64,000 bases of DNA, from positions 336,851 through 400,850 of the forward strand of contig CAVSGV010000006.1 in assembly GCA_963727815.1 (NCBI GenBank), in the 5' to 3' direction. Each line of letters begins with the position of its first letter. Positions within the stretch are counted from its first letter, which is position 1. This stretch comes from an uncultured bacterium (GTDB lineage: Bacteria > Margulisbacteria > WOR-1 > CAVSGV01). The position numbers and the translations under genes are program-made. This document shows positions 1 to 64,000 of the stretch, piece by piece. A model generated the notes under the pieces. The model ran no database searches. It was not told the DNA's origin and worked only from the letters and a program-made list of their open reading frames with translations.

Positions 1-2492
1 CCTGGCGAAAGCGCCCTGGATGTTCAAGTAATCTCCCAGGGTGTATGTGCCGTTAAAGCCCAATACGTCATGCTCTATAGGCCTGTCGGTGACGCTTGCC
101 TGGGCGACGAACAGGACGTCGATATAGAAACTGCTCGTGCTCAGCATGACCGGGGTGACTGTTTGCGGATTAAAGGTGATGGAAGGAGTGTTCGTATAGT
201 TCATAAGGTAGTCGCTTCCTATGCTGAACGTGTCGATGCTCGTGCTTCTGGTGAGGAACTTCAGTTGCGCGCCGGGAACAGAATTGTCCTTTATGTACAC
301 CTGTTCGCTTCCCGGCACGACATTTTGAAGCGTGTTAAGGATGTACTGCGGACTGGCGGCGCTGCCTGTCCCGGTATAATGATCGGTGGCTTTTTTGGAA
401 TAAGTATAATTGATCGTTATCGTGTCCGATGCCTCAAGAGTGGTAAGGTATACTATGGTGCCCGTATCTAATCCGTCAGATAGGTCGTGCGAATCGGTAA
501 TGAACTGCAGCACCGCGGTTGGGATGACCGTCCTGTTGGGCGAAGCCTCTACCGTGGGGAATATGTAATCGACGCCGTATGTCATTACTATGTTGTTCCT
601 GCTCAATGAGACATTACCCACTTCAGTCCGCGGTACCGGCCAGTTCTTCAGCCAGATGGTATTGTTGTTATTGATAATGTCGCTGCCGTTGAACGTGTCC
701 GCCGCAGAGATGCTCGGCGGCGTGGTCCCGCGCTTTCCGGATTCCTTCAGGTAGCTTACGCCCATCGTCAGCGACCTTGGGGTTGCCGGCGTCACGGGAG
801 GGGGAGTTGAGGCGATCACAATATACCTGTATTTGACCAGAACGTTCGTGGTCGTGGGCACCGCCGTGTAAAAAGTGATCTTTCCCTGGCTGTAGTCGAT
901 CGTGTAATCAAGCTCTCTTACGAACGGGATGTTGTTCACGTAAACCTGTTCGCTCCCTTCAATGACGCCTTCATGGGCGAGAACATAAGGCCCTTTTCCG
1001 TTCCCGGGCAGCGTCTCCGATTCCGACGCGACCTCTGTGTATTCATATTCAACCGATAGGGGATTGTCGGCGGAAGGAAGATTGGGCCGCAAAAGCGTTA
1101 TTGTCCCGTCATTATAATCGATGAGGTAATCCTCGAATTTCTTGAGCTGAGTGCCGCCGAAAGATATCTTTTCGCTGTAAGGTATTATAGGGGTATTCTT
1201 CAGCTTATATACGCCCGTGCTTTCCCATTCATTTTGCGCCCGGACCGATTCCTGCGTCGACGTGCTTTCAAATGTTTCCGGATTGGAGAGTCCGCGTATT
1301 ATGTTGTCCCTCCATTTATCAGCGAGGTCGGAGGGCTGCATATTGTTCATCTGAGATTCCGCCGGCGATGCCGTCGCGATGGTCATTCCCCTGCTAACGA
1401 CTATGCCGCTTCCGTTGACGACTGAGCTCTTTATTTCCCCGCTGGTCACGCCTTCGTCCGCGAGCGTCTGCAGCCTTTCTTCTATTTGCTCAGCCTTTAT
1501 AAGCGGGCTGGCTTCACCGGAAACCCTGTGCATCACAATGACCGGGATGTCGTTCACCTGGACGACATATGATCCGCCCGCCTCGCTGGAAGCTTCTATT
1601 GAAATGTTCGTCGGAATGACAATGACCTCTTTGGTCGCCGAGGCCGGTCCCGGCTCGAACAAGGATGGGAAATATTCAGTGTTGGTTTTAACCGCCTTTT
1701 CTTTCTTGGCCGCCGGCATCCCCAGAAGGACCGGGTTCACGACCATTTTTGCCTCAAGGCCTACGAAATCCCTTTGGGAGACCGTCGGAAAGAATACATC
1801 GAGCATGTTCGTGAACTCATACGAATACGTGAATACGTCGGACGGCGAAAGGATCCGAGAAAATGTGATCGTTCCGCCGAAGTAGTCTATGGTGTAATCG
1901 CTGCCGGCATTTAGCGTCACATTGTTCAACTGGATCTTTTCAGAGCCTTCGATGATGGAGCCGTGGCCGAGAGAGTAGGGGCCTTTCGTGTTATTGCCGC
2001 TCTGTGATACAAGCGACTGGGTTTCGCTCTTCAGTTTCGATGAAGGCACCAGGGTCAGAGCGTACCAGTCGTCGGTTGAGGTTATCATGACGCCGTTCAG
2101 GAACTTGGAGGTCGACACGAATTCATTGTTGGAGAAGTTGGCCTGGAAATCCCCGAAGGTGAGGTGGGTCTTGTCATAAGTGACGTTAACGTCGAACTTA
2201 TCCGGCGTGTCCGGCTGCTGTTCCAGGTCATATGATACCGCAAGTTTTTCGGTGAGCTTTCCTTCGATGCGCAGTTTCAGTTTTTCCTGCCAGGGACCCG
2301 AGGCATAATATCCTCCCAGCATTGATCGGCCTGGAAGATGTTCGCAATATTGTCAACGTTGATGGAGTTATAGCTGTAATCTTTATAACCGGAGACCTCT
2401 ATCTGAGGGTATGTGGTGGCCGAATATACGGCCGTTCCTGAAAAAAGAACGAACAATAAGCATATTGCCGCGAGGAGCCTGCGCGCAAAAAT
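1..2492 (-). CDS. Large exported/outer-membrane protein with three SprA(Sov)-like 'GSE...DY.IDY..G.I' repeats; 5' part only, runs off the window
   Basis: Manual minus-strand translation: signal-like FARRLLAAICLLFVLFSGTAVYSA, then a frameshift near 2325, then a long open frame with GPYSLGHGSIIEGSEKIQLNNVTLNAGSDYTIDYFGGTITF and two similar repeats. Absent from the ORF track because there is no stop inside the window. Start codon uncertain. Confidence 0.75.
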
Positions 2493-2495
2493 AAA

Positions 2496-3747
2496 TTAGG
2501 CTTTAAACTTTTTTGCTGCAAGTACTGCGTTATGCCCTCCAAAACCAAAAGAGTTCGAGATAGCCGCACGCACCGTCATTTTTCTTGCAATGTTCGGGAC
2601 GTAATCCAGATCGCAAAACTCGGGTCCGGATTTTCATAGTTGATAGTGGGAGGGACGATGTCGTTCGCCATGGAGAGGACGGTGGCGATGAATCTCCACG
2701 CCTCCTGCCGCGCCCAGCAGTGGCCCACCATGGACTTGTTCGAGCTGATCGCGAGCTTTTTGCCGTGTCGCCGAACACTCTCTTGATCGCCATGGTTTCG
2801 AACTTGTCGTTAAGTTCGGTCGACGTGCCGTGGGCATTGACGTGATCGATATCCTGAGGCTTAAGTCCGCCGTCTTTCAGTGGCTCGATGCATCGCCCTG
2901 GCTGCTCCTTCGCCTCCGGGCGCTGGCGCGGTAATATGGTATGCGTCGCCTGACATGCCGTAGCCGGCCAGTTCCGCGTATATGTTTGCGCCTCTCTTTT
3001 TCGCGTGTTCCAAAGATTCGAGGATCACGATGCCGGAGCCTTCTCCCATAACAAACCCGTCCCTGTCCCGTCGAAAGGCCTCGAAGCTTTCTCGGGTTCA
3101 TCGTTCCTTCCGGTGGAAAGCGCCCTTGCGGCGCAGAAACCGGCAATGCCGAGAGGGGTAATTGATGCTTCGGCTCCGTCCGCGATCATCACGTCGGCGT
3201 CTCCGCGCTGGATTATCTTCATCGCATCGCCGATGTGAATTCGTTCCCGTAGCGCAGGCAGTGACAGTGCAGCAGTTCGGGCCTTTGGCCCCCGATAAAA
3301 TGGAGACCTGTCCGGCGGCCATGTTGGCTATCATCCACGGGACCGTGAAAGGGCTTACATTTATCAGGCCCCTTTTCGAGCAGTGATCAGCGCCTGTTCT
3401 TCAAGGAATTCGATCCCGCCGATGCCAGAGCCAATGAGCATTCCGATCCTGTTCGCGTTCTCAGGTGTTATGGAAAGTTTCGCGTCAGCCACGGCCAGTT
3501 TTGCCGCCGCTATCGCGAACTGGATGAATCGCGTTATGCCTGCGAGCATCTTTCTTGTCCATGTAAAGGGAGGGATCAAAATCTTTTACTTCGGCGGCTA
3601 TCTGGCGTGGGTATTTGTCGGGATCAAAATGGGTTATCCTTTCCATGCCGCTCTTTCCGGCGATAAGATTGTTCCAGAATGTTTCTTTTCCCGTGCCGAT
3701 GGATGTTATGCAGCCGAGCCCGGTGACAACGACCCTCACTTTTGCAT
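2496..3747 (-). CDS. fabF: 3-oxoacyl-ACP synthase II (several frameshifts)
   Basis: Fragments [78 protein letters not shown]; stop TAA at 2496-2498. Confidence 0.93.
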
Positions 3748-3750
3748 TCT

Positions 3751-4700
3751 TCAGCCTCTTTCACAAGGTCCGATCAGCACGTCGACGGCCGGTTTAATCG
3801 TTCGTGTCCTTTATCTTCCAGACGTTGCCGCCGGAAAAAACTATTCCCTCATCGACAGTTCCCTGCTGCGCGTTGATCAGCGCCTGGATGATGCAGTATT
3901 CAAGCGAACACTTTTTAAGGCAGTAATCGCAGCCGATCGGCTTGCGGAGCCTTCTTGTCCAGGAATCTTTTCCACGAACTTGGTCTTGATCGCCCGTCCC
4001 GGCATTCCCACCGGGCTTGAGATTATGACGATATCCTCTTTCTTCGCGTTCTGATAGACCTTCTTATACTCGGGAGCGGCCGCGCATTCATTCGTGAGCA
4101 CGAACCTGGTCGCTATCTGCACGCCGTCCGCGCCAAGCTTGAACATCTTGACGATGTCGCAGCCGTCGGTGATGCCGCCTGCGGCTATGACGGGAAGTTC
4201 CGTGACAGCCCTAACCTCGGGGATATATGTCTGCAACGTGCCTGTCCGTGCCAAGATGTCCGCCCGCGTCGTAACCCTCTACAACGATCGCGGAGGCGCC
4301 GCTCTTGTCGGCTATCTTCGCGAGTTTGGCCGAAGAAACGATAGGGAGGATCGGAGTGCCGGATTCATCTCCGATCTTGAAGATATCCCTGGAGAAGCCG
4401 GCACCTGTTGTAATGACGCTGATGCTTTCCTCTATAGCCGTCTTGACGGCGCCCAGGAATTCCCTCGCGGCGAACATTATGTTAATCCCGACGATGCCCG
4501 CCCATGGCTATTTCCCTGGCTTTCCTTATCTCTTCCCTCAGCTCCGTGAGGTCCATGCCGGAAGCGCCGATCATGCCGACACCGCCGGCCCTGGCGATGG
4601 TTCCCGCCAGAAGGCCGGTCGATATCTTGACCGCCATGCCGCCCTGTATTATCGGTATCTTTGCGACAAGTTCACCTATCTTCAACTCAGGCAATTTCAA
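3751..4700 (-). CDS. Nitronate monooxygenase/FabK-family flavoprotein, FabX-like with C-terminal Fe-S cysteines (frameshifted)
   Basis: PIIQGGMAVKIS, VVEGYDAGGHLG, PVIAAGGI, SPVGMPGRAI, and in another frame GCDYCLKKCSLEYCIIQALINAQQG. 3' end approximate. Confidence 0.85.
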
Positions 4701-4782
4701 GCGCTTCCTCCCTAATATGCATTCCCTTCGCCTGTCCCGGATCAGTGATAATCAAGGACCTGCGAAGTAATCGTTATCTGAC

Positions 4783-5029
4783 TTACTTCTTGCCGTGCGA
4801 GAGAACGTAGTTGACCGTGTCTCCAACTGTCTTGATCTTCTCCGCTTCTTCGTCCGGTATCTCCAGACCAAAAGCTTCTTCAAGCGCCATGACCAACTCG
4901 ACCGTATCCAGCGAATCCGCGCCCAGGTCATCGACGAAAGAAGCTTCTTTCTTCACTTCACGCTTCTGAAACTCCCAGCTGATCCACGACCACTTTCTTC
5001 ACCTGCTCGAACACTTTTGCCTCATCCAT
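4783..5029 (-). CDS. acpP: Acyl carrier protein (one frameshift)
   Basis: Manual translation [23 protein letters not shown] / [47 protein letters not shown]; phosphopantetheine DSL motif. Confidence 0.93.
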
Positions 5030-5076
5030 TACACTATCACCCCTTTCTTAAAATATACTCAATAGTCAAAAATACA

Positions 5077-5817
5077 TTACATGTACATTCCGCCGTTAAC
5101 GTTCATCACCTGTCCCGTCATGTAATCCGCGTCGGCGCAAAGGAAAACAACGGCTTTTGCTATGTCATCCGGAGTTCCGAGCCTGACGAGCGGGTATCTG
5201 CTCGCTGAGCTTTTCTTGACGTCGTCGGACAACTTCTGCGTCATCGCCGTGTCAATGAACCCCGGAGCGATCGCGTTGCAGGTGATATTCCTGCCCGCAA
5301 GTTCCCTGGCCACGGTCTTTGTGAACCCGATAGCTCCGGCTTTCGCCGCCGCATAGTTCGCCTGTCCGAAATTACCCATTTCGCCGACGATCGACGCTAT
5401 GTTAATTATTCTACCCCAACGTGATTTCATCATCAAGGGGGCCACCGCCTTCGTGCAGAGGAACATGGATCTCAGGTTCACGTTCAGCACCGCGTCCCAG
5501 TCCTCGTCCTTCATCCTGATAAGAGGCGTGTCGCGCGTGATGCCGGCGTTGTTCACCAGATATGTCGATCTTGCCGAAAGTCTTTGCGATCTGCTCGATG
5601 CCGGTAGTTGACGTCCGCGGAATCTGCCACGTTCATCTTGACCGCCATGGTCTTTACGCCCATCTCGGCGATCTCCTTGGCTGTGGCGAGCGCGGCGTCC
5701 ATGTTGATATCCGAAATCACGATGTCCGCGCCTTCTTTTGCCAGCGCTATCCGCGATGGACTTACCGATCCCCTGCGCGGAGCCGGTTACCAGAGCGACT
5801 CTTCCTTTTAGTTTCAT
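5077..5817 (-). CDS. fabG: 3-oxoacyl-ACP reductase (compensating frameshifts)
   Basis: [53 protein letters not shown]; SD AGGAGG upstream of 5817. Confidence 0.93.
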
Positions 5818-5836
5818 ATGAATACCTCCTTTCGAT

Positions 5837-5913
5837 GTCACCCTGAGCCAACGGCGAAGGGTCTGCATTTTTAAATTCAGATTCTTCGTCCGCCTGCGGC
5901 AACTCAGAATGAC
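5837..5913. repeat. REP-like palindromic element, copy 1 (GTCACCCTGAGC..CGAAGGGTCT..AGATTCTTCG..CTCAGAATGAC)
   Basis: Imperfect inverted repeat between fabD and fabG; a closely similar copy lies at 10076-10141. Confidence 0.8.
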
Positions 5914-5932
5914 TTTTCGGATAATCGATCTC

Positions 5933-6886
5933 TCAATTGCCCGGATGCAAGCTTCCCAGGAAATCTCCCAGGCTCGCCGCATCCGAGACGTTGTACATCT
6001 TCGCTTTCGGATCTATCTTTTTTATCAGGCCGGTCAGAACTTTGCCCGGGCCGACCTCAATGAAAGTGTCAAAGCCGTCATTTGACATCTTCATGATCGG
6101 AGCCTTCCCACAGGACGGGGGAGGTCATCTGCTTCACGAGAAGCTCTTTGATCGTAGACACGCTGAAGTCACGTAATCCGCCGTAACGTTGGACACAACC
6201 GGTATCGACGCGATCCTTAAATGCGAACTTGTTCGAGTTCCGCCGCCAGATTTATCTGCCGCCGGTTTCATAAGGCTAGAATGGAACGGAGCGCTCACTT
6301 GAAGCTCTATCACGCTCTTTCGCTCCCGCTTCTTTGCAGAGCCTCGTTGCTTCCGCGACTCCCGCCACCTTGCCCGATATCACTATCTGTCCGGGGCAGT
6401 TCATGTTCGCCGCTTCGACGACGCCTTTTTCCGATGCCTTTACGCAAATTTCTTTCACTATATTATGATCTAGCCCGAGCATCGCCGCCATTGTTCCCTC
6501 GCCGACAGGGACTGCGGTCTGCATGAACTTGCCCCTTACATTGACCAGCTTCACCGCGTCTTTGAAGACAGCGATCTCCGGCCGCGTAAAGAGCGGTGTA
6601 TTCACCCAGGCTGTGCCCCGCCGCCGCTTCCGCCTTGATGCCGCCGAAAGACTTCATCGCCTCGAGGCAGATCGCCGAGACCGTCAGTATCGCCGGCTGG
6701 GTGTATCTCCGTTTTTTTCAGCTCTTCATCAGGTCCCTCGAAGCAGAGCTTCGCGAGGTCGAAGCCCAGAGCCGAATTCGCCTCATCGAAGAATTTCTTC
6801 GTATAGCTGAACTTGGCGACAAGGTCCTTGCCCATCCCCACGTACTGAGAGCCCTGTCCCGGGAAAACAAAAGCGATCTTGGACAA
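5933..6886 (-). CDS. fabD: Malonyl-CoA:ACP transacylase (frameshifted)
   Basis: [65 protein letters not shown]. Confidence 0.93.
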
Positions 6887-6887
6887 G

Positions 6888-8089
6888 TTATCCTCTGACC
6901 TCTTTCAGTTTCTTCGTGAGCTTGGGCACGATCTCGAAAAGATCGCCCACTATGCCGTACGTGGCGACTTTGAATATGGGCGCCTCGGGATCCTTGTTTA
7001 TGGCGACGATGATGTCGGACGACTGCATTCCGGCCAGATGCTGTATCGCGCCGGAGATTCCTACGGCGATATAAAGTTTCGGGCACACTGTCTTTCCCGT
7101 CTGTCCAACCTGGTGATGGGAAGATATCCAGCCCGCGTCAACGGTGGCGCGCGAAGCTCCTACCGCCCCGCCGATCACCTCCGCCAGCTCCTCGACCAGC
7201 TTGAAGTTCTCCGGCGCCCGCAGGCCTCTTCCGCCGGAAACGATGATCTCCGCTTCGGCGAGATTCACCTTTACTGTCTGTGTCTTTGATGATCTCGGCA
7301 AGTTTCGCGATAAGGTCTTCGCTGCTTTATCTTCGGGGAGACCTTTATGATCTCGCCTTTCCTGGAATGGTCCGGCTCCGCTTTCTTGAAGACCTTAGGC
7401 CTTACGGTGGACATCTGCGGCCTGTGGTTCTTGCATATGATAGTGGCCATGATGTTGCCGCCGAAAGCCGGACGCGTCTGCTGGAGCAGTTTCGTTTCCT
7501 TGTCTATCGCAAGCCCAGTGCAGTCTGCCGTAAGCCCGGCGTTGATCCTGGCGGCGATCCGTGACGCCAGGTCGCTTCCGGTCGTCGTTGCGCCGAAAAG
7601 AACGATCTCCGGCTTGTACTGGCTTATCATGTCCGATATCACCGGAGCGTAGGGGAGGGTGGTGTAGTCCTTCAGCTCCGGCGCTATTGCGAGATAGACC
7701 TTGTCGGCGCCGTAAGCGATCAGTTCCTTCGCTTCCTTTTCGACGTTCGGGTCGCCGAGAAGAAGCGCGCAAAGCTCGACTCCAAGCTCCTTGGCCAGCT
7801 TTTTGCCTTCGCCGAGAAGTTCGACCGCGACCGGATGCACGTCGCCCTCATACTGTTCCGCGAAGACCCAAATGCCCTTGTACTGGCTCTTATCAACTGA
7901 CGTTGACGTCTTCTTTTGTGATCTCGATCGCCTTGAACTTGCAGGAGGAGGGGCAGGCGCCGCAGAGAGTGCACTTATCAAGGTCGATGACCGCTTTCTT
8001 GTCGACTATGGTTATCGCGCCGAGATGGGCACGCCGGCACGCAGAGCTTGCACCCGATGCACTTGTCATTTGATAACTCTTATGCCCAT
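6888..8089 (-). CDS. etfA: Electron transfer flavoprotein alpha subunit with N-terminal 2[4Fe-4S] ferredoxin domain (frameshifted)
   Basis: [45 protein letters not shown]; N-terminal CIGCKLC and [13 protein letters not shown] motifs. Confidence 0.92.
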
Positions 8090-8090
8090 A

Positions 8091-8878
8091 TCAGCAGACC
8101 TTCCTGTCGCGGAGTTTTTTCACCAGCGAATCCACCATCTCATCGGCCGATCCGTTGAGTATCTCCCCGCCGCCTTTCGGTGGAGGAGTGAATATCTTTA
8201 CGACGGAAGTGGGCGAACCCTTTTGTCCGATCTTGCCGTCTTCGGCGTTGATGTCCTTCGCGCCCCACGTGGGGATGACAGCGCTCTTCGCCTTTATCTT
8301 TCCTTTGAAAGAGGGCATCCTGGGAGTGTTCATCTGTTTCACAACGGTTATGACGAGCGGGAAGCTTGAGTTCGATTATTTCATTGGTGTCTTCAAGCAG
8401 CCTGTTCATCTTTGGCCATGTTGCCGTTCACTTCTATGCCGACCGCGAAAGTGACCTGAGGCAGATCCGAGGAATTCCGCAACTCCCGGGCCTACCTGCG
8501 CGGTATCACCGTCTATCGCCTGTTTTCCGCATATAATGAGGTCAAACTGGCCGATCTTTTTGATTGCCGATGCGAGAGTGTAAGAGGTAGCCCACGTATC
8601 GGATCCCGGCAAATGCGCTGTCGGATAAGAAGCACCGCTTCATCCGCGCCCAGGGCGATGGCGTCCCGCAGCGCCGAGGTCGCCTGCGGAGGACCCATCG
8701 TTATGACGGTCACTTTTCCGCCGTGCTTGTCGCGCAGCTGGAGCGCCGCTTCTATCGCGTTCTCGTCAAATGGATTGATGATGGCCTCCACGCCTTCTCT
8801 TATGAGCGTGTTGGTTTCGGGGTTTATCCTGACCTGCGTGGTTCCCGGGACCTGTTTGATGCAGACAATGATGTTCAT
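8091..8878 (-). CDS. etfB: Electron transfer flavoprotein beta subunit (frameshifted)
   Basis: [52 protein letters not shown]. Confidence 0.92.
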
Positions 8879-8898
8879 CTCTGGCTGTAGCCTACTTT

Positions 8899-10051
8899 TT
8901 AGCCGCAAGCTCCTTGATCAGCTCGAGCGCGATGACGTTGCGCTGTATCTGGTTGGTGCCCTTCGTATATCTGCGTTATCTTGGCGTCCCTCATCATCTT
9001 CTCGACCGGATATTCCTTCATGTAGCCGTATCCGCCGAACAACTGCACCGCGTCGGTGGTCACCTTCATTGCGGTGTCGGACGCGAACAGCTTGCACATC
9101 GCGGAAAGCTTTGACGTTTCCTTTGAGCCCGCGTCGATCTCCTTTGCGGCGGCGTATACAAGCGCTCCTTGCGGCTTCCGTCTGCGTGGCCATGTCGGCC
9201 AGCATGTGCTGGATGGCCTGGAACGTGCTGATCTTTGCGCCGAACTGCTCCCTCTCCCGTGAATATTTAAGCGCTTCATTCAGCGCGCCCTGCGCTATGC
9301 CGACCGCCTGAGCCGCGATGCCGGGCCTGGTCTTGTCCAGCGTTTTCATCGCGACGATGAAGCCCATGCCTTCTTTGCCGAGCATCTGGCTCTTGTGGAC
9401 TTTGCAGTCCTGGAAAACAAGCTCCCTTGTCGCCGATGCCCTGATGCCCATCTTGTTCTCTTTTTTCCGAAAGTGAATCCTGGCATGTCCTTTTCAAGTA
9501 TGAAAGCGGAAGCGCCTCTTGCGCCCTTTGCCTTATCGGTGATGAGCGATGACGGAATATGTTTCCGCTTCGCCGCCGTTGGTTATCCACTGTTTTGTGC
9601 CGTTGAGTATGAAATAGTCGCCGTCTTTCTTTGCCGTGGTCTGCATTCCGCCCGCGTCACTTCCCGCGTTCGCTTCGGTCAGCCCGAATGCCGCCAGTTT
9701 TTTCCGCGGACGCGATATCAGGCAGATATTTTTTCTTCTGTTCCTCGCTGCCAAAAAGGATTATCGGCATCGTGCCCAGGCCTGTTGCCGCGTAAGAGAG
9801 AGCGATGCCGGCGCAGACGGTGAAAGCTCTTCTGTGGCGATGCAGTATTCCATGGTGCCGCCGCCGATGCCGCCGTACTTTTCCTCTATCCCGATCCCGG
9901 TAAGGTTCGCTTCCGCGCACGCCTTCACGACCTCCCACGGGAACTTTCCGCTCTCATCCAGCTCCGCTCTTAAAGGAAGCGCTTTTTCCACCGCGATCTT
10001 CCTGGCCAATTCCTGGATCATTTTCTGTTCTTCAGTGAATCCGTAATCCAT
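8899..10051 (-). CDS. Acyl-CoA dehydrogenase, butyryl-CoA dehydrogenase (Bcd)-like (frameshifted)
   Basis: [67 protein letters not shown]. Confidence 0.9.
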
Positions 10052-10075
10052 TTCAATTACCTCCTATATCGAATT

Positions 10076-10141
10076 GTCACCCTGAGTGAAACGAAGGGTC
10101 TGTGTTTTGAAATTCAGATTCTTCGCTTTGCTCAGAATGAC
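10076..10141. repeat. REP-like palindromic element, copy 2
   Basis: GTCACCCTGAGTGAAACGAAGGGTCT...AGATTCTTCGCTTTGCTCAGAATGAC; same family as 5837-5913. Confidence 0.8.
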
Positions 10142-10161
10142 CTTGTGCAGTTTCCGACACA

Positions 10162-11124
10162 TCACCATTTCATCACATTTGAACCGTAAGTCAAACCCGC
10201 GCCGAACCCGGCGAATACAACGATATCCCCTTTTTTTATCCTTTTATCTTTAAGCGCTTCATCAAGTGCAATGGGGATAGAAGCCGCCGAGGTGTTTCCG
10301 TACCGGTCGAGATTAACATAGACCTTTTCCTTTGGCAAGCCAAAATTCTTCATCGCATGATCCACAATTCTTATATTCGCCTGGTGCGGAATAAGAAGTG
10401 AAATGTCTTTTGGTTTCAGGCCCGCCTTAGCCAGGACCTTTTCCACCGATAACGGGAAAGCTTTTACAGCGAACTTAAAAACTTCCTTCCCGTCCATGGT
10501 TATGAAGCGCTTCTTTGCTTCAGGATCCCGGGATCCGCCACCCGGCATGGTGAGATACTTGCTTCCCGTGCCGTCCGCTCCAAGATGGCTGGCAAGTACT
10601 CCGCTGCCGTCCGTCGTCGCTCTCAGAACGACCGCTCCCGCGCCGTCGCCGAAAAGTATGCAGGTATTCCTGTCCGTCCAGTCCAGATATTTTGTAAGAG
10701 TATCGGCTCCGATCACCAGTATGGTGCTGTATGCGCCGGATTCGATAAAGCTGGAGGCCGTTGCCATGACGAAATTGAAACCGGAACATGCAGCCTCACA
10801 ATCGAATGCAGCGGCGTTCCTGGCTCCGATCGCTGCCTGCACAAGGCAGGCGGTGGACGGGAATAGCATGTCAGGAGAAGATGTTCCTACTATTATAAGT
10901 TCGATCTCTTCGGGGGATATCTTTGCTGAATCGATCGCCTTTTTCGCGGCTTTGACAGCGAGATCGGATGTGGCTTCTTCGGGACTGGAGACCCTGCGCT
11001 CCCTTATGCCGGTGCGCGTTCTTATCCATTCATCAGATGTGTCGACCATCTTGGCGAGATCGTCGTTGGTCACTATCTTCTCCGGCAGGCACGAGCCTGT
11101 TCCTATTATCCCGGCTCTTCTCAT
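10162..11124 (-). CDS. fabH: 3-oxoacyl-ACP synthase III
   Basis: DTSDEWIRTRTGIRERR, AACSGF, LFGDGAGA, HQAN, GNTSAASIP, GFGAGLT. Confidence 0.97.
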   Translation of the reverse strand: MRRAGIIGTGSCLPEKIVTNDDLAKMVDTSDEWIRTRTGIRERRVSSPEEATSDLAVKAAKKAIDSAKISPEEIELIIVGTSSPDMLFPSTACLVQAAIGARNAAAFDCEAACSGFNFVMATASSFIESGAYSTILVIGADTLTKYLDWTDRNTCILFGDGAGAVVLRATTDGSGVLASHLGADGTGSKYLTMPGGGSRDPEAKKRFITMDGKEVFKFAVKAFPLSVEKVLAKAGLKPKDISLLIPHQANIRIVDHAMKNFGLPKEKVYVNLDRYGNTSAASIPIALDEALKDKRIKKGDIVVFAGFGAGLTYGSNVMKW

Positions 11125-12119
11125 TTTTCAGCCTCTCCAACCTTTGAAATGAATTCCACGACCTTGCCTTCGACGGACTCATACGCAACCCGGATGGCGT
11201 TCTTTATCGCTTTTGATTTAGCGCGGCCATGGGCTTTTACTACGACTCCGTTTATTCCCAGAAGCTCGGCGCCGCCGAACTCATCATAATCAACTTTTTT
11301 CTTGAGCCGCAGAAGCGCGGGGATAAGGAATATCGCCGCGAACGCGGCCAGAGGATGGCTTTTCAGCTCTCCGCCGAGCATCTCGAGTATGAACGTCGCG
11401 GTTGATTCGCTGAACTTAAGCATCAAATTCCCGATGAAACCGTCGCAAACGACCACATCAACGTGACCCGCAAATATCTCCTTGCTCTCCACCATCCCGA
11501 TGAAATTTACGCTCTTCTCTTCTTTGAGGAGGGGATATGTGCTGGTCGTAAGTTCGTTGCCTTTTTCGGGTTCCTCGCCTATGTTCACGAGGCCTACTTT
11601 GGGATCGTTGACGTGGAGCACGTACTGCGAATAGACCGCTCCCATCTTCGCGAAAGCGACGAGGTGCGCGGGCTTGCAGTCGACGTTGGCGCCCATATCA
11701 AGGAGAAGAAGTTTTCCCTTCTTCGAGGGGAATATGGTGGCGAGAGCGGGCCTGTCAATGCCGCGGATCCTGCCCAGCCCGAAAAGCGATGCTGCCATGA
11801 GGGCGCCGGTGTTGCCGGAAGAGACGAACGCCTCCGCTTTATTTTCTTTTACGAGAGCTACGCCTTTTACTATCGAGGAATCTTTTTTCTGTTTTATGGC
11901 CTGGACGGGGGATTCGCTTGTTTCTATGACTTCAGTTGCGTTGATGATGGAAATGTTTCCGGGGTGTTTGTGTTTCTTAAGCTCTCTTGCGATGGCCTCT
12001 TCGCGGCCGACCAGGATCAACTCTGCCGCGGGCAGTTCCTTCGCGGCAAGCACCGCTCCTGCTATCGTTTCAGACGGGGCGTGGTCGCCGCCCATAGCGT
12101 CAAGAGCGATGCGGATCAA
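11121..12119 (-). CDS. plsX: Phosphate acyltransferase
   Basis: IALDAMGGDHAP, SSGNTGA, DMGANVD, NIGEEPEKG, KAHG. Confidence 0.97.
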   Translation of the reverse strand: MIRIALDAMGGDHAPSETIAGAVLAAKELPAAELILVGREEAIARELKKHKHPGNISIINATEVIETSESPVQAIKQKKDSSIVKGVALVKENKAEAFVSSGNTGALMAASLFGLGRIRGIDRPALATIFPSKKGKLLLLDMGANVDCKPAHLVAFAKMGAVYSQYVLHVNDPKVGLVNIGEEPEKGNELTTSTYPLLKEEKSVNFIGMVESKEIFAGHVDVVVCDGFIGNLMLKFSESTATFILEMLGGELKSHPLAAFAAIFLIPALLRLKKKVDYDEFGGAELLGINGVVVKAHGRAKSKAIKNAIRVAYESVEGKVVEFISKVGEAEK

Positions 12120-12376
12120 GACTTGGCCTTTTCCTCTCCGCCCTGCTGCTTCTGGGCGGAGGCTTGCTTCTGCTTCTTCGCCTCTTTCTTCGATGCTTTG
12201 GATTCAACGTTGATGACCATTCTTCCCTGATATGTTCCGCAATTCGGGCAGGCGTGATGTGAAAGCACGGGGGAGCCGCACTGCGTGCATTTTCCCAGGT
12301 TCAGCGGCTTCAGCTTCCAGTTTGCTCTCCTTGTCCTTGTTCTCGTGTTGGAGTGTCTTTTTTTGGGTACCGGCAT
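12116..12376 (-). CDS. rpmF: 50S ribosomal protein L32 with Lys/Gln-rich C-terminal extension
   Basis: MPVPKKRHS..., CTQCG...HHACPNCGTY zinc ribbon; yceD-rpmF-plsX-fabH order. Confidence 0.95.
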   Translation of the reverse strand: MPVPKKRHSNTRTRTRRANWKLKPLNLGKCTQCGSPVLSHHACPNCGTYQGRMVINVESKASKKEAKKQKQASAQKQQGGEEKAKS

Positions 12377-12377
12377 T

Positions 12378-12899
12378 TTATTTTTCCTCCTTCGCTCCGC
12401 TTCGGAGGACTAGCCTCCCTAGCTTTTCGAGTCTTGGATCGACCTTCTTCTTTTTTTCTGTTGACGGAGAGGGCAGCTTGCATGACTTTTTGCAGAGCGG
12501 CTTTATCGGCAGAGCTACTATAATGTTCTGCCGTATCGCTTCGTCAAGGTCAATGATATTGTTCTCGCTTATCTCAAAAACAAAATCCTTGTCCTTAAGC
12601 TCCACTTCTTCCCCGGGTTCGCACGCTTCGCAGGAGCCCTTTTTAGCATATTCCTCGTCTATTTTGACGTCCACGGGATACTCAAAATCTTTCAGGCACC
12701 GGCAGCAAGTGAGCATGGCCTTGGTCTTAAGCGTTCCTGAAACAAGTACAACATCATCACCGGTATTTGTCAGCTTAATATCTACCTCGACCGGCGAAGA
12801 CAACGCCAGGCCATCTTCCTTAAGGTTTAAAGTCTCGCTCTCGTCTATTTTGAGTACAGCTCCGAAGCTTTTTAAAAGTTCAGAGACATCGATTTTCAT
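12378..12899 (-). CDS. yceD: DUF177/YceD family protein
   Basis: CCRCL, LPIKPLCKKSC, DPRLEKL; lies upstream of rpmF. Confidence 0.9.
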   Translation of the reverse strand: MKIDVSELLKSFGAVLKIDESETLNLKEDGLALSSPVEVDIKLTNTGDDVVLVSGTLKTKAMLTCCRCLKDFEYPVDVKIDEEYAKKGSCEACEPGEEVELKDKDFVFEISENNIIDLDEAIRQNIIVALPIKPLCKKSCKLPSPSTEKKKKVDPRLEKLGRLVLRSGAKEEK

Positions 12900-12903
12900 A
12901 AAA

Positions 12904-12943
12904 CCCACCTTCGTCCCGCCGCAGCGGGACTTCGGCGGACAAG
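12904..12943. repeat. Short REP-like palindrome (CCCACCTTCGTCCCGCCGCAGCGGGACTTCGGCGGACAAG)
   Basis: Nested stem GTCCCGC/GCGGGAC in the yceD leader. Confidence 0.55.
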
Positions 12944-12995
12944 CAAACAGTTGGCAATTATAGGGTCGTATAGGGTGCTTGTCAAGGTGACAAAG

Positions 12996-13032
12996 AAAAA
13001 GCCGCCTTAAGGGTTTGCCTTAAAGCGGCTCT
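12996..13032 (-). terminator. Rho-independent terminator after the lipoprotein gene
   Basis: AGCCGC(C)TTAAGG...CCTTAA(A)GCGGCT stem with an A-run that reads as a U-tract on the minus strand. Confidence 0.7.
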
Positions 13033-13048
13033 TGAGTGATCATTAGTA

Positions 13049-14148
13049 TTAGTTGGTCTGTACAGCTATGAAGTTTTCAGGCGTATCCCCGACCGCGTTG
13101 GTTATTGCCATGATCACATATTTATTGTCAATCTTACAGATAAGCATCCTTGATGTTTGATGCGCATAATTATCGGTAATGAATCCCTGGAAAACGCCGT
13201 TCGACATTTGAGAGTTTATCTCAGCGTAACTCCGGTAGTAGCATAATCCGGGGCTTCATTCGTGGCTATATCGTCGTACATTCCTCCGTGAAGCCATCCA
13301 TTGGCCTCAAAAGTAGCTCCGACCGGGATGGTCATTGTGTTTCCGCCGCCGCTGTAATCATATTTGAACAGAACCCCTCTGTATGTTTTTGATTTTACGT
13401 CAGCAATATCTATGCCAGTACTGTTGCTTACTCCGGCAAAACCGCCGCGATCTGAACCGTTATCGCCGATGAATATTCCAGAAGGAGTCATGAACACTTC
13501 AAGCGAAGAACCGCTGGAAGAGAACGTGCCGTTGTTATATGAGAAACCGGTCTCGACCGTTGTCCCATCAGTGAAGACCGCATCGTTGATAGTGTAACTC
13601 CTTACGTCAAATGTTGAAACGGAACTGGTCGAAGTAACTTCAACCGTGCCATACGCGGGAGAATTTACACTCCAGCCGGCCCCGCCATAAGGCATTTGAA
13701 TGAAATTATACTGCCCTGTGGGCGGGAGCGAGGATGCTGCTGCCGCGCAAACTATCAAACGGTCGGAGCTGGACCCGCTCGTGGAAGTGATAGGCTTTAC
13801 TAGGAGCATTGTGTTCGGTATCTCAAGGAAATATGCCTGGGAGCCGACAGTGCAGTCGGTCGTATTGGATGAGCTTATTGTCGCTTTGCAGAAACCGCTT
13901 GGAAGTGAAGTGTAAGTCCCCGAAAGATTCCAGTTCTTGGTGCTGTTGACCGCCGAGAAAGTGTTGTCGCTATTAACGCTCCACGACCAGACGTCGCCGG
14001 GGCTTTGTGTTCCATTGTACGATCTGAGAGCCGCAGCCGTCGATCCGTTAGAGTTGCTCGTCGGATTCGCGCCGCAGCCGTATAAGAACGCCAAACCTAC
14101 TATCAAAGCTCCTGAAATGAGGAAAGCGAACAATTGTCTTTTTTTCAT
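13049..14148 (-). CDS. Ser/Thr-rich hypothetical lipoprotein (one frameshift near 13222)
   Basis: Lipobox LYGC after a hydrophobic signal; reading continues in another frame EINSQMSNGVFQGFI...FIAVQTN* to 13049, just before the terminator. Confidence 0.75.
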
Positions 14149-14203
14149 TTTATATTCCCCCTTTTGGCGAGTGAGATTATAGACCTGTTAAACTAATAGT
14201 CAA

Positions 14204-15109
14204 CTACCTTGCCCTGGGATGCGCCTTGTCGTAGATCGATTTCAATTTTTCTTTTGTCAGATGTGTGTATATCTGCGTCGTTGAGAGCGATGAATGGCCC
14301 AGAAGCTCCTGCACTATCTTGAGATCCGCTCCTCCCTCGAGCAGATGCGTGGCGAAAGAATGCCGCAAAGTGTGAGGCGTTACCTTCTTCGATATCCCCG
14401 CCTTTTTCGCGTACTTCTTTATCATCCGCTCCATGGAACGGCTTGTCAGCTTTGTCCCGCCCCGCCCGAAGAACAAAATCTTTTCTCCTCTTTGTCCTGA
14501 GCTTGCCGAAGGATTGGGCCTGATATTAAGATATTTTTTTATTGAATCGATGGCATGCGAGCCTATCAAAACCATGCGTTCCTTGTCGCCCTTGCCCTGG
14601 ACAAGCACCTCGCCGCCTTCAAGATCGAGATCGCCCGTCCTCAGCTTCGCTATTTCACCCACCCTCATTCCGGAAGAATATATCAGCTCCAGTATCGCCA
14701 GGTCCCTGACGCCGTTCCTTTTCTTAAGATCGATGCAGTCAAGAAGCTTCACCACTTCGTCCGGATAAAGGAAGGACGGCAGCCTCTTGCCAAGTTTGGG
14801 AGTAAGAATATGCTCAAAAGGATTGAGCTTTATCTTCCCCTCCCTGAAAAGGTATCTGAAAAAAGCCCTGCAGGACGATATCTTCCTTGCCACAGATTTT
14901 TTTGAGAGGTTCTTCAGTTCAAGATAGCGCAGGTAACCGCGGGCGAAAACGGGATCTATCCTTTGCGGGTTCTCGAAGAGCGAACCTTTGCCCGCGACGA
15001 ACCCGTCGAATTGCTGGATGTCGCGAACGTACGCTAGCACGGAATGCGGCGAAAGGTTAAGCTCTGCTCTCAGATAAGAACGGAAGGGTTCAATGTAGCT
15101 TTTTATCAT
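14204..15109 (-). CDS. xerC: Tyrosine recombinase XerC/XerD
   Basis: RDLAILELIYSSGMRVGE, GKGDKER, TPHTLRHSFATHLLEGGADL, LLGHSSLSTTQIYTH, HPRA. Confidence 0.9.
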   Translation of the reverse strand: MIKSYIEPFRSYLRAELNLSPHSVLAYVRDIQQFDGFVAGKGSLFENPQRIDPVFARGYLRYLELKNLSKKSVARKISSCRAFFRYLFREGKIKLNPFEHILTPKLGKRLPSFLYPDEVVKLLDCIDLKKRNGVRDLAILELIYSSGMRVGEIAKLRTGDLDLEGGEVLVQGKGDKERMVLIGSHAIDSIKKYLNIRPNPSASSGQRGEKILFFGRGGTKLTSRSMERMIKKYAKKAGISKKVTPHTLRHSFATHLLEGGADLKIVQELLGHSSLSTTQIYTHLTKEKLKSIYDKAHPRAR

Positions 15110-15541
15110 CAGAGACCATAAACGTGTTTTTTATCTGGCGTAAGTTCGATATACTTCCCTTTTTCCTTTACCCACTCTACGCGCTCGGGAACTTCCCGAA
15201 GATCGATGTGCACCGTGCCGTCATCAACGTTCAGCCCCAGGCCTTTTATTTCCGGCACTTCACGCGCCATCACAAAAAGGTCCTGCGGCTTTACGCCGTC
15301 CACGAATATATGAGCGGCCTTTCCATATATATGGAAGCTTTTCCTGCCGCCGCCAAGCCTTTCGTTCTCCGCCTCGCACCTGAAGGCCGCTTTGACCTTC
15401 ACGGGCTTGTTCACGAGCGAGTCTATAGCTTCCAGCGCGCCCACAAGGCCAAGGTGTATCTTGTATTCCTTGCCTGGTTTTACACGCTTCGCATCTGCAG
15501 AAAAAATCCTGGTGGTTGAAGTGTTCGCTAAGGTTTCCCAC
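15109..15541 (-). CDS. Peptidase M15A/YcbK-like D-Ala-D-Ala carboxypeptidase family (one frameshift)
   Basis: MGNLSEHFNHQDFFCRC, AFRCEAENERLGG..KSFHIYGKAAHI, VHIDLR. Confidence 0.8.
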
Positions 15542-15620
15542 GTGGACATTTTAACATACCGATGATATACTTGCCTCAATTTTTTTAAGCCACGCCACAG
15601 GCGGGCAGGGAGGAAAACAA

Positions 15621-16817
15621 ATGGCAAAACATAAATACCTTTTCACGTCGGAATCCGTAACGGAAGGGCATCCGGACAAAATGTGCGACCAGATATCGGA
15701 CGCGGTCCTGGATGCGATAATAAAGAAGGACCCGCCGGCGAGGGTCGCATGCGAATCGTTCACCACCAACGGGCTTGTCCTGGTGGCGGGCGAGATCACG
15801 ACCGGGACATACGTTGACATCCCCAACATCGTAAGAGGTACGATAAAGGACATCGGCTATGTCAGCCGCGAGATCGGCTTTGATTACGAAACATGCGGCG
15901 TCATGGTCTCCATCAAGGAACAATCCAGCGACATCGCGATGGGCGTTGACAAGTCGCTTGAAACAAAAGGCGGAGAGGTCGTTCATGAAGACCTGATGAA
16001 GCTCGGGGCAGGGGACCAGGGCCTGATGTTCGGCTACGCGTCTGACGAGACCGTGGAGCTTATGCCCTTGCCTATTACGCTCGCCCAGAAACTCGCAAAG
16101 AGGCTCGCCGAAGTCAGGAAAAAAGGGATCATCCCTTATCTGCGTCCGGACGGAAAATCACAAGTCACGGTCGAGTATGAAGGCGATAAACCCATCCGCG
16201 TGGACAGCGCGCTCATCGCGGCCCAGCACAACCCGAACGTCAGCCACGCAAAGATCAAAGCTGACATAATAAAACACGTCATCAAGCACGTTATCCCGGA
16301 AAAATATCTCGATAAGAACACCACGTATTATGTCAATCCTACAGGAAGGTTCGTCATAGGCGGACCCCAGGGCGATACCGGTCTCACCGGGCGCAAGATC
16401 ATCATCGATACTTACGGCGGCAGCGCGCGTCACGGCGGCGGAGCTTTCTCCGGAAAAGACCCGACAAAGGTGGACCGCTCTGGCTCCTACATGATGAGAT
16501 ATGTCGCGAAGAACATCGTTGCGGCAGGACTGGCCAACAGGTGCGAGGTCCAGGTTGCATACGCGATCGGCGTCGCGAAACCGCTTTCTGTTTCGGTCAA
16601 TACTTTCGGGACCGGCAAGGTGGCGGACGAGAAGATAAACAAGCTCATCGAGGAGAATTTCGATTTCAGGCCCGGAATGATAATCAAGGAACTTGATCTG
16701 AGAAGGCCAATATACAGACAAGTTGCGGCCTACGGACATTTCGGAAGGAACGACCTGGACCTTACCTGGGAGAAGACGGACAAGGCGAAGCTCCTGCGAA
16801 AAGCCGCCGGACTGTAA
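15621..16817 (+). CDS. metK: S-adenosylmethionine synthetase
   Basis: [42 protein letters not shown]. Confidence 0.98.
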
Positions 16818-16836
16818 AGATCAGATTTTATATTCA

Positions 16837-16875
16837 GGGCTCAAGGCTGGAAGGTCTTGAGCCTTGTTTTTTTTT
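16837..16875 (+). terminator. Rho-independent terminator after metK
   Basis: GGCTCAAG...CTTGAGCC stem followed by a T-run. Confidence 0.8.
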
Positions 16876-16928
16876 GGCGCATAAAGTGCCTCTGTAAAGT
16901 TACTTTTTGATGTGATATAAATATTGAT

Positions 16929-18302
16929 ATGCAGAAAAGGATCATCGAAGGCACGGTCATTTTTATCTCCGTCCTCAAATGGGTTTTTCTTTCGACAATT
17001 ATTGGCGTGGTAGTCGGCATATCCACCACCATATTCATCAAACTGCTCAACGCGAGCATCACATATTCGTCAGCCTATCCGTATTATTACCTTTTTCTTC
17101 CGGTCGCTTTCTTCATAAGCGCTTTACTTGTCGATGTCCTGGCAAAAGATGCCGCCGGGCACGGCACGGAAAAGGTCATCGAAGCCGTCCACAAACGTTC
17201 CGGCAGGATCAATGCTGCCGTAGTACCTGTAAAGTTGATCGCGACGATAATCACTCTGGCTGCTGGAGGCTCAGCCGGGAAAGAAGGTCCGTGCGCGCAG
17301 ATTGGCGGCGGTTTGTCATCCATATTCGCCGATATTTTCAGGTTCGGGGACAAGGACAGGAGAAAACTTGTAATTTGCGGCATAAGTGCGGGATTCGCTT
17401 CGGTTTTTGGCACGCCGATAGCAGGAGCCATCTTCGGAGTCGAAGTCCTTTTTGTCGGCTCCATCCTCTACGACGTTCTTCTGCCGTCGTTCATCGCAGG
17501 GGTAACGGCATATCACGTATCAACTTATTTCGGAGTGGCGTATTTCAACGCTCCTCTGAACTTTGTGCCGGTCTTTTCCGAATCATTCTTTCTCATCGTG
17601 ATACTATCGGGCATCTTCTTCGGCTTGTGTTCTTTTTTCATGATCGAGGTGATGAGGTTCTTTGATTCACTCGCAAAAAAGATCAAGATGTGGGACCCGC
17701 TTAAAGGCCTGATCGGCGGGTTCTCCCTTATTTTGCTGACCGTGCTATTTTCGGGACATTACCTCGGTCTCGGGCTGGATACTATCCTTTCATGCCTTCA
17801 CGGCTCCGTCGTGCCGTGGTACTCTTTCATCGTCAAGACGGTCTTCACATCCATCACTCTCGCTTTCGGCGGAAGCGGCGGCATCATTACTCCGATATTT
17901 TTTGTGGGTGCGACGGCGGGAAGCTTTTTCGCGCACCTGTTGCATCAGGATGCGGCGACTTTCGCGGCGATCGGGTTCCTCAGTCTGCTTGCGGGAGCGG
18001 CGAATACGCCAATTGCCGCCAGCATCATGGCTGTTGAACTCTTCGGTCCCCAGGTAGCTTCTTACGCGGCGGTGGCATGCGTCATCAGCTTTCTTATGAC
18101 GGGGCACAGGAGCGTTTATCCGTCCCAGATATTGAGCATGACGAAATCTGCGTCCCTGAACGCGGACATCGGCAAGAACATCGAGGAAGCTCATGCCACT
18201 TTCAATAAAAGGGAACAGGGTCTCATAATGAGGATGTGGCGATTGATAAAGATCGGCTTAAGGCAGGGTCCGCCATCGGAAGATATAAAAAAGCAGGATT
18301 AG
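16929..18302 (+). CDS. CLC-family chloride channel/antiporter
   Basis: GGSAGKEGP, FGTPIAGAIFGVE, GGSGGIITPIFFVGA; many transmembrane segments. Confidence 0.92.
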   Translation: MQKRIIEGTVIFISVLKWVFLSTIIGVVVGISTTIFIKLLNASITYSSAYPYYYLFLPVAFFISALLVDVLAKDAAGHGTEKVIEAVHKRSGRINAAVVPVKLIATIITLAAGGSAGKEGPCAQIGGGLSSIFADIFRFGDKDRRKLVICGISAGFASVFGTPIAGAIFGVEVLFVGSILYDVLLPSFIAGVTAYHVSTYFGVAYFNAPLNFVPVFSESFFLIVILSGIFFGLCSFFMIEVMRFFDSLAKKIKMWDPLKGLIGGFSLILLTVLFSGHYLGLGLDTILSCLHGSVVPWYSFIVKTVFTSITLAFGGSGGIITPIFFVGATAGSFFAHLLHQDAATFAAIGFLSLLAGAANTPIAASIMAVELFGPQVASYAAVACVISFLMTGHRSVYPSQILSMTKSASLNADIGKNIEEAHATFNKREQGLIMRMWRLIKIGLRQGPPSEDIKKQD

Positions 18303-18327
18303 GATAACTCGGATTTGTTGAGCCTTG

Positions 18328-19683
18328 TTATCTCTCTGCCTCTAAAGTACCCGTTAATTGCGGCACATAAAATACCGGCACCACGGGTTTTATCACGCGG
18401 TTGTAGATGTCATACAGCCCCCACATGCCATAATCTTCCGGCCTTGGAACATACGCGGTGGGAGACATATCTGCCCCCTTTATTAGCGCATCGACCAGGT
18501 CCTGGCTTGGAGGCTTATATACATATATATATGTAAGGACTTTCCTCATAGCCGAAGCCAGCTTCCACCCGTCATATGTCACAAGCAGTGCGTTGCTCAC
18601 CGGCGCTTCATAGCCGTTCATCGGATAATTAACCACCTGGCCGTCCACGTACATGGTGCTGGCGTGTCCGCCGTCCAGGCCCACCGCATTGTCCGCGCCC
18701 GCCTCTTTCATTATTTCCGCCAGATCATCATAGGTCACGCCGATGCTCAGCGGATATCTTCCATCAACGACCACGAACAATAGTTCTCCGTCCTTTGTGA
18801 CGCCGAGCGCCGTCCTGGAATTCGGGGGAAGTATGTCGCCGGTGAATTTCTCGCTCTTGATACTTTCACCGTGGATCGCCTGTCCATCGCGCACAAGGAG
18901 CGGGCCTCCAGTTATCGCCTGCTGCACGTCCTTCCACTGGTCGGCAAGATCATAGATCAGACCCAGCCGGTCGCCGACCCGGGTCTTGGAGGCGAAATCT
19001 TTGCTCCATCCGTGAAGAGAGACAACAAAACCGTCCTTCGGGATCGACGAATCGCCGCTCGATATTTCTGTGACGATGCCGGATGCATCCACGACCAGTT
19101 CCTTCCCGGCCTTGTTCGTCCTTGTGCAGCCGCCGTACTCGTCGGTGAAGACCACGACCTCGTCCTTTTTCCGCGGCCGGTTCACGCCCCATATCGGAAC
19201 GCTTTTCTTGTTCTCAAGGTTCAGCGCATAGCCTTTTATTTTCGGGATGCCGAAGATAACTTTCTTTGCCGCTGTTATTCCGACCGTTGTCCGCTCCAGT
19301 ATCGACTTGTTCACCACTTCCCCGTCAATGATCATGAATCCCACCGGCAGGTGGAGTTTTTTTCTCGCCTCGAAGAACGACCCGTTTATCGCCGCAATAG
19401 CATTGCATCTCCGGGCCATTCTGCTGGTGCGCTCCAGGCTTCCGATGGTCCCTTTGGCCAGCTCGGGTTTCACGCTTATTTTCCGGTTATTAAGATCGAT
19501 CCTGATAATGTGAATGTGGAGATATCCGCCCGGCATGGTTTTTTTGATGTGCTGGTAGACAATGCCGGGGACGATTTTTTTTGTCCATTCGGAGCGGCAG
19601 GGAGATTCGGCGTAAGAAGCGAGAGAGAAGATCACCAGGAGAAGAAAGGACCTTATCAGCAGGTCATTTATTCTGGATGTCAT
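18328..19683 (-). CDS. Phosphodiester glycosidase (NAGPA-like) family secreted protein
   Basis: AAINGSFF, GGPLLVRDG, RTALG, VVDGR, LDGGHAS. Confidence 0.85.
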   Translation of the reverse strand: MTSRINDLLIRSFLLLVIFSLASYAESPCRSEWTKKIVPGIVYQHIKKTMPGGYLHIHIIRIDLNNRKISVKPELAKGTIGSLERTSRMARRCNAIAAINGSFFEARKKLHLPVGFMIIDGEVVNKSILERTTVGITAAKKVIFGIPKIKGYALNLENKKSVPIWGVNRPRKKDEVVVFTDEYGGCTRTNKAGKELVVDASGIVTEISSGDSSIPKDGFVVSLHGWSKDFASKTRVGDRLGLIYDLADQWKDVQQAITGGPLLVRDGQAIHGESIKSEKFTGDILPPNSRTALGVTKDGELLFVVVDGRYPLSIGVTYDDLAEIMKEAGADNAVGLDGGHASTMYVDGQVVNYPMNGYEAPVSNALLVTYDGWKLASAMRKVLTYIYVYKPPSQDLVDALIKGADMSPTAYVPRPEDYGMWGLYDIYNRVIKPVVPVFYVPQLTGTLEAER

Positions 19684-22382
19684 TTATTCTTTGAGCGTAG
19701 ATGTCGTAGCTGCCGTACCTGTAATCTGTCCAAACGATGACCGCTCCGCCGTACCCGTCATCCACCAGCTGAGGATTCCTCGCCCCGCCGTCGGTCGCGC
19801 AGACAGCTATGCCGTCCTTTATCCACATTGCTTCGCCAGACCCCGATATTTTCTGGGCGTAAATGTTGTAGCTCTTGTTGTTCCTGTAATCTTCCCAAAC
19901 GATGACAGATGCTTCATCGGTGCTTTTGATTATTTGCGGCGCGTATTGAGTTCCTCTCTGCCGCGCAAACGGGAACGCCGTCCTTCGTCCAGACCTGCTT
20001 GCCGTCATTATCTATGCGCTGGGCATAAATGTCCCAGTTCAAATTCCTGTAATCTTCCCATGTTATTGTGGCGCCGCCGTCTCCGTTCAGGACAAGCTTT
20101 GGCGCGATCTGGGTGTTCGGCGCGGTGCATACGGGAATGCCGTCGCATTGCCAGGCCACAGTCCCATCCTTTAATATTTTTTGCGCATATATGTCGTAGT
20201 TGCCTCCGCCGTTGTCTTCCCAGGCTATTATGACCTCTCCGCTGACGGCAATATCCGGGTTCCTTTGCGTTTCCGGAGCGCGGCAGACAGCAAGCCCGGA
20301 CAGATCCCATATAACATCTCCCGCGCTGTTTATTCTCTGGGCGTATATATCCGGAGTGTTAAGGTTCTTCTGGTACTCCACCCACGTCACTACCGCGCCG
20401 CCCATTCCGTCATACGCGATCTTTAATCCGATCTGCACGCTGGAGCTTGTGCTGAGGTCCACTCCGTCGATCTTCCAGTGCGGCGATCCGTTCTTGTCCA
20501 CATTTTGCGCGAACACGTCGTATAGTTCTTCGCCTTTTCTCGCGTCCTGCCATGCGATTATCGCTCCGCCTTTGCCGTTCCTGCATATCTGAGGATTGAT
20601 CCTGCTGCCGTCAGCCTGGCAGATGATGACTCCGTTGTCGTTCCACATCCTGCTGCCGTCTGATGCCAGCCTCTGGGCATATATGGTCGTGGAGCTGCCC
20701 GCCCTTGAATCTTCCCATACCAGGATGGCTCCGCCGTTGTCATCGCCGACCAGCTGCGGGTTCATCTGATCGCAATCGTATGCGCAGACCCTCACGCCTT
20801 CTATGTCCCAGAGCAGCTTTCCTTTGTTGTTCACTTTCTGCGCGTAAAGGTTCGAATATCCGTTCCTGTAATCCTCCCAAGCGATCACATATTCATCCTT
20901 GCCGGTCTTCGTGATCTTTGGTTTTTGCTGTGTTACGGACCCGAATCCCAGTACCAGGTTCACTCCGTTAGCTGTCCACTGGGCCGCGCCGCTCATGTCG
21001 GTTCCCTGCGCGTAAACGTCAAGGCCGCCCTGCCGCTTGTCCTGCCAGACGAACACACAGCTGCCTGTCCCAGACACTGCCACCTGCGGGAACTCGCCTC
21101 CGCTGCCGCCGTTGCAGATGGTCTTTCCGTCCGGAGCCCAAAGAGCTTTTCCATCGCGGTTCACCCTTCGAGCGAAAATAGATGAGGATGGATTCCTCTG
21201 ATCCTCCCATACGATCACGGCGCCGCCATCGCCGTCCGGAGCTATTTTCGGATTAAGCTGGTCGCCCGGCGCTTCGCATATTGAAACGCCGAACTTGTCC
21301 CACACCGGAGTTCCTGTCGCGGACATTTTCTGGCAGAATATGTCCGAGTTGCCCGTGCCGTTCCTGAAGTCCGTCCAAACGATGACCGATCCGCCGGAAC
21401 CGTCGCCGACGATCTGCGGTTTTTCCTGGTTCCCAACTACATCGCAAACCACTGCGCCGTTAACTTTCCATAGCGACCGCCCCGTCTGATCAAAACTTTG
21501 CGCGTAGATGTCCGCGTTCCCGTTCCTGAAATCCTGCCACGTTATGACGAAAGCATCCGTTGAGGTTGAGGCGATCTGGCAATACTCCTGGTTTTCCGGC
21601 GCGGCGCACACGGGGATGCCGTTCCCCTGCCACAACGACTTGCCAGTCCCATCGATCCTCTGAGCATAAATGTCATAATCCCCGTTCCTGTTGTCATCCC
21701 AGCAGATGACCGCGCCTCCGTGGCCGTCGGCCGCTATCTCGGGATACCATTGTGTTCCATCCGCAACGCATACCGGAACGCCGTCCATCTGCCACTCGTT
21801 GGTCCCGCTCGAAGTCATCCTCTGCGCGTAAATATCCTCGCCCTTTCCCGACCTGTAATCGTACCAGGTGATCAACGCGCCTCCCGCGTCATCGCTGCAT
21901 AGCTGCGGCGCCAGCTGGTTGCCCGGAGCCTTGCAGACAGGCACTCCGCCGTCCGCCCAGAGCATGTTCCCATCCTCATCAACCTTCTGGGCGTAAATAT
22001 CGGCGGAATCGTTCCTGAAATCCTGCCACGCGATGATGGCATCGGATGATCCCGACAATATTATCTGGGGCGCTGTCTGATTCTTATCGAACTGGCAGAC
22101 CGCTACTCCGTCGTCTCCCCAGAGTTTAGTTCCGTCATCGCTCAATCTCTGAGCGTATATGTCGGTATAGCCGTTGCGAAAATCTTCCCAGACGATGATC
22201 GACGAACCGTCTTTAAGCATGACCGCTTTTGGATTCTGTCTTATGCTCCTGCCCTGAGAATTGTTTATGACTATGCCGTTCTTGAGCCAGAGGCCCTGGC
22301 CGGTCAAAGCGCCGCCGTTCTCCTGCGCCAACGCAGGAGATACCATCAGAGAGAGGATCAAGAGTGTGATCAGTTCAAACAT
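19664..22382 (-). CDS. Secreted multi-repeat beta-propeller-like protein (frameshift near 19950)
   Basis: Signal peptide followed by about 15 repeats of W.D.R...DIYAQ....G...W...G..VC...Q..P; the C-terminal repeats continue in the ORF ending at 19664. Confidence 0.85.
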
Positions 22383-25378
22383 CAGGCGGCCTTTGCCAAT
22401 TTTACGGAGATTACCTTTGAGACGCCGGGTTCTTCCATCGTTATGCCGTACATCGTATCTGCTATTTCCATCGTTTGTTTGTTGTGCGTGATAAGCACGA
22501 CCTGGGTCGTCTTGGAGAATTCTTTCAACAGTTTCGCGTAGCGGTGGACGTTCGCTTCGTCCAGCGCAGCGTCCGCCTCGTCAAGGAGGCAGAAAGGCGA
22601 AGGATGCGTCTTGAGAAGAGCGAAGAGCAAGGCTATCGCAGTCAACGCCCTTTCTCCGCCCGACATTACTGAGAGGTTCAGCCATCTCTTTCCGCCGGGC
22701 TTGGCTACAATCTCTATCCCGCCTTCGAGTATGTCTTCTCCCTCCGGCACTTCAAGCTTCGCTTCTCCGCCTTCGAAGAGCGTCGCGAAAATTTCCGAGA
22801 AATTCTTGTTGATGATCTTCAGCGTCTCTATGAAATCCTCTCTGGCCTTCGCGTCAAGCTCTTTGATGAGATTCGAGAGGTTCTCCCTCGCGAGAACAAG
22901 ATCATTGTACTGCGTATCAATAAAGTTATATCTCTCTTTTGCCTTTTCGAATTCTTCGGTGGCCAGCAGGTTCACGGGACCAAGATCGGCGATGGCTTTC
23001 CTGTAGCCCTCCGCTTCTTCCCTGGCTTTCATGGCGGCGGGGATATCGAAGTCGCTCGCCAGGATGTTCTCCACGGTCATGCCGTATTCGTTCAACATCT
23101 TTTCGCTTAAGGCGGCGAGCTCGCCGTCCAGCTTCGCCATCGAAACTTCTTCCTTCGCTAAAGCGTCCCTTATTACCCTGTCGTCGCTGGTGCCGCCGGC
23201 AAGTTTCTTTTCAAGAGCGTCGATGTCCGACTCAAGCGAAGTCCTCTGCTTAAGCAGGGATTCCATCCTGGAGTTAAGGGTTTTTTCTTCCTGAGTTAGC
23301 TTCGGGAGCGATTCTTCCAGTTCCTTTATCTGCTTCAGAGACTGGATAAGCTTCTCTTCCATTTCTTCGCGGTTCCTGGAGTTAAGGAATTCTTCCATGG
23401 AACTCAGGTCTATCTTTATCTTGTCGAGTTCGAAGCTTTTGTTGGCATATGTTGAATCTGCCGCCGTGAACGATGATTTCGTTTCCGCGTAATCCGACAG
23501 CATCGATTCTTTTTCGGCGACGATCCCGCTTATCTTCGAATTGAGAGAAGCCAGATCATCGTTGAGCGCTTTTGCCTCAATTTCCAGAGTGGAAATGCCG
23601 GAAGAAAGCGAGTCCTTCTTTGCGGCGATGTCCCCGAGTTCTTTCTGTCTCGCCGCCAGGCTCCTGCGCGTAAGCTCGATCTCCTCGGAAAGGTTCTTCA
23701 ATTCCTCATCCTTTGACTGCGCTTCGTGGTTTACCTTTGCCTGCGCGATCAGCGTTTCTATCTCTCTCTCCTTGGCGATGACGTTCCTCACCTTGTCCTT
23801 CAGCGTTCCGCCCGTCACTGTCCCGCCGGAGAGTATCGTCTCATTGTTCAGGGTGACGTTCTTTATCTTGATGTCGGCTCCGTAAGAAATTTCCATTCCC
23901 ACTTCAGCCTTCGACGAGCCGAGGATCTTTGCGAAGGCTCCGTGGACGCCTCCGAACGATGCCTGCAGAGTTTCCGTCGTCGCGTCGCCTGCCTGCGACA
24001 TCAGCTCTTCCTTGTCCTTCAGCTTGCCTTCCAGAGTCGTCGATTCGCTCTTAAGATGAGCGATCTTTACCGTCAGCTCCGCTTTTTCTTTTTCCAGTCG
24101 TACTATCAGGGTCTCGTCGTGGCGCGCTTCCTCTTTTGCCAGCCTAAGGTTGCTCTCAAGCTCGATGAGCCTGTTGCGCTCTCCGGAAAGCACGCCTTCC
24201 TTATCAAGTATGTTGGACTTCAGCTCGTTCAGCTCTTTCTCAAGCGATTCCTGCGCGCTCCTGATGCCCGCGACTTTTTCTTCCGCAGCGGCCAGTTCTT
24301 TCGACGCCTTGTCCCGCAGTTTCTGCGAAGCGTCAAGTTCAACGGCGAGTTCTTTCTCTTTTTCTTTCAGCGAGCCCACTTTCGACGAAAAATTCTCATG
24401 CTGGATCTTCGCCTCGGTGATGCGCTCTTCCAGGTTCTTCTGTTTTTCTTTTTCGAGAAGGATGGAACTCTTGTTCTCCTCGAAAGAAAGCTTCGCCTGG
24501 CTTATTGCAAGCCTCATGCCTTCAATGTCGCCGTTGAGGGAGCGCAGAGAATCTTTCTTCGCGTTCTTTTCGTTCTCCAGCTGCTGGGTCATGTTAAGGC
24601 CGAGTTCCATCTGCGACTTCAGCGCCGCTATCTTTTCATCGACGGTCTTTTTCTTTTCCATTATCGCGTTGATCTGCCGCTTCGACAGGCCCACTTCAAG
24701 CGTCTTCAGTTTTTCCTTCAGCTCCTTGAATTCCCCGGCGCGCTTTGCCTGCTCCTCCAGAACGGAGAGTTGATTCGATATCTCGCTCTTAAGATCCGCT
24801 ATCCTCAGCATGTTCTGTTCGGTGGAGATCAGTTTCCTTTCTGCGGCGGTCTTCCTGAACTTGTATTTGTTTATCTTCGCGGCTTCCTCGAATATTTCCC
24901 TGCGGTCTTCCGGTTTGGACGAGAGGATGGAATCAACCTGCCCTTGGCTGATGATCGAATACGATCCTGCGCCGAGGCCGGTGTCCAGGAACATGTCTTT
25001 GATGTCTTTGAGCCTGCAGTTTGCCTTGTTGATGGAGAATTCGCTCTCGCCGGAGCGGAACGTTCTGCGCCGGACGCAGAGCTCCCCGAATTCCGTTTTT
25101 ATCTTGTTGTCGGTGTTGTCCAGGTCGATGGAGACTTCGGCAAGCGAGAGGGGTTTCCGTGCGGTCGATCCGGCGAAAATGACTTCCTCGAGCGCAGAAC
25201 TTCTAAGTTCTTTAGGATTCTGCTCTCCAAGGACCCACCGGATCGCGTCAACCAAGTTACTTTTTCCGCAACCATTGGGTCCGACAATAGCTGTTACGCT
25301 CCCGGGAGGATTGAATTCAATTACGGTCTTATCCGCAAAAGTCTTGAATCCCCGCAGGGAGAGGTTTTTAAGGTACAA
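22382..25378 (-). CDS. smc: Chromosome segregation protein SMC (998 aa, shortened hinge)
   Basis: TTG start after SD GGAGGAGG; LRGFKTF, GPNGCGKSN, ISQG, MSGGE, LLDEADAALD, ITH; long coiled coils. Confidence 0.93.
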   Translation of the reverse strand: MYLKNLSLRGFKTFADKTVIEFNPPGSVTAIVGPNGCGKSNLVDAIRWVLGEQNPKELRSSALEEVIFAGSTARKPLSLAEVSIDLDNTDNKIKTEFGELCVRRRTFRSGESEFSINKANCRLKDIKDMFLDTGLGAGSYSIISQGQVDSILSSKPEDRREIFEEAAKINKYKFRKTAAERKLISTEQNMLRIADLKSEISNQLSVLEEQAKRAGEFKELKEKLKTLEVGLSKRQINAIMEKKKTVDEKIAALKSQMELGLNMTQQLENEKNAKKDSLRSLNGDIEGMRLAISQAKLSFEENKSSILLEKEKQKNLEERITEAKIQHENFSSKVGSLKEKEKELAVELDASQKLRDKASKELAAAEEKVAGIRSAQESLEKELNELKSNILDKEGVLSGERNRLIELESNLRLAKEEARHDETLIVRLEKEKAELTVKIAHLKSESTTLEGKLKDKEELMSQAGDATTETLQASFGGVHGAFAKILGSSKAEVGMEISYGADIKIKNVTLNNETILSGGTVTGGTLKDKVRNVIAKEREIETLIAQAKVNHEAQSKDEELKNLSEEIELTRRSLAARQKELGDIAAKKDSLSSGISTLEIEAKALNDDLASLNSKISGIVAEKESMLSDYAETKSSFTAADSTYANKSFELDKIKIDLSSMEEFLNSRNREEMEEKLIQSLKQIKELEESLPKLTQEEKTLNSRMESLLKQRTSLESDIDALEKKLAGGTSDDRVIRDALAKEEVSMAKLDGELAALSEKMLNEYGMTVENILASDFDIPAAMKAREEAEGYRKAIADLGPVNLLATEEFEKAKERYNFIDTQYNDLVLARENLSNLIKELDAKAREDFIETLKIINKNFSEIFATLFEGGEAKLEVPEGEDILEGGIEIVAKPGGKRWLNLSVMSGGERALTAIALLFALLKTHPSPFCLLDEADAALDEANVHRYAKLLKEFSKTTQVVLITHNKQTMEIADTMYGITMEEPGVSKVISVKLAKAA

Positions 25379-25399
25379 TGTACCTCCTCCGTTTTCGGC

Positions 25400-25428
25400 A
25401 TAATACCAGAGAAATCCGGGAAAGTCAA
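25400..25428 (-). promoter_or_regulatory. Sigma70-like promoter for smc (TTGACT-17-TATTAT, extended -10)
   Basis: Minus strand reads ttgact ttcccggatttctctgg tattat upstream of the SD. Confidence 0.55.
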
Positions 25429-25435
25429 CGAAAAC

Positions 25436-25498
25436 AAATCCCAAATCCCACCCCCCAAATCCCAAATTTTGGGATTTGGAATTTGGTCATTGGGATTT
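25436..25498. repeat. Heptamer (AAATCCC/GGGATTT) tandem-repeat hairpin
   Basis: aaatcccaaatcccaccccccaaatcccaaat followed by tttgggatttggaatttggtcattgggattt, between divergent smc and rpsF. Confidence 0.85.
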
Positions 25499-25587
25499 TC
25501 GAACGATAGCCAGAATCATATGTTGCCAAAGATATGAGGCCTGTGCTATACTTCTCCGCTGTTCCCTATAACAAGGAGGTTCTTATA

Positions 25588-25980
25588 TTGAAACCATATG
25601 AAGCGATAATAATATTCAATGCGGGCATCGCGGAGGACAAGATAGACGCGTCCGTAGCGAAGTTCGAGAAAAAAATAAAGGATGCAGGCGGCACCGACAT
25701 AGCCGTCAACAAGTGGGGAATGAAAAAGCTGGCATCGCCCATGAAGAAGGCGAAAAAATCGACGGACGGTTTCTATGTCCTCATTAATTTCAACGGCGAA
25801 GGAAAAACCCCGAACGAGCTTAAATCTCTGCTTAACGTTTCCGAAGAGATCATCAGATATTCCGTCATAGCGTCAAGACCCGAACGGGAAGAAGTAAAAG
25901 AGGAAAAGGTCGAGATAGAACCCTCGATGATCATTCCTCAGGCCGCGCCATACGGCGGGCAGGGAGACACACCCGCATAA
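25588..25980 (+). CDS. rpsF: 30S ribosomal protein S6
   Basis: TTG start after AAGGAGG; KPYEAIIIF, WGMKKLA, GFYVLINF, IIRY; rpsF-ssb-rpsR context. Confidence 0.93.
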   Translation: MKPYEAIIIFNAGIAEDKIDASVAKFEKKIKDAGGTDIAVNKWGMKKLASPMKKAKKSTDGFYVLINFNGEGKTPNELKSLLNVSEEIIRYSVIASRPEREEVKEEKVEIEPSMIIPQAAPYGGQGDTPA

Positions 25981-26406
25981 ATGGCTAACCTTAACCGCAT
26001 AATACTGATCGGGAACCTTACAAGCGATCCTGAAGTCCGCTTCACCGTGGAAGGCCTGCAGGTAGCCAAATTCCAGCTCTCGGTGGACAGGTTCGTCCAG
26101 GAAGGCGCCCCCAAACAGGTGGACCTCATCGACGTGGTCGCGTGGAGGAAACTTGCGGAGATAACCGGCCAGTACCTGAAAAAAGGCAAACCCGTCCTCG
26201 TTGAAGGACGCATCCAGGTGAGGACCTACGAGAACGAAGGCGGAGCGAGAAAATGGGCCACCGAAGTGGTAGCGCGCAGCATCAAGCTCCTTGGCGGCAT
26301 AGTGAAAGATACACCGGTAAGCAATGCCGGAACCGAGCACGCGCCGAGCGATGACGTTCCAGGAATAGAAGAGCTTCCTGAAGAAGAAAGCGACCTGCCT
26401 TTTTAA
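25981..26406 (+). CDS. ssb: Single-stranded DNA-binding protein, copy 1
   Basis: NRIILIGNLTSDPE, VVAWRKLAE, VEGRIQVRTY, acidic tail SDLPF. Confidence 0.95.
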   Translation: MANLNRIILIGNLTSDPEVRFTVEGLQVAKFQLSVDRFVQEGAPKQVDLIDVVAWRKLAEITGQYLKKGKPVLVEGRIQVRTYENEGGARKWATEVVARSIKLLGGIVKDTPVSNAGTEHAPSDDVPGIEELPEEESDLPF

Positions 26407-26437
26407 ATTAATAATTTAAAAGGAAAAAAGCAAAAAT

Positions 26438-26847
26438 ATGTATAACAAAGTATTTTTAATAGGAAATTTAACCAAGGACCCTGAACTCAGATATACTCCG
26501 AGCGGGATACCTGTGGTCCGTTTTACCGTTGCGGTGAACAGGCCGTCCGCGAAATCGGAAAAGAACGAAGTGGACTTTATCAACGTCGTCGCGTGGAGAA
26601 GGCTCGCGGAGATATGCGGCGAATACCTGAAAAAGGGAAGACCGGTCTCCATCGAGGGCAGGCTTCAGATAAGGCCTTACGAAAAGGACGGAGAAAAAAA
26701 GATTTCGCGGAAGTGGTGGCCGACGGCATGCAGATGCTGGGCAGGAGAGAAGGCGCGCCGGGACCGGCATCGGCTGGCACGACAGAGCCATCCACTGAAT
26801 CTCACGCTCCGGAGACGCCGGCGGGAGAAGACGAGATACCGTTTTAG
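26438..26847 (+). CDS. ssb: Single-stranded DNA-binding protein, copy 2 (frameshift at A-run near 26700)
   Basis: MYNKVFLIGNLTKDPELRYTPSG..., continuing in another frame FAEVVADGMQMLG...EDEIPF*. Confidence 0.9.
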
Positions 26848-26894
26848 TAAATCGAGGATCGAAAATAGTAAATAGTTAATAGGAGGGATCACAT

Positions 26895-27158
26895 TTGGGA
26901 AGAAAAGAAAGAGACAGCAAAAAAGACAACAAGGATGAAAGACCGCAGAGAAAGCGCAGGAAAAAGCCCTGCATTTTCTGCGTCGACAAGTTCATGCCCG
27001 ATTACAAAAAGATCGATCTTATGAGGAGGTTCGTGAACGAGAGAGGCAAGATACTTACGATGAGGTCATCCGGCTGCTGCGCAAGTCATCAGAGAGCGGT
27101 CGCCAAAGAGATAAAGAGGGCAAGACAGCTGGGATTCCTTCCGTACACGGTGGAATAA
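26895..27158 (+). CDS. rpsR: 30S ribosomal protein S18
   Basis: [35 protein letters not shown]. Confidence 0.96.
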
Positions 27159-27610
27159 TGAAGGTAATACTCCTCAAGGACGTAAGGGACATAGGGACCG
27201 CGGATACCGTGAAGCCGGTCTCGGACGGCTATGCCAGGAACTTCCTTCTCCCCAATAAGCTGGCTGTGGAAGCCACGAAACCCGCTCTGAAAGCGCTGGA
27301 GGAGAGATCAAAGATCAAAGCCGCCAACACCGAAAAAGAGATCGCCGCTCTCAAAGATATAGCTTCAAAGATCAGCGGCAGCGAGATCGCCATCGCAGTT
27401 GATATGGGCGAGAACGGAAAGCTCTTCGGGTCCGTCACCCACCAGGACATCGCGCAGAAAATAAAAGAATCCTTCGGCGTCGACATAGACAAGAAAAAGA
27501 TCGTACTCGACGAGCCGATAAAAGCGGCGGGCACTTTCAACGTTCCGGTGAAGCTGGGCCACGAAGTGATCGCTTCCGTGAAAGTAAATGTTTCCGCAAG
27601 CGCCAGATAA
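27158..27610 (+). CDS. rplI: 50S ribosomal protein L9
   Basis: [26 protein letters not shown]. Confidence 0.97.
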
Positions 27611-29165
27611 ACCAGGCGTCTACCTCATAAAGGACAAGTCCGGCAGGGTCATCTACGTTGGCAAAGCCATCTCGATAGCAAAAAGGATACCCGCGCATTT
27701 CCGTCCGGACTCGAAGCTCGCCGGCCACATAGCGGATGTCGACTACATCGTCACGACGAACGAGCTTGAAGCGCTGATACTTGAAGCGGTCCTCATAAAA
27801 AAATATCATCCAAGATACAACGTCCTTCTGCGCGACGACAAGCAGTATCCATACATAAAGCTGACAGTGAACGAGGAATATCCCCGCATCTTAATGGTCA
27901 GGAAGATCGAAGATGACGGAGCGAAATATTTCGGCCCGTTCATGAGCCAGACCGTCCGGGATATTTTCAAGATGATCAAAAGGCTTTTTCTTATCAGATG
28001 GTGCAAGGAATTCAAGAAAAGGACGCAGCCCTGTTTCTATTATCACATGGGAAAATGCCTTGGTCCCTGCGCGAACGAAGGATCGAAGGAAGAATACATG
28101 CGGAACGTGAAGGACGTGGAACTTTTCCTGGACGGCAAGTATGGGTCGGCCATAACAAAATTGAGAGCGGAAATGAAGACGGCATCGGAGAGCAGGGAAT
28201 ACGAAGTGGCGGCCAGGATCCGCGACAAGCTCAAACTCTTCGAGAAATTCAGCGAGGAGCAGAAGATCGTTACCTCGGACACGAAAGACAAGGACGTATT
28301 CTCTCTCGTTACCGGCGGCAATTCCGCTCTGGTGCTTATCCTCGAGATAAGGGGAGGGAAGCTCATCGGCAAGGATTCGTATTTCATCAAAGACGTCAAG
28401 ATCGATGCGGAAGACCTGCTCTCAAGCTCCGTGATCCAGTATTATTCTTCGGCGGCGTACATACCGGAAGAACTTATCATCAATGCCGGAAAGAAGAAAG
28501 ATATCCTTGAGAGCGTGCTGACAAAGCTCAGGAAAAGCAAAGCAAAGATAATCACGCCTACGTCCGGAACTCCGCTCGGCCTGTTCAAAATGGCCCAGGA
28601 GAACGCCGAATATAATTTTCAGCAGAGATTGAAATCAGAAGGCTACATATCTGACGCGCTGTTCGACCTGAAAGGATCGCTCGGATTGGAAGCGCTTCCA
28701 TACAGGATCGAGGCATTCGATATCTCCACCACCATGGGTATCGAGACCGTTGGTTCTATGGTGGCTTTCGAGGGCGGGCTTCCGTTCAGATCTGATTACA
28801 GGAAATTCAAGGTGGCGCCCGGAAGGAAAGCCAACAATGATGTGGCTGGCATAAGGAACATAGTAATGAGAAGGTTCACCGGCAAACTCAGCACGGAACT
28901 TTCAGCTCCCGATCTGGTTGTCATCGACGGCGGCATCGGACAACTTAACGCGGCGAGACCGTTCATTCCGAAAGGCACCGCTGTTCTCGGCCTCGCGAAA
29001 AAACTCGAAGAGATATATCTGCCCGGAAAGAGAACGCCCATACGCCTTAAGATGAGCTCCCCGGCTCTCAAGTTGCTGAGAAGGATAAGGGACGAGGCTC
29101 ACCGCTTTGCCATAACCTTCCACAGGAAAAGAAGAGCGAAAAGGATGTTCGAAGCGGATAGGTAA
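27588..29165 (+). CDS. uvrC: Excinuclease ABC subunit C (lacks the C-terminal HhH tail)
   Basis: PGVY..IYVGKA GIY-YIG motif, [42 protein letters not shown]. Confidence 0.95.
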
Positions 29166-29213
29166 GTATATTAATGTATATTTGCGTAAATTAGCGAGAT
29201 CCAGAATTCGCGA

Positions 29214-30362
29214 TCAGAGAGTGATCGCGATCTCTTTCTTTGCCCAGAGGTCTGCGGCGAGAATATCCTCCAGAGAAGGTTCCGCCGTGTTGAAATGCTT
29301 GTCCATCGCCTGCTTTACCAGAACGGCTATGTCAGTGAACTTGATCTTCCCCTCCATGAACATCTTCACCGCTTCGTTGTTCGCCGCGTTCAAGACCGCG
29401 GGCATCGTTCCGCCGCGTTTACCGGCAGCATAAGCGTAATCGAGGCACGGGAATTTTTCCCGGTCGGGCGCTTCGAACGTCAGCGCTCCGCATTTTGTTA
29501 TGTTCATCAGATCGAACTTGTTCAGCGCGCGCTCGCCCCTGAGCAGAGCGTATTGGATGGGAAGCCTCATGTCCGGAGCCGCCATCTGCGCTATCAATGA
29601 TCCATCCATGAATTCCACCATAGCGTGGATGACGCTCTGGGGATGAACTACAACTTCAATCTTCGAATAATCCAGCCCGAAAAGATGATGAGCCTCAATG
29701 ACCTCGAACCCCTTGTTCATCAGCGTGGCCGAGTCGATCGATATTTTCTTTCCCATGTTCCATCTGGGGTGGGAGAGGGCTTCATCGACGGTCACTCTCG
29801 CAAGCCTTTCCTTCGGCACCTCCCTGAACGGTCCGCCGGATGCCGTCAGGATCACTTTCTTCACCTTCGATATTTCTTCGCCCTTGAGGCACTGCATTAT
29901 TCCGGAGTGCTCGCTGTCGATGGGGACAAGCTCGACTTTCCTTTTCTCCACCTCGCGCATGATGATGTCGCCTGCCGCGACGAGAACTTCCTTGCTTGCC
30001 AGAGCGATGTTCTTTTTCTGCTTGATGGCTTCGAACGTGGGGATTATTCCCGCCGAGCCTGGTATCGCGACAACGACCGTATCAACGTCCTTGTGTGCCG
30101 CTATCTTTATCAGCCCTACCTGTCCCGAATAGACCACGGTCTGCGTCTTTCCAAGTTTTCTCTGGAGGAGTTCGGCGTTGGCCTCGGTATCGACAGAAAC
30201 TATCTTCGGGGAGAATTTCTTCACCTGTTCGGCCAGAAGGTTCAGGTTGTCCTTGGCGCACAGGCCTATGACCTTGAATTTGTTGGGGAATGCCGAAACT
30301 ACCTCAAGTGTCTGCTTTCCTATTGAGCCTGTCGAGCCCAGAATAGAGATGTTCTTTTTCAT
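29214..30362 (-). CDS. dxr: 1-deoxy-D-xylulose 5-phosphate reductoisomerase
   Basis: ILGSTGSIG, PIDSEH, LTASGGPF, HPRWNMGKKISIDSATLMNKG. Confidence 0.97.
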   Translation of the reverse strand: MKKNISILGSTGSIGKQTLEVVSAFPNKFKVIGLCAKDNLNLLAEQVKKFSPKIVSVDTEANAELLQRKLGKTQTVVYSGQVGLIKIAAHKDVDTVVVAIPGSAGIIPTFEAIKQKKNIALASKEVLVAAGDIIMREVEKRKVELVPIDSEHSGIMQCLKGEEISKVKKVILTASGGPFREVPKERLARVTVDEALSHPRWNMGKKISIDSATLMNKGFEVIEAHHLFGLDYSKIEVVVHPQSVIHAMVEFMDGSLIAQMAAPDMRLPIQYALLRGERALNKFDLMNITKCGALTFEAPDREKFPCLDYAYAAGKRGGTMPAVLNAANNEAVKMFMEGKIKFTDIAVLVKQAMDKHFNTAEPSLEDILAADLWAKKEIAITL

Positions 30363-30375
30363 GGAGCGGCGTCGC

Positions 30376-31374
30376 CTATTTTTTGGAGAGCCAGCTCATC
30401 ATTTTTCTGAGTTCTGCTCCGACTTTTTCTATTAAATGTCCCCTGTCCTTGTTCATCAGCGCGTTGTAAACGGGCCTTCCCGCCATGTTCTCAGTTATCC
30501 ATTCCTTGGCGAACGATCCGTTCTGAATGCGGTTCAGCGCGAACTGCATCCTGGCCTTAACGGAATCATCTATGATGTAAGGGCCCACTGTGATATCGCC
30601 GTACTTCGCTGTGGTGCTTATGCCGTCCCTCATTCCGGCGATCCCTCTCTCGTACATCAGATCTACGATCAGCTTCAATTCGTGCATGCATTCGAAATAT
30701 GCTATCTCCGGCTGGTAACCCGCGTTGACCAGCGTTTCGAATCCAGCCTTCACGAGCGATGTCGTTCCGCCGCAGAGCACGCACTGTTCTCCGAAAAGAT
30801 CTGTCTCCGTCTCTTCCTTGAACGTGGTCTCCAGGACGCCTGCTCTGGTCGCTCCTATGCCCTTTGAATATGCCAGCGCCGTCTCTTTCGCTTTTCCGGA
30901 AGCATCCTGCTGAACTGCGAATATCGCGGGAACGCCGCCGCCTTCTGTGAAAACTTTGCGCACCAGCGGGCCCGGTCCTTTCGGGGCCACCATTATGACG
31001 TCCACGTCTTTCGGCGGGACTATCTGGCCGAAGTGTATGGCAAAACCGTGAGAGAACATCAGCGTTTTGCCTTTTGTCATGAATTTTGCGATGGATTCTT
31101 TATAGGTCGCGGCCTGCATTTCATCGGGGATAAGCACCTGGATTATGTCAGCCGCCTTTGCCGCTTCTTCCACTTTCATAACGGTAAAGCCGTCCGCCTT
31201 CGCCTTGTCCCAGCTCTTGCTGCCGTCCCTCAGGCCAATTATCACCTTCAGCCCGCTGTCCTTCAGATTGTTCGATTGTCCGGCGCCCTGGCTTCCGTAG
31301 CCTAACACCGCTATTGTTTTATTTTTCAGCGCTCCAAGGTCCGCGTCCTTGTCATAATAAACTTTTGCTCCCAT
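30376..31374 (-). CDS. ilvC: Ketol-acid reductoisomerase
   Basis: [32 protein letters not shown]. Confidence 0.97.
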
Positions 31375-31375
31375 T

Positions 31376-31831
31376 TTATTTGCCCCCTTTATGTTTCATG
31401 TTCAATCCGCACCAGAGATTCTCGCAGCTTGCGCATGCCGTGACGCCGTGCGCGTAAAACCAGCCCCAGAAGATCAAAATATATATCGCCGCAAGGACTA
31501 CGTCCTGATAATAAAGCAGGAACGGTACCGGGAAGAGCGCCAAGAGTATCCATGCGGAAGCGAGAATCGCGTCCTCGGGATCCAGCGGGCCTTCATGCCT
31601 TGCCTTAAAGAACCTCTTCGATATCAGCCCTCCGAAAATATAGCACTCCCTGCCGTAATAGACGCAGCGCGTGCAGTACAATCGGACGTGGGCAATTATA
31701 ACACAAACCGCAAAAATAAAGTAAACGTAGGGCAGCAGGTTGTTGTGGATGTAAAGCGCGACCGTTCCGAAAACTATGCTTACCGCCAGACCGGGAATGT
31801 TCACCATCCGGTTCAGGTCGCACTTATTCAT
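31376..31831 (-). CDS. Hypothetical four-TM membrane protein with two Cys clusters
   Basis: Hydrophobic helices; [11 protein letters not shown] and CASCENLWC; tightly coupled between ilvN and ilvC. Confidence 0.75.
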
Positions 31832-32306
31832 TCGCACCCCGCTGCAGCGCCACTTTCCCTGTCCTTACCAGCTCCTTGATCCCGAATTTCTTAAGCAGTT
31901 TCTGTAACCCTTCGACCTTGCTTTCTTCGCCGGTCATCTCTATGGTCATCGCGCCTTCGGAAACGTCCACTATCCTTCCGCGGAAGATGTCCACTATCTG
32001 CATTATCTCCTGCCTGGTCTTTTCGGTGCTCGTCACCTTGATAAGAACGAGCTCGCGCTCAACGGCGACTTCCTTGGGGATATCGAACACCTTTATCACG
32101 TCGATCAACTTGTAGAGTTGTTTGGTTATCTGCTCAAGTACGTTGTCATCGCCGGAGGCGACTATCGTCATCCTTGATACCGATTCGTCTTCGGTAGTTC
32201 CCACGGCAAGGGATTCGATGTTGAATCCCCGCCTCGCGAAAAGCCCCGACACCCTTGATAGGACGCCCGGTTTATTTTCAACTAATACAGATATCGTGTG
32301 TTTCAT
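31824..32306 (-). CDS. ilvN: Acetolactate synthase small subunit
   Basis: MKHTISVLVENKPGVLSRVSGLFARRGFNIESL, ELVRTG. Confidence 0.96.
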   Translation of the reverse strand: MKHTISVLVENKPGVLSRVSGLFARRGFNIESLAVGTTEDESVSRMTIVASGDDNVLEQITKQLYKLIDVIKVFDIPKEVAVERELVLIKVTSTEKTRQEIMQIVDIFRGRIVDVSEGAMTIEMTGEESKVEGLQKLLKKFGIKELVRTGKVALQRGANE

Positions 32307-32330
32307 TACCTCACCCCAATTTATCTCAAA

Positions 32331-32384
32331 CCTTCACCCCTTGGTTCTTCCCCCTCTCCTATTAGGAGAGGGGCAGGGGTGAGG
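32331..32384. repeat. REP-like palindrome (CCTTCACCCC...CCCCTCTCCTATTAGGAGAGGGGCAGGGGTGAGG)
   Basis: Nested GC-rich stems between co-transcribed ilvB and ilvN, with no U-tract. Confidence 0.7.
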
Positions 32385-34058
32385 TCAATCCACCAGCATC
32401 TCGTTCAGCGCCTGGCCCGGCGGCACGAACGGAAGAACATTTTCTTCTCTCGCCACTCTGAAATCTATCAGCGTGGGCCTGTCCTTTATTTTCATTGATT
32501 CTTCTATTGCCGGTCTTACCTCTTCGATCTTTGTGACCCTTATTCCGGCGGCGCCGAACGCTTCTGCTACTTTGACAAGGTCGGGATTTCCCTCAAGGTC
32601 CACCTGTGAGTAACGTTTATCGTAAAGTATCTCCTGCCACTGCCTCACCATTCCCAGGTAGGAATTATTGAGCACGGCTATCTTCACCGGCAGTTTATTG
32701 TTGACCGCCGTAGTCATTTCCTGAATGTTCATCTGTATGCTTCCGTCGCCGGCGATGTCGAACACAACTTTATCAGGGCACCCGATCTGCGCTCCTATGG
32801 CGGCGGGAAATCCGTAGCCCATCGTCCCGAGCCCGCCCGACGTGATGAACGTCCTCGGCTTTGTGAACTTATAATACATGGCTGACCACATCTGGTTCTG
32901 GCCCACCTCAGTCGTTATGATCGCGTCGCCCTTTGTTATGTCGTATATCTGCTCGATGACGTATTCGGGTTTTAGCGTTCCATCATTCTTATATGAGAGC
33001 GGATATTTCCTTTTCCATTCGGCCGTTTGTTCGAGCCACGCTCCATGATCGTCCTTCACGGCCGTTTTTTCTATCAGCTCTTTCAGAACGGTCTTCACAT
33101 CTCCCACTATCGGGATGTCTATCCTGACGTTCTTTCCTATCTCCGCCGGGTCTATATCTATATGTATGTGTTTCGCCTTCGGAGCGAACTTCGCGATGTG
33201 TGCCGTCACCCTGTCGTCGAACCTGGCGCCGATCGCCATAAGAAGGTCGCATTCCTGGACGGCGTAATTGGCATAGACCGTGCCGTGCATTCCCAGCATA
33301 CCGAGCGAAAGCTCGTTCGTTTCCGGGAAGCCGCCCTTGCCCAGAAGAGTTGTCGTGACCGGTATCCTGCATTTCACAGCGAGATCGGTAAGTTCCTTTG
33401 CCGCGCCGGACAATATCACCCCGCCGCCTGCGTATATCAGCGGCCTTTTTGAAGCCGCTATCGCTTTTGCCGCAGCGGCGATCTGTTTCGGATGCCCCTC
33501 GTATTTCGGCTTGTAGCTTGGGATCACTATTTTTTCAGGATATTTGAAGTTCAGCTTGTTTATCTGGATGTCGCGGGGAATATCGATCAACACAGGCCCC
33601 GGTCTTCCTGTCCTTGCGATATAGAAAGCTTCCTTGAATATCCTCGGGAGATCGTCGATGTTCTTTATCAGATAATTGTGTTTTGTTATCGGCACGGTTA
33701 TCCCCGTGATGTCCGCTTCCTGAAAAGAATCACGGCCTAGCAGGGCGGTGCCCACCTGTCCGGTGATGGCGATCATCGGAATGGAATCCATGAAAGCGTT
33801 GGCGATGCCGGTCACAAGGTTCGTCGCTCCGGGGCCCGAAGTGGCCACGCACACGCCCACCTGGCCGGTGGCTCTGGCAAAACCATCCGCAGCGTGCGCG
33901 GCACCCTGTTCATGGCGCACGAGTATGTGTTTTATTTCTTTTTCGTGGTAGAGGGCGTCATAAAAAGGCAGTATCTGACCGCCGGGGTAACCGAAGATGG
34001 TGTGCACCCCTTCTTTTTTCAAACATTCTAATATGGCTTGAGCACCGGTGAGTTCCAT
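32385..34058 (-). CDS. ilvB: Acetolactate synthase large subunit
   Basis: [40 protein letters not shown] motif. Confidence 0.97.
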
Positions 34059-34099
34059 AGTTTGTTGATTTTACAATTATGGGGGGGGATAGTCAAACC

Positions 34100-34170
34100 T
34101 AATAAGAAAATCGATAATCGAGAATAGAGAACAGGACTCAATTCCTATTTTCGATATTCCATTCCCGATT
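34100..34170. repeat. Degenerate heptamer inverted-repeat hairpin (AATCGAG-type)
   Basis: aataagaaaatcgataatcgagaatagagaacagg ... cctattttcgatattccattcccgatt, between ilvD and ilvB. Confidence 0.6.
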
Positions 34171-35822
34171 TACTTCAGCACCGCTCCAGTATTTGCCGAC
34201 GTCACCATTCTCGCGTACCTTGCCAGCCAGCCTGTTTTTACTCTCGGCTCCGGCGCTTTCCATGAAGCTTTGCGTTTCGCCAACTCGGCATCGGAGACTT
34301 TCACGTTGAGCTTTCTCGCGGGAATATCAAGCTCGATGATGTCTCCGTCTTTCACAAGAGCGATGGGCCCGCCTTCCGCCGCCTCGGGCGATATGTGGCC
34401 GATGCATGGCCCTTGAGTCCCGCCAGAAAATCGTCCGTCAGTTATCAGCGCCACGGAATCAGACAATCCCATTCCGACGATGGCTGAAGTGGGGGAGAGC
34501 ATCTCGCGCATTCCCGGTCCGCCTTTTGGCCCTTCATATCTGATAACGACCACGTCGCCGGCCTTGACCTTGCCGCTCATGATCGCATGCATCGAAGCTT
34601 CTTCACCGTCGAAACATTTCGCCGTTCCGGTTATCCTCTGGGCTTTTTCTGATACGGCGGTTTGTTTAACCACGCTTCCGTCCGGAGCGATGTTGCCCTT
34701 GAGGATCGCAATGCCGCCTTCCTTATGATATGGATTGTCCAGATTTCTTATCACATCGTTGTCGAACACGATCCCGTCTTTGGCGATATCCTTTATGTTC
34801 CTGCCGTTGACGGTATCGGCGCTCAGCAATCGATCTTTGAGAACATTCAGAACTCCGGGGATCCCGCCAGCATATTCCAGGTCCTCCAGGAAGAACGGAC
34901 CCGACGGCCGGAGATTGGTAATGTGCGGATTATCCCTGCTCATCTTGTCAAAGTCGTCGAGAGTTATTTCGATGCCGAATTCGTGCGCTATTGCCGGAAG
35001 ATGCAGAGCGGTATTCGATGACCCGCCGATGGACATGTCTACCATTATCGCGTTATGGATAGCGTTCTTTGTGACTATCGATCTTGGCTTGATATCACGT
35101 TTTACAAGCTCGACGATGCGCTCGCCGGAAGAATAAGCGATCCTTTTTTTCTTCGCGGAAACCGCAAGAGCTGTTCCGCATCCGGTGAGCGACATTCCCA
35201 TCGCTTCGGCGAGGCAGCTCATCGTGTTAGCAGTATAGAGGCCGGCGCACGAACCGGCTCCGGGGCAGATGTCCTCTTCCATGCAGTTCATGTCTTCCTC
35301 GGATATCCTGCCCGACTTGACCGCGCCTGCGGCTTCAAAGCCGTCGTGCACCAGATCGCGCTTCACCTGTTTGTATCTTCCGGCAAGCATCGGTCCGGCG
35401 GTCACCACTATTGCCGGCACGTTCAATCTTCCGGCGGCCATCAACATTCCGGGAGTTATCTTGTCGCACGCGGTCAGAAGTATCACGCCGTCAAGCTGAT
35501 GGGCTTCCACCATCGATTCGATCATGTCGGCGATCAACTCGCGCGATGCCAGAGAGTAATGCATGCCTTTGTGGCCCATCGCGATGCCGTCGCATATCGC
35601 GGGCAATCCGAATACGAACGGAACGCCGCCGCCGGCTGATATCCCGTTCTCGATGGCTCTTTCAAAATCTCTCATGTTCACATGGCCGGGAACGATGTCG
35701 GAAAAACTCGAAGCGATGCCGATGAAAGGCTTGCTCATTCCCGACCGGGTAACTCCTGTAGCGTATAAGAGAGCCCAATGGCCGGCCCGTTCGATACCTT
35801 TTTTTATCTGATCAGATCGCAT
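34170..35822 (-). CDS. ilvD: Dihydroxy-acid dehydratase
   Basis: [48 protein letters not shown]. Confidence 0.97.
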
Positions 35823-35919
35823 GATGATACCTCCGTTCGGATGCGGGTATTTTAGCACAGAATTCTGTCAATTATTATGCAATTTTTCACGGGAACTCTC
35901 GATAATATAGTAGAGGGAA

Positions 35920-36370
35920 GGTTAGAAATTAGTAATTAGAAATTAGTTTATCTTTGTTTGGGATTTGGCAATTGGGAATTGGGATTTATTTGCGAAAGCA
36001 AATTGCTGGGTTGTTCGTGACTTGTTGAAGGTTTGCAGACTATTTTTCCTGATTAAGTTCGGGAAATCCTTTAAGTACTGCTCAACTTTAACTTGACGGC
36101 AACCCAGTTTTATTTTGGAACAGTTGCAGTATAGCATAATCGCGAAAATATTTCAAGAGGCGCTTTTCTCTAATTTTGCCATCGCGAATAACTCGAAGGG
36201 TCAGGATCGCGAATTCACGAATGCTCACTAATTTACGCGAATATACACTAATCAATATGCCTTGATCGATTCGGATTCGAGATCATTAGAGTAAATTGGA
36301 ATTTATTCGAGAATTAGAGAGCTGATCTTTCGCGTTATTCGTGACAAGAAAAATTCGCGAGGATAAGCGA
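35920..36370. repeat. Intergenic cluster of heptamer repeats and nested approx. 9-bp-period inverted repeats
   Basis: ttagaaattagtaattagaaattag; tttgggatttggcaattgggaattgggattt; cgcgaataactcgaa pairing with ttcgcgttattcgtg; cacgaat/cactaat arms pairing with attagag/attcgag arms. Confidence 0.7.
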
Positions 36371-36424
36371 TGTGTATTTGCTCAATTGTTTCGCGTGGCC
36401 GCTTCATATATAATCGACGACAAT

Positions 36425-38335
36425 ATGCTGGAAAGCGCTCCCGCTAGACCTATCGATAAATTATTGAAGAATAAGAACTTCATTGCATCGTTGATATTGA
36501 TCGCCATCACTTTTATCACCCTTTCTCCGGTTCTCCTGGGCGGCTTCACGAACTGGGACGACCCCCAGCTGGTGACCGGCAACGCAAGGATAACCACCCT
36601 TTCCTTTGACAGCGTTAAAGTCATGTTCACTTCGTTCCAGGAGCGGCTTTATTTCCCCCTTGTGACACTTAGCTATGCCGTGGAGAAGCATTTCGCGGGA
36701 TTGAACCCTCTTGTTTTCCATGCGACCAACCTTACCCTTCATCTCGCGAATACCCTGCTCGTTTTCTGGCTCATCTATTTGATAAGCGGAGGCGAGCTTT
36801 CAGTAGCGTTCATCACCGCTCTGCTTTTCGGCATACACCCGCTCCACGTCGAGCCGGTGGCGTGGGTATCGGAGAGAAAAGGACTTCTTTACGCGTTCTT
36901 TTTCCTGATCTCCATCATCTCATACATCTATTCCGACAGAGCGAAGGAAAAAAATCTCTATTACGCTTCAATGTTCTCGTTCTTGCTTTCGCTGCTTTCC
37001 AAATCCGTCGCGGTGGTGCTTCCTTTTGTCCTTCTTCTCTGCGATCACGCGAAAAAGAAAAAGATCGACCGCGAGGACGTTCTCAATATGCTCCCGTATT
37101 TCGCTCTGTCCTTGCTCTTCATCTTTGTGACAATGCTCGCGCATTTCCAGCCTGGAATAAAAGGCAATGAATTCCACTTCTCCTTCATCGGCAACACCGT
37201 TCTTGCGGCGCAGAACATAGTTTTTTATCTCATAAAGCTCGCGCTTCCGTTCAAGCTCTCGGCGTATTACCCGATGCCCGATAAGATCCGGAACATCCCG
37301 CAGATCATTTTCTTCCTTTCGCCGCTTATCGTCCTGGCGCTCCTTGCTTTGACAGCATATTCGATCAAGCTATCAGGCAAGATTTTTTTCGGGGCGGCAT
37401 TTTTCTTCATCACCATCGCGCCCGTTTGCCAGTTCCTTCCGCTGGGACTCGGTATTCCCGCTGACAGGTACACGTACATACCGTATGTCGGACTTTTCTA
37501 CCTGATAGCCATCACTTTTTCATGGGCTTATCAAAGATACGATAAGAAGTATCTAAATTCGCTTCTCGCGGCATTGGTCTTGATCCTTTCCGTCATCTCA
37601 TTCCAGAGAGCGCTCGTTTGGCGGGACAGCCTGGGGTTGTGGAACGACGTGCTGAAGAACTACAATGTCACGGCGCTGCCGTATTACAACAGGGCTGAAG
37701 TTTATCTCTTCGTAAAGCATGATTTCAATTCCGCTCTCGATGGGTTCAACAAGGCGATAGAACTGGATCCAGCTTTCGTGCCGCCGCGCGTGAACCGCGG
37801 ACTGGTCTACTCGCTAAGGAACGACCAGAAAAAAGCTATCGACGAATATAACAAGGCCCTGAAATTATCTCCCGACACTCCATCCATCTACCTGCTGAGA
37901 GGGAACGCGTATACCAGAATGGGAAAACTCGATCTCGCGCTTGCCGACTTCAACAGGGCGCTGAACATAGAACCCGGCTATATGATGGCATGGCACAACA
38001 GGGGCAACATCCATCTTGCCCGCGGCCAGCTTGATGAGGCGGTGTACGACTATTCCCGATCGATCCAGCTGTCACCGGCCGATGCGAGCTCTTATATAGG
38101 CAGAGGCTCGGCATATTTCAAGAAAAAAGAATGGGACGCGGCCTTTAATGATTTTTCCACGGCTGCGATGATGGATGAAACTACGGCAGTGCCATATCTG
38201 AACATGGCCTTGCTGCTTGCCAGGAAAGGCAAGAACGCAGCCGCGCTCGACTGCCTGGACAAGGCCCGCAGCCTTGGCGGCAAGGTGGATCCCGCCCTTT
38301 ACGACCGCATTAAAAAAGCACCAACCGGCCTTTGA
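36425..38335 (+). CDS. GT-C-type membrane protein with C-terminal TPR repeats (TMTC-like)
   Basis: NWDD loop, FHATNLTLH, HPLHVEPVAWVSER, ADRYTYIPY, followed by TPR repeats. Confidence 0.88.
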   Translation: MLESAPARPIDKLLKNKNFIASLILIAITFITLSPVLLGGFTNWDDPQLVTGNARITTLSFDSVKVMFTSFQERLYFPLVTLSYAVEKHFAGLNPLVFHATNLTLHLANTLLVFWLIYLISGGELSVAFITALLFGIHPLHVEPVAWVSERKGLLYAFFFLISIISYIYSDRAKEKNLYYASMFSFLLSLLSKSVAVVLPFVLLLCDHAKKKKIDREDVLNMLPYFALSLLFIFVTMLAHFQPGIKGNEFHFSFIGNTVLAAQNIVFYLIKLALPFKLSAYYPMPDKIRNIPQIIFFLSPLIVLALLALTAYSIKLSGKIFFGAAFFFITIAPVCQFLPLGLGIPADRYTYIPYVGLFYLIAITFSWAYQRYDKKYLNSLLAALVLILSVISFQRALVWRDSLGLWNDVLKNYNVTALPYYNRAEVYLFVKHDFNSALDGFNKAIELDPAFVPPRVNRGLVYSLRNDQKKAIDEYNKALKLSPDTPSIYLLRGNAYTRMGKLDLALADFNRALNIEPGYMMAWHNRGNIHLARGQLDEAVYDYSRSIQLSPADASSYIGRGSAYFKKKEWDAAFNDFSTAAMMDETTAVPYLNMALLLARKGKNAAALDCLDKARSLGGKVDPALYDRIKKAPTGL

Positions 38336-38353
38336 TTATGGTATAATTTGGCC

Positions 38354-39487
38354 ATGCTAAGATATTTAACAGCAGGGGAATCCCACGGCAAGGCGATAGC
38401 CGCCATACTTGAAGGAATGCCCGCGAACCTCAAAATATCCGCAAAGGACATAGACAGGGACCTTGAAAGACGTCAGTCCGGATACGGCAGGGGCGCAAGG
38501 CAGACCATCGAAAAAGACAGGGTCGAGATAATTTCCGGGGTAAGGCTCGGGAAAACGCTCGGCAGCCCCATCGCCATGATTATACAGAACAGGGACTGGG
38601 AGAACTGGAAGAAGATCATGCCCGTTGAAGATGACAAGAACATATTCCAGGAACCGGTCACGAAGCTGAGGCCCGGACACGCGGACCTTACAGGAGCCAT
38701 AAAATACAATCAAACTGATATAAGGAACATCCTGGAGCGCGCCAGCGCAAGAGGAACTGCCGCGACAGTCGCCGTGGGAGCGGTCGCAAAAAAACTTCTC
38801 GCCGAATTTTCAATAAGCATCTTCAGCCACGTCGTTCAAATAGGCAATGTGCGGGCAGATGTATCGGGCAGAAACTACGGGGAAATCGAAAGGGCCGCGG
38901 AACAATCTGACCTCCGGTGCGCAGATGCGGCGGCCTCAGTGAAAATGAAGGAAGCGATAGACAAGGCAAAAACCGACGGAGACTCCGTCGGCGGCATGTT
39001 CGAAGTCATCGCTCAAGGCTGTCCCGTGGGTTTGGGCAGCCACGTCCACCCCGACAGAAGGATGTCGGAGAAACTGGCCGCGGCGGTCATGTCCATCCAG
39101 TCCGTAAAAGGCGTGGAGATAGGACTTGCTTTCGACATCGCATCCATGCCGGGTTCCAAAGCGCATGACGAGATATTCGTGGAGAACGACAAGTTCGTAA
39201 GGCGGACGAATCACGCGGGCGGTCTGGAAGGCGGAATTACGAACGGTCAGCCCATCGTCATAAGGGCGGTCGTTAAGCCCATCGCCACCATCGGCAGGCC
39301 GTTGAATTCCGCTGATCTTATCACAAAGGAGAGCGTAAAAGCGCACGTGGAAAGAGCGGACGTGTGCCATGTTCCGTCTGCGGGGGTCATCGCCGAAGCG
39401 GCCGTGGCCGTGGAGCTGGCCAACGCCTTCCTCGAGAAGTTCGGGGGCGACTCCGTCGAAGAAATTGCCAAGCATTACAACGTGTGA
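38354..39487 (+). CDS. aroC: Chorismate synthase
   Basis: MLRYLTAGESHG, RPGHAD, ERASAR, GGLEGGITNG. Confidence 0.97.
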   Translation: MLRYLTAGESHGKAIAAILEGMPANLKISAKDIDRDLERRQSGYGRGARQTIEKDRVEIISGVRLGKTLGSPIAMIIQNRDWENWKKIMPVEDDKNIFQEPVTKLRPGHADLTGAIKYNQTDIRNILERASARGTAATVAVGAVAKKLLAEFSISIFSHVVQIGNVRADVSGRNYGEIERAAEQSDLRCADAAASVKMKEAIDKAKTDGDSVGGMFEVIAQGCPVGLGSHVHPDRRMSEKLAAAVMSIQSVKGVEIGLAFDIASMPGSKAHDEIFVENDKFVRRTNHAGGLEGGITNGQPIVIRAVVKPIATIGRPLNSADLITKESVKAHVERADVCHVPSAGVIAEAAVAVELANAFLEKFGGDSVEEIAKHYNV

Positions 39488-39499
39488 TATAATCACACG
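39465..39499 (+). promoter_or_regulatory. Sigma70 promoter for the rpsP operon (TTGCCA-17-TATAAT) overlapped by palindrome CGTGTGAT-ATA-ATCACACG
   Basis: -35 at 39465-39470 and -10 at 39488-39493 with a TG extension. Confidence 0.65.
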
Positions 39500-39534
39500 G
39501 TTTTCCAATTTTGTATCAGGGAGGTACTTATTTC

Positions 39535-39888
39535 GTGGCAGTTAAAATCAGATTGCGCAGAACGGGATCCAAAGGACGGCCGTCTTACAGAGTGGTCGTC
39601 GCAGATGAAAGAGCGTCGAGAAAAGGAAGTATTATCGAGACGGTGGGGAATTATGACCCTCTCGTTGAGCCCACTTCTTTCAAGGTGGATAAGGAAAGAG
39701 TGCTTGAATGGATAAAGAAAGGCGCTCAGTGTTCGGACACCGTAAGGAAACTTCTGGGAAAAGCGGGAGTGCTCAAAGCGATAGATTTTTCTTCTTACAA
39801 GAAGCGTGCCCCCAGGAAGGCCGAAGGGGCAAAGGAGGAAAAACCGGCTGAAAAAGCGGCGGAAACCAAACCAGAAGAGAAGAAGTAG
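39535..39888 (+). CDS. rpsP: 30S ribosomal protein S16
   Basis: GTG start; AVKIRLRRTG, YRVVVAD, GNYDP. Confidence 0.96.
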   Translation: MAVKIRLRRTGSKGRPSYRVVVADERASRKGSIIETVGNYDPLVEPTSFKVDKERVLEWIKKGAQCSDTVRKLLGKAGVLKAIDFSSYKKRAPRKAEGAKEEKPAEKAAETKPEEKK

Positions 39889-39900
39889 GGGGGAAATCCT

Positions 39901-40143
39901 ATGAAGGAACTAGTAGAATACATAGTAAAAGCGCTGGTGGACAAGCCGGAAGAGGTAAGCATTAGCCAGACCGAAGGGGAATCGGTCACCATACTTGAGA
40001 TCAAAGTATCATCTGAAGACGCGGGAAAGGTCATCGGAAAAGAAGGCAGGATAGCGAACGCTATCAGGACGATAGTCAAGGCGGCAGGCGCGAAGAACAA
40101 GAAAAGGGTCACAGTTGAAATAATGACGTCGGAAAGGAAGTAA
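39901..40143 (+). CDS. khpA: KH-domain RNA-binding protein (KhpA/YlqC)
   Basis: MKELVEYIVKALVDKP, GKVIGKEGRIANAIRT. Confidence 0.93.
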   Translation: MKELVEYIVKALVDKPEEVSISQTEGESVTILEIKVSSEDAGKVIGKEGRIANAIRTIVKAAGAKNKKRVTVEIMTSERK

Positions 40144-40148
40144 TAAAA

Positions 40149-40574
40149 ATGGCGGACAAAGCTGTTGAACTGAAAAGGGTCGTGATGGTGAAAGCCATCG
40201 TAACGGAGGCGTTCAAGGACAATCTGGTAAAGGAACTTGAAAGGGCAATAAAGAACCTGGATTCCCAGGCACAGCAGATGGATTTCCAGGGTAAGACCTA
40301 CATGGAGGACATGAAGAAAAAAGGAATGATCTCCCAGATGACGTCGTTCAAGCATCAGCTGGACGAGGAAAAGGGCAGACAGGCGGCCGCGAGAGCGGAC
40401 CTGCAGCTTAAGATCGACGAGGCGAAAAAGCTCGTGCTTAACACCGAGTTCATCCAGGGACCTCTTGAAGGACCCGTTAACGTCAAGATAGGCGATAACC
40501 TGTATAAGAAGATCGGCGCCGCCGAGATAATCGTGAAGGACGGCCTGATACAGGAAATAAGGAACGTAGACTAG
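40149..40574 (+). CDS. YlqD family protein
   Basis: KRVVMVKAIVTE, coiled coil, EIIVKDG; position after khpA. Confidence 0.85.
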   Translation: MADKAVELKRVVMVKAIVTEAFKDNLVKELERAIKNLDSQAQQMDFQGKTYMEDMKKKGMISQMTSFKHQLDEEKGRQAAARADLQLKIDEAKKLVLNTEFIQGPLEGPVNVKIGDNLYKKIGAAEIIVKDGLIQEIRNVD

Positions 40575-40626
40575 CGATCGGCATGAAAAGCACATCCGCA
40601 CAGACAAGCTGTGCTCTGTTAAATCC

Positions 40627-40665
40627 ATAGAGCGGAGTTCATCTCCGCGAATCGGAGTCCCTACA
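40627..40665. repeat. REP-like palindrome ending CCCTACA (GTAG-type on the minus strand)
   Basis: GCGGAG-ttcat-CTCCGC stem with flanking TAG...CTACA, just before the trmD ATG. Confidence 0.5.
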
Positions 40666-40668
40666 TAA

Positions 40669-41449
40669 ATGAAAATCGATATTCTAACTTTATTCCCCTC
40701 GATGTTCTCTCCGCTTGATGAAAGCATTATCGGCAAGGCAAAGAGCAGGGGCCTGCTCGATATCCGCGTCACGGATATCAGGAGTTTCGCCGCCGATAAG
40801 CACAGGACAGCGGATGATTCTCCATACGGAGGAGGGCCGGGGATGGTGTTAAAACCCGATCTGATTATTGAAGCCATCAACGAGATTAAATCCCAAATCT
40901 CAAATCCCAAATCCCAAACAAATCTCAAATCAGAACATCAAAATTCCAAACCACTTGTTATTTTGCTTTCGCCTGCCGGAATCACGCTTGATGATAAGAA
41001 AGCGCGGGAGCTGGCGAAAGAGGAACATCTGGTGCTCATCTGCGGGCATTACGAAGGCGTGGACCAGAGAGCCATCGACGAACTCGTTGATGAAGAGATT
41101 TCCATCGGAGATTACGTTCTTACCGGCGGAGAGATACCGGCGATGGTCCTTATTGATGCAGTATCAAGGTTCATTCCTGGAGTTCCTGGGAGACAAGTCA
41201 TCATCAAGCGAGGAATCTTTCTCTTTCAGCCTGCTTGAATATCCGCAATACACAAAACCAGCGAACTGTTTGGGCAGGGAAGTTCCGGAAGTGCTCCTGA
41301 GCGGCGATCACAAAAAGATAGCGAGCTGGAGAAGAGAAGAATCGATAAAGAACACTTTCTTCAGGCGGCCGGACCTTTTATCGAAGGCCGACATCACCAC
41401 GGAAGACAAAAAGCGCCTTGAAAGCATATTCACGGGAGAGGCCGAATGA
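40669..41449 (+). CDS. trmD: tRNA (guanine-N1)-methyltransferase (frameshift near 41185; in-frame heptamer-repeat insertion)
   Basis: DILTLFP, DDSPYGGGPGMV, CGHYEGVDQR, SIGDYVLTGGE, then LLEYPQYTKP, VPEVLLSGDH. Confidence 0.94.
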
Positions 41450-41997
41450 ACGTATACGTTGCGCTGCTTCACTTTCCGGTATATAATAAGAACAAGGAAG
41501 TTGTCACTACCTGCGTGAACGGTTTTGACATTTCCGACATTGCGCGAAGCTGCACCACCTACGGGATAAAGAAATATTTCATCGTGAATCCCATAAGCGG
41601 GCAGCGTCAGTTCGCCGAAAGGATACTGTCCCACTGGAAGAAGGAAGAGAGCCAGGCCTTCAATTCCACCCGGGTAGAAGCGCTTGACCTTGTCTGCGTC
41701 AAAAAGGAACTGAAAGAGGTCATCGACGAGATAGGAAAGCACGGGACCCCGGTGATGGTCGCGACAAGCGCGAAGCAAAAGGGCAGCTATCCTTACGACA
41801 AACTGAGGGAAGACATAAAGAGATCCAAGAGGCCGTATCTCATATTGTTAGGAACAGGGTCGGGCCTCTGTGATGAGGTCATTGACGGCGCGGACGTTGT
41901 GCTTTCGCCGCTGGAAGGCGGGACGAAATACAATCACTTGTCCGTAAGGAGCGCAGCGGCCATAATACTGGATAGATTATTTGCCAAGGAGGATTGA
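41446..41997 (+). CDS. SPOUT-type SAM-dependent RNA methyltransferase (TrmD-associated)
   Basis: [44 protein letters not shown]. Confidence 0.88.
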
Positions 41998-42002
41998 ATA
42001 AA

Positions 42003-42362
42003 ATGGGAATGATCCAGGACCTGGAAGATAAGTTCAAGAAAAAAGAAATGCCAAAATTCAACGTGGGCGATACCGTAAGGGTGTTCTCCAAGATCGTCGA
42101 AGGCGACAAGGAACGTCTGCAGGCGTTCGAAGGCACCGTCATAAAAAAGCGCGGCGGCGGGATACGCGAGGTGTTCACGGTAAGGAAGATAGTGCAGGGG
42201 ATAGGCGTGGAAAAGACGTTCCCTGTGCACTCCCCGAGAGTGGACAAGGTAAAAGTGATAAAATCCGGACGCACAAAGAGAGCAAAGCTGTATTACCTCA
42301 GGAAACGCGTCGGCTCCAAAGCGCTTAGGATAGAGGAAGCGGAACCTTCAACTCTTAAATGA
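42003..42362 (+). CDS. rplS: 50S ribosomal protein L19
   Basis: [36 protein letters not shown]. Confidence 0.97.
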
Positions 42363-43093
42363 GCGAAACGAAGTTCGACCCGAAGAAATTCGCGAACTAC
42401 AAGTTCAAAGCTCAGGACAACCTCATAAAGGTATTGAAACCGCAGGGGCAGGCAATATCCTCTCAGCGATCACAAAAAAAACAGAATCCCATTTGGGATA
42501 CTTTCAAGGTCCTGGCCGCAGCTTTTATTATCGCTGTGGTCTTCAGGCTTTTCGTGGTCCAGACGTTCTATCTGCCGTCGGATTCAATGAAACCCACTCT
42601 CAATGTGAATGAACGGATCATTGCCAATAAATTGTCTTATGGCGTAGGCAACCCTTTCTGGGGGACGTACGATACCCCGAAGCTCCTTTACATTATCCCC
42701 AACCCTCTTTATAAAAAGGCGTTCACTCTCTCAAAGCGGAGATACATCTCGAACTCCCGGGGACCGCGGAGAGGCGATATAATAGTTTATGAAGACCCTT
42801 CCAGCGGGTTTTACGGTATCAAGCGGGTCATCGGTCTTCCGCGCGAACAGGTCAAGGTCAGGAAAGGCGTCGTCTATATCAACGGTAAAGAGCTGAAGGA
42901 AAAGTACGGCGTCATCAAGGATGATTCCAATTTCGGGCCCGTTAAGGTGCCGGCTGACTCGTATTTCCTTATGGGCGACAACAGGCCCGCTTCCAGCGAC
43001 AGCAGAATGTGGGGAATGCTCGCATCCAACAGGATCATCGGGAGGGTTTCCATGAGGATATGGCCGCCCGCGAAGATCCGCGTATTCAAGTGA
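42359..43093 (+). CDS. lepB: Signal peptidase I
   Basis: [29 protein letters not shown]. Confidence 0.94.
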
Positions 43094-43094
43094 C

Positions 43095-43730
43095 ATGATC
43101 GCCGTTTCGATGCGCCGGGAATTGAAGCTTAAGAGGCAGGGCATCGGTCTCATTGCCGGCGTAGATGAGGTGGGAATAGGTCCCCTCGCAGGCCCCGTGG
43201 TGGCGGCGGCGGTCATAATGAAGGACGGCCGCAGGATAAAAGGCCTGGATGATTCAAAGAAACTTACCGCCGATAAAAGACAGGACATATACGGCGACAT
43301 TGTGGATTCCTCCATATCCATAGGCATCGGCATAGCGGACAGCTGCCTCATCGACAGGATCAACATACTTCAGGCATCTCTTCAGGCTATGTGCTGCGCC
43401 GTGGAATCACTGTCAGAGCGGCCCGACTACGTCCTGATTGACGGCATAAGGAAGATACCCGGCATAGACCTGCCTCAGGAAGCCATCAAACACGGAGACA
43501 GGATCTCCTATACCATTGCGGCCGCGTCGATCATTGCAAAGGTGGTCAGGGACACTCTGATGGACAATTACGACCTCATATATCCCCATTACGGATTTGC
43601 CGAACACAAGGGCTATGGCACGGAGGTCCACCTGAAGGCGCTGAAAAAATTCGGTCCTTCAGCAATACACCGGCACTCATATCAGCCGGTGTTCGACAGC
43701 CTCATAAGGAAAGGCATACTATTTGCTTGA
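43095..43730 (+). CDS. rnhB: Ribonuclease HII
   Basis: AGVDEVGIGPLAGPV, DDSKKL, IAAASIIAKV, HKGYGT. Confidence 0.96.
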   Translation: MIAVSMRRELKLKRQGIGLIAGVDEVGIGPLAGPVVAAAVIMKDGRRIKGLDDSKKLTADKRQDIYGDIVDSSISIGIGIADSCLIDRINILQASLQAMCCAVESLSERPDYVLIDGIRKIPGIDLPQEAIKHGDRISYTIAAASIIAKVVRDTLMDNYDLIYPHYGFAEHKGYGTEVHLKALKKFGPSAIHRHSYQPVFDSLIRKGILFA

Positions 43731-43756
43731 CACGGGCGAAGGTATACCGCTATAAT
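43727..43756 (+). promoter_or_regulatory. Consensus sigma70 promoter for the HU gene (TTGACA-18-TATAAT)
   Basis: Perfect hexamers at 43727-43732 and 43751-43756. Confidence 0.75.
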
Positions 43757-43820
43757 GCCCGTAGTTAGCGGATTTCCTCGTGACCAGATCAAATTCTCCT
43801 AGAGAGGGGAGGTGAGATAG

Positions 43821-44093
43821 ATGAATAAGCAAGAGCTGATATCTCAAGTATCCTCCAAGACAAAAATGTCAAAGACCCTATGCGGAAAGCTGATCGATGC
43901 GACATTTGACATTATGGGCGGCGCGCTTAGGAAAGGCGACAAGGTCCAAATGGTGAATTTCGGAAGCTGGAAGAAGCTTAGAAGGAAAGCAAGGCTGGGC
44001 AGGAACCCGAAGACGGGCAAACCCCTGAACATTCCGGCAAGGAACGTCGTGAAATTTTCTGCGGGGCAGGAGCTGCTGAGCTCGATAAATTGA
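43821..44093 (+). CDS. hup: HU family DNA-binding protein
   Basis: MNKQELI, NFGSW, GRNPKTG, IPARNVVKF. Confidence 0.93.
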   Translation: MNKQELISQVSSKTKMSKTLCGKLIDATFDIMGGALRKGDKVQMVNFGSWKKLRRKARLGRNPKTGKPLNIPARNVVKFSAGQELLSSIN

Positions 44094-44098
44094 TCCAA

Positions 44099-44142
44099 TA
44101 AACCCTCTATGTTCGCCAGGTAGGAGCATAGAGGGTTTTTTT
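44099..44142 (+). terminator. Rho-independent terminator after HU
   Basis: AAACCCTCTATG...CATAGAGGGTTT stem followed by a T-run. Confidence 0.85.
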
Positions 44143-44219
44143 GCGCAAAAGTGAAATTTTCCTCTCTACTTTCCGATAATCTTAAGTGACATTTACAGAT
44201 ATGGAAGGAAGGTAGAACT

Positions 44220-45848
44220 ATGGCAGAAAATACCGCGGCAGGACAAACTACTACCAAACCAGGTCTTTGGTCGCAAAGCATTACATTAAGCATTACATTC
44301 CTTCAAAAAGGGCTGGCAATAATTGATCCCAGGATCGCCGGGCATTTGAACAATCCTTACACTTCGCTTGATACTCTGATAACCGATTCCAACAAAATAA
44401 AAGAACCCGATTTCAGGCTCGAAACTGTTGATGCCCAAAGAAGCCGGCTTTACTTTAAGGGCATTGCCGGAAGGATACTCGACAGATTGAACCAGGTCCC
44501 GATGGGGATCGACATAAGAAATCTGAGCCGGTTAAGCGTTCCCGTTCTCGCGCATGTTTTCGTCGGCATCAAAACTGATATTACTTTATTAGGAAAAACT
44601 TCTGGAAAATCGACTTCGGAGGCCGAAGATCTTGCAGCATCTTTCATAAACCGGATGGATAAGAACAAATTATCACAGAACGGATACAAGAATACATATG
44701 TAGAGGCGCTCATCAACCTTACGTCAAAGAAGGCCGGAGAAAGCGACGTAGGCCTTATGGCCTACGAGTGCCTTGCTAAGAACGGGGCGTTCGCAAAAGC
44801 GCAAGGAGGCGGTGCATCAGTCAAGCAAACGGTCGAGAAGTTCAAGGAGATCGACAATTTCAATAAAGTCATGCAGAGTTATCCGAGCAACAAGGTCATA
44901 GACAAGATCATCGCAAATGACTCTTATTCCGACTTGCTTCCGCTTTCCATGGCCATACTGATCTTCCGGTCCATCCCGGTACAGAGCGACGGCACATATC
45001 TTGAAAACGACATCCAGCATGCGGTATCGATGTTAGTTCCCTTCCATCTCAATAACCACGGAACCGCAGTTACGACCCAGATGAAATATCAGGTATCATT
45101 CCTGGCATATTCAATAACCAATGCGGAGGTCGACAAATGTCAGAAGGCACTGAAGCAGAAGATCGATTCTATGACAATGGCCGAAAGAAACATCAACAGG
45201 CACAACGCTGAGTACAAAACGGTCCTCCTGGCTGAATTGCTGGACAGGGCACTTAGCAGTGTCAGGACAAAGTTAATTGCGCCTTACATTTCAAGCAAGA
45301 ATCCTGACGAAAAAATGGCGACCAGGGCATGGGAATCCATCGTTAACAGAGAGGACTTGGGTCCCGACCAGTTGGAGATATTGATCCTCTCGAAACTGAA
45401 TCCGGCGGTCGTCGGCAGGCTGCACGAGGCGCCGGCATTCTACGGAATATCCGCTTATGCGCTCGCAAACTATGTGAATGCTGCTGTACCGGGGACAGGC
45501 GGAGATTTCGATGCCGCTGCCATAGGCACTGCCCTTGACTGGATCATTCCATGGGTATCTGCGAACACGGTCAGGAAACCGATAATAAATCACAAGTTCC
45601 ACTTGTTCACTTATATTAAAGAGATGAAGACAGACCTTGTAGCCGCTCTTGAATCGGGATATGACGCCAGAGCTAAGGAACTTGAAGCTTTTATATCTGA
45701 GCTTGATAAGGTCGTTACATCGCTTGATCGCGACTTGCTCGAATACATGAAGAAAGAGAAGGATCAGGTTTCCCAGAGAGAAGCTGCCAGGCTCGCGGCA
45801 AAACGTGCAAATGCTGCGTCTCAGGGAAATACAACTAATAAGTCTTAG
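44220..45848 (+). CDS. Hypothetical 542-aa protein, no recognised motif
   Basis: Long intact ORF with purine-rich SD; lower GC than its neighbours. Confidence 0.8.
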   Translation: MAENTAAGQTTTKPGLWSQSITLSITFLQKGLAIIDPRIAGHLNNPYTSLDTLITDSNKIKEPDFRLETVDAQRSRLYFKGIAGRILDRLNQVPMGIDIRNLSRLSVPVLAHVFVGIKTDITLLGKTSGKSTSEAEDLAASFINRMDKNKLSQNGYKNTYVEALINLTSKKAGESDVGLMAYECLAKNGAFAKAQGGGASVKQTVEKFKEIDNFNKVMQSYPSNKVIDKIIANDSYSDLLPLSMAILIFRSIPVQSDGTYLENDIQHAVSMLVPFHLNNHGTAVTTQMKYQVSFLAYSITNAEVDKCQKALKQKIDSMTMAERNINRHNAEYKTVLLAELLDRALSSVRTKLIAPYISSKNPDEKMATRAWESIVNREDLGPDQLEILILSKLNPAVVGRLHEAPAFYGISAYALANYVNAAVPGTGGDFDAAAIGTALDWIIPWVSANTVRKPIINHKFHLFTYIKEMKTDLVAALESGYDARAKELEAFISELDKVVTSLDRDLLEYMKKEKDQVSQREAARLAAKRANAASQGNTTNKS

Positions 45849-45966
45849 CCCGCTTAATTGATGTAGCTTGTACCAACATCTGTAGCCTCCAACGACTACA
45901 CTCACTATTGATCCGCACTTAAATGTTCACCTGTTTCCCGGCGGGATAATTGCTGAATAGTCCGGC

Positions 45967-46332
45967 ATGGGAAAAGAAAGCGTAACCATAGGCAGGGAAG
46001 GCGAAGAGATCGCCATAAGACACCTAATCGAAAGAGGCTATCGAATAGTTGAGAGGAATTTCCACTCCCAGCAGGGCGAGATCGATATAGTCGCAAAGGA
46101 CGGAGAATTCCTGGTCTTTGTCGAGGTCAAACTTTATTCGATAAGCAGTTTCGGCACACCTCTCGGAGCCGTCCGAAGATCGAAAAAAGAAAGCATCATC
46201 CACGCTGCGCGGACATACCTGATGAAAAAGAATATCCGGGACATCAATTGCAGGTTCGACGTCCTCGCCATCTACAAGAGCTGGAAGGGCCTCGTGACCT
46301 TCGACCTGATAAAGGACGCATTCCAGTGCTGA
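45967..46332 (+). CDS. YraN family (UPF0102) endonuclease-like protein
   Basis: GREGEEIA, GEIDIVA, LVFVEVK, CRFDV. Confidence 0.92.
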   Translation: MGKESVTIGREGEEIAIRHLIERGYRIVERNFHSQQGEIDIVAKDGEFLVFVEVKLYSISSFGTPLGAVRRSKKESIIHAARTYLMKKNIRDINCRFDVLAIYKSWKGLVTFDLIKDAFQC

Positions 46333-47852
46333 TAAAGGTCATCAGCGCCGCGATATCAGGGCTCGACGGTTTCATCGTTGAGGTCGAGATCGATTCCATC
46401 CGCGGCTTGCCGGGGCAATCGATAGTCGGCCTTCCCGACGCGGCGGTGAAGGAAAGCCGGGACAGGGTCAAATTTGCTATCACCAATTCTGGTTTTGAAT
46501 TTCCGCCGGGTTACTTCACCATCAACCTTGCACCTGCCGACGTTCGCAAAGAAGGGCCTATCTACGACCTTCCGATCGCCGTGGGAATGCTGGCGTCTTC
46601 CGGCCAGATAAAGAGCGACAGGCTGAAAGAGACGATAATCCTCGGCGAGCTGTCGCTTGACGGCGGACTTCGCGCGGTGAACGGCGTTCTCTGCATGTGC
46701 ATGGCCGGCCAAACATCAGGGATAAAAAGGATCATCGTGCCGAAGGAGAACGCGGATGAAGCGGCGCTCGTGTCAGATATCGAAGTCATCGCCTGCCGAA
46801 GCCTGCTCGACGCCGTCGGATACCTGAACGGCGAACTTAATATCAAGCCGCATAAGATCGATATCAACGCGCTTTTTTCGTCCCAGCCGCCTTTCGACAT
46901 CGACTTCTCCGACGTGAAAGGGCAGGGGCACGCGAAGAGAGCGCTTGAAGTGGCGGCGGCCGGCGGTCACAACATCCTGATGGTCGGCTCTCCGGGAAGC
47001 GGGAAGACCATGCTGGCAAGGCGTTTGCCGACGATACTTCCGCCGCTTTCGATAAAGGAAGCGCTGGAAGTGACGAAACTCTACAGCGTTACCGGATTAT
47101 TGAGTTCAAAGGTATCACTGATCACATCGCGTCCATTCCGATCTCCTCACCACACAACGTCCGACATCGGAATAATCGGCGGAGGCAGGATCCCCCGTCC
47201 TGGGGAGGTTAGCCTGGCGCACCTCGGAATACTTTTCCTTGACGAATTCCCCGAATTCGAAAGGAAGGTGCTCGAGGTGCTCCGGCAGCCGCTCGAGGAC
47301 GGAATTGTTACCATCGCGCGTGCGATGAGCTGCGTCACATATCCCGCGGCATTCATGCTTGTTGCGGCGATGAATCCGTGTCCGTGCGGGAATTACATGG
47401 ACCCCGCGAAATCATGCACGTGTCCCTCACATAAAGTCCAGCGATACTGGGGAAAACTCTCAGGTCCTTTACTGGATAGGATCGATCTTCACGTGGAAGT
47501 GCCTCGATTGAAGAAAGAGGAACTATCAGGCCATGGAACCGGGGAAACTTCGGAGGCGATACGACAAAGGGTCTCGAAAGCGCGGGATATTCAGCTTGAT
47601 AGATTTAAAGGGTCGAACATTCACAGCAACTCAAGGATGCTGCCAAAGCACGTGAGAGAATTCTGCAAGCTTGATAAAGAAGCCGAGAGCCTCCTTAAAT
47701 CCGCCATTCTCCAATTGAAGATGAGCGGAAGAAGTTATGATCGAATTTTGAAGGTATCACGTACTATTGCTGACCTTGATAATTCTGAAGTCATCAAGGC
47801 GAATCACATCGCGGAAGCTATTCAATATAGGTCGTTGGACAGGGGGAAGTAA
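46326..47852 (+). CDS. comM: YifB/ComM Mg-chelatase-like AAA+ ATPase
   Basis: GTG start; VGLPDAAVKESRDRV, NLAPADVRKEG, GSPGSGKT, FLDEFPEF, AAMNPCPCG, LLDRID, EAIQYR. Confidence 0.94.
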   Translation: MLIKVISAAISGLDGFIVEVEIDSIRGLPGQSIVGLPDAAVKESRDRVKFAITNSGFEFPPGYFTINLAPADVRKEGPIYDLPIAVGMLASSGQIKSDRLKETIILGELSLDGGLRAVNGVLCMCMAGQTSGIKRIIVPKENADEAALVSDIEVIACRSLLDAVGYLNGELNIKPHKIDINALFSSQPPFDIDFSDVKGQGHAKRALEVAAAGGHNILMVGSPGSGKTMLARRLPTILPPLSIKEALEVTKLYSVTGLLSSKVSLITSRPFRSPHHTTSDIGIIGGGRIPRPGEVSLAHLGILFLDEFPEFERKVLEVLRQPLEDGIVTIARAMSCVTYPAAFMLVAAMNPCPCGNYMDPAKSCTCPSHKVQRYWGKLSGPLLDRIDLHVEVPRLKKEELSGHGTGETSEAIRQRVSKARDIQLDRFKGSNIHSNSRMLPKHVREFCKLDKEAESLLKSAILQLKMSGRSYDRILKVSRTIADLDNSEVIKANHIAEAIQYRSLDRGK

Positions 47853-47857
47853 TATCT

Positions 47858-48445
47858 ATGGGAATAACAAATAAGATGATTACCATTCAAAATAAAATAT
47901 TTGAGTTAAGAGGACAGAAGGTAATGCTCGATAAGGATATTGCGGAATTATACGGTATTTCAACAAAAGCGCTGAATCAGGCGGTTAGAAGGAATGTTGA
48001 GAGATTCCCTGCGGATTTTATGTTCCAGCTGGCCTATAACGAGATCATCGATATGACAGCGATGAAACAAAGGAAGGGTTCAAGGTCACAAAATGTGACC
48101 TTGAACAGAGGCAAGAATATCAAATATTTGCCTTATGCTTTTACCCGGAATGGCGTAAATATGCTGGCGACAGTGCTAAAGTCCAGGATCGCGGTGCAAA
48201 GATCGATATTCATAATGCGCGCTTTTTCGGTCCTGGAGGAAGCTGTCGGGTCAAGGGGAAAGCAGATATTAAGCAGTCCGCAGGTCATCAAACAGTTATC
48301 GCTGCACTCGAAGGCGATAATGAGACTTTTCAAGGAAACGGGAATAAACAGCAAGAACATATCCTTGCTGAAAAAGCTTCAGGAAGAGATGGGCAAATTG
48401 ATCCAAAAGATAATAATCTCTTCCATTGTGAACGAAGGGAAATAA
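47858..48445 (+). CDS. ORF6N-domain DNA-binding protein
   Basis: RGQKVMLDKDIAELYG, LNQAVRRNVERFPADFMFQL, RSQNVTL, LPYAFT. Confidence 0.9.
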   Translation: MGITNKMITIQNKIFELRGQKVMLDKDIAELYGISTKALNQAVRRNVERFPADFMFQLAYNEIIDMTAMKQRKGSRSQNVTLNRGKNIKYLPYAFTRNGVNMLATVLKSRIAVQRSIFIMRAFSVLEEAVGSRGKQILSSPQVIKQLSLHSKAIMRLFKETGINSKNISLLKKLQEEMGKLIQKIIISSIVNEGK

Positions 48446-48455
48446 AAAGGTATAA

Positions 48456-48587
48456 ATGTTTAAGGTCATTTGCCGGTTCCCGATCAATTCGATAACGGAA
48501 GTATATCTCAGCGAGCAGGAGCTGAATGTTTGGCTGACCAGGGCGTTCTTAAGAGCGAGGATAATCAGTTACGAGAGGATTTCGTAG
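48456..48587 (+). CDS. Possible 43-aa small protein
   Basis: AAAGG SD, then MFKVICRFPINSITEVYLSEQELNVWLTRAFLRARIISYERIS*; ends just before the heptamer tract. Confidence 0.45.
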   Translation: MFKVICRFPINSITEVYLSEQELNVWLTRAFLRARIISYERIS

Positions 48588-48590
48588 AAA

Positions 48591-48660
48591 AGTTGCTAGT
48601 TGTCAGTTGCCAATTTCCAGTTGCCAGGTGCCAGTTGCTAGGTCCCAGTAAAAATGCAGT
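48591..48660 (+). repeat. Heptamer tandem repeat, 8 x AGTTGCY-like, upstream of the four-helix-bundle gene
   Basis: agttgct agttgtc agttgcc aatttcc agttgcc aggtgcc agttgct aggtccc, then agtaaaaatgca. Confidence 0.9.
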
Positions 48661-48677
48661 AAAGGAGAATTGAATAT

Positions 48678-49046
48678 ATGGTAAAGATCAAGGATTACAG
48701 AGATCTGGTAGTTTGGCAGAGGGCGCACAAATTGGTTCTGGCGATATATAGGGTCACAAGACAATTTCCTGCAGAAGAGAAATATGGGCTTGTTCAGCAG
48801 ATAAGGCGGTCAGCGGCTTCGATTCCAACAAACATAGCTGAAGGCACTGAAAGATATTCCAGGAAAGAATATCTACAATTTCTTTATATTAGCAGAGGCT
48901 CATTATCAGAAACAGATTATCATGTACTGTTAAGCTATGACCTTGAGTACATTTCGAGCGAAACATATAATATTCTGAGCACAATGATAATTGAAATCGG
49001 AAAGATGCTAAATGGCCTGATAAATGCACTTAAGCCCAGTTGCTAG
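48678..49046 (+). CDS. Four-helix-bundle protein (23S rRNA IVP / Avd-fold family)
   Basis: YRDLVVWQRA, FPAEEKYGLVQQIRRSAASIPTNIAEG, FLYISRGSLSE; SD AAGGAG. Confidence 0.93.
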   Translation: MVKIKDYRDLVVWQRAHKLVLAIYRVTRQFPAEEKYGLVQQIRRSAASIPTNIAEGTERYSRKEYLQFLYISRGSLSETDYHVLLSYDLEYISSETYNILSTMIIEIGKMLNGLINALKPSC

Positions 49047-49149
49047 TTTCTAGTTGCCAGCTTCCAGTTGTTAGTGAAAAATGCAATAAGCCCCTTGTAT
49101 AATATCTTTCCTGTTTTCACTAGCAACTAGCACCTAGTACCTGGCAACT
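49038..49149. repeat. Heptamer inverted-repeat hairpin (5 forward + 4 reverse AGTTGCY units)
   Basis: agttgct agtttct agttgcc agcttcc agttgtt agtgaaaa ... ttttcact agcaact agcacct agtacct ggcaact. Confidence 0.9.
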
Positions 49150-49170
49150 TGTTTTTCTCTGCTTTCCCCC

Positions 49171-49198
49171 TTGCTCCCGTCACAGCCCGGCGTATAAT
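49171..49198 (+). promoter_or_regulatory. Module promoter A (TTGCTC-16-TATAAT)
   Basis: ttgctc ccgtcacagcccggcg tataat; homologous to the promoters at 49886 and 50662. Confidence 0.7.
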
Positions 49199-49217
49199 TC
49201 CCCCTAGAGGTGAGAGA

Positions 49218-49721
49218 ATGAAAAAAATATTATTCCTGTTATTTCTGAGCGCGATGCTAATTCTGCCGAGTTCATCAGCGACGGTGAACAGCAAGAACGG
49301 CCTGGAGGTGGCGAACCCGAACAGGCTGGGGATATACATCGAGGACCTGGACCAGCACGCGATCAGCATAGGATTATCAAAGGATGATATAACGGCAAGA
49401 GTTAAGGCTAAATTGAGCCAGAGCAACATCAAGGCGGAGACGAATTCGGCGAAGAAGGCGTACTTGTATGTGAACATCAACACTTTCGGGGCGCCCTTGA
49501 CCAGTTTCAACATTTACGTAAGTTTTGACAGGAACGTCCGGTTCGACGCGGGCGATGACACTTACACTTCTTACGGAGCGCACACATATTTCAAGGGTTT
49601 CACGGGGATAGCGGAATCAAATAAAGCCGCGGGTCTCATCCTGCAGGCGCTGGACGGGTTACTTGACCAGTTCATAAGCGATTACACTGATGCCAACATC
49701 GCGAGGATGAGAAAGTACTGA
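49218..49721 (+). CDS. Hypothetical exported protein
   Basis: SD GAGGTG; signal peptide MKKILFLLFLSAMLILPSSSA. Confidence 0.8.
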   Translation: MKKILFLLFLSAMLILPSSSATVNSKNGLEVANPNRLGIYIEDLDQHAISIGLSKDDITARVKAKLSQSNIKAETNSAKKAYLYVNINTFGAPLTSFNIYVSFDRNVRFDAGDDTYTSYGAHTYFKGFTGIAESNKAAGLILQALDGLLDQFISDYTDANIARMRKY

Positions 49722-49758
49722 TTATTATTTTGATGCTGACGGTCAGGGCGAAGCAGGA

Positions 49759-49913
49759 AGGGATTAGTGGCTAGTGGTTGGGGGTTAGTGAGTGGTCAGG
49801 CATCAAGGGATCAGTATTTTCTATTCACTTAATGCCCGAACACTCACAAACCACTATCCCCTGATCCCTGACCACTACTTATTGCTTGATACCGCAACCT
49901 GCGGGCGTATACT
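49759..49913 (+). repeat. 155-bp module copy 1: heptamer hairpin plus promoter B (TTGATA-16-TATACT)
   Basis: Aligns without gaps to 50535-50689 with about 22 mismatches by manual count. Confidence 0.92.
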
Positions 49914-49935
49914 AATTATGTAAGGCGGTGAAATA

Positions 49936-50043
49936 ATGGGTAAAGGCGATAACAGAGAGAAAAAAGACACAAAAAAAGCTCCAAAGAAAACTCTTAAAGA
50001 AAAGAGAGCTGACAAAAGGGCTAAAAAAGAGAGCAAACAATAG
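49936..50043 (+). CDS. 35-aa highly basic small protein
   Basis: MGKGDNREKKDTKKAPKKTLKEKRADKRAKKESKQ*, directly after promoter B and an SD-like GGCGGTG. Confidence 0.7.
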   Translation: MGKGDNREKKDTKKAPKKTLKEKRADKRAKKESKQ

Positions 50044-50071
50044 AATAGATCGGTTTGTTGAGGAGAAATAA

Positions 50072-50494
50072 ATGCTCGATTGGAAACTGTACGCCGTAGG
50101 CTCCGCATTATTCGCGGGGTTGACGGCGGTGCTTGCGAAGGTGGGGGTCAGGCATATCTCATCCAACATGGCCACGCTGGTGCGGACGTTCGTTATCATC
50201 ATATTCATCGGGGTGGTCGTGGGGATGAGGCGGGAGTGGAAGAGCCCGTTTTCGCTGGACAAGGTAAGTCTGACGTTCCTTGTGCTTTCCGCGATAACCA
50301 CGGGGCTTTCGTGGCTCTGCTATTTCCGCGCTCTGCAAGGAGGCCCCGCGTCTCTGGTGGCTCCCATCGATAAACTCAGTCTGGTCTTCGCGGTGGTTCT
50401 GTCGCTGATGTTCCTTGGCGAGCGGCTGGGCGCCTATCAATGGCTGGGTGTCTGCCTGATAACCTGCGGGACTTTGATCATTATTTTTAAGTAG
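50072..50494 (+). CDS. EamA/DMT family transporter (single domain)
   Basis: SALFAGLTAVLAKVG, TGLSWLCYFRALQ, VAPIDKLS; SD GAGGAG. Confidence 0.92.
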   Translation: MLDWKLYAVGSALFAGLTAVLAKVGVRHISSNMATLVRTFVIIIFIGVVVGMRREWKSPFSLDKVSLTFLVLSAITTGLSWLCYFRALQGGPASLVAPIDKLSLVFAVVLSLMFLGERLGAYQWLGVCLITCGTLIIIFK

Positions 50495-50534
50495 CTTGCC
50501 ATCCATCCCATTGCAATGTGCCTATCGAATAAAG

Positions 50535-50689
50535 AGGGGTTAGTGGCTAGGGGTTAGGGATTAGTGAGTGATCAGGGAATAAGTGATCAGTATCTTCTAA
50601 TCACTGAATGCCTAAATTCTCACTAACCACTATCCCCTGATCCCTGACCACTACTTCTTGCTTGCTACCGCAACACGCGGGCGTATAAT
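50535..50689 (+). repeat. 155-bp module copy 2: heptamer hairpin plus promoter C (TTGCTA-16-TATAAT)
   Basis: Direct repeat of 49759-49913, offset 776 bp. Confidence 0.92.
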
Positions 50690-50707
50690 CTTTCTCGAGG
50701 TGGCGAG

Positions 50708-50944
50708 ATGATGAAAAAAGCATTTAACAATCCATATGTTATTGCTATTATTTCCGGCTTAATTGTTATGGTTTTAACCATCACTATTCAAAGAATCTTT
50801 TTTCCACCTAAAGCAAGGATAACAACCGAAAGCAGAGTAACGATTAAAACTTCGAACAAGGCAATAACAATTGAAGGTAGCCCATCCAAGCCAGCAGATA
50901 TTGAATTACAAATGAAGTATCCGGATTATCTTAAAAGTAAATAA
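50708..50944 (+). CDS. Small membrane-anchored hypothetical protein (AT-rich)
   Basis: SD GAGGTG; one N-terminal TM helix. Confidence 0.65.
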   Translation: MMKKAFNNPYVIAIISGLIVMVLTITIQRIFFPPKARITTESRVTIKTSNKAITIEGSPSKPADIELQMKYPDYLKSK

Positions 50945-50956
50945 GGGGATAAGAGA

Positions 50957-51979
50957 ATGAATATTTTATTTTTATTATATATTCTATTAGCTTATTTATT
51001 ACTAGGCTTTCTTAGGTTTATTGCCGACTATAGAAAGCCTTTTTACAATCAGCCTGGATATATTAAAGGCATAATATATAAGGATTTATTCAATGCAATT
51101 ATAGGCCTGCCTATTTTTATTTATTTTTTAATTATTGATGCCATGAATATATTTGATGATTATGGCGTATATGCTCAATGGAAAAAAAGAAATAATCGAC
51201 GGGAATTAATGGCGACAGTTGACAATAAAACAAGTAAAGTTGCCCAATGGATAGAGATGCAATATCAAAAATATCTCGTAAAAAACCCTTCACTTATGCA
51301 GGCATTATCATTCGAAGAAATTCGAGTGATTACATACTTTATTACTTGGGCTAAAGTTAATAAATCTGGGGATCGAGTTCCCGAATTATTAGGTAAGCCT
51401 ATGCTGGAATGGATTGCGCCATATCAGAATGATGCTACGCTTTTTGAGTTGGGGTGTCATTTGTATTTTATTATTGATCTCTGGCATGTCAAACATGGCT
51501 ATAAGCCATTAAGGAGTTTTGTCGTACGATACCTTATCAGAGATTTTATAGAGATCTTCGAAGATTCATTGGGAATTCGCCATGCTGATGAGATATTCCT
51601 GAATAGATGGGCTTACTATTCAGGACTTATAAATAGAAATAACTTAACTGTTCCTACTGAAGAAATATTCTTTACGCTATCAAATCTAATCGGCAGCACA
51701 AGAAATAATACCCCGCCCAAAAAACATGACATTGGTCGTATGCCACTTAGTGGCGGGGATGCTATTGATCATGTTTTCAGAGAAAGAGACATTCTTGATT
51801 TTCTTATATCGGCAATTCCGATCAGCTTAAAATTCATCAAAAGATTCTATGAGGATTATCCAGACAGTAAGAGGAATAAATTATATGCTGCTGATGGCGT
51901 ATACCCATCAAAAGAATTTCTTATGGATGATTTGTATACTGATATCAGCACCTATAAACGAAAAAATCCAAATGAATAA
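50957..51979 (+). CDS. Hypothetical membrane-anchored protein (AT-rich)
   Basis: 340-aa ORF with two N-terminal hydrophobic segments; visibly much lower GC than core genes. Confidence 0.75.
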   Translation: MNILFLLYILLAYLLLGFLRFIADYRKPFYNQPGYIKGIIYKDLFNAIIGLPIFIYFLIIDAMNIFDDYGVYAQWKKRNNRRELMATVDNKTSKVAQWIEMQYQKYLVKNPSLMQALSFEEIRVITYFITWAKVNKSGDRVPELLGKPMLEWIAPYQNDATLFELGCHLYFIIDLWHVKHGYKPLRSFVVRYLIRDFIEIFEDSLGIRHADEIFLNRWAYYSGLINRNNLTVPTEEIFFTLSNLIGSTRNNTPPKKHDIGRMPLSGGDAIDHVFRERDILDFLISAIPISLKFIKRFYEDYPDSKRNKLYAADGVYPSKEFLMDDLYTDISTYKRKNPNE

Positions 51980-52010
51980 TTGGATAATAATATAGTGAGG
52001 AGGCTAAAAC

Positions 52011-52232
52011 ATGAAAGGTCCAAATGAAATTAAAAGCACAAAGGAGCATATCAAAGATTGCAACAATGCAATTGTGGAATCTCAGGCAGAAATTGGTCGC
52101 CTTGAGGGTAAAAAAATATCAGATGCAAGCCATGCGGCTGATTATGATAAAAAGATTGCCGAACATCGTAGTGTGATAAGTAAAATGCAAATACAGAGAG
52201 ATATATTAATTAAAAGTCTTTCTGATTGCTAA
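52011..52232 (+). CDS. Small coiled-coil hypothetical protein
   Basis: Strong SD GAGGAGG; heptad-like pattern. Confidence 0.65.
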   Translation: MKGPNEIKSTKEHIKDCNNAIVESQAEIGRLEGKKISDASHAADYDKKIAEHRSVISKMQIQRDILIKSLSDC

Positions 52233-52247
52233 ACAGATTAATGTTGT

Positions 52248-54257
52248 CTACTTAGCCGGCAGCTCGATCGGCATTACGAAGAACGGAATGCCTTCCTTAT
52301 AAAGCCTTTCGTGGACGGAGAATAAAGTATAGTTGTGCAGAAGACGCGACATCAGCGTCGTCCTCGGGAAAACAACCTGCCCGCCGAAGAACGTCGCGTT
52401 CGGGTACTTCTCCAGAAGCTCGCATGCCGCCTTTGAGATCTCTTCTACCGTATCGATCCCGAACACCGCCACGCCTTCCGCGTGATACCCGTGCTGCTTA
52501 AGCAGTTCCACGTACCTGTTCAGCTCCTTGTGGACCTTGTCCTTCACGGCTTCCAGCTCCGCCTGGCTCCTGAAAGCGCCCGCGTCTATAAGCCCGAACT
52601 GGATGAAAACGAAGTTCTTGAAGACCGGCCCGAAAGACTTGAATATCGCAAAGAGCGTCTTTAACCCGACCCCCGTGAAATCTTTCACGAGAATGACCGC
52701 CGTCTTGTCATTGGGATCGAACGCGCCCGGATTGTTCCGGACCGGTATCTGATACACCGGATGCGTCGCATCCACCTCTTCAACGATCCTGTCCAGCTTT
52801 TCCATCTTCTCGTCGGTGGACTGGTAATTCATCTTGATGATGAGCATGAATAATATCAGCGTTCCCGTAATGACAAGCGTTATCCAGCCGCCTTCCTGGA
52901 ATTTTATTATCGTCACAGAAACGAGGATGAACGACGTCAGGATGAGACCGATGCCGTTAACGGATATCTTCGGTATCCAGTCGCGTATCACGTGCCTCGC
53001 TTCCCACCAGTGCTTCACCATTCCTATCTGGGAAAGACAGAAAGTTATGAACACGTTGATGCTGTAAAGAACGACAAGATAGCCGACGGAACCGTTCGTG
53101 GAGATCATCAGAACAAGGGAGCCCAGCCCCATTATCAATATCCCGTTTATCGTGACGAGCCTGTCGGAAAGGAGAGCGAACCTTTTCGGCAGCCACCTGT
53201 CAGCCGCCATGTTGGCGAGCACGCGCGGACCGTCTATGAACCCCGTCTGCGCCGCCACAAAAAGGATAGCCGCTTCGGATATCAACGTGAGAAGAACAAA
53301 AAAGTAACCGCTTATTCCCCAGCCTGTGGTCACTCTCTCGAACAGCACTGCGTTCAGCGTCTTGCCCGTCTGCGGCTCTACTCTGTAAAGCACATACGCG
53401 AGCATCAATCCGAGAACTACCGTGGCGAGAGAGACCACCATGTATTGCATCGTTTTTTTCGCGGTCTTCACTTTCGGCTCGCGAAGGATGGGCAGGCCGT
53501 TGCTCACCGCTTCGATACCGGTGTACGTTCCGGCGCCCATGCTGTAAGCCCGCATGATAAGAAAAAGGAAACCGAAAAGACCGAGCTGGGAGACGGTGGA
53601 CTTGATGTCGCTCCCGGTGGAATGCGCGACGGCGGAAAAACCGCCCAGGTGAGTGACCATCGCGTAAACTATTATGATGATATGGGTCAGGACGAAAGCC
53701 AGGAATATCGGCGTGAGTATCGCCACGGATTCCTTTACCCCGCGCAGGTTGAGGAGAATAAGAACAAAAAGCACCGCGACCGCGAACCAAAGTTTATACG
53801 TGATGAGCGAAACCGGCATCAGGCTGAACAGAGCGTCGGCGCCGCTGGCGACGGAGAGCGTGATGGTCAAAATGTAGTCTATGAGAAGAGCGGCTCCCGA
53901 GACCATGCCGACGTTCGGAGAGAGCAGTTTGCTCGCGACAATGTATCCTCCGCCGCCGGTGGGGAACAGCTCCACTATCTGCGAATAGCTTTCCGCGATT
54001 ATGAATATCGTTATCGCGGTGGCGAGACCGACGAGAATGCCGAGGAAATGATGGCCGCCCAGGTTGATGAAAGCCTCCGGAGGTCCGTAACAGGATGATG
54101 ACAATCCGTCGGCGCCCAGTCCCACCCACGCGAAGAAAGCGATGAGCGAAATATTGTGCATTGTGGCCTGGTCCATCGGATTCCTCGCTCCGCCGATGAG
54201 GATCTCTTTCATTTTGTGGCGGATGCCGCGCTTATGTTCTATTTCTTTGTGAGGCAT
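52248..54257 (-). CDS. APC-superfamily permease, KimA/YdaO-like
   Basis: ADGLSSSCYGPPEAF, FPTGGGGY, LIDYILTITLSVASG, TGIEAVSNG; cytoplasmic C-terminal domain. Confidence 0.85.
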   Translation of the reverse strand: MPHKEIEHKRGIRHKMKEILIGGARNPMDQATMHNISLIAFFAWVGLGADGLSSSCYGPPEAFINLGGHHFLGILVGLATAITIFIIAESYSQIVELFPTGGGGYIVASKLLSPNVGMVSGAALLIDYILTITLSVASGADALFSLMPVSLITYKLWFAVAVLFVLILLNLRGVKESVAILTPIFLAFVLTHIIIIVYAMVTHLGGFSAVAHSTGSDIKSTVSQLGLFGFLFLIMRAYSMGAGTYTGIEAVSNGLPILREPKVKTAKKTMQYMVVSLATVVLGLMLAYVLYRVEPQTGKTLNAVLFERVTTGWGISGYFFVLLTLISEAAILFVAAQTGFIDGPRVLANMAADRWLPKRFALLSDRLVTINGILIMGLGSLVLMISTNGSVGYLVVLYSINVFITFCLSQIGMVKHWWEARHVIRDWIPKISVNGIGLILTSFILVSVTIIKFQEGGWITLVITGTLILFMLIIKMNYQSTDEKMEKLDRIVEEVDATHPVYQIPVRNNPGAFDPNDKTAVILVKDFTGVGLKTLFAIFKSFGPVFKNFVFIQFGLIDAGAFRSQAELEAVKDKVHKELNRYVELLKQHGYHAEGVAVFGIDTVEEISKAACELLEKYPNATFFGGQVVFPRTTLMSRLLHNYTLFSVHERLYKEGIPFFVMPIELPAK

Positions 54258-56098
54258 TATATGTCCAGCTCCATCGCGGGGTCGGTCTCCTTTGACGCTT
54301 TTTCTCCCTCGACTTTGTTTTCCCTGAACCCGTGTTTTTTGAGATACAGGAACCATTTAACGGACGAGTCGCACGTTATCACTACGACCAGGACTATCAT
54401 CACGATGGACAGGAACGCGTTAAGGTTGCCGTTGAATGAATGCGACGGCAGGTAATTTCCGAAAATGTTTTCGATCCCTGCGGTGATCGTGGTCACCAGC
54501 ATGAAAAGCATCGGCAGGAAAGTTATGAGCGCGTAAACTTTCTTTTTGTTATTTCTCAGTATCACGAACGTACCTATTATCAACGCAACCGTGGCGAGAA
54601 GCTGATTTGCCACGCCGAACATCGGCCATATGGTCGAGATGTCGCCGTTGTAAACAAGATATCCCCATGAAGCCACGACCAGCGCGCTGGTTATCAATAT
54701 TCCCGGCCACCATTTTGTGTCGCCGAAAGGCTTGTAAACTTTTCCGAATATCTCCTGGGTTATGTATCTTGCGACCCTGGTCCCGGCATCGATCGTCGTC
54801 AGGATGAACAGCGCCTCGAACATTATGGCGAAATGATACCAGTACCCCATCAAACCTTTCATTCCGGGGATGCCCGAAAATATCTGCGCCATTCCCACCG
54901 CCAGCGAGACCGCTCCGCCCGGACGCCCGATTATATTTTCCTGGACCATTTTTCCGAGCGGCACAATATTGACCGTTGCCATATTGAGTTTTGCGAATAC
55001 CGCCGGAGCAGTGTTGATGACGAAATAATCGCCGGGGAAAAGAGCGGTAGCGGCTATCAGCGCCATGATGGCGACGAAACCTTCAACGAGCATCGCGCCG
55101 TAGCCTATCATCCTGATGTCCTTTTCGTTCGAGATCATTTTAGGCGTGGTCCCTGAAGATATCAGAGAGTGAAAACCTGATATCGCGCCGCACGCTATCG
55201 TTATGCAGACGAACGGCCAGACTTTTCCGGGGATGATAGGTCCTCCTCCGTGGATGAAAGGTGTCAGCGCCGGCATCTTCAGGACGGGATGAACGAAGAA
55301 TATCCCCAGGCCGAGCAAAAGTATCGTCCCGATCTTTAGATATGAGCTGATGTAATCGCGCGGGCATAGAAGGAGCCAGACGGGCAGCACCGACGCTAAA
55401 AATCCGTAAGCTATCAACAACAGCGTCAGGTTCTGCCTGGAGAAAGTGAAAAGGAACGCGAAAGGGGAGCCCTGGACGTTGCAGCCGAATATCACTGCGG
55501 CAAGAAGCAGAACCGTTCCTATCACCGACGCCTCAAGTATCGCTCCTTTTCTCCAGACGCTCATATATATCCCGACGAGCATCGCCGCCGGAATGCTCAC
55601 CGCGATGGCGAACGTTCCCCAGGGGCTCTGCGCCAGAGCGTTCACCACCACTATCGACAATCCCGCAAGAGCGGTCACGATTATGAAAAGGACCGCTATC
55701 GCCGTCGCGATCCCCGTTGTCCTGCCGATATAATCTCTGGCGATCTTGTGGAGAGACAATCCGTTATGCCTCACCGACGCGAAAAGTATCACGTAATCAT
55801 GGACCGCGCCGCCAAGCACCGTGCCGATGATTATCCATATCGCGCCGGGAAGATATCCGAACTGCGCCGCGAGCACCGGGCCTATCAGCGGTCCTGCGCC
55901 TGCAATGGCCGCGAAATGATGGCCGAAAAGCACCCATTTGTTCGTCGGCTCGTAGTCATGGCCGTCCTTGAAGGCGAACGCGGGGGTCTTTTTTTTCGGG
56001 TCGAGCGCCAGGACCTTCGCCGAAAGGAACGCGGAATAATATCTGTACGCGATGACAAAGACGCACAAAGCGACGATCAAAAGTGTAAGAGCGTTCAA
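54257..56098 (-). CDS. cstA: Carbon starvation protein A family transporter
   Basis: [62 protein letters not shown]. Confidence 0.95.
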
Positions 56099-57159
56099 AC
56101 GAATTTTTCCCTTCCTATCAGCCTGTCGTCGATACGGGCATCATTATACAACGAAAGGAAGAGATTTGAATATTTATAAAGATACCTTTTCAGGTCCGGG
56201 ATGTCCTTGTCGGAAGCGTTGAACCGGTGGATGTCCATTTTGTTGGTCAGCCTCATATTTGCGCCGCCCTTCGAGCCGATGCCCCCCGAATATCCCGCTC
56301 TCCTGGCCCTTGAGATAAGCTGCCTGTCCACGCTGCCCCACGGCCAGCAGATGTAGTCAACTTTTTTGTCGAGATGGACTTCGATGAGGTCTTTCGTCAG
56401 GGTAAGCTCGTGCATTATCCGCGCCAGGGATTCCGCTCTCGTTTCGAACCTGTCGTTGAATCTTCCGTGTTCCGCTACGATATCACGAAGTTCATTTTCA
56501 ATGACGCCGTGCGTGTAAGCGAAATCGGCAAGCTTGTTGCGAAGGTCCCTGTCGTCGAAATATCTTCTCACCGCCAGCGACGGACCGGTCGGATATATTG
56601 GGATGCCAATTCTCATGTCACCGTCGGTCGCCCATCCCACTTTCGGGTTCCCGCTGCCGTCGTAGAATGAGATCACCTTGTTGTCCTCGAAATATGCCGC
56701 GTGGCTGTGGCTGTGCGCCTGATGATCGATAAGGCAGCCCGACTGCATCTCTTTTATCTCTTCCCAGGTCAGGTATCCATCCAGCCCGTTCTTCGCCGTG
56801 ATGCTGTCGATCAATATCTTTGAATTGTCGGGGATATCCCTGTTCTTCGGCGCGGCGTTCTTGATGAAGGCGGTCACGAGGAATATCGTCGCCTTCATAT
56901 TATATTTTTTCAGTATCGGATAGGCGTAGCGGTAATTGTCGGCGTAACCGTCGTCGAAAGTTATCACTATCACTTTTTCCGGAATGTCCCAGCCGTCCAG
57001 GTATTTGAAGAACTCAGGCAGATGGAGCGAGCGGTATCCGTTATCCGAAAGATATTTTATCTGCTCCTCGAAACGCGCGGGCGAGATGCTGACAGAGGTT
57101 TCTTTCTGCTCATTGACGTGGTGATACATCATCACCGGTATGCAATTAGTTGTCGGCAT
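56095..57159 (-). CDS. Polysaccharide deacetylase (CE4)
   Basis: PVMMYHHV, ITFDDGY, HSHSH, CWPWG. Confidence 0.92.
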   Translation of the reverse strand: MPTTNCIPVMMYHHVNEQKETSVSISPARFEEQIKYLSDNGYRSLHLPEFFKYLDGWDIPEKVIVITFDDGYADNYRYAYPILKKYNMKATIFLVTAFIKNAAPKNRDIPDNSKILIDSITAKNGLDGYLTWEEIKEMQSGCLIDHQAHSHSHAAYFEDNKVISFYDGSGNPKVGWATDGDMRIGIPIYPTGPSLAVRRYFDDRDLRNKLADFAYTHGVIENELRDIVAEHGRFNDRFETRAESLARIMHELTLTKDLIEVHLDKKVDYICWPWGSVDRQLISRARRAGYSGGIGSKGGANMRLTNKMDIHRFNASDKDIPDLKRYLYKYSNLFLSLYNDARIDDRLIGREKFV

Positions 57160-57160
57160 T

Positions 57161-58372
57161 TCAGCTCCTGTCCGGGGAAGAGAGCACCCTGTCGTACATC
57201 TCTTCAGTTTTCCGGGCGGAAGACTCGATGGAGAAATTCTCCTCCACTTTTTTTCTTCCCGCCTCTCCGAACGACCTCAGCCTTGACGGGTTCTGCAGAA
57301 AGACCCTCAGGAGCGAAGCCAGTTCCGCCTCGCTGTCCGGGTCCTTCATGAGAAAACCCGAAACGTGCTCATCGATGACTTCCGGTATTCCGCCTATCCT
57401 GGAGCCGATAGCCGGAATGCCCGATGCGCCCGCCTCCGCGTAAACAAGACCGAAAGCGTCCTCATGCGACGGCACGACAAGGACATCCGATGCCGAATAA
57501 ACATCAGGCATGTCAGACGGAGAAATGAACCCCGTGAATATCACCTTATCCTTAATGGGCTCCGCCAGTTTTTTGAGAGAGTCGATGTACGGAGTGGCTT
57601 TTTCACCGGAATTGTAAAAATGGCTTCCCACGATCAGCACTTTGACCTTCTTGCCGCTGTTCACCAGAAGGCCGGCGGCTTTTATGAGAGTGTGCACGCC
57701 TTTTTCCTTTCGCAGCCTTCCCGCGAAGAGCAGGACCAGCTCATCATCAGCTATCCCGTAACGCTTCCTTATCTCCGCTGCTTTAGCGGCATTCTCCCAT
57801 TTGGGCTTGAATTTCTTGAGGTTGATCCCGTTATAAATGGTGAAGCATCTTTTGGCATCGAGAGGGAAGCGGTCGATGATCTCCTCCTTCACCGTGTGGT
57901 TGCTTATTCCGGCAAAAGCGTCGAACATGTTCAGGTATCTTTCAACCTCGCCCTTGCTCATCTCCGCGAAATACCGGTTGTGGTGATGGAGTATCAGCTT
58001 CGTATTGACGCTGACGTATTTCCGCAGTATCGGCAGGAACCACGGCCTGTTCATGACGTGGATGATATCCGGCTGAATTTCCTTTATCTGCTTGATGATC
58101 TCGTACACGTACGGGAAATAATTCTTTGTCGTAAGGAACCTCATCCGCATTTTCAGCTCGTACCAAGACGACAGGCATATCCGCCTGTGCTCGACATTGC
58201 CGATGGTCTCGCGCGCGGGAAGATGGTCTATTCCGTATTCGCAGTTGGAGAAAACGTAAGGCTTGAATTCCCTGTAGAGCGGAGTTACCTCCCAGATGAC
58301 GGTCTGGATCCCGCCGCCTCTTATCGGCGGAATGGGGAAAGAATTCGGGGCTATTATCGCGGCTTTCAACAT
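57161..58372 (-). CDS. Glycosyltransferase family 4
   Basis: PIPPIRGGGI, FAGRLRKEKG, DAFGLVYAEA, GGIPEV. Confidence 0.92.
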   Translation of the reverse strand: MLKAAIIAPNSFPIPPIRGGGIQTVIWEVTPLYREFKPYVFSNCEYGIDHLPARETIGNVEHRRICLSSWYELKMRMRFLTTKNYFPYVYEIIKQIKEIQPDIIHVMNRPWFLPILRKYVSVNTKLILHHHNRYFAEMSKGEVERYLNMFDAFAGISNHTVKEEIIDRFPLDAKRCFTIYNGINLKKFKPKWENAAKAAEIRKRYGIADDELVLLFAGRLRKEKGVHTLIKAAGLLVNSGKKVKVLIVGSHFYNSGEKATPYIDSLKKLAEPIKDKVIFTGFISPSDMPDVYSASDVLVVPSHEDAFGLVYAEAGASGIPAIGSRIGGIPEVIDEHVSGFLMKDPDSEAELASLLRVFLQNPSRLRSFGEAGRKKVEENFSIESSARKTEEMYDRVLSSPDRS

Positions 58373-59541
58373 ATCGATCTTATCATCTTCTCGTGCAGGT
58401 CCGTGAATTTTTTCCTGATTCCGTTCATGCTCTTTATCGCGTTCTTCCTCATCCTCCGGACCGTTGATGGATCCGCCAGTTCAGATATCTTCCTTGCCAT
58501 GTCGTTAATGTCCACCAGCGCCGCCCTGACAAGCAGGTGCCGGTCTTTTCTGGTCTCCCACCGGGCAACTTTCGCCAGGAGCCCGTTGTATCCGTCCTTC
58601 ACCCATTCGTTCATCGGAGGAGCGTCCACGGTCACCACCGGCAGTCCCATCGCCAGGGATTCAAGGAAAGGAATGCCGATGCCTTCCCATTTGCTCGGAA
58701 GAAGCGAGACGTCGCAGGAGCGGTAGACGTCCATCATCTCTTTCATTTCGAGCTCCCTGTCCATGACGCTGATGCGCTCGTTCTTTTTGATGATGTCGCG
58801 CACCACTTCCGGATAATCTTTGAGCGGCTTCTGCGAGGTTATCACCAGCCTGATGTCCGCGGACCTGGACGCCTTGTCGAAAGCTTCCACGACCGCCAGG
58901 GTGTTCTTCCTCCATTCGATGCCGCCGTGACCCGCGTTGTGGAAGAATTTCACGGGTTTTCCGACATCCCTTTTCGCGGGCGCGAACATCTTTTCATCAA
59001 TTCCCCAGCGGATGAACTTCGTATTGCGGAAGCCGAATCTTTTGAGAAGGTCCTGAGTGCATTTGACGGGGCAGTGGAGGGCGGTATACATGCTGTAGTG
59101 GCTGAACTCTTCCTTCTTTATCGTTTCGTAATTGATCTCCATTACCGTGGCCACGCCGTTCTTTTCGCACCACTGAAGGACTTCTTTGTCCTCCAGCCTG
59201 TCAGGGAAGATCACTACCTTAAGCCCCCGGTCCCTGATCCACTTGATGACCTTCCACGGCTTAATGACCTTTGTGTAGACAAGCTCCTTGTATCCCCAGT
59301 CGGCTTCGTCCTTTATGAAATTTTTATACGCGAAGATGTACACATCATGTTTTACGCTGAGGCATTTGGAAAGGAACCTGGATTGGTAGGGGACGCCCTG
59401 CCTTGCCCATGAAGAAACGATGCCTATCCTCGGCGATCTTCTGGCGGTTTTCCTTGATACGACGGTCTTAACTTCGATCTCGTTCTTGTAAAAATAGAGC
59501 AAGGCGACCGCCATCACTATCGCGGCGATTATCAATGTCAT
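58366..59541 (-). CDS. Glycosyltransferase family 4 with N-terminal membrane anchor
   Basis: LPSKWEGIGIPFLESLAMGLPVV. Confidence 0.88.
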   Translation of the reverse strand: MTLIIAAIVMAVALLYFYKNEIEVKTVVSRKTARRSPRIGIVSSWARQGVPYQSRFLSKCLSVKHDVYIFAYKNFIKDEADWGYKELVYTKVIKPWKVIKWIRDRGLKVVIFPDRLEDKEVLQWCEKNGVATVMEINYETIKKEEFSHYSMYTALHCPVKCTQDLLKRFGFRNTKFIRWGIDEKMFAPAKRDVGKPVKFFHNAGHGGIEWRKNTLAVVEAFDKASRSADIRLVITSQKPLKDYPEVVRDIIKKNERISVMDRELEMKEMMDVYRSCDVSLLPSKWEGIGIPFLESLAMGLPVVTVDAPPMNEWVKDGYNGLLAKVARWETRKDRHLLVRAALVDINDMARKISELADPSTVRRMRKNAIKSMNGIRKKFTDLHEKMIRSIC

Positions 59542-59634
59542 GATGCGGAATTATAACACATTTTTACCGCATTCCCGATTGAAAAGGGAGGCGGCAGGGA
59601 CTAGAATGATTCCAAATTTTCAGGAGGTGGTCTT

Positions 59635-59967
59635 ATGCCGGCAAAAAAGAAAGTGGTAAAGAAAGCGAAACCGAAATCCAAGAAGGCGAAAGCGGCGAAG
59701 AAGCCCAAGGTCAAGAAAGAAAAGTTATTGGGAAAGGTTGAACACGTTTTTGACAAGATAAGCGTCATGGCGGTGAAAATGAAGGCTCCTTTAAAGGTCG
59801 GGGACGTGATCCACGTGAAAGGCCACACCACCGATTATGAAATGCCGATAGTTTCCATGCAGATAGAACACGAGCAGGTCCAGAAAGTGAAAAAAGGAGA
59901 TGACGTCGGCATAAAGGTGCCCCAGCACACGCGCGAGGGCGACGGGGTTTACCTGAAGAACAAATGA
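59635..59967 (+). CDS. Small beta-barrel protein (translation-factor-like/U32 peptidase C-terminal-like) with Lys-rich N-tail
   Basis: GKVEHVFDKISV, LKVGDVIHVKGHTTD, SMQIEH, GDDVGIKV. Confidence 0.8.
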   Translation: MPAKKKVVKKAKPKSKKAKAAKKPKVKKEKLLGKVEHVFDKISVMAVKMKAPLKVGDVIHVKGHTTDYEMPIVSMQIEHEQVQKVKKGDDVGIKVPQHTREGDGVYLKNK

Positions 59968-61217
59968 AGAGCCTGGAACTTAAATACGGCAACAAGAAGA
60001 TATCGCTGAAGCTTGGCGAGGGCAGGATACTGTCGGTTGTTGAAGGCAATAAGCTGCTTCCCCTCGCGAACCCGTCGGAAAAAATTAAGCGCGTCCTCAA
60101 ATATCCAATATCTTCAAAAAGCATGCACGAGACTTTCTCTCCGGGCGAGAAGACGGCGATAATCGTCTCTGACCGGACGCGCAACATTGCGGCGTCCGCT
60201 TTTCTTCCCGTCCTCATCGATGAGCTGAATTCCATAGGCATCAAGGACAGCGACATATTCATAGTGTTCGCCTGCGGAACCCACAGGCTTCACACAAAGG
60301 AAGAGCACGCGAAGATAGTGGGCAAAGAAGTTGCAGCCAGGATCAGACTCATGGACCACGACGGCATGGACAAGGACAATCTTGTCGAGCTCGGCACGAC
60401 GTCGAGGGGCACGAAAGTCGCGATGAACAAGAAAGTGCTCGATGCCGACAGGGTGATACTCACCGGCGCGATAACTTACCATTATTTCGCGGGATATGGC
60501 GGAGGAAGGAAAGCCGCGCTTCCGGGAGTTTCCGCATTTGAGACGATCCAGACCAATCACAAGCTCTGCCTCGGAAATGACATGGCAAAGACGGGCATCC
60601 TCAAAGGCAATCCCGTGCACGAGGACATGCTCGAGGCCGCGAGGATGCTGGACCCTGACTTCATATTCAACGTCATCCTCGACGATACCGGACGCATCGC
60701 AGCTGTTTTCGCCGGCGACCTTGAGAAAGCGCATCTTGCCGGGTGCGAGGAGATGGACAGGAACTTCAAGGTGAAGATCGAAAAGAAAGCGCCGTTCGTC
60801 ATCGTCGCGGCGGGCGGAGGGAACAAGGACCTGAACTTCGTTCAGACGCACAAGGCGATGGAAATGGCGTCCTACGCTCTGGAGGAAGGCGGGACGATGG
60901 TACTTCTGGGAGAATCCAGCGAAGGATTCCCGTCCGGCGAATACCTGAAATACGTCAACCTGGGTTCTGCCGAAGCGATAGAGAACGAACTCAAGAGAAA
61001 GTTCACTATCCCCGGCCACACGATACTATCGGCCTTCAAAAAAGCGGAGAGGTTCAAGATCATCTGGGCGTCGAAACTTGATGAAGGAACGATCAGGAAA
61101 TTCGGCATCACTCCGGCGGAGAACCTAGCCCACGCGATGAACTTGGCGGGAGACGCGGGACCTGCCTACATAATGCCTCAGGGATACAACACCTTTCCGT
61201 ATACAAAATCCCAATAA
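59964..61217 (+). CDS. LarA-family nickel-pincer-dependent racemase/epimerase
   Basis: SDRTR, ACGTHR, GTTSRGT, HYFAGYGGGRK, GNPVHEDM. Confidence 0.9.
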   Translation: MKSLELKYGNKKISLKLGEGRILSVVEGNKLLPLANPSEKIKRVLKYPISSKSMHETFSPGEKTAIIVSDRTRNIAASAFLPVLIDELNSIGIKDSDIFIVFACGTHRLHTKEEHAKIVGKEVAARIRLMDHDGMDKDNLVELGTTSRGTKVAMNKKVLDADRVILTGAITYHYFAGYGGGRKAALPGVSAFETIQTNHKLCLGNDMAKTGILKGNPVHEDMLEAARMLDPDFIFNVILDDTGRIAAVFAGDLEKAHLAGCEEMDRNFKVKIEKKAPFVIVAAGGGNKDLNFVQTHKAMEMASYALEEGGTMVLLGESSEGFPSGEYLKYVNLGSAEAIENELKRKFTIPGHTILSAFKKAERFKIIWASKLDEGTIRKFGITPAENLAHAMNLAGDAGPAYIMPQGYNTFPYTKSQ

Positions 61218-61302
61218 CAAAATCCCAAATCCCAACAAAGTGTCCTTCGGACATATTTAATATAAATTCATTGTTTGGATTTGGGATTTGAGATTTGGGA
61301 TT
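61205..61302. repeat. Heptamer (AAATCCC/GGGATTT) inverted-repeat hairpin between convergent genes
   Basis: aaaatcccaataacaaaatcccaaatcccaac ... ttggatttgggatttgagatttgggatt; overlaps both stop codons. Confidence 0.85.
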
Positions 61303-62021
61303 TAAAGTGAAACTATCTTAAGCGTGCCCCACGCGCCCATCTTGTCGTTCTTTATGATGAGCACGCCGTGAAGTCCTTTTATTTTCTTCGCCATGTTAAG
61401 CCCGTCCTCGATGGTCTCTTCATCCTTGACGACGTTGCCTATGGCGGTGGCGGCCGCATCGGCCAGCGCGCATGACTTTGCCGTGACCAGTATCGCATCG
61501 GCTGCGCCGAAAGATGAATGACCCGCCTGCGCGGCGACCGTGCAAACTCCCAGGGGAGTATTATACGGCGATATCTCGATGGCGATCTTTTCGGAAAATG
61601 GCGACTTGCCCGCGAACACGCCTATCCTCCTGGGCCTGTCTATCTTCACGAAAATGTCGCCGCCGTTCTCCACGATGACTTCTTTTGAATATTTCGCCAG
61701 GTTTTTCCCGACGGCCTCCGTCAGCGCTCCGTCTATGGAAGCCATGGGGCCCACGTTCGCGCGCTTTGCCGCCCAGGCCATTGTCTTGATGATCTTCGGA
61801 GCGAGAAGCGAGACAGCATAAGGCTTGAAGGTCTTTTCGAACTTGGGGTTCTTCGCGATGAATTCTTCCAGCTCTTTTTTTACTTTTTTCAAGATCTCAT
61901 GCGCGGCGGTGGTCAGGGCTTTTTCGGCGAACACGAGCATGTCCGTTTCTTTATCTATGACGGCGCTCCTGACGAGTCCCTTGGCGTTAATGAGTTTCCT
62001 GTATTTGAATTCCTGTTTCAT
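61302..62021 (-). CDS. UPF0280 / ApbE-like protein
   Basis: VGPMASIDGA, IVENGGDI, GHSSFGAADA, ALADAAATAIGN. Confidence 0.88.
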   Translation of the reverse strand: MKQEFKYRKLINAKGLVRSAVIDKETDMLVFAEKALTTAAHEILKKVKKELEEFIAKNPKFEKTFKPYAVSLLAPKIIKTMAWAAKRANVGPMASIDGALTEAVGKNLAKYSKEVIVENGGDIFVKIDRPRRIGVFAGKSPFSEKIAIEISPYNTPLGVCTVAAQAGHSSFGAADAILVTAKSCALADAAATAIGNVVKDEETIEDGLNMAKKIKGLHGVLIIKNDKMGAWGTLKIVSL

Positions 62022-62037
62022 GAAGTCCGATTATACC

Positions 62038-62664
62038 TTAAAGAAGGCCTTTCGTCGACGGGATGCCTTTTTTGCGGGGGTCGATGGCGCAGGCTTTCGA
62101 GAGCGAAACCGCGAATGCCTTGAAGATCGACTCGATCTTATGGTGCATGTTGCGGCCTCTCAAAAGGTTGATGTGTATCGTGATGGCGGCGTTCATGACG
62201 AACGCCTCGAAGAACTCCCTCACGACCTCCACGTCAAAATCCTTGAACTTGGTTTTCGTGATCTCTACATTATATGTAAGATGAGGGCGGCCGGAGATAT
62301 CGATGATCGCTTCCGTAAGCGATTCATCCATCGGCACTTTTGCTTCGCCGTATCTGGCGATGCCTTCCTTTTCTCCGAGAGCTTCCCTGAAAGCCTGGCC
62401 GAGGCATATTCCCACGTCCTCGACGGTGTGGTGATAATCAACGTCAACGTCGCCTTTTGCCTTGAGTTTGAGGTCGAATCCTCCGTGTTTGGCGAAAAGG
62501 GTGAGCATGTGGTCGAAGAACGGGATGCCGGTCTTTACGCTGCTTTTTCCGGCGCCGTCTATATCAAGCTGGAGTTCGATGGATGTTTCCGATGTCCTTC
62601 TTTTGACTGTGGACCTGCGGTCGAACTTGACGGTCGTTTTCTTGCCGAGCCTGACGGTCTTCAT
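62038..62664 (-). CDS. hisB: Imidazoleglycerol-phosphate dehydratase
   Basis: TGIPFFDHML, DYHHTVEDVG, PMDE, NMHHKIESIFKA, PSTKG. Confidence 0.97.
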   Translation of the reverse strand: MKTVRLGKKTTVKFDRRSTVKRRTSETSIELQLDIDGAGKSSVKTGIPFFDHMLTLFAKHGGFDLKLKAKGDVDVDYHHTVEDVGICLGQAFREALGEKEGIARYGEAKVPMDESLTEAIIDISGRPHLTYNVEITKTKFKDFDVEVVREFFEAFVMNAAITIHINLLRGRNMHHKIESIFKAFAVSLSKACAIDPRKKGIPSTKGLL

Positions 62665-62933
62665 TATTTCTTTGCCTCTTCCGCCGGCTTTTCTTCCTTT
62701 TTTACCTGTTTTTCGAGCTCTTTTATCCTCGACATGAGCTTTCTCTGGTCGAAGAGCGAGATTAGAGCGGTGAAGATGACGCCTATGAGTATGCAGCAAA
62801 GGATTATTAGCGACAGGGACAGGGTGTAGCTCCTGAATATGAGCGATACGGTGACGGTTGCTGAATTGACAAGCGCGAACCAGGTGAAGAGTATCGCGAG
62901 AATTACGGAAACTATGATGTTCCTTGCGGACAT
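62664..62933 (-). CDS. LapA/DUF1049-like small membrane protein
   Basis: Two TM helices, FALVNSATVTVS, C-terminal coiled coil. Confidence 0.75.
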   Translation of the reverse strand: MSARNIIVSVILAILFTWFALVNSATVTVSLIFRSYTLSLSLIILCCILIGVIFTALISLFDQRKLMSRIKELEKQVKKEEKPAEEAKK

Positions 62934-63018
62934 ATTGTTCTCCTTTCGAACGGGGTAATTATAGTATGGAATAGAAGCTAATACAAATTGAGATGATTAT
63001 ATTGTTGAAATGGGAATT

Positions 63019-64000
63019 CTATTTTGTTTTCAAAAAAGCATTCTTTGCATGCTCTGATATGTCGTTATACCATTCAACTTCATCCTTTGATTGAATAGCA
63101 GAATCAGATAGATTCTTAAAAAATAACCGAATTGATTCTGAGGTGGGCTTACTTTTTAAACTATTTGCATTTGACAATAAGTTTCTAAAATCGTTCAAAG
63201 ATAATGGAATGATTTTAGCTTTACCCCCATAATAGCGAACATTAGTTCTATATAAGCTGTAAAAGTGTGCCAATGTAGCCTCGCTAACTTTTGGAGCGAT
63301 AAAAATACAATAAACGTCTTTCTTTGTTGTTTGTTTGTGATTTCCTAGGTGGCGAGCGACAGGTTCACCCTCCATTTCATATTGTTTGTGTCCAGAAGAC
63401 AAAGTTACTTCTACAGTAATTTCAAAGTTTTTATATTGACAGATTATGTCCGGGGTATTCCCTGGGGCTGTATATAAAGGGATTCCGTTATCATCAACTC
63501 TAAAATTTCCAATAATATTGCCATCATCTAACATAGAAAATGCCCGCCAAACATTCCATTCCAGGAAAAGCGGGGGATCAACAATTTCTTTCTTCTCGAT
63601 TTCCTCAAAAGTGTTGACAATATCATCATATTCTAAGTATGTTTTCAGCTTGTCTTGTTCTGTTTTTATGAAGCTATCTAGTTTCTTTATGACCATATCA
63701 TTGTATAAATCTTTTAATGCCTCTATATTTTTCGCTTGAAGAAGCTTTCTTTTTAATGAAGGGGTCTTTAGGGTAAGCTTTGCTATAAGGGCCTCTTTAT
63801 TGTCTGTGAGTAAAAGTGGAATGCTTGGATTGAACAAATGTTTTTTAAAAGTAGCCTCGTCTTTGTAGGAGCTTGCTTCTCTTGGTGTGTTCTTTAAAAT
63901 GTATTCAACATCTTTATTTTTATCTGGCATCACATAGATTTTAAAGGTTCTTGGATTTATTGAAAAAAGACCCGTTGCCCGTAGATATCTAATGGCAGCA
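63019..64000 (-). CDS. AlwI-family type IIS restriction/nicking endonuclease; C-terminal part, 5' end outside the window
   Basis: RYLRATGL, LEWNVWRAF, TAPGNTPDI...VEVTL...EGEPVARH; AT-rich. Confidence 0.85.
   Translation of the reverse strand, partial: AAIRYLRATGLFSINPRTFKIYVMPDKNKDVEYILKNTPREASSYKDEATFKKHLFNPSIPLLLTDNKEALIAKLTLKTPSLKRKLLQAKNIEALKDLYNDMVIKKLDSFIKTEQDKLKTYLEYDDIVNTFEEIEKKEIVDPPLFLEWNVWRAFSMLDDGNIIGNFRVDDNGIPLYTAPGNTPDIICQYKNFEITVEVTLSSGHKQYEMEGEPVARHLGNHKQTTKKDVYCIFIAPKVSEATLAHFYSLYRTNVRYYGGKAKIIPLSLNDFRNLLSNANSLKSKPTSESIRLFFKNLSDSAIQSKDEVEWYNDISEHAKNAFLKTK

Follow-up and report, generated by a model that had tools for sequence, protein, structure and literature searches.

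The period-7 arrays and hairpins of this genome stand a little better than an even chance of being the gene-less majority of one family of cassettes of the intervening-sequence (IVS) type. The full form would be a PF05635 four-helix-bundle gene inside two inverted arms, each of 4-5 heptamers or approximately 31-33 nt, a design that would be that of the ORF-bearing 23S rRNA intervening sequences, placed here between or inside protein genes. Judged by comparison of sequences the element is like an insertable unit, coming and going between related genomes.

The window is the whole stretch of 64,000 nucleotides that was analysed. It comes from an assembly that is 70% complete (G000), compared here with a same-family relative (G004), a single contig that is 95% complete. 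Near-identical DNA reads are present in freshwater sediment and peat metagenomes. Arrays were located by lag-7 autocorrelation with a threshold of 16/21 matches genome-wide and 15/21 for listing within the window. At 16/21 the genome holds 96 arrays of period 7, with 31 of period 6, 32 of period 9 and at most 13 of any other period; third-order Markov simulated sequence gives 2 of period 7. The relative has 141, with no other period exceeding 46. TRF assigns period 7 to 158 of 807 rows genome-wide and 13 of 33 in the window. Tandem 7-nt units are over-represented, as in heptamer SSR/STRR arrays. The earlier note had asked for such a genome-wide scan, and the heptamer period that it read at ten named places is confirmed at each by TRF and autocorrelation.

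Could replication slippage favouring 7-nt units have built these arrays in place, leaving the inverted pairs and neighbouring genes as incidental? Unit number does change by slippage, for a three-unit indel of 21 nt is the sole difference within an otherwise 100% identical duplicate. Coxiella strains also vary in unit number, according to the available portion of PMC4990558, and that of PMC4692102 explains a heptamer excess in many bacteria by polymerase slippage. Slippage would, however, give open-ended lengths, and the arrays are confined to 4-6 units. There are 4-5 good units in 85/96 arrays (108/141 in the relative) and more than six in just 2/96 (8/141), with the lower bound of four set by the detection threshold. 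Many unrelated loci carry the same unit families, the AAATCCC unit alone accounting for 21 TRF rows genome-wide. Moreover, when inverted partners are sought within 700 nt, 62 of 150 arrays prove to have one (null 1.6%), which makes 44 hairpins genome-wide with a median arm of 33 nt; the other 88 have none. Plain simple-sequence repeats are on these grounds improbable.

Within the window, arrays at 15/21 occupy 25435-25495, 26849-26885, 34101-34137, 35917-35951, 35954-35990, 40883-40923, 48590-48649, 49035-49070, 49114-49151, 49759-49786, 50534-50575, 50620-50649 and 61270-61308, and there are none of period 7 upstream of 25435. An AAATCCC-type hairpin at 25436-25498 (RNA folding z -3.7) lies between divergent genes, upstream of rpsF. 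Its arms, 25436-25466 and 25468-25498, leave a loop of 1 nt, and the TTGGTCA noted earlier in this element is present at 25483. A weak hairpin of AATCGAG-type units at 34104-34175 (z -2.4), with arms 34104-34136 and 34143-34175 in which Watson-Crick pairs form at 24 of 33 positions, occupies the whole of an operon spacer; the spacer measures 1 nt in the relative. The long composite hairpin of TAGTGGY and GATCAGG units at 49756-49880 (z -4.4) is followed by a promoter-like site, TTGATA-16-TATACT, and its paralogue at 50534-50660 (84% identity over 61 nt; z -5.0) by TTGCTA-16-TATAAT. An AAATCCC-type hairpin at 61206-61303 (z -6.2) exactly fills the spacer between two convergent genes. Its loop contains an AT-rich stretch and, at 61240-61254, a small GC stem capped by TTCG, and scores as a terminator-like stem on both strands.

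Other arrays, all on the forward strand, are direct. A single short array of AATCGAG and AAATAGT units at 26849-26885 sits in a tandem spacer and lacks an inverted partner; the matching spacer of the relative holds an ATTAGAN array. At 35917-35990 two arrays adjoin, TTAGAAA then TTGGGAA, with no hairpin (z +0.6). An AAATCCC array of 4.4 units lies at 40883-40931 in frame within trmD, where it encodes a loop insert, KSQISNPKSQTNLKS, absent from distant TrmD orthologues.

The window also carries a full unit. The left arm, 8.4 AGTTGCY units at 48591-48654 on the forward strand, pairs across a gene for a 122 aa four-helix-bundle protein (48678-49046, forward strand) with 49114-49151; the 38-nt inverted arms that enclose the gene, 48617-48654 and 49114-49151, form 30 Watson-Crick pairs. 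Right after the gene a hairpin of the gene-less type at 49032-49155 (z -5.1) comprises the left arm repeated at 49032-49080, where it overlaps the stop codon of the gene, then a loop of 33-50 nt and the right arm (49114-49155). The description of all ten named places as inverted-repeat hairpins stands for six (25436, 34100, 49038, 49759, 50535 and 61205). Of the other four, those near 35957 and 26848 and at 40888 are one-armed arrays, and 48591 belongs to the gene-bearing unit as its far arm.

A profile search identifies the encoded protein with the S23p-type families TIGR02436 (E 1.3e-40) and PF05635 (E 1.2e-42). The closest solved structures are 2gsc (E 3e-22) and 2rld, both deposited with five chains. 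Every PF05635 gene of the genome (9/9) lies between inverted short-repeat arms, again at odds with slippage in place, although arm units are approximately 10 nt in two of the cassettes. Nine of the 96 arrays fall within 300 nt of a PF05635 gene, where the fraction of the genome covered predicts about 0.5; the proposed tie to four-helix-bundle genes has therefore been borne out. Gene-less arrays match the arms of resident cassettes in 54 of 87 cases (87/133 in the relative) and the cassette arms of the other genome in 32/87 (60/133); random flanks give control means of 9.6 and 6.8, respectively. The remaining 33 of 87 in this genome match no resident cassette arm, and no resident gene for the AAAAGTG/AAAAATG hairpins is present in the 70% complete assembly. 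In other phyla inverted arms occur at 59/80 cassettes and 1/77 distal controls, with period 7 in 50/80 and any other period in at most 10. We found no paper reporting a genome-wide link of heptamer arrays to PF05635 cassettes.

The protein also matches bAvd, though more weakly (PF22296, 43.7 bits), and scores 51 bits with the DGR Avd model, below the cut-off of 80. It is nevertheless barely credible that the elements are remnants or satellites of DGRs, with the four-helix-bundle protein acting as Avd beside a reverse transcriptase. There is no RVT_1 match in the 70% complete assembly, nor in G004, a single contig 95% complete, or the further genomes G001, G002 and G005, despite 4-10 PF05635 genes in these four, and unit variation is not confined to adenines.

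The unit families share more than a period. In 100 paired arrays from the two genomes there is an in-phase core, A(99%)-R-W-T(84%), of fixed orientation, which carries 5.54 bits; permuted units give 3.68 +/- 0.14 and scrambled orientation gives 4.39 +/- 0.09 (0/60 reach 5.54 in either case). Across phyla, 50 cassettes give A-G-Y-T with 4.13 bits against 3.54 +/- 0.11 (0/100). An oriented core common to all families is not what plain simple-sequence repeats predict. It also overturns the suggestion that period rather than sequence is recognised, as do the two cassettes with units of some 10 nt. The core would take up 4 nt of each unit, reading A-R-W-T on the 5' arm whichever the strand, and the other three positions would be free, so that sequence and period would both be constrained.

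Are the hairpins instead structures that serve the host, as terminators or insulators, RNase III sites or REP-like stabilisers of mRNA, kept by selection with the four-helix-bundle gene as accessory or passenger? We consider this unlikely. The folds are stable at five window hairpins (z -3.7 to -6.2), and RNase III cuts IVS stems in Coxiella, as the available part of PMC4990558 reports. The arms are, however, only 75% Watson-Crick paired (1141/1517). Wobble-type mismatches (136/376) show no excess over the one third expected at random. Pairing at variable arm positions is 0.59, somewhat above the 0.45 expected under independence, and there is therefore little compensatory signal. Complementarity would derive mostly from the shared core, not from selection for a stem. 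The 88 of 150 unpartnered arrays also tell against a host-serving stem.

Placement is similarly divided. Outside the interior of confident genes lie 75 of the 96 arrays, in a genome that is about 86% coding by crude gene calls, and the arrays are thus mostly intergenic as heptamer SSR/STRR arrays are; 21 lie deep within genes. A host role would accord with the 26 of 71 stop-adjacent array edges that lie within 5 nt of the stop codon, with the terminator-like loop at 61206 and with the bias of unpaired arrays in tandem spacers towards the sense strand (35 against 18, p 0.027). Intrinsic terminators would be placed at the 3' ends of transcription units, whereas 11/75 intergenic arrays are in divergent spacers and 21/96 in genes. 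Convergent spacers are not preferred nor divergent ones avoided (57 tandem, 7 convergent and 11 divergent, compared with 1132, 139 and 138 for all spacers). Terminator-like sites between 47.5 and 62.5 kb number 14 against 16.4 in shuffles, so any excess is absent, and the adjacency of hairpins to promoters is local only.

Comparison of related genomes favours the insertable, IVS-type unit. The earlier note had suggested comparing empty and filled sites, which was done against the same-family complete genome. Among 680 conserved neighbour pairs arrays occur in G000 alone at 25, in G004 alone at 36 and in both at 19, such that 61 of the 80 array-bearing spacers differ. In addition, opposite six whole cassettes the other genome has a tight empty site of 0-55 nt. 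Two of these sites are in the window, an empty 55-nt spacer at 14148-14204 and an empty 5-nt spacer at 47852-47858, whose counterparts in G004 are whole four-helix-bundle cassettes of 693 nt and 787 nt. At one filled/empty junction an RBS-start stretch of about 15 nt is repeated with three differences; no target-site duplication was seen at the other junctions examined. Within genes, the in-frame residues absent from the orthologue are 9/12 in ribF, 10/13 in a pabB-like gene and 8/22 at the glpK hairpin. Spacers, stop codons and tolerant protein loops are the places where units appear or disappear as discrete pieces. Many in-gene arrays have a loop of equal length in the orthologue and, on this sequence evidence, are not recent insertions.

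Gene-less arrays match the arms of resident cassettes (54/87), as empty derivatives of a gene-bearing unit would, but derivation from full to empty does not follow: at no G000/G004 site does a complete unit in one genome stand opposite a hairpin lacking the gene, and of five hairpin loops just one is more similar to the tail of a full unit than shuffles are. Copying as a discrete unit is seen in one pair, C3:155632-155729 and C1:~111650-111750, alike at about 95% over the entire hairpin (~95 nt) with unrelated flanks, which is hard to reconcile with slippage in place; most other copies have diverged.

The 19 shared sites exceed the 3.6 expected, approximately five times independence, with arm families conserved at orthologous sites, a point on the side of host function. 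Together with one cassette that is syntenic across genera they show that units can persist over long periods. Two orthologous pairs of cassettes keep their arm family and have 71% protein identity, the same as the median for the proteome; in their evolution cassette genes resemble ordinary host genes. Long persistence is as compatible with a host function as with a selfish element.

What moves such a unit? No reverse transcriptase was detected in G000, G004, G001, G002 or G005, and no transposase that goes with the units came to light. Y1_Tnp genes are present, two in G000 and one each in G004, G001 and G002, and the hairpin doublets recall the layout of REPINs, but movement of REPIN- or MITE-type elements by a Y1 (RAYT-like) transposase is very improbable. 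The Y1_Tnp genes have other repeats at their flanks, in G000 an 18-nt tandem repeat and in G004 GGAACC...GGTTCC palindromes, a dispersed family of its own (13 copies against 1 for a control pattern), with no heptamer arrays adjoining the genes in either genome.

For the IVS-type family we propose that the arms are probably protein-binding arrays, by analogy with TRAP and its spaced triplets. A pentamer-forming protein would bind the repeats of an arm, about five cores at 7-nt spacing. If so, gene-less copies would rely on proteins from resident cassettes of the matching family. The Xanthomonas protein is a homopentameric toroid, according to the available text of PMC4990558.

How do these elements compare with known systems? 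Like MITEs, REP/REPIN and the palindromic elements of Rickettsia, they occur as short scattered hairpin copies, including one near-identical pair at unrelated loci, with some in-frame inserts in housekeeping genes and bigger gene-bearing relatives. Rickettsia palindromic elements insert in frame into protein genes. Unlike MITEs or REPINs, no accompanying transposase was found and the arms are internally periodic arrays, not unique terminal repeats. TRAP-type ring proteins read spaced short RNA motifs. The parallel would lie in short cores repeated at fixed spacing, about five per arm, and in a PF05635 family whose crystals contain five chains; PF05635 proteins are related to TRAP neither in fold nor in subunit number, and arm binding is putative.

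Mazel and colleagues reportedly described the STRR heptamer repeats of cyanobacteria in 1990, and STRR proper belong to heterocystous cyanobacterial hosts. In the available text of PMC4692102 Xanthomonas and Nostoc have GGGAATC/GGGGAYT heptamer arrays, which like ours are tandem and mainly intergenic, often by the end of the upstream ORF with few in genes, and differ between relatives in unit number and sequence; Xanthomonas has 70-75 convergent inverted pairs. The arrays are treated there as G-quadruplex-forming simple-sequence repeats, and 'helix bundle', 'S23' and 'intervening' are absent from that portion of the paper. Here there are many unit families per genome, mostly not G-rich, with an A-R-W-T core and a tie to PF05635.

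The cassettes differ from 23S IVS in location. The 23S gene (C5:29600-32531, 2932 nt, model positions 1-2925 matched) has no insert, and the elements lie outside rRNA: they occur between protein genes or in frame inside them, and at stop codons. Each genome has dozens of gene-less copies, unlike the Coxiella IVS, and complementarity of the arms is only 75%, as against a nearly perfect stem in Coxiella (PMC4990558, in the part available). The same part describes in Coxiella burnetii an S23p IVS with heptameric repeats and a 28-bp terminal stem, and the shared features are a PF05635/S23p four-helix-bundle ORF inside inverted repeats that measure about 28-38 nt at the ends, heptamers in direct repetition and variable number, and gene-less or decaying versions.

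The period-7 periodicity of the window and of the genome is real. TRF returns 33 rows for the window, 13 of them with period 7, and a lag-7 autocorrelation scan with a cut-off of 15/21 matches finds 13 arrays (runs of 7-nt units), all within 25435-61308, leaving the first 25 kb without any. Across the source assembly (1.68 Mb in six contigs, 70% complete) period 7 accounts for 158 of the 807 TRF rows. Genome-wide, at 16/21 matches, there are 96 arrays of period 7, 31 of period 6, 32 of period 9 and at most 13 of any other period, while Markov-simulated sequence gives two of period 7; the periodicity reported in the earlier note is thus borne out. The arrays are short. Four or five good units are present in 85 of the 96 and in 108 of the 141 arrays of G004, a complete 1.77 Mb genome from another genus of the same family with ten PF05635 hits; more than six units occur in two and eight arrays, respectively, the lower side of this distribution being truncated by the detection threshold.

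An inverted partner lies within 700 nt of 62 out of 150 arrays in the source assembly (1.6% by chance), creating 44 hairpins. Their arms have a median length of 33 nt. Ten places in the window had been described as sharing a head-to-head hairpin layout, and this holds for six of them (25436, 34100, 49038, 49759, 50535 and 61205), with folding z-scores of -2.4 to -6.2. It does not hold for the other four. Near 35957 there are two direct arrays with differing units and a z-score of +0.6, hence no hairpin; near 26848 there is one array only; the array at 40888 stands alone within trmD, and that at 48591 is the far arm of a gene-bearing unit. Across the 64-kb window no match to an Rfam family attains the gathering score, so this search detects neither tRNA genes nor other known RNA genes there.

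The gene-bearing unit carries an ORF, 48678-49046, that encodes a TIGR02436/PF05635 four-helix-bundle protein. The closest solved relatives are 2gsc and 2rld, each with five chains deposited. An AGTTGCY array of 8.4 units lies before the ORF. Behind it, a second copy of the left arm overlaps the stop codon and the inverted (right) arm comes next. This right arm can pair alternatively with the near copy, leaving a loop of 50 nt, or with the far copy across the gene, over 38 nt with 30 Watson-Crick pairs. The source assembly has nine PF05635 genes, one of them split, and inverted short-repeat arms surround all nine; the arm unit of these cassettes is a heptamer in seven and about 10 nt in two close paralogues. 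A search of other phyla, using an alignment of four cassette proteins, gave inverted arms at 59 of 80 loci compared to one of 77 distal controls, with period 7 at 50 loci and any other period at ten or fewer. Two orthologous cassette pairs shared with G004 display 71% identity, the proteome median, and retain their arm family. One four-helix-bundle gene of G004 (L090, C1:1541452-1542113) has on one flank a long array of TTCTAAC units, at 1542003-1542113, eleven of them identical, far over the usual four or five.

Gene-less copies share families with the cassette arms. Resident arms are matched by 54 of 87 gene-less arrays in the source assembly, arms of the other genome by 32 and random flanks by a mean of 9.6; in G004 the corresponding values are 87 and 60 of 133, with a mean of 6.8. 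With all nine genes bracketed, the tie between arrays and four-helix-bundle genes proposed in the earlier note stands. Its suggestion that the empty hairpins arose from full units by gene loss is not shown, as no orthologous site in the two genomes has a full unit facing a gene-less hairpin, and only one of five loops of AAATCCC-type hairpins resembles the 3′ tail of the full unit beyond shuffled sequences (3/500), the other four being reached by 39, 44, 153 and 163 of 500 shuffles. We dropped the idea that the loops are remnants of this tail; the likeness is architectural only, an AT-rich stretch and a small GC stem ahead of the right arm. In G003, which is without PF05635 hits, 81% complete and fragmented, the 20 longest contigs hold six arrays in 308 kb, or 1.95 per 100 kb compared with 5.7 in the source assembly and 8.0 in G004, and period 7 does not exceed periods 6 and 9. 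With a single genome, whose assembly is biased against repeats, this is a weak hint only.

What do the arrays have in common besides their period? Alignment by rotation of 100 paired arrays from the source assembly and G004, in left-arm orientation, reveals a core of A (99%), A or G (62/34%), A or T (59/33%) and T (84%), that is A-R-W-T, followed by three variable positions. The core carries 5.54 bits; permuted units give 3.68 ± 0.14 and scrambled orientation 4.39 ± 0.09, and no replicate of either kind reached the observed value. The view that period rather than sequence is recognised is contradicted by this oriented core, on account of which the four sequence families previously distinguished become variants of one grammar. 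Fifty cassettes of other phyla have an A-G-Y-T core in common.

The main rival explanation, that the arrays form an RNA structure serving the host, is weakened by the poor pairing of the arms, 75% Watson-Crick (1141/1517). Wobble-type mismatches number 136 of 376, near the random one third, and divide 77 to 59 between the two strands; neither wobble nor strand asymmetry among these mismatches gives the signal of an RNA stem. Pairing is 0.87 at conserved phases and 0.59, a value inflated by the choice of best alignment, at variable phases, where independent draws give 0.45. The complementarity of the arms therefore derives mostly from the shared core and not from selection for a stem. Nor do the arrays prefer a type of spacer: 57 lie in tandem, seven in convergent and eleven in divergent spacers, which roughly follows the numbers of such spacers in the genome, 1132, 139 and 138. 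About a third of stop-adjacent array edges are within 5 nt of the stop codon.

Copies that are one-armed or inside genes are many, a further point against host-serving RNA structure. Unpaired arrays are sense rather than antisense in 35 versus 18 cases in tandem spacers and 28 versus 6 inside genes, where tolerance of the encoded peptide may explain the bias. Deep within confident ORFs are 21 of the 96 arrays of the source assembly, some of them in conserved housekeeping genes, namely trmD, rsmH, miaB, ribF, bioA, glpK, valS, gcvT and queA; glpK and a rimO-like gene contain complete hairpins in frame. In ribF (9 of 12 residues), a pabB-like gene (10 of 13) and the glpK hairpin (8 of 22) the encoded residues lie opposite gaps in the G004 orthologue, and these three are clear insertions. 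Most other in-gene arrays correspond to variable loops of similar length in G004, and the bioA insert is common to both genomes. A loop of TrmD has heptamer-coded inserts, varying in length or unit among several genera and absent in more distant relatives. It is either a site hit recurrently or a very old, shifting one. This surface loop in G040, from another family, has AGAAATT and AAAATAG units (L007), and inserts also occur at loci L002-L004. In the window trmD (40669-41449) occupies two frames, 40669..41238 then 40868..41449, and changes from one to the other near 41190-41200. A single ORF of 242-281 amino acids is the rule in relatives, and the split reflects a frameshift or else an error of assembly.

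Filled and empty orthologous sites, foreseen in the earlier note, are found between the source assembly and G004. The comparison covers 940 reciprocal best hits with a median of 71% identity and 680 conserved neighbour pairs. Arrays are present only in the source assembly at 25 pairs, only in G004 at 36 (61 differing sites) and in both at 19, against 3.6 predicted by independence; some sites thus persist long, a point that favours a host-serving RNA structure. In several filled/empty pairs a spacer of 1-10 nt faces an element of 60-110 nt. Where a whole cassette has collinear flanks, the two genomes have it in common once; in six other cases its counterpart is an empty site of 0-55 nt. Two of these empty sites are in the window, at 14148-14204 and 47852-47858, and two fall within a G004 operon for a pilus or secretion. 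A search for target-site duplication at filled/empty junctions established none. Within the source assembly a hairpin of approximately 95 nt is present at two loci with about 95% identity and unrelated flanks, and a segmental duplicate of over 500 nt (C6:434990-435530 and C6:446908-447431) is 100% identical bar one indel of 21 nt, three units, inside a heptamer array. For 47900-51000 public reads gave short DNA contigs only, with word shares of 0.07-0.11 and drawn from three metagenome runs on sediment or peat, and no RNA run was among the matches listed. The contigs contain no joints, none bridges an element, and they are uninformative on expression and strain polymorphism.

Just downstream of each of three window hairpins, between 49.1 and 50.7 kb, is a strict TTG..-N16-18-TATA[AC]T site (49163-49190, 49886-49913 and 50662-50689). 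The three share GGCGTATAAT or GGCGTATACT, the former found only six times in the genome. Genome-wide the strict site adjoins three of 74 hairpin ends, all in the window, and loose sites adjoin ten of 74, compared with 6.7% of control windows; promoter adjacency as a general property of the hairpins was dropped. Between two of the hairpins a lysine-rich ORF of 35 codons (49937-50044, MGKGDNREKKDTKK...), without a family match, lies upstream of a 140-residue EamA-type membrane protein. Small GC-rich stem-loops are nested in heptamer arms or arrays at C3:205250-205330 of the source assembly and in the trmD insert of G002 (L003). They recall Nostoc, where small dispersed repeats reportedly occur within heptamer repeats.

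Reverse transcriptase (RVT_1) matches are absent from the 70% complete source assembly and from four relatives including the complete G004. Y1 transposase genes exist and the repeats beside them differ from the heptamer arrays. At C6:201570-201665 about five copies of an 18-nt tandem repeat, not dispersed elsewhere in the assembly, adjoin two neighbouring Y1_Tnp genes, and one of the two is fused, within a 485-residue ORF, to a C-terminal part that is secretin-like. Palindromes of 27-28 nt, GGAACC...GGTTCC, form a separate family with 13 exact-pattern copies against one for a control pattern, among them C1:49625, 49662, 70705, 116339 and 122463, C3:355085, and C6:137396, 225487, 423558, 487703 and 533589. 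In G004 such hairpins lie on both sides of the single Y1 (RAYT-like) transposase gene, and so this is an apparent REP/RAYT pair, separate from the heptamer arrays.

The best explanation of the arrays is that they make up the gene-less majority within a cassette family of the rRNA intervening sequence (IVS) type; the 23S rRNA gene of the source assembly is itself uninterrupted. In each cassette arm an oriented 4-nt core would recur about five times, at intervals of 7 nt. From these numbers, and because protein clade and core type are inherited together, we infer that the pentamer-forming protein binds the arms. It is a long shot that the four-helix-bundle pentamer recognises, on a single-stranded arm, some five A-R-W-T cores with 7-nt spacing, and that this pair of protein and repeat alone propagates both the cassette and the gene-less copies without transposase or reverse transcriptase.

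Three puzzles have long been separate: the nature of ORF-bearing rRNA IVSs, the excess of heptamer repeats in many bacteria and the role of PF05635 proteins. The two genomes present them as one system with measurable rules, namely a 4-nt oriented core, 7-nt spacing, four to five units per arm, inverted pairing and discrete gain and loss, housekeeping genes included. These rules make the question testable with purified protein and short oligonucleotides, and annotators gain a means to recognise elements that now go unannotated or fall within spurious ORFs. The heptamer repeats of cyanobacteria known as STRR were reportedly described by Mazel in 1990; Rickettsia palindromic elements and TRAP offer further comparisons. 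In the literature outside subscription journals we found no paper that connects PF05635 genes with heptamer arrays across a genome; PMC4990558 and PMC4692102 come closest. The former describes a Coxiella IVS that contains an S23p ORF and variable heptameric repeats, has a terminal stem of 28 bp and is excised by RNase III, and it cites a Xanthomonas homologue of S23p as a homopentameric toroid. The latter reports 70-75 convergent pairs of GGGAATC arrays in Xanthomonas, and the terms 'helix bundle', 'S23' and 'intervening' are absent from its text. Xanthomonas campestris combines such arrays with a solved relative of the protein, XCC0516. If the proposal is true, then rRNA IVSs, heptamer repeats such as STRR and the Xanthomonas GGGAATC arrays, and the large PF05635 family would all belong to one undescribed kind of mobile element.

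What the first reader, a model, noticed from the sequence alone, without database searches (positions are those of the whole stretch)
48591..49149. Four-helix-bundle (Avd-fold) gene packaged in heptamer repeats: candidate minimal mobile or RNA-based unit
Seen: 8 forward AGTTGCY units + AAAATGCA, then SD and gene, then 5 forward units + AAAATGCA (the stop codon lies in the first unit), then 4 reverse units. The reverse arm can pair with either forward arm, looping out the gene, and recombination between the direct arms would leave an empty hairpin like those elsewhere in the window. Known: this fold occurs in 23S rRNA intervening-sequence ORFs and in the RNA-binding DGR protein Avd. Inference: the protein binds its periodic RNA or DNA and mediates spread or excision of the unit.
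Basis: partly seen in the sequence, partly recalled or inferred. Interest (0 to 1): 0.8.

Follow-up and report, generated by a model that had tools for sequence, protein, structure and literature searches.

The report
Four-helix-bundle gene inside heptamer-repeat arms
A small gene of the family known from ribosomal-RNA intervening sequences sits between inverted runs of 7-base repeats; the same packaging recurs around relatives in many bacterial phyla, which ties this protein family of unknown function to the long-unexplained heptamer repeats of bacterial genomes.

Summary
Window 48591-49149 contains 8.4 forward AGTTGCY units, an SD, a 122-aa PF05635/TIGR02436 gene, 5.4 forward units and 4.4 reverse units.

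It is not a one-off. All 9 PF05635 loci of this genome show short-period arrays on both sides, each with its own unit. Over 107 loci from this genome, its class and many phyla, the upstream arm is complementary to the downstream arm in 82. The same test passes 6 of 200 control small ORFs.

- The repeat unit stays with the protein down to about 60% amino-acid identity.
- Whole cassettes are present or absent at orthologous sites in three congeneric comparisons.
- Dispersed solo arrays share the units of the resident genes.
- The 5' arm is purine/G-rich, and the sense-RNA duplex is usually the more stable one.

Best reading: a free-standing version of the 23S-rRNA IVS element, built on STRR-like repeats, whose arms act in the transcript and are probably bound by the encoded pentameric protein. 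Binding and mobility mechanism are inferred. One genome with abundant arrays has no PF05635 gene. I found no paper that generalises this link.

The parts
48591..48649 (+). 5' arm: 8.4 tandem forward heptamers (AGTTGCY)
   Evidence: TRF; pattern count against shuffles; sequence
48650..48662 (+). AAAAATGCAGTAA tail after the 5' arm; direct repeat of 49077-49089
   Evidence: read
48662..48667 (+). Shine-Dalgarno AAGGAG, 10 nt before the ATG
   Evidence: read
48678..49046 (+). 122-aa PF05635/TIGR02436 four-helix-bundle protein (pI 8.99); R44-S48-N52-E55 motif; stop codon inside the 3' forward array
   Evidence: invariant Q41, E55, E78 among 8 paralogues
49038..49075 (+). 3' forward array: 5.4 heptamers, 5' half of the local hairpin
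   Evidence: TRF; fold
49076..49118 (+). hairpin loop region, beginning with GAAAAATGCAATAA
49119..49149 (+). reverse array: 4.4 units (ACTAGCA = reverse complement of the forward unit). Pairs with either forward arm: -37.5 kcal/mol with the 5' arm, -29.1 with the local arm
49149..49160 (+). T-rich run TTGTTTTTCTCT after the hairpin (terminator-like)

Best explanation
The element is one copy of a widespread cassette: a PF05635 ('23S rRNA IVS protein', Avd-fold) gene held between inverted arrays of tandem heptamers of the STRR type. In effect it is the 23S-rRNA intervening-sequence element living free between ordinary genes.

**How I think it works**
1. The arms belong to the gene and travel with it. 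The whole cassette is gained and lost as a block (shown by comparison).
2. The arms are transcribed with the gene. In the RNA, the 5' arm and the 3' reverse arm pair into a long imperfect stem that brackets the ORF. This is supported by polarity and by the advantage of sense over antisense pairing. Such a stem is the kind of substrate RNase III cuts in the Coxiella IVS at its first heptamer.
3. In this copy the stem competes with a local forward/reverse hairpin plus U-run that looks like a terminator (folds computed; the switch itself is inferred).
4. The basic, probably pentameric protein recognises its own repeat unit, most likely as RNA (inferred from co-inheritance of unit and protein and from RNA binding by Avd).
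5. Solo arrays of the same unit elsewhere in the genome are derivatives or further targets of the same system (flavour sharing shown; direction of descent inferred).
For: **Generality**
- All 9 PF05635 loci of the genome show short-period arrays on both sides by eye, with at least 8 different units.
- Of 109 loci, TRF finds an array (period 6-11) upstream in 86, downstream in 85 and on both sides in 70. Period 7 dominates (57 upstream, 55 downstream), then period 8 (23 and 22).
- The arms are complementary beyond shuffles in 82 of 107 loci: own genome 5 of 9, class relatives 23 of 29, named contigs from many phyla 54 of 69. The control is 6 of 200 small ORFs of G000.
- The arms hug the ORF: median 23 nt from arm to start and 11 nt from stop to arm; arm length median 32.5 nt.

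**The unit follows the protein**
- Pairs from different genomes share the unit (d<=1) in 13 of 14 pairs at 80% identity or more, 9 of 14 at 70-80%, 36 of 70 at 60-70%, 42 of 420 at 50-60% and about 1% below 40%.
- This includes proteins 68-75% identical in contigs labelled Cloacimonadota, Nitrospirota and Nitrospinota.

**Gain and loss**
- G016 has the cassette; G012 and G025 lack it at the same site.
- G035 has it; G010 and G020 lack it.
- G026 has it beside tRNA-Ser; G014 lacks it there but has an 81%-identical cassette beside another tRNA.

**RNA level**
- 5' arm G>C in 71 loci, G<C in 9, equal in 2; purine-rich in 74, purine-poor in 6 (82 loci).
- Sense duplex more stable in 73 of 107 loci and in 41 of 55 clusters, p 3.5e-4.
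- G:U against A:C mismatches: 157 against 123.
- A sigma-54-like motif lies upstream of the arrays in 28 of 68 class loci, against 3 in each of two controls, which places the arrays in the 5' UTR.

**Link to the IVS and to protein function**
- The Coxiella IVS carries 3-4 GACAGAT heptamers before its S23p ORF, and RNase III cuts at the first repeat (PMC4990558, passages read).
- Protein: homology to 2gsc and 2rld, each entry with 5 chains. Median pI 9.1, and 82% of 131 proteins above pI 8. The Avd pentamer binds an RNA element.

**Solo arrays**
- In G000, 82 of 112 period-7 arrays fall within d<=1 of the 8 units of its own genes; each unit covers about 2% of heptamer space.
- In four relatives, 24 of 43 solos match their own genome's units, against a mean of 7.75 of 43 for other genomes' units.
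- In Aliinostoc, 86 of 176 match.
Against: - No binding, processing or expression data exist for this element. No RNA run holds it.
- The stems are imperfect: 2260 Watson-Crick pairs of 2816 aligned positions, with 276 transversion mismatches. The G:U excess is modest: 20 against 11 clusters, p 0.03.
- This window's own copy is atypical. Its unit is not purine-rich, its antisense arm duplex is the more stable one (-73.0 against -55.1), and the whole 576-nt fold is not better than shuffles (z -1.5).
- 25 of 107 loci fail the arm test. Some fail because of mis-set ORF starts or contig ends; others really lack arms.
- G082 is a complete 5.25-Mb cyanobacterial genome with no PF05635 match. Its only Avd-like gene is a DGR Avd next to an RT. 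It has 56 period-7 arrays per 100 kb, the highest density sampled. Such arrays therefore do not need this protein.
- Loci are not phylogenetically independent. The genome samples are small: 8 and 13 genomes, 27-400 kb each.
Confidence: 0.5

Rival explanations
1. REP/RAYT-like system. Each PF05635 paralogue is the trans-acting factor that spreads or maintains the dispersed hairpins of its own heptamer unit. The gene's flanks are simply the founding copies.
For: - One gene per unit with many same-unit solos: in G000, 9 AGTTGCC, 15 GAGATGC and 28 AAATCCC arrays not adjacent to a gene.
- Matching to the genome's own units exceeds matching to other genomes' units.
- PF05635-free relatives have 6 arrays in 356 kb, against 38 in 393 kb in PF05635-rich relatives. 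In the cyanobacterial sample, 5 of 6 PF05635-free genomes have 0-2 arrays per 100 kb, against 4-44 in 7 carriers.
- In G014, solos match the whole 90-nt hairpin unit of the cassette at 80-85% identity.
Against: - G082 has the densest arrays and no PF05635 gene.
- In Aliinostoc, abundant units (AATGACT 18, AAAATTC 13, AATAGTC 12 arrays in the sample) have no gene among the 5 found.
- The fold has no known nuclease or recombinase chemistry.
- Paralogues are old (24-38% identity), with no sign of recent bursts.
- G000 also holds two Y1 transposase matches that could act on hairpins, although no arrays flank them.
Confidence: 0.2
2. Host post-transcriptional regulator with a regulon. Each paralogue binds transcripts that carry its heptamer array in 5' UTRs, between cistrons or in 3' UTRs, and autoregulates through its own flanks. 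Mobility is incidental.
For: - Solos lie between genes of operons, for example directly before an RBS at C6:500526-500596.
- 62 of 112 arrays lie outside crude ORFs in a genome that is 90% coding.
- Conditional sigma-54-like promoters in 28 of 68 class loci.
- A preprint on Nostoc recF/recO speculates that an unidentified protein binds heptamer repeats and affects expression (bioRxiv 10.1101/2022.06.06.494920, passages read).
Against: - Cassettes are dispensable between congeners and move between sites.
- Closely related cassettes occur in different phyla.
- Cassettes sit in rRNA and tRNA operons: 10 of 139 loci lie within 250 nt of a tRNA gene. This fits a selfish element better than a core regulator.
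Confidence: 0.2
3. No functional tie. Heptamer arrays are generic slippage-prone intergenic repeats or terminators. PF05635 genes, being small orphan inserts in intergenic DNA, merely end up among them.
For: - Heptameric SSRs are reported as over-represented in bacteria and attributed to polymerase slippage (PMC4692102, passages read).
- In array-dense Aliinostoc, many ordinary genes are also bracketed by arrays.
- G082 has arrays without the gene.
- The 3' hairpin here looks like a terminator.
Against: - 82 of 107 PF05635 loci have complementary arms, against 6 of 200 control small ORFs.
- The unit is co-inherited with the protein across phyla at divergences where neutral DNA would be randomised.
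- The polarity of the arms relative to the gene.
- Cassette boundaries coincide with the outer ends of the arms.
Confidence: 0.08
4. Remnant or accessory gene of a diversity-generating retroelement (an Avd).
For: PF22296 bAvd-like just passes its cut-off (43.7 bits against 40). The fold is shared with Avd (PMC10053308, passage read).
Against: - NF033474 scores 51.2 bits, below its cut-off of 80.
- No RT among neighbours from 42 to 56 kb, and no RVT_1 match in the 70.5%-complete genome.
- Two true DGR Avd loci lack bracketing arms: G082 and phage contig L284.
Confidence: 0.02

Closest known systems
23S rRNA intervening sequences that encode an S23p/PF05635 ORF (Coxiella, Leptospira and others)
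   Same: Same protein family. The ORF is bracketed by sequences that pair into a stem. In Coxiella, 3-4 tandem heptamers (GACAGAT) precede the ORF, vary in number between strains, and RNase III cuts at the first one (PMC4990558, passages read). PF05635 ORFs also occur in inserts of CPR 16S and 23S genes (bioRxiv 10.1101/2024.02.27.582315, passages read).
   Different: This copy lies between protein-coding genes, not in rRNA; there is no rRNA match in 48000-49600. It has its own SD and a terminator-like hairpin. In relatives the cassette often carries its own sigma-54-like promoter.
STRR / heptameric simple-sequence repeats of cyanobacteria and Xanthomonas
   Same: Tandem 7-bp units, intergenic, often hairpin-forming, function unknown (PMC2670836, passage; PMC4692102, passages). 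All 5 PF05635 loci of Aliinostoc are flanked by such arrays. One carries GGGGA(C/T)T followed by CCCCAGT runs, the unit family that Rehm et al. report as enriched in Nostoc PCC 7120.
   Different: None of the papers I read links these repeats to a protein family or describes a gene nested in them. The STRR1-3 consensus sequences (Mazel 1990) are recalled, not seen. Vioque 1997 was seen only as a title in reference lists.
Avd of diversity-generating retroelements
   Same: Homologous fold: a basic pentameric barrel that binds a structured RNA element.
   Different: No RT and no TR/VR here. The two DGR Avd loci examined have no bracketing repeat arms.
REP/REPIN-RAYT systems
   Same: A single-copy gene flanked by inverted copies of a hairpin repeat that is also dispersed through the genome, with one repeat flavour per gene.
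   Different: The gene is not a Y1 transposase. The repeats are built of tandem heptamers rather than a fixed palindrome. One genome keeps dense arrays without the gene. This comparison rests on my own knowledge of REP/RAYT; I saw only a search listing for PMC3733652.

Membership tests
PF05635 / TIGR02436 four-helix-bundle protein | Profile score above the curated cut-off over the full length | tested here: met
   PF05635: 144.9 bits (cut-off 33.8), profile positions 1-106 of 106. TIGR02436: 138 bits (cut-off 24)
PF05635 / TIGR02436 four-helix-bundle protein | Homology to a solved pentameric four-helix-bundle structure | tested here: met
   2gsc (XCC0516) E 3.1e-22 and 2rld E 4.1e-9, each entry with 5 chains. 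This is a sequence comparison only; no model was built
PF05635 / TIGR02436 four-helix-bundle protein | Conserved R-x3-S-x3-N-x2-E motif (given as GxxRxxxSxxxNxxE in PMC3936711, passage read) | tested here: met
   R44, S48, N52 and E55 are read from the translation. The leading G is not at -3. E55 is invariant in the 8 paralogues
DGR accessory protein Avd | NF033474 equivalog score above cut-off | tested here: not met
   51.2 bits against a cut-off of 80
DGR accessory protein Avd | Adjacent reverse transcriptase | tested here: not met
   Neighbours are signal peptidase, RNase HII, UPF0102, ComM-like, ORF6N, EamA, permease and CstA. No RVT_1 match in G000, which is 70.5% complete
DGR accessory protein Avd | Template and variable repeat pair | not tested
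   No dedicated TR/VR search was run
23S rRNA intervening sequence | Inserted in a helix of 23S rRNA | tested here: not met
   No rRNA family match in 48000-49600 at E<=1. The flanks are protein-coding genes
23S rRNA intervening sequence | Ends pair into a stem that brackets a PF05635 ORF | tested here: met
   5' arm with reverse arm: -37.5 kcal/mol. Arm alignment: 29 Watson-Crick pairs of 36 (L001)
23S rRNA intervening sequence | Excision by RNase III | not testable with these tools
   Needs RNA end mapping or an in vitro cleavage assay
STRR / heptameric SSR | Tandem 7-bp units in intergenic DNA, often as inverted pairs that can form hairpins | tested here: met
   Genome-wide there are 112 period-7 arrays, against 23 of period 6 and 8 of period 8
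REP/RAYT | The flanked gene is a Y1 (IS200-like) transposase | tested here: not met
   The gene is PF05635. The two Y1_Tnp matches of G000 lie at C6:201758-203651, with no array between C6:192442 and 212949
Intrinsic terminator | GC-containing stem directly followed by a U-run | tested here: inconclusive
   Hairpin of -38.6 kcal/mol followed by TTGTTTTTCTCT. The consensus scan did not list it

The most novel reading that the evidence does not exclude
PF05635 proteins are the long-sought sequence-specific partners of bacterial heptamer repeats (STRR and related arrays). Each pentamer reads about five tandem 7-nt units of its own flavour. The gene-plus-arms cassette is a horizontally mobile element that seeds same-flavour repeat families across a genome. 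The classical 23S rRNA intervening sequences are the same element landed in rRNA.
Probability: 0.3. Interest if true: 0.9.

Novelty: new variant of a known kind. Interest (0 to 1): 0.72.

Why it matters
Three unexplained observations may be one system.

- **The protein family.** PF05635 is widespread and has solved structures but no assigned function. It is noticed in rRNA inserts and in cas loci (PMC3936711).
- **The rRNA intervening sequences.** Their origin is described as unclear in the Coxiella paper.
- **The repeats.** The excess of heptameric tandem repeats (STRR) in cyanobacteria, Xanthomonas and other bacteria is described as functionally unexplained in 2015. A 2022 preprint still asks for the protein that binds them.

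The link makes a direct experiment possible: protein against its own flanking repeat, with paralogue and flavour swaps. It also gives annotators a rule for recognising these cassettes. Finally, it suggests a compact family of proteins that may recognise nucleic acid in 7-nt units. If that is confirmed, it would be of interest for engineering.

Tried and rejected
- **Public reads.** The only holders of window:48300-49400 had 0.12-0.13 of its words, and no RNA holder is listed. Laying X1 and X2 gave a few short contigs, no joints and no excised or circular form. This is uninformative either way.
- **Empty allele of this cassette.** The downstream neighbour (49218-49718) has no homologue in 40 relatives, so synteny could not be used. 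L035 against G027 gave no DNA match. L018 against G016 and L023 against G028 gave only partial or paralogous matches.
- **Alignment-based search.** I used the single protein instead.
- **HEPN membership.** I had recalled this, but the HEPN survey PMC3710099 has 0 occurrences of IVS, S23, PF05635 or Avd. Dropped.
- **Rfam.** No family at the locus except a sub-threshold hammerhead hit on the opposite strand at 49246-49296 (17.3 bits against 52). Treated as chance.
- **Promoter search.** No sigma-54 spacing fits this copy when read. The sigma-70 scan gave only weak matches.
- **Clustering.** Single-linkage clustering of repeat units chained everything together. It was replaced by direct distance to seed units.
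- **Literature.** Searches found no paper linking PF05635 to flanking heptamer arrays beyond the Coxiella note. PMC4679880 (TAACTGA repeats) has no mention of 23S, IVS or four-helix. PMC146911 (Vioque 1997) is not held.
- **Supplements.** Supplementary gene lists of PMC4692102 could not be opened. They might show whether XCC0516 neighbours GGGAATC repeats.

Full report
**1. What is in the window**

Tandem Repeats Finder gives three period-7 arrays:
- 48591-48649, 8.4 copies, AGTTGCC;
- 49038-49075, 5.4 copies;
- 49119-49149, 4.4 copies, the reverse-complement unit.

A two-unit pattern occurs 11 times in the window, only inside these arrays. Shuffles give 0.66 on average. Between the arrays lie an AAGGAG SD and a 122-aa ORF (48678-49046). 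Its stop codon sits in the first downstream unit. Both forward arrays end in the same AAAAATGCA.TAA tail.

The ORF is a full-length PF05635 / TIGR02436 protein. It is homologous to the solved pentameric four-helix-bundle proteins 2gsc and 2rld and is basic (pI 8.99).

The downstream forward and reverse arrays fold into a hairpin of -38.6 kcal/mol (z -5.6) followed by a T-run. The reverse arm pairs even better with the distal 5' arm: -37.5 against -29.1 kcal/mol. The whole 576-nt fold is not better than shuffles (z -1.5).

**2. The pattern is a family trait**

The genome (1.68 Mb, 6 contigs, 70.5% complete) has 9 PF05635 loci, one of them frameshifted. In the printed flanks, every one has short-period arrays on both sides in inverted orientation. 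Each has its own unit: AGTTGCY, GAGATGN, AGTKWAC, GAGTRTK, AATGACC/AAATCCC, GRGGATG-like, AATGMCA, and a period-10 unit in two near-identical copies. The paralogues are only 24-38% identical to the window protein.

The family occurs in 37 of 41 genomes of the class, counting G000, usually in several copies. A pattern-based scan returned 71 further loci on contigs labelled as Cloacimonadota, Nitrospirota, Planctomycetes, Bacteroidetes, Chloroflexota, Cyanobacteria, Verrucomicrobia and others.

Over these 109 loci:
- TRF finds arrays of period 6-11 upstream in 86, downstream in 85 and on both sides in 70.
- Period 7 is commonest (57 upstream, 55 downstream), then period 8 (23 and 22).
- An ungapped test of upstream against downstream complementarity passes in 82 of 107 loci (by group).
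- The same test passes in 6 of 200 randomly drawn small ORFs of G000.
- The commonest architecture is forward array, gene, reverse array.

**3. The arms belong to the gene**

Between genomes, the repeat unit is shared (distance 1 or less) as follows:

| Protein identity | Pairs sharing the unit |
|---|---|
| 80% or more | 13 of 14 |
| 70-80% | 9 of 14 |
| 60-70% | 36 of 70 |
| 50-60% | 42 of 420 |
| below 40% | about 1% |

Proteins about 70% identical that share AAGGGGC/AAGGGTC, or about 60-69% identical that share AAGGATT, sit on contigs labelled as different phyla. At such protein divergence, unconstrained flanking DNA should be randomised. The unit is therefore either selected or moves with the gene, or both. 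Related proteins sometimes differ by one base in unit length (AAGGATT against AGAGGATT), in both arms.

**4. Cassettes come and go**

- In genus g13, G016 carries a sigma-54-like motif, forward AAGCTTA units, the gene and reverse units between two convergent genes. G012 has an unrelated 94-nt spacer there, and in G025 the two genes abut.
- In g11, G035 carries a cassette where G020 has 12 nt and G010 has 62 nt.
- In g15, G026 has a hairpin-gene-hairpin cassette 1-2 nt from the 5' end of tRNA-Ser. G014 lacks it at that tRNA but has an 81%-identical cassette abutting another tRNA. The 90-nt hairpin unit recurs at 80-85% identity at five or more other G014 sites.

The empty sites show no leftover same-unit hairpin. 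Overall, 10 of 139 loci lie within 250 nt of a tRNA gene, mostly co-oriented.

**5. Evidence for action in RNA**

- The 5' arm on the coding strand has G>C in 71 loci and G<C in 9. It is purine-rich in 74 and purine-poor in 6, of 82 loci.
- The sense-strand arm duplex is more stable than the antisense one in 73 of 107 loci. After collapsing to 55 protein clusters, this holds in 41 against 14 (p 3.5e-4).
- G:U-type mismatches outnumber A:C-type 157 to 123.
- In the class, 28 of 68 loci carry GGC-N7-AATTGCT-like motifs (sigma-54 spacing) upstream of the arrays, against 3 on the antisense strand and 3 downstream.
- The stems are imperfect, at 80% Watson-Crick pairs.
- The window's copy departs from the majority on polarity and on the sense-antisense comparison.

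**6. Solo arrays**

G000 has 112 period-7 arrays of 3 or more copies, against 23 of period 6 and 8 of period 8. Of the 112, 62 lie outside crude ORFs in a genome that is 90% coding. Of the 112, 82 lie within one mismatch of the eight units that flank its own PF05635 genes, and only 7 of these are next to a gene. Each unit covers about 2% of heptamer space.

In 100-kb samples of four relatives, 24 of 43 solo arrays match units of that genome's own genes. A mean of 7.75 of 43 match another genome's units.

Genomes of the class without PF05635 have 6 arrays in 356 kb. Genomes with 10-14 copies have 38 in 393 kb.

**7. Cyanobacteria and the STRR link**

All five PF05635 loci of Aliinostoc sp. are bracketed by heptamer arrays: GAGTGCT, CAGGGGG, GGGCATK, GGGGAYT with CCCCAGT, and TTGCGAA. 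A 400-kb sample holds 176 period-7 arrays, against 8 of period 6 and 11 of period 8. Of these, 86 match those units.

These arrays are the STRR-type repeats described as 7-bp, hairpin-forming and of unknown function (PMC2670836). The GGGGA(C/T)T family is the one studied in Nostoc PCC 7120 (PMC4692102).

In a wider sample, PF05635 carriers have 4-44 arrays per 100 kb, and five of six non-carriers have 0-2. The sixth, G082, has 56 per 100 kb and no PF05635 gene. Its single Avd-like gene is a genuine DGR Avd beside an RT. The protein is therefore not necessary for abundant arrays. In array-dense genomes, ordinary genes are also often bracketed by arrays.

**8. Comparison with what is known**

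- The closest described object is the 23S rRNA IVS with an S23p ORF. For Coxiella, tandem GACAGAT heptamers before the ORF, strain variation in their number and RNase III cleavage at the first repeat are reported (PMC4990558).
- The element here is not in rRNA.
- It is not a DGR part: NF033474 is below its cut-off, there is no RT nearby or in the assembly, and two DGR Avd loci lack arms.
- The logic resembles REP/RAYT, but the gene is not a Y1 transposase.
- I found no paper that states the general association.

**9. Verdict**

It led to a general, apparently undescribed architecture.

- Shown by comparison: the arms are part of a gene-plus-repeat cassette that is inherited, exchanged and lost as a unit, and whose repeat unit tracks the protein.
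- Supported but indirect: the arms act in the sense transcript.
- Inferred: the protein binds its repeats, RNase III processes the stem, and the solo arrays descend from cassettes.
- Open: how cassettes move, why the period is 7, and what maintains arrays in genomes without the gene.

Noticed in passing
window 25435-25498, 35922-35984, 40888-40931, 61220-61303: Other heptamer arrays and hairpins built of AAATCCC/TTGGGAT (plus TTAGAAA at 35922). This is the unit that flanks a different PF05635 copy at G000:C3:205329-205655, and it is the commonest flavour in the genome (29 arrays).
   Followed up: partly
L016, L025-L027, L031, L032, L034, L035, L037, L039, L178-L198 (upstream of the arrays): Motifs with sigma-54 promoter spacing (GGC-N7-AATTGCT) lie upstream of 28 of 68 PF05635 loci in this class. 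Controls: 3 antisense, 3 downstream. In other phyla the count is 4 of 71. The window's own copy has none.
   Followed up: partly
L004, L030, L033, L036, L038, L171, L179, L181, L182, L195: Cassettes sit within 250 nt of tRNA genes, mostly on the same strand. One lies between tRNA-Gly and tRNA-Val, and one ends 1-2 nt before tRNA-Ser. This suggests hitch-hiking on stable-RNA operons, as with rRNA IVSs.
   Followed up: partly
G000:C3:125724-126151: A PF05635 copy split by a frameshift into two matches. It is a pseudogene or an assembly error, and it is still flanked by AATGMCA / TTTGRAT arrays.
   Followed up: no
G000:C3:114163-114681 and 117683-118120: Two near-identical longer paralogues (143-145 aa) lie 3.5 kb apart. 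Both have period-10 arrays (AGGTTACATA-like) into which the ORF ends extend. Each is followed by a similar small secreted-protein gene, so a cassette plus its neighbour was duplicated in tandem.
   Followed up: no
L050 (upstream) and L093 (upstream): Very long perfect arrays, at least 150 nt of GGATTAA and of AGAAGGAT, lie before PF05635 genes on one 'delta proteobacterium' MAG. The Microcystis loci L055 and L056 have long CCCCTAT arrays downstream.
   Followed up: no
L032:2490-2528: A different dispersed 35-39-nt GC-hairpin repeat (GGGCGGGTTTAAAACCCGCCC core) is present at ten or more sites in G010 and G020 at 86-100% identity. It is unrelated to the heptamer arrays.
   Followed up: no
window 47858-48445: The gene directly upstream encodes an ORF6N-domain protein (PF10543, E 7.5e-30), a domain I know from phage and mobile-element proteins. 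The cassette may lie in a small accessory patch after comM.
   Followed up: no
G000:C6:435292-435322 and 447192-447222: Two identical AGTTGCY-type single arrays with at least 120 nt of identical flanks lie 12 kb apart. This indicates a duplicated segment.
   Followed up: no
L279 (G082:C1:4880286-4883594): A complete-looking DGR in a cyanobacterium: an FGE-sulfatase-like target gene, a bAvd (115 aa) and an RT (352 aa) in a row.
   Followed up: partly

Follow-up and report, generated by a model that had tools for sequence, protein, structure and literature searches.

A hypervariable accessory-gene islet behind comM in a WOR-1-related bacterium, with a duplicated hairpin-plus-promoter unit and unlike cargo

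The locus behind comM in this small-genome, WOR-1-related uncultured bacterium is best explained as a small hypervariable islet of accessory genes at the 3' end of the housekeeping run rplS-lepB-rnhB-yraN-comM, where ordinary recombination duplicated a unit of hairpin and promoter that would now drive acquired genes (probability of the whole reading, roughly 0.55). The analysis shows the duplication itself, the orthology of promoter B, cargo that differs among five genomes, and an occurrence of the hairpins all over the genome. The islet (Table 1) lies in a window, the whole analyzed stretch of 64,000 nucleotides, of a 1.68-Mb assembly that is 70.5% complete. It was compared with 60 relatives, all from other genera, including five genomes of the same family (among them G001, G002, G004, and G005).

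Table 1. Features of the comM islet and its borders (positions in the window)
Feature	Position	Strand	Evidence and remarks
YraN/UPF0102-family gene	45967..46332	+	PF02021, E 8.8e-26; 73-76% identity in G001, G002, G004, G005
comM (YifB/Mg-chelatase-like AAA+)	46248..47852	+	PF01078, PF13541, PF13335; 80-84% identity in 4/5 family genomes
ORF6N-domain gene	47858..48445	+	PF10543, E 7.5e-30; PDLC04856, E 5.8e-44
Small ORF, 43 aa	48456..48587	+	Homologue read in G001, G004, G005
Heptamer array L	48591..48654	.	AGTTGCC units; TRF period 7, 8.4 copies; left flank of four-helix-bundle gene
Four-helix-bundle protein (23S rRNA IVS protein/Avd-like)	48678..49046	+	PF05635, E 1.2e-42; TIGR02436, E 1.3e-40
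Hairpin A	49036..49149	+	Array L' 49036-49080, loop, array R 49114-49149; TRF period 7
Promoter-like site A	49171..49198	+	Weak -35 TTGCTC (3/6), 16-nt spacer, TATAAT; pattern match
expA, 167 aa, N-terminal signal-peptide-like segment	49218..49721	+	Behind module A; accessory gene
Hairpin B	49759..49880	+	GGTTAGT-type heptamers; part of B/C repeat
Promoter B (predicted)	49886..49913	+	TTGATA, 16-nt spacer, TATACT; scanner 10/12
pep, 35 aa, lysine-rich	49936..50043	+	Behind promoter B; 73-85% identity in G002, G004, G005, G006
EamA (DMT) single-domain membrane protein, 140 aa	50072..50494	+	PF00892, E 1.6e-24; accessory gene
Hairpin C	50535..50656	+	Paralogue of hairpin B, 86% repeat
Promoter C (predicted)	50662..50689	+	TTGCTA, 16-nt spacer, TATAAT; scanner 10/12
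AT-rich three-gene cluster	50708..52232	+	78-aa membrane protein 50708-50944; 340-aa protein 50957-51979; 73-aa helical protein 52011-52232
Amino-acid permease	52248-54356	-	PF13520; convergent, right border of islet (52248..56098)
cstA	54257-56098	-	PF02554, E 1e-214; right border of islet, also in G001

In a profile scan, the genes upstream of yraN matched L19, signal peptidase, and RNase HII, and the conserved housekeeping run ends in comM, the left anchor of the islet. The ORF6N gene adjoins comM in G001, G002, and G004, too (38-81% identity); it is a strong match to the PADLOC defense candidate PDC-S05 (E 5.8e-44). The 43-aa ORF, without a match in family searches, is located 3' of the ORF6N gene, whereas its homologue was found 5' of ORF6N in G001 and G004 and upstream of an ORF6N-like remnant in G005. 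An earlier note, made from the bare DNA, had described a cassette-like array in one orientation behind comM without an adjacent integrase or transposase, and both observations hold: every gene between 45967 and 52232 lies on the plus strand, integrase and transposase families had 0 matches among the ORFs scanned across 39.8-64 kb, and the closest PF00589 match is located about 34 kb upstream.

The duplication is the firmest element of the locus. Modules B and C are true paralogues, i.e., a segmental direct duplication, which is represented by an ungapped direct repeat of 153 nt (49759-49911 and 50535-50687; 86% identity, 776 nt apart; BLAST E 5.4e-47 within the genome), nearly the 155 bp at about 86% counted earlier. 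The repeat begins at the left arm of the hairpin and stops at the -10 box (49911/50687). The promoter pattern TTGNNNCCGN9GGCGTATAMT with its 16-nt spacers, likewise proposed in the earlier note, matches the plus strand at 49171, 49886, and 50662 (0 expected from 100 window shuffles) and nowhere else in the 1.68-Mb assembly, but it was built from these same three sites and is no independent test. Sites B and C have the hexamers of a sigma-70-type promoter, one TTGACA-like and one TATAAT-like, within the 16-18 nt spacing of this class, and promoter activity at A, B, and C is predicted from these elements. Module B is the ancestral (predicted) promoter of the 35-aa peptide gene, since an orthologous promoter and Shine-Dalgarno site precede this gene at the corresponding location in related genera (G002, G004, G005, and G006). 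In the 36-nt upstream region, B is 86% identical to C versus 50-70% to the copies of the relatives, and this greater closeness to C indicates a duplication within the present lineage, or gene conversion. A degenerate 29-mer of the module had 0 matches in genome_contigs and 0 in metagenome_contigs. The module exists only as a local duplication, which argues against the earlier proposal of a capture platform.

Three homologous modules had been claimed, and this holds for B and C; the paralogy of module A is not confirmed. In a leave-one-out profile built without it, A scored 14.5 bits (E 0.049) and tied with unrelated promoter/Shine-Dalgarno sites at C5:38308 (14.3 bits) and C3:338115 (14.1 bits). 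The units of hairpin A are AGTTGCC, those of hairpins B and C are of the GGTTAGT type, and site A with its weak -35 hexamer is missing from the output of the sigma-70 scanner that lists B and C. The supposed likeness of A and C through GAGGTG to the ATG dissolved into a Shine-Dalgarno site and its start context, and similar -10-to-Shine-Dalgarno layouts recur at unrelated genes, e.g., at C3:338064, C5:38308, and elsewhere in G001 and G002. However, A and C share 72% over 36 nt and 65% in the spacer versus 39-56% and 18-47% for control promoters; A is hence nearer to C than control promoters are, so that a third true copy is possible, and the array would then be more organized than assumed. Judged by its sequence, module A is probably a promoter of the same class, placed behind a hairpin that belongs to an inserted element with a four-helix-bundle gene.

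The heptamer hairpins noted before each site were recovered by folding, with energies of -38.6, -53.0, and -56.0 kcal/mol for A, B, and C (z -5.1, -3.9, and -6.1), and 0/200 shuffles were as stable. Their arms have a period of 7, seen in a shift-7 self-match of 0.51-0.69 (0.63-0.69 for hairpin A) versus 0.05-0.40 at shifts 1-6 and 8-13. Each of the 34 predicted pairs persists in hairpin B as well as in hairpin C. Among the five changed pairs are four A-U/G-U switches, in which pairing is kept on the plus strand alone, and one double change. Such wobble changes that hold the pairing on one strand fit an RNA role, and the hairpin between the units would most likely act as a plus-strand RNA structure, i.e., as a transcript 3' end, terminator, or stabilizer. 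The hairpins have no clear U-tract, a terminator scanner listed none of them, and an Rfam scan of 47800-52400 had 0 matches at E<=1. The assembly harbors 112 period-7 arrays, and the hairpins are therefore not special to the comM locus; elsewhere they consist of many unrelated heptamer sequences, singly scattered through the genome. Short-loop hairpins were detected 21 times: 14 lie between tandem ORFs, 3 between divergent and 1 between convergent ORFs, and 3 within an ORF. By these crude ORF calls, their context does not differ significantly from a background of 432/178/117 tandem, divergent, and convergent arrangements.

Hairpin A is part of the PF05635 gene element, the gene of which is nested between heptamer arrays: array L forms a direct repeat with 49037-49074 and an inverted repeat with 49114-49149 (81% complementary). 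The four-helix-bundle protein scores far over the curated cut-offs of PF05635 (144.9 versus 33.8 bits) and TIGR02436 (138 versus 24 bits); the score for the Avd equivalog (51.2 bits) is below its cut-off of 80. Across this genome, eight of nine PF05635 genes are each enclosed by a heptamer-repeat inverted repeat of their own, and hairpins that are built alike but contain no gene are dispersed over it. Intervening sequences of 23S rRNA that carry a PF05635 four-helix-bundle ORF (PMC10053308) resemble the present elements, including module A with its hairpin, in the location of the gene inside a long stem-loop, whereas the stem-loops observed here lie outside rRNA genes and have arms of tandem heptamers, the sequence of which differs from copy to copy. 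The PF05635-enclosing inverted repeats and the gene-free hairpins look like an undescribed class of repeats or mobile elements, which may bear on the origin of rRNA intervening sequences.

The cargo of the modules is unlike, as gene and family searches confirmed. The exported protein ExpA has no Pfam or NCBIfam match and is present in 0/60 relatives; its language-model look-alikes, unnamed clusters of about 160-170 aa (score 0.96), are a lead only. The peptide behind promoter B, without a family match, was found in four of the 60 relatives, all of the same order. EamA was detected in none of the five family genomes and in 3/60 relatives overall (26-42% identity). The three-gene cluster behind promoter C has no Pfam match and a GC content of 0.29-0.38 versus 0.54-0.59 in comM, EamA, and the permease; it was probably acquired horizontally. 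Residues ~89-303 of its 340-aa protein match an unnamed family of about 220 aa (114 matches, best 1.6e-23), and the 114 homologues together with a confident predicted fold (mean pLDDT 79.8) identify a real gene.

These data bear on the possibility of mere coincidence, in which the B/C repeat is the decaying remnant of a tandem duplication and A a promoter of a common class, with no shared role and some unique ORFs perhaps unexpressed. The inseparability of A from unrelated sites, the recurrence of its layout, and some 126 heptamer arrays, which make two adjacent hairpin-bearing spacers unremarkable, would suit such an explanation; we nevertheless consider it unlikely, because B and C, at 14% divergence, retain their two hexamers, the 16-nt spacers, and every one of the 34 hairpin pairs, copy C is located 18 nt upstream of an ORF with a Shine-Dalgarno site, the 340-aa protein is a real gene, and, according to read records, a second strain keeps promoter A and expA joined.

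The comparison with relatives supports a spot of gene accretion where a single type of promoter is used again for unrelated genes. Promoter and leader are present downstream of comM/ORF6N in four of the five family genomes searched, followed by the 35-aa peptide in G002 and G004, by a rubrerythrin-like gene and the gene of an exported protein of 80 aa in G001, and by an exported 212-aa protein and the 35-aa peptide in G005; the cargo is thus not invariant, in line with the earlier expectation. A full hairpin precedes the promoter in G005 (-50.8 kcal/mol, z -4.7) and a recognizable right arm in G004, whereas the promoter lacks a hairpin in G001 and G002. G005 has two promoter copies (82% over 51 nt) with unlike cargo and an assembly break exactly at the repeat, and here the homology extends through the leader up to the start codon.

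One promoter at one site in five genomes with unlike cargo, and promoter copies flanking cargo in two genera (B/C here, a pair in G005 with homology to the start codon), could also result from an exchange of cassettes, with the hairpin-promoter unit as portable homology. Promoter-plus-cargo DNA of relatives would enter via RecA (Campbell-type or homology-facilitated), and recombination between copies would excise units, making the locus functionally integron-like. The 86% identity of B and C would suit import from a diverged relative. However, the ancestral pep-EamA pair upstream and the foreign cluster downstream are not the arrangement expected if one Campbell integration had taken place at the promoter of the peptide. 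In a word search of 5.8 billion proteins, neither ExpA nor the 340-aa protein had a match other than itself, so that nothing points to a common pool of cassettes, and the module 29-mer is absent from both large collections. The 14 listed read joints are all within comM or the permease, none at the repeats, at very low depth. This exchange is therefore rather improbable, and its extension to the whole WOR-1-related family, with the comM site as an integrase-free gene-capture locus where the hairpin-promoter unit serves as expression signal and portable homology for foreign or newly arisen genes, captured again and again with a promoter copy each and swapped by the cells' own recombination, is more doubtful still.

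The earlier note had gone further and inferred an integron-like platform built on heptamer hairpins in place of attC sites. In a true platform of this kind, the hairpins would be folded recombination sites analogous to attC, recognized by a dedicated recombinase that acts in trans and has its gene elsewhere or in the 30% of the genome that is unassembled. Co-oriented small unrelated genes, cargo mostly of unknown function, and imperfect hairpin repeats of about 120 nt are indeed reminiscent of integrons and CALINs. Moreover, direct copies of a hairpin left arm flank the four-helix-bundle gene here and a small ORF with an ORF6N remnant in G005, and an enzyme could be absent from an assembly that is 70.5% complete. 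Nonetheless, the best match to an integron integrase across this assembly (TIGR02249, 90.9 bits) is far below the cut-off of 265. Integron cassettes are promoterless and share one common promoter Pc, whereas here a -35/-10-like site precedes each of the three units. The repeat runs past the hairpin into the promoter as far as the -10 box, no more than two of the hairpins resemble each other, and tandem heptamers of many unrelated sequences are scattered singly genome-wide. The promoters of G001 and G002 do without a hairpin, and the strand-specific wobble changes suit an RNA role. Such a platform is thus highly improbable, and the integron analogy for the comM islet is not supported.

Other known systems share single traits with the islet. 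The upstream homology box (UHB) families of Borrelia are lipoprotein families on cp32 plasmids, in many copies, in which recombination presumably fused a conserved promoter/5' region to coding sequences unrelated to one another. A conserved promoter before unrelated coding sequences occurs here as well, but there are two to three chromosomal copies at one locus, each behind a hairpin. Cyanobacterial STRR sequences are dispersed intergenic short tandem heptanucleotide repeats, and for REP/BIME-type intergenic hairpins a role in ending or stabilizing transcripts is assumed. The present arrays share the dispersed intergenic heptamers with the former and the intergenic hairpins with the latter; unlike both, they form inverted pairs with hairpins of 40-60 bp, many of which enclose a gene, in a WOR-1-related bacterium and not in cyanobacteria.

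Returning to the preferred reading of an accessory islet, the original unit would have begun with a long hairpin of heptamer repeats and a promoter of the sigma-70 type, the -10 region of which reads G/A-GCGTATAAT; behind these, a leader some 20 nt long with a AAGGCGGTGA Shine-Dalgarno site would have led to the gene of the 35-aa lysine-rich peptide. The hairpin and the promoter up to the -10 box were copied 776 nt downstream in this genome, where copy C now precedes the AT-rich, probably horizontally acquired cluster. In front of expA would stand a third promoter of this class, located 3' of the hairpin of the four-helix-bundle element. With a promoter copy or same-class site before each set, every acquired gene set would have its own promoter, and a hairpin would separate it from the upstream unit. 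Ordinary recombination, we infer, gave rise to the copies through tandem duplication or unequal crossing-over and then replacement by foreign DNA, without a dedicated recombinase. Two further points count against this explanation: the order of pep-EamA and then the AT-rich cluster fits no one simple duplication route, and duplicated promoters at one locus in two genera could mean a recurrent, directed process.

With the attractive integron analogy corrected as unsupported, the comM islet exemplifies promoter reuse at a variable spot that keeps its position downstream of a housekeeping operon. For a small-genome uncultured bacterium, it may represent a way to express acquired or orphan genes via a resident compact promoter and a predicted insulating hairpin.

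The stretch between comM and the amino-acid permease gene is best supported as an islet of accessory genes at a break in synteny. ComM is 80 to 84% identical in four of the five family genomes (nearest named record, a candidate division WOR-1 genome, 69%), and the stretch behind its gene is rearranged in all genomes examined. The three-gene cluster behind module C has a GC content of 0.29 to 0.38 versus about 0.55 in its surroundings. Our reading of the sequence agreed with the features described in the earlier note, and its statement that no integrase or transposase lies adjacent was upheld for the ORFs scanned across 39.8 to 64 kb, which gave no match to these families. The genes, hairpins, and promoter-like sites, together with other window features of the same kinds, are compiled in the table.

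Features of the locus and related elements (window positions unless a contig is named; hairpin energies in kcal/mol with z scores)
Feature	Position	Strand	Remarks
Housekeeping run		+	RNA methyltransferase, L19, signal peptidase, RNase HII, UPF0102/YraN, comM
ORF6N gene	47858 onward	+	PADLOC candidate PDC-S05 match, E 5.8e-44
Small ORF		+	43 aa, after ORF6N gene
PF05635 four-helix-bundle gene		+	after 43-aa ORF, ahead of module A
Arrays L, L', R	48591-48654, 49036-49080, 49114-49149		heptamer arrays of the hairpin A element
Hairpin A	49036-49149		-38.6, z -5.1
Site A	49171		promoter-like
Module A cargo: expA	49218-49721	+	predicted exported protein, 167 aa
Hairpin B	49759-49880		-53.0, z -3.9
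Site B	49886		promoter-like
Module B cargo: pep	49936-50043	+	lysine-rich peptide, 35 aa
Module B cargo: EamA gene	50072-50494	+	single-domain protein, 140 aa
Hairpin C	50535-50656		-56.0, z -6.1
Site C	50662		promoter-like
Module C cargo		+	three AT-rich genes, 78, 340 (50957-51979), and 73 aa
Right border			amino-acid permease gene and cstA, convergent
AlwI-type restriction endonuclease gene	63019-63933	-	at window end; PF09491, E 8.8e-38
Other period-7 arrays	25435-25498, 35922-35984, 40888-40931, 61220-61303
Heptamer-enclosed PF05635 genes	48591-49149; C3:72337, 114271, 117800, 138771, 205329, 418566, 483335		same assembly

The relatives show what else can stand behind comM. The family genome G002 has ORF6N, the promoter, and the peptide gene pep, and G004 has a four-helix-bundle gene (32% identity, with other heptamers), a small ORF, ORF6N, a right-arm-like heptamer array, the promoter, and pep. 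A left arm was sought for the G004 array, and the fold of only -5.4 kcal/mol (z +1.2) gave no hairpin. The order in G001 is a small ORF, ORF6N, a reverse-strand small gene, the promoter, a rubrerythrin-like gene, an 80-aa exported protein, and convergent cstA; that in G005 is a small ORF, an ORF6N remnant, a complete heptamer hairpin (-50.8 kcal/mol), the promoter, and a 212-aa exported protein at the contig end, to which expA has no detectable relationship (E 0.17). A second G005 contig opens right on another copy of the promoter, with pep behind it; over 51 nt, the two copies share 82% identity. Since the assembly breaks exactly at this second copy (end of C88, L032 6178-6250; start of C9, L120 1-52), draft assemblies from this group may under-represent repeated promoter units. 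The ORF6N gene and the 43-aa ORF occur in swapped order between genera (window 47858-48587; L029 8367-9138; L030 10790-11440; L032 5859-6030). The G005 ORF6N is, by eye, apparently a remnant only, and tblastn with ORF6N gave no match in the G005 locus.

Searching 60 relatives turned up the peptide gene in four, every one inside the order; it starts with MGKGD and is 73 to 85% identical in four genomes, with many third-position differences by eye. Its promoter is predicted to be strong. We took the MGKGD start as a presumable hint of ribosomal protein bTHX, a link that was dropped after a search returned no Pfam family even at E<=10. In G002, about 180 nt of non-coding sequence (L031 6700-6890) follow pep; they end, by eye, in a terminator-like hairpin and T-run, could be a small RNA, and precede the gene for an RNA-binding (RRM-like) protein. 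In G006, which belongs to another family within the order, the promoter, Shine-Dalgarno site, and pep are all present. Because promoter and pep occur together in G002, G004, G005, and G006, module B is the ancestral promoter of pep, and the hairpin ahead of it is ancestral at least partly. The cargo of the promoter is unlike among genera, as seen from these gene orders and from the finding of expA in none of the 60 relatives and of EamA in none of the five family genomes, and two genera have two or more promoter copies at the locus. Variable cargo, and G005 as a second genome with two promoter copies, speak for a weaker form of the earlier idea, namely, that the promoter repeats provide homology for recurrent gene capture and exchange, which we nevertheless regard as unlikely.

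Within the islet, modules B and C form an ungapped direct repeat of 153 nt (49759-49911 and 50535-50687; 86% identity, 776-nt offset), and by this alignment they are clearly homologous. B and C differ by 14%, yet all 34 predicted hairpin pairs are intact in both; five pairs have changed, and in four of these an A-U/G-U switch keeps the bases paired on the + strand only. These strand-specific wobble switches hint that the structure might function in RNA transcribed from the genes upstream. An Rfam scan of 47800-52400 gave no match. Outside the window, at C6:578640-578740 (- strand) of the same assembly, a third and diverged B/C-type hairpin (78% over 51 nt) stands upstream of another ORF6N-like ORF, without a GGCGTATAAT promoter.

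The earlier note had regarded all three modules as homologous, which holds for B and C; A is only possibly a diverged copy. The repeat search listed a 29-nt family of three copies, spaced 715 and 776 nt apart, and the 28-nt pattern TTGNNNCCGN9GGCGTATAMT matched at the three sites (none expected from 100 window shuffles) and nowhere else in the six-contig, 1.68-Mb assembly, a count that is no independent test because the pattern was derived from these same sites. In a whole-genome search with a leave-one-out profile of B, C, and the relatives' promoters, A ranked third with 14.5 bits (E 0.049), level with two unrelated sites, C5:38308 (14.3) and C3:338115 (14.1); a profile of only the relatives' promoters put it twelfth (8.5 bits). 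The unrelated sites share the compact layout, with a GCGTATAAT-like -10 followed by a leader of some 20 nt and a AAGGCGGTGA-like Shine-Dalgarno site, and with unrelated genes behind, and pieces of similar layout also occur elsewhere in G001 and G002. A and C are 72% identical over 36 nt and 65% in the spacer, compared with 39 to 56% and 18 to 47% for A and control promoters. Site A has a weak -35 and is absent from the promoter-scanner output that includes B and C; its hairpin consists of AGTTGCC units and is part of the four-helix-bundle gene element. We conclude that A is a putative promoter of the same class as B and C and possibly a diverged copy of their module.

Heptamer hairpins occur as a class throughout the genome. 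Among its tandem repeats, period 7 is the most frequent, with 112 TRF arrays of at least three copies and 126 arrays after merging. Many of these arrays pair as hairpins with varied units (AAATCCC, GAGATGC, AGTTGCC, and others). At the locus, the hairpin arms self-match at 0.51 to 0.69 for a shift of 7 versus 0.05 to 0.40 for shifts 1-6 and 8-13; among the modules, TRF called arrays for A only. At least 21 short-loop hairpins were counted, 14 between same-direction ORFs, three divergent, one convergent, and three inside crude ORF calls, which against a background of 432 same-direction, 178 divergent, and 117 convergent ORF pairs is a trend and not significant. The earlier note had proposed an integron-like gene-capture platform with heptamer hairpins in place of attC sites. 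This analogy fails on three points: no integron integrase in the 70.5%-complete assembly reached the cut-off (best 90.9 bits versus 265), the cassettes are not promoterless, and the hairpins are not specific to the locus.

The element of hairpin A (array L, gene, array L', loop, array R) has the same build as other enclosed PF05635 loci. Eight of the nine PF05635 loci in the assembly have a significant inverted-repeat alignment between their flanks (z 4.7 to 21.8; ninth, z 2.9), with a different heptamer sequence at each locus, and in four of the nine the left arm is directly copied after the gene (z 11.9 to 41.6). According to passages of one publication (PMC10053308), PF05635 proteins are similar to DGR Avd, and some are encoded within 23S rRNA intervening sequences. 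Among titles and abstract openings, no paper was found concerning heptamer-repeat flanks of PF05635 genes. The enclosed genes resemble IVS-like or mobile units in which a gene is set in a hairpin, and the gene-free hairpins may be empty derivatives of such units. Three PF05635 loci (four matches, two being halves of one locus) lie outside the window at C3:108565-126091, within 12 kb of split tyrosine-recombinase matches (C3:108565-110080), in a region that is possibly mobile or DGR-like.

With respect to the cargo proteins, word searches with expA and with the 340-aa protein each retrieved only the query itself. For residues ~89-303 of the 340-aa protein, a full HMMER scan returned 114 relatives (best E 1.6e-23), mostly free-standing and of about 220 aa. 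Together they make up an unnamed domain family of that length, all-helical and with invariant D159, F163, E164, W176, and R217 in its alignment. Pfam assigned no family to 8 of 11 homologues; of the other three, two carry fused TPR repeats and one carries MORN repeats. The AlphaFold model is all-helical (mean pLDDT 79.8), with no PDB sequence match and no Foldseek match at E<=0.001. A likeness to Cbp3 was discarded, the best VIA-align Z of 7.6 (a Cbp3 homologue) being below the chance level for helical models. Language-model look-alikes of expA, a lead only, were unnamed clusters of similar-sized exported proteins.

Searches of larger collections touched the locus in pieces. The degenerate 29-mer of the module had no match in genome_contigs or metagenome_contigs, and the module DNA matched 6 of 60 relatives by short heptamer-arm pieces only (E 3e-5 to 9e-3), its promoter part none. 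Among the best 80 of 597 comM-anchored metagenome loci, the closest (69 to 72% identity) were more distant than the family genomes, only L033 had an ORF6N-like piece beside comM, and the sole GGCGTATAAT (L094) lay well upstream of comM, not downstream. Among the sequencing runs listed, none of RNA contained the region, and pieces of it, 5 to 9% of sampled words each, occurred in only four metagenome DNA runs, labelled freshwater sediment and peat. Pieces without any difference (48547-48697, 49366-49836, 49824-50050, 51892-52081) span the passages from expA to hairpin B and from hairpin B to pep, and a variant strain (two pieces over 49136-49417, 11 differences in 282 nt) still has promoter A joined to expA. 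As to excised or deleted 776-nt units, all 14 joints listed were inside comM or the permease gene and none at the 776- or 715-nt repeats, at a depth far too low to judge.

Overall, for the accessory-gene islet behind comM, we infer promoter activity, terminator activity, and the duplication route. The ancestral hairpin-promoter unit of pep was duplicated locally, and the duplicate now stands ahead of an AT-rich cluster that was probably acquired. Behind an inserted four-helix-bundle element, a putative same-class promoter precedes an exported protein for which no relatives were found.
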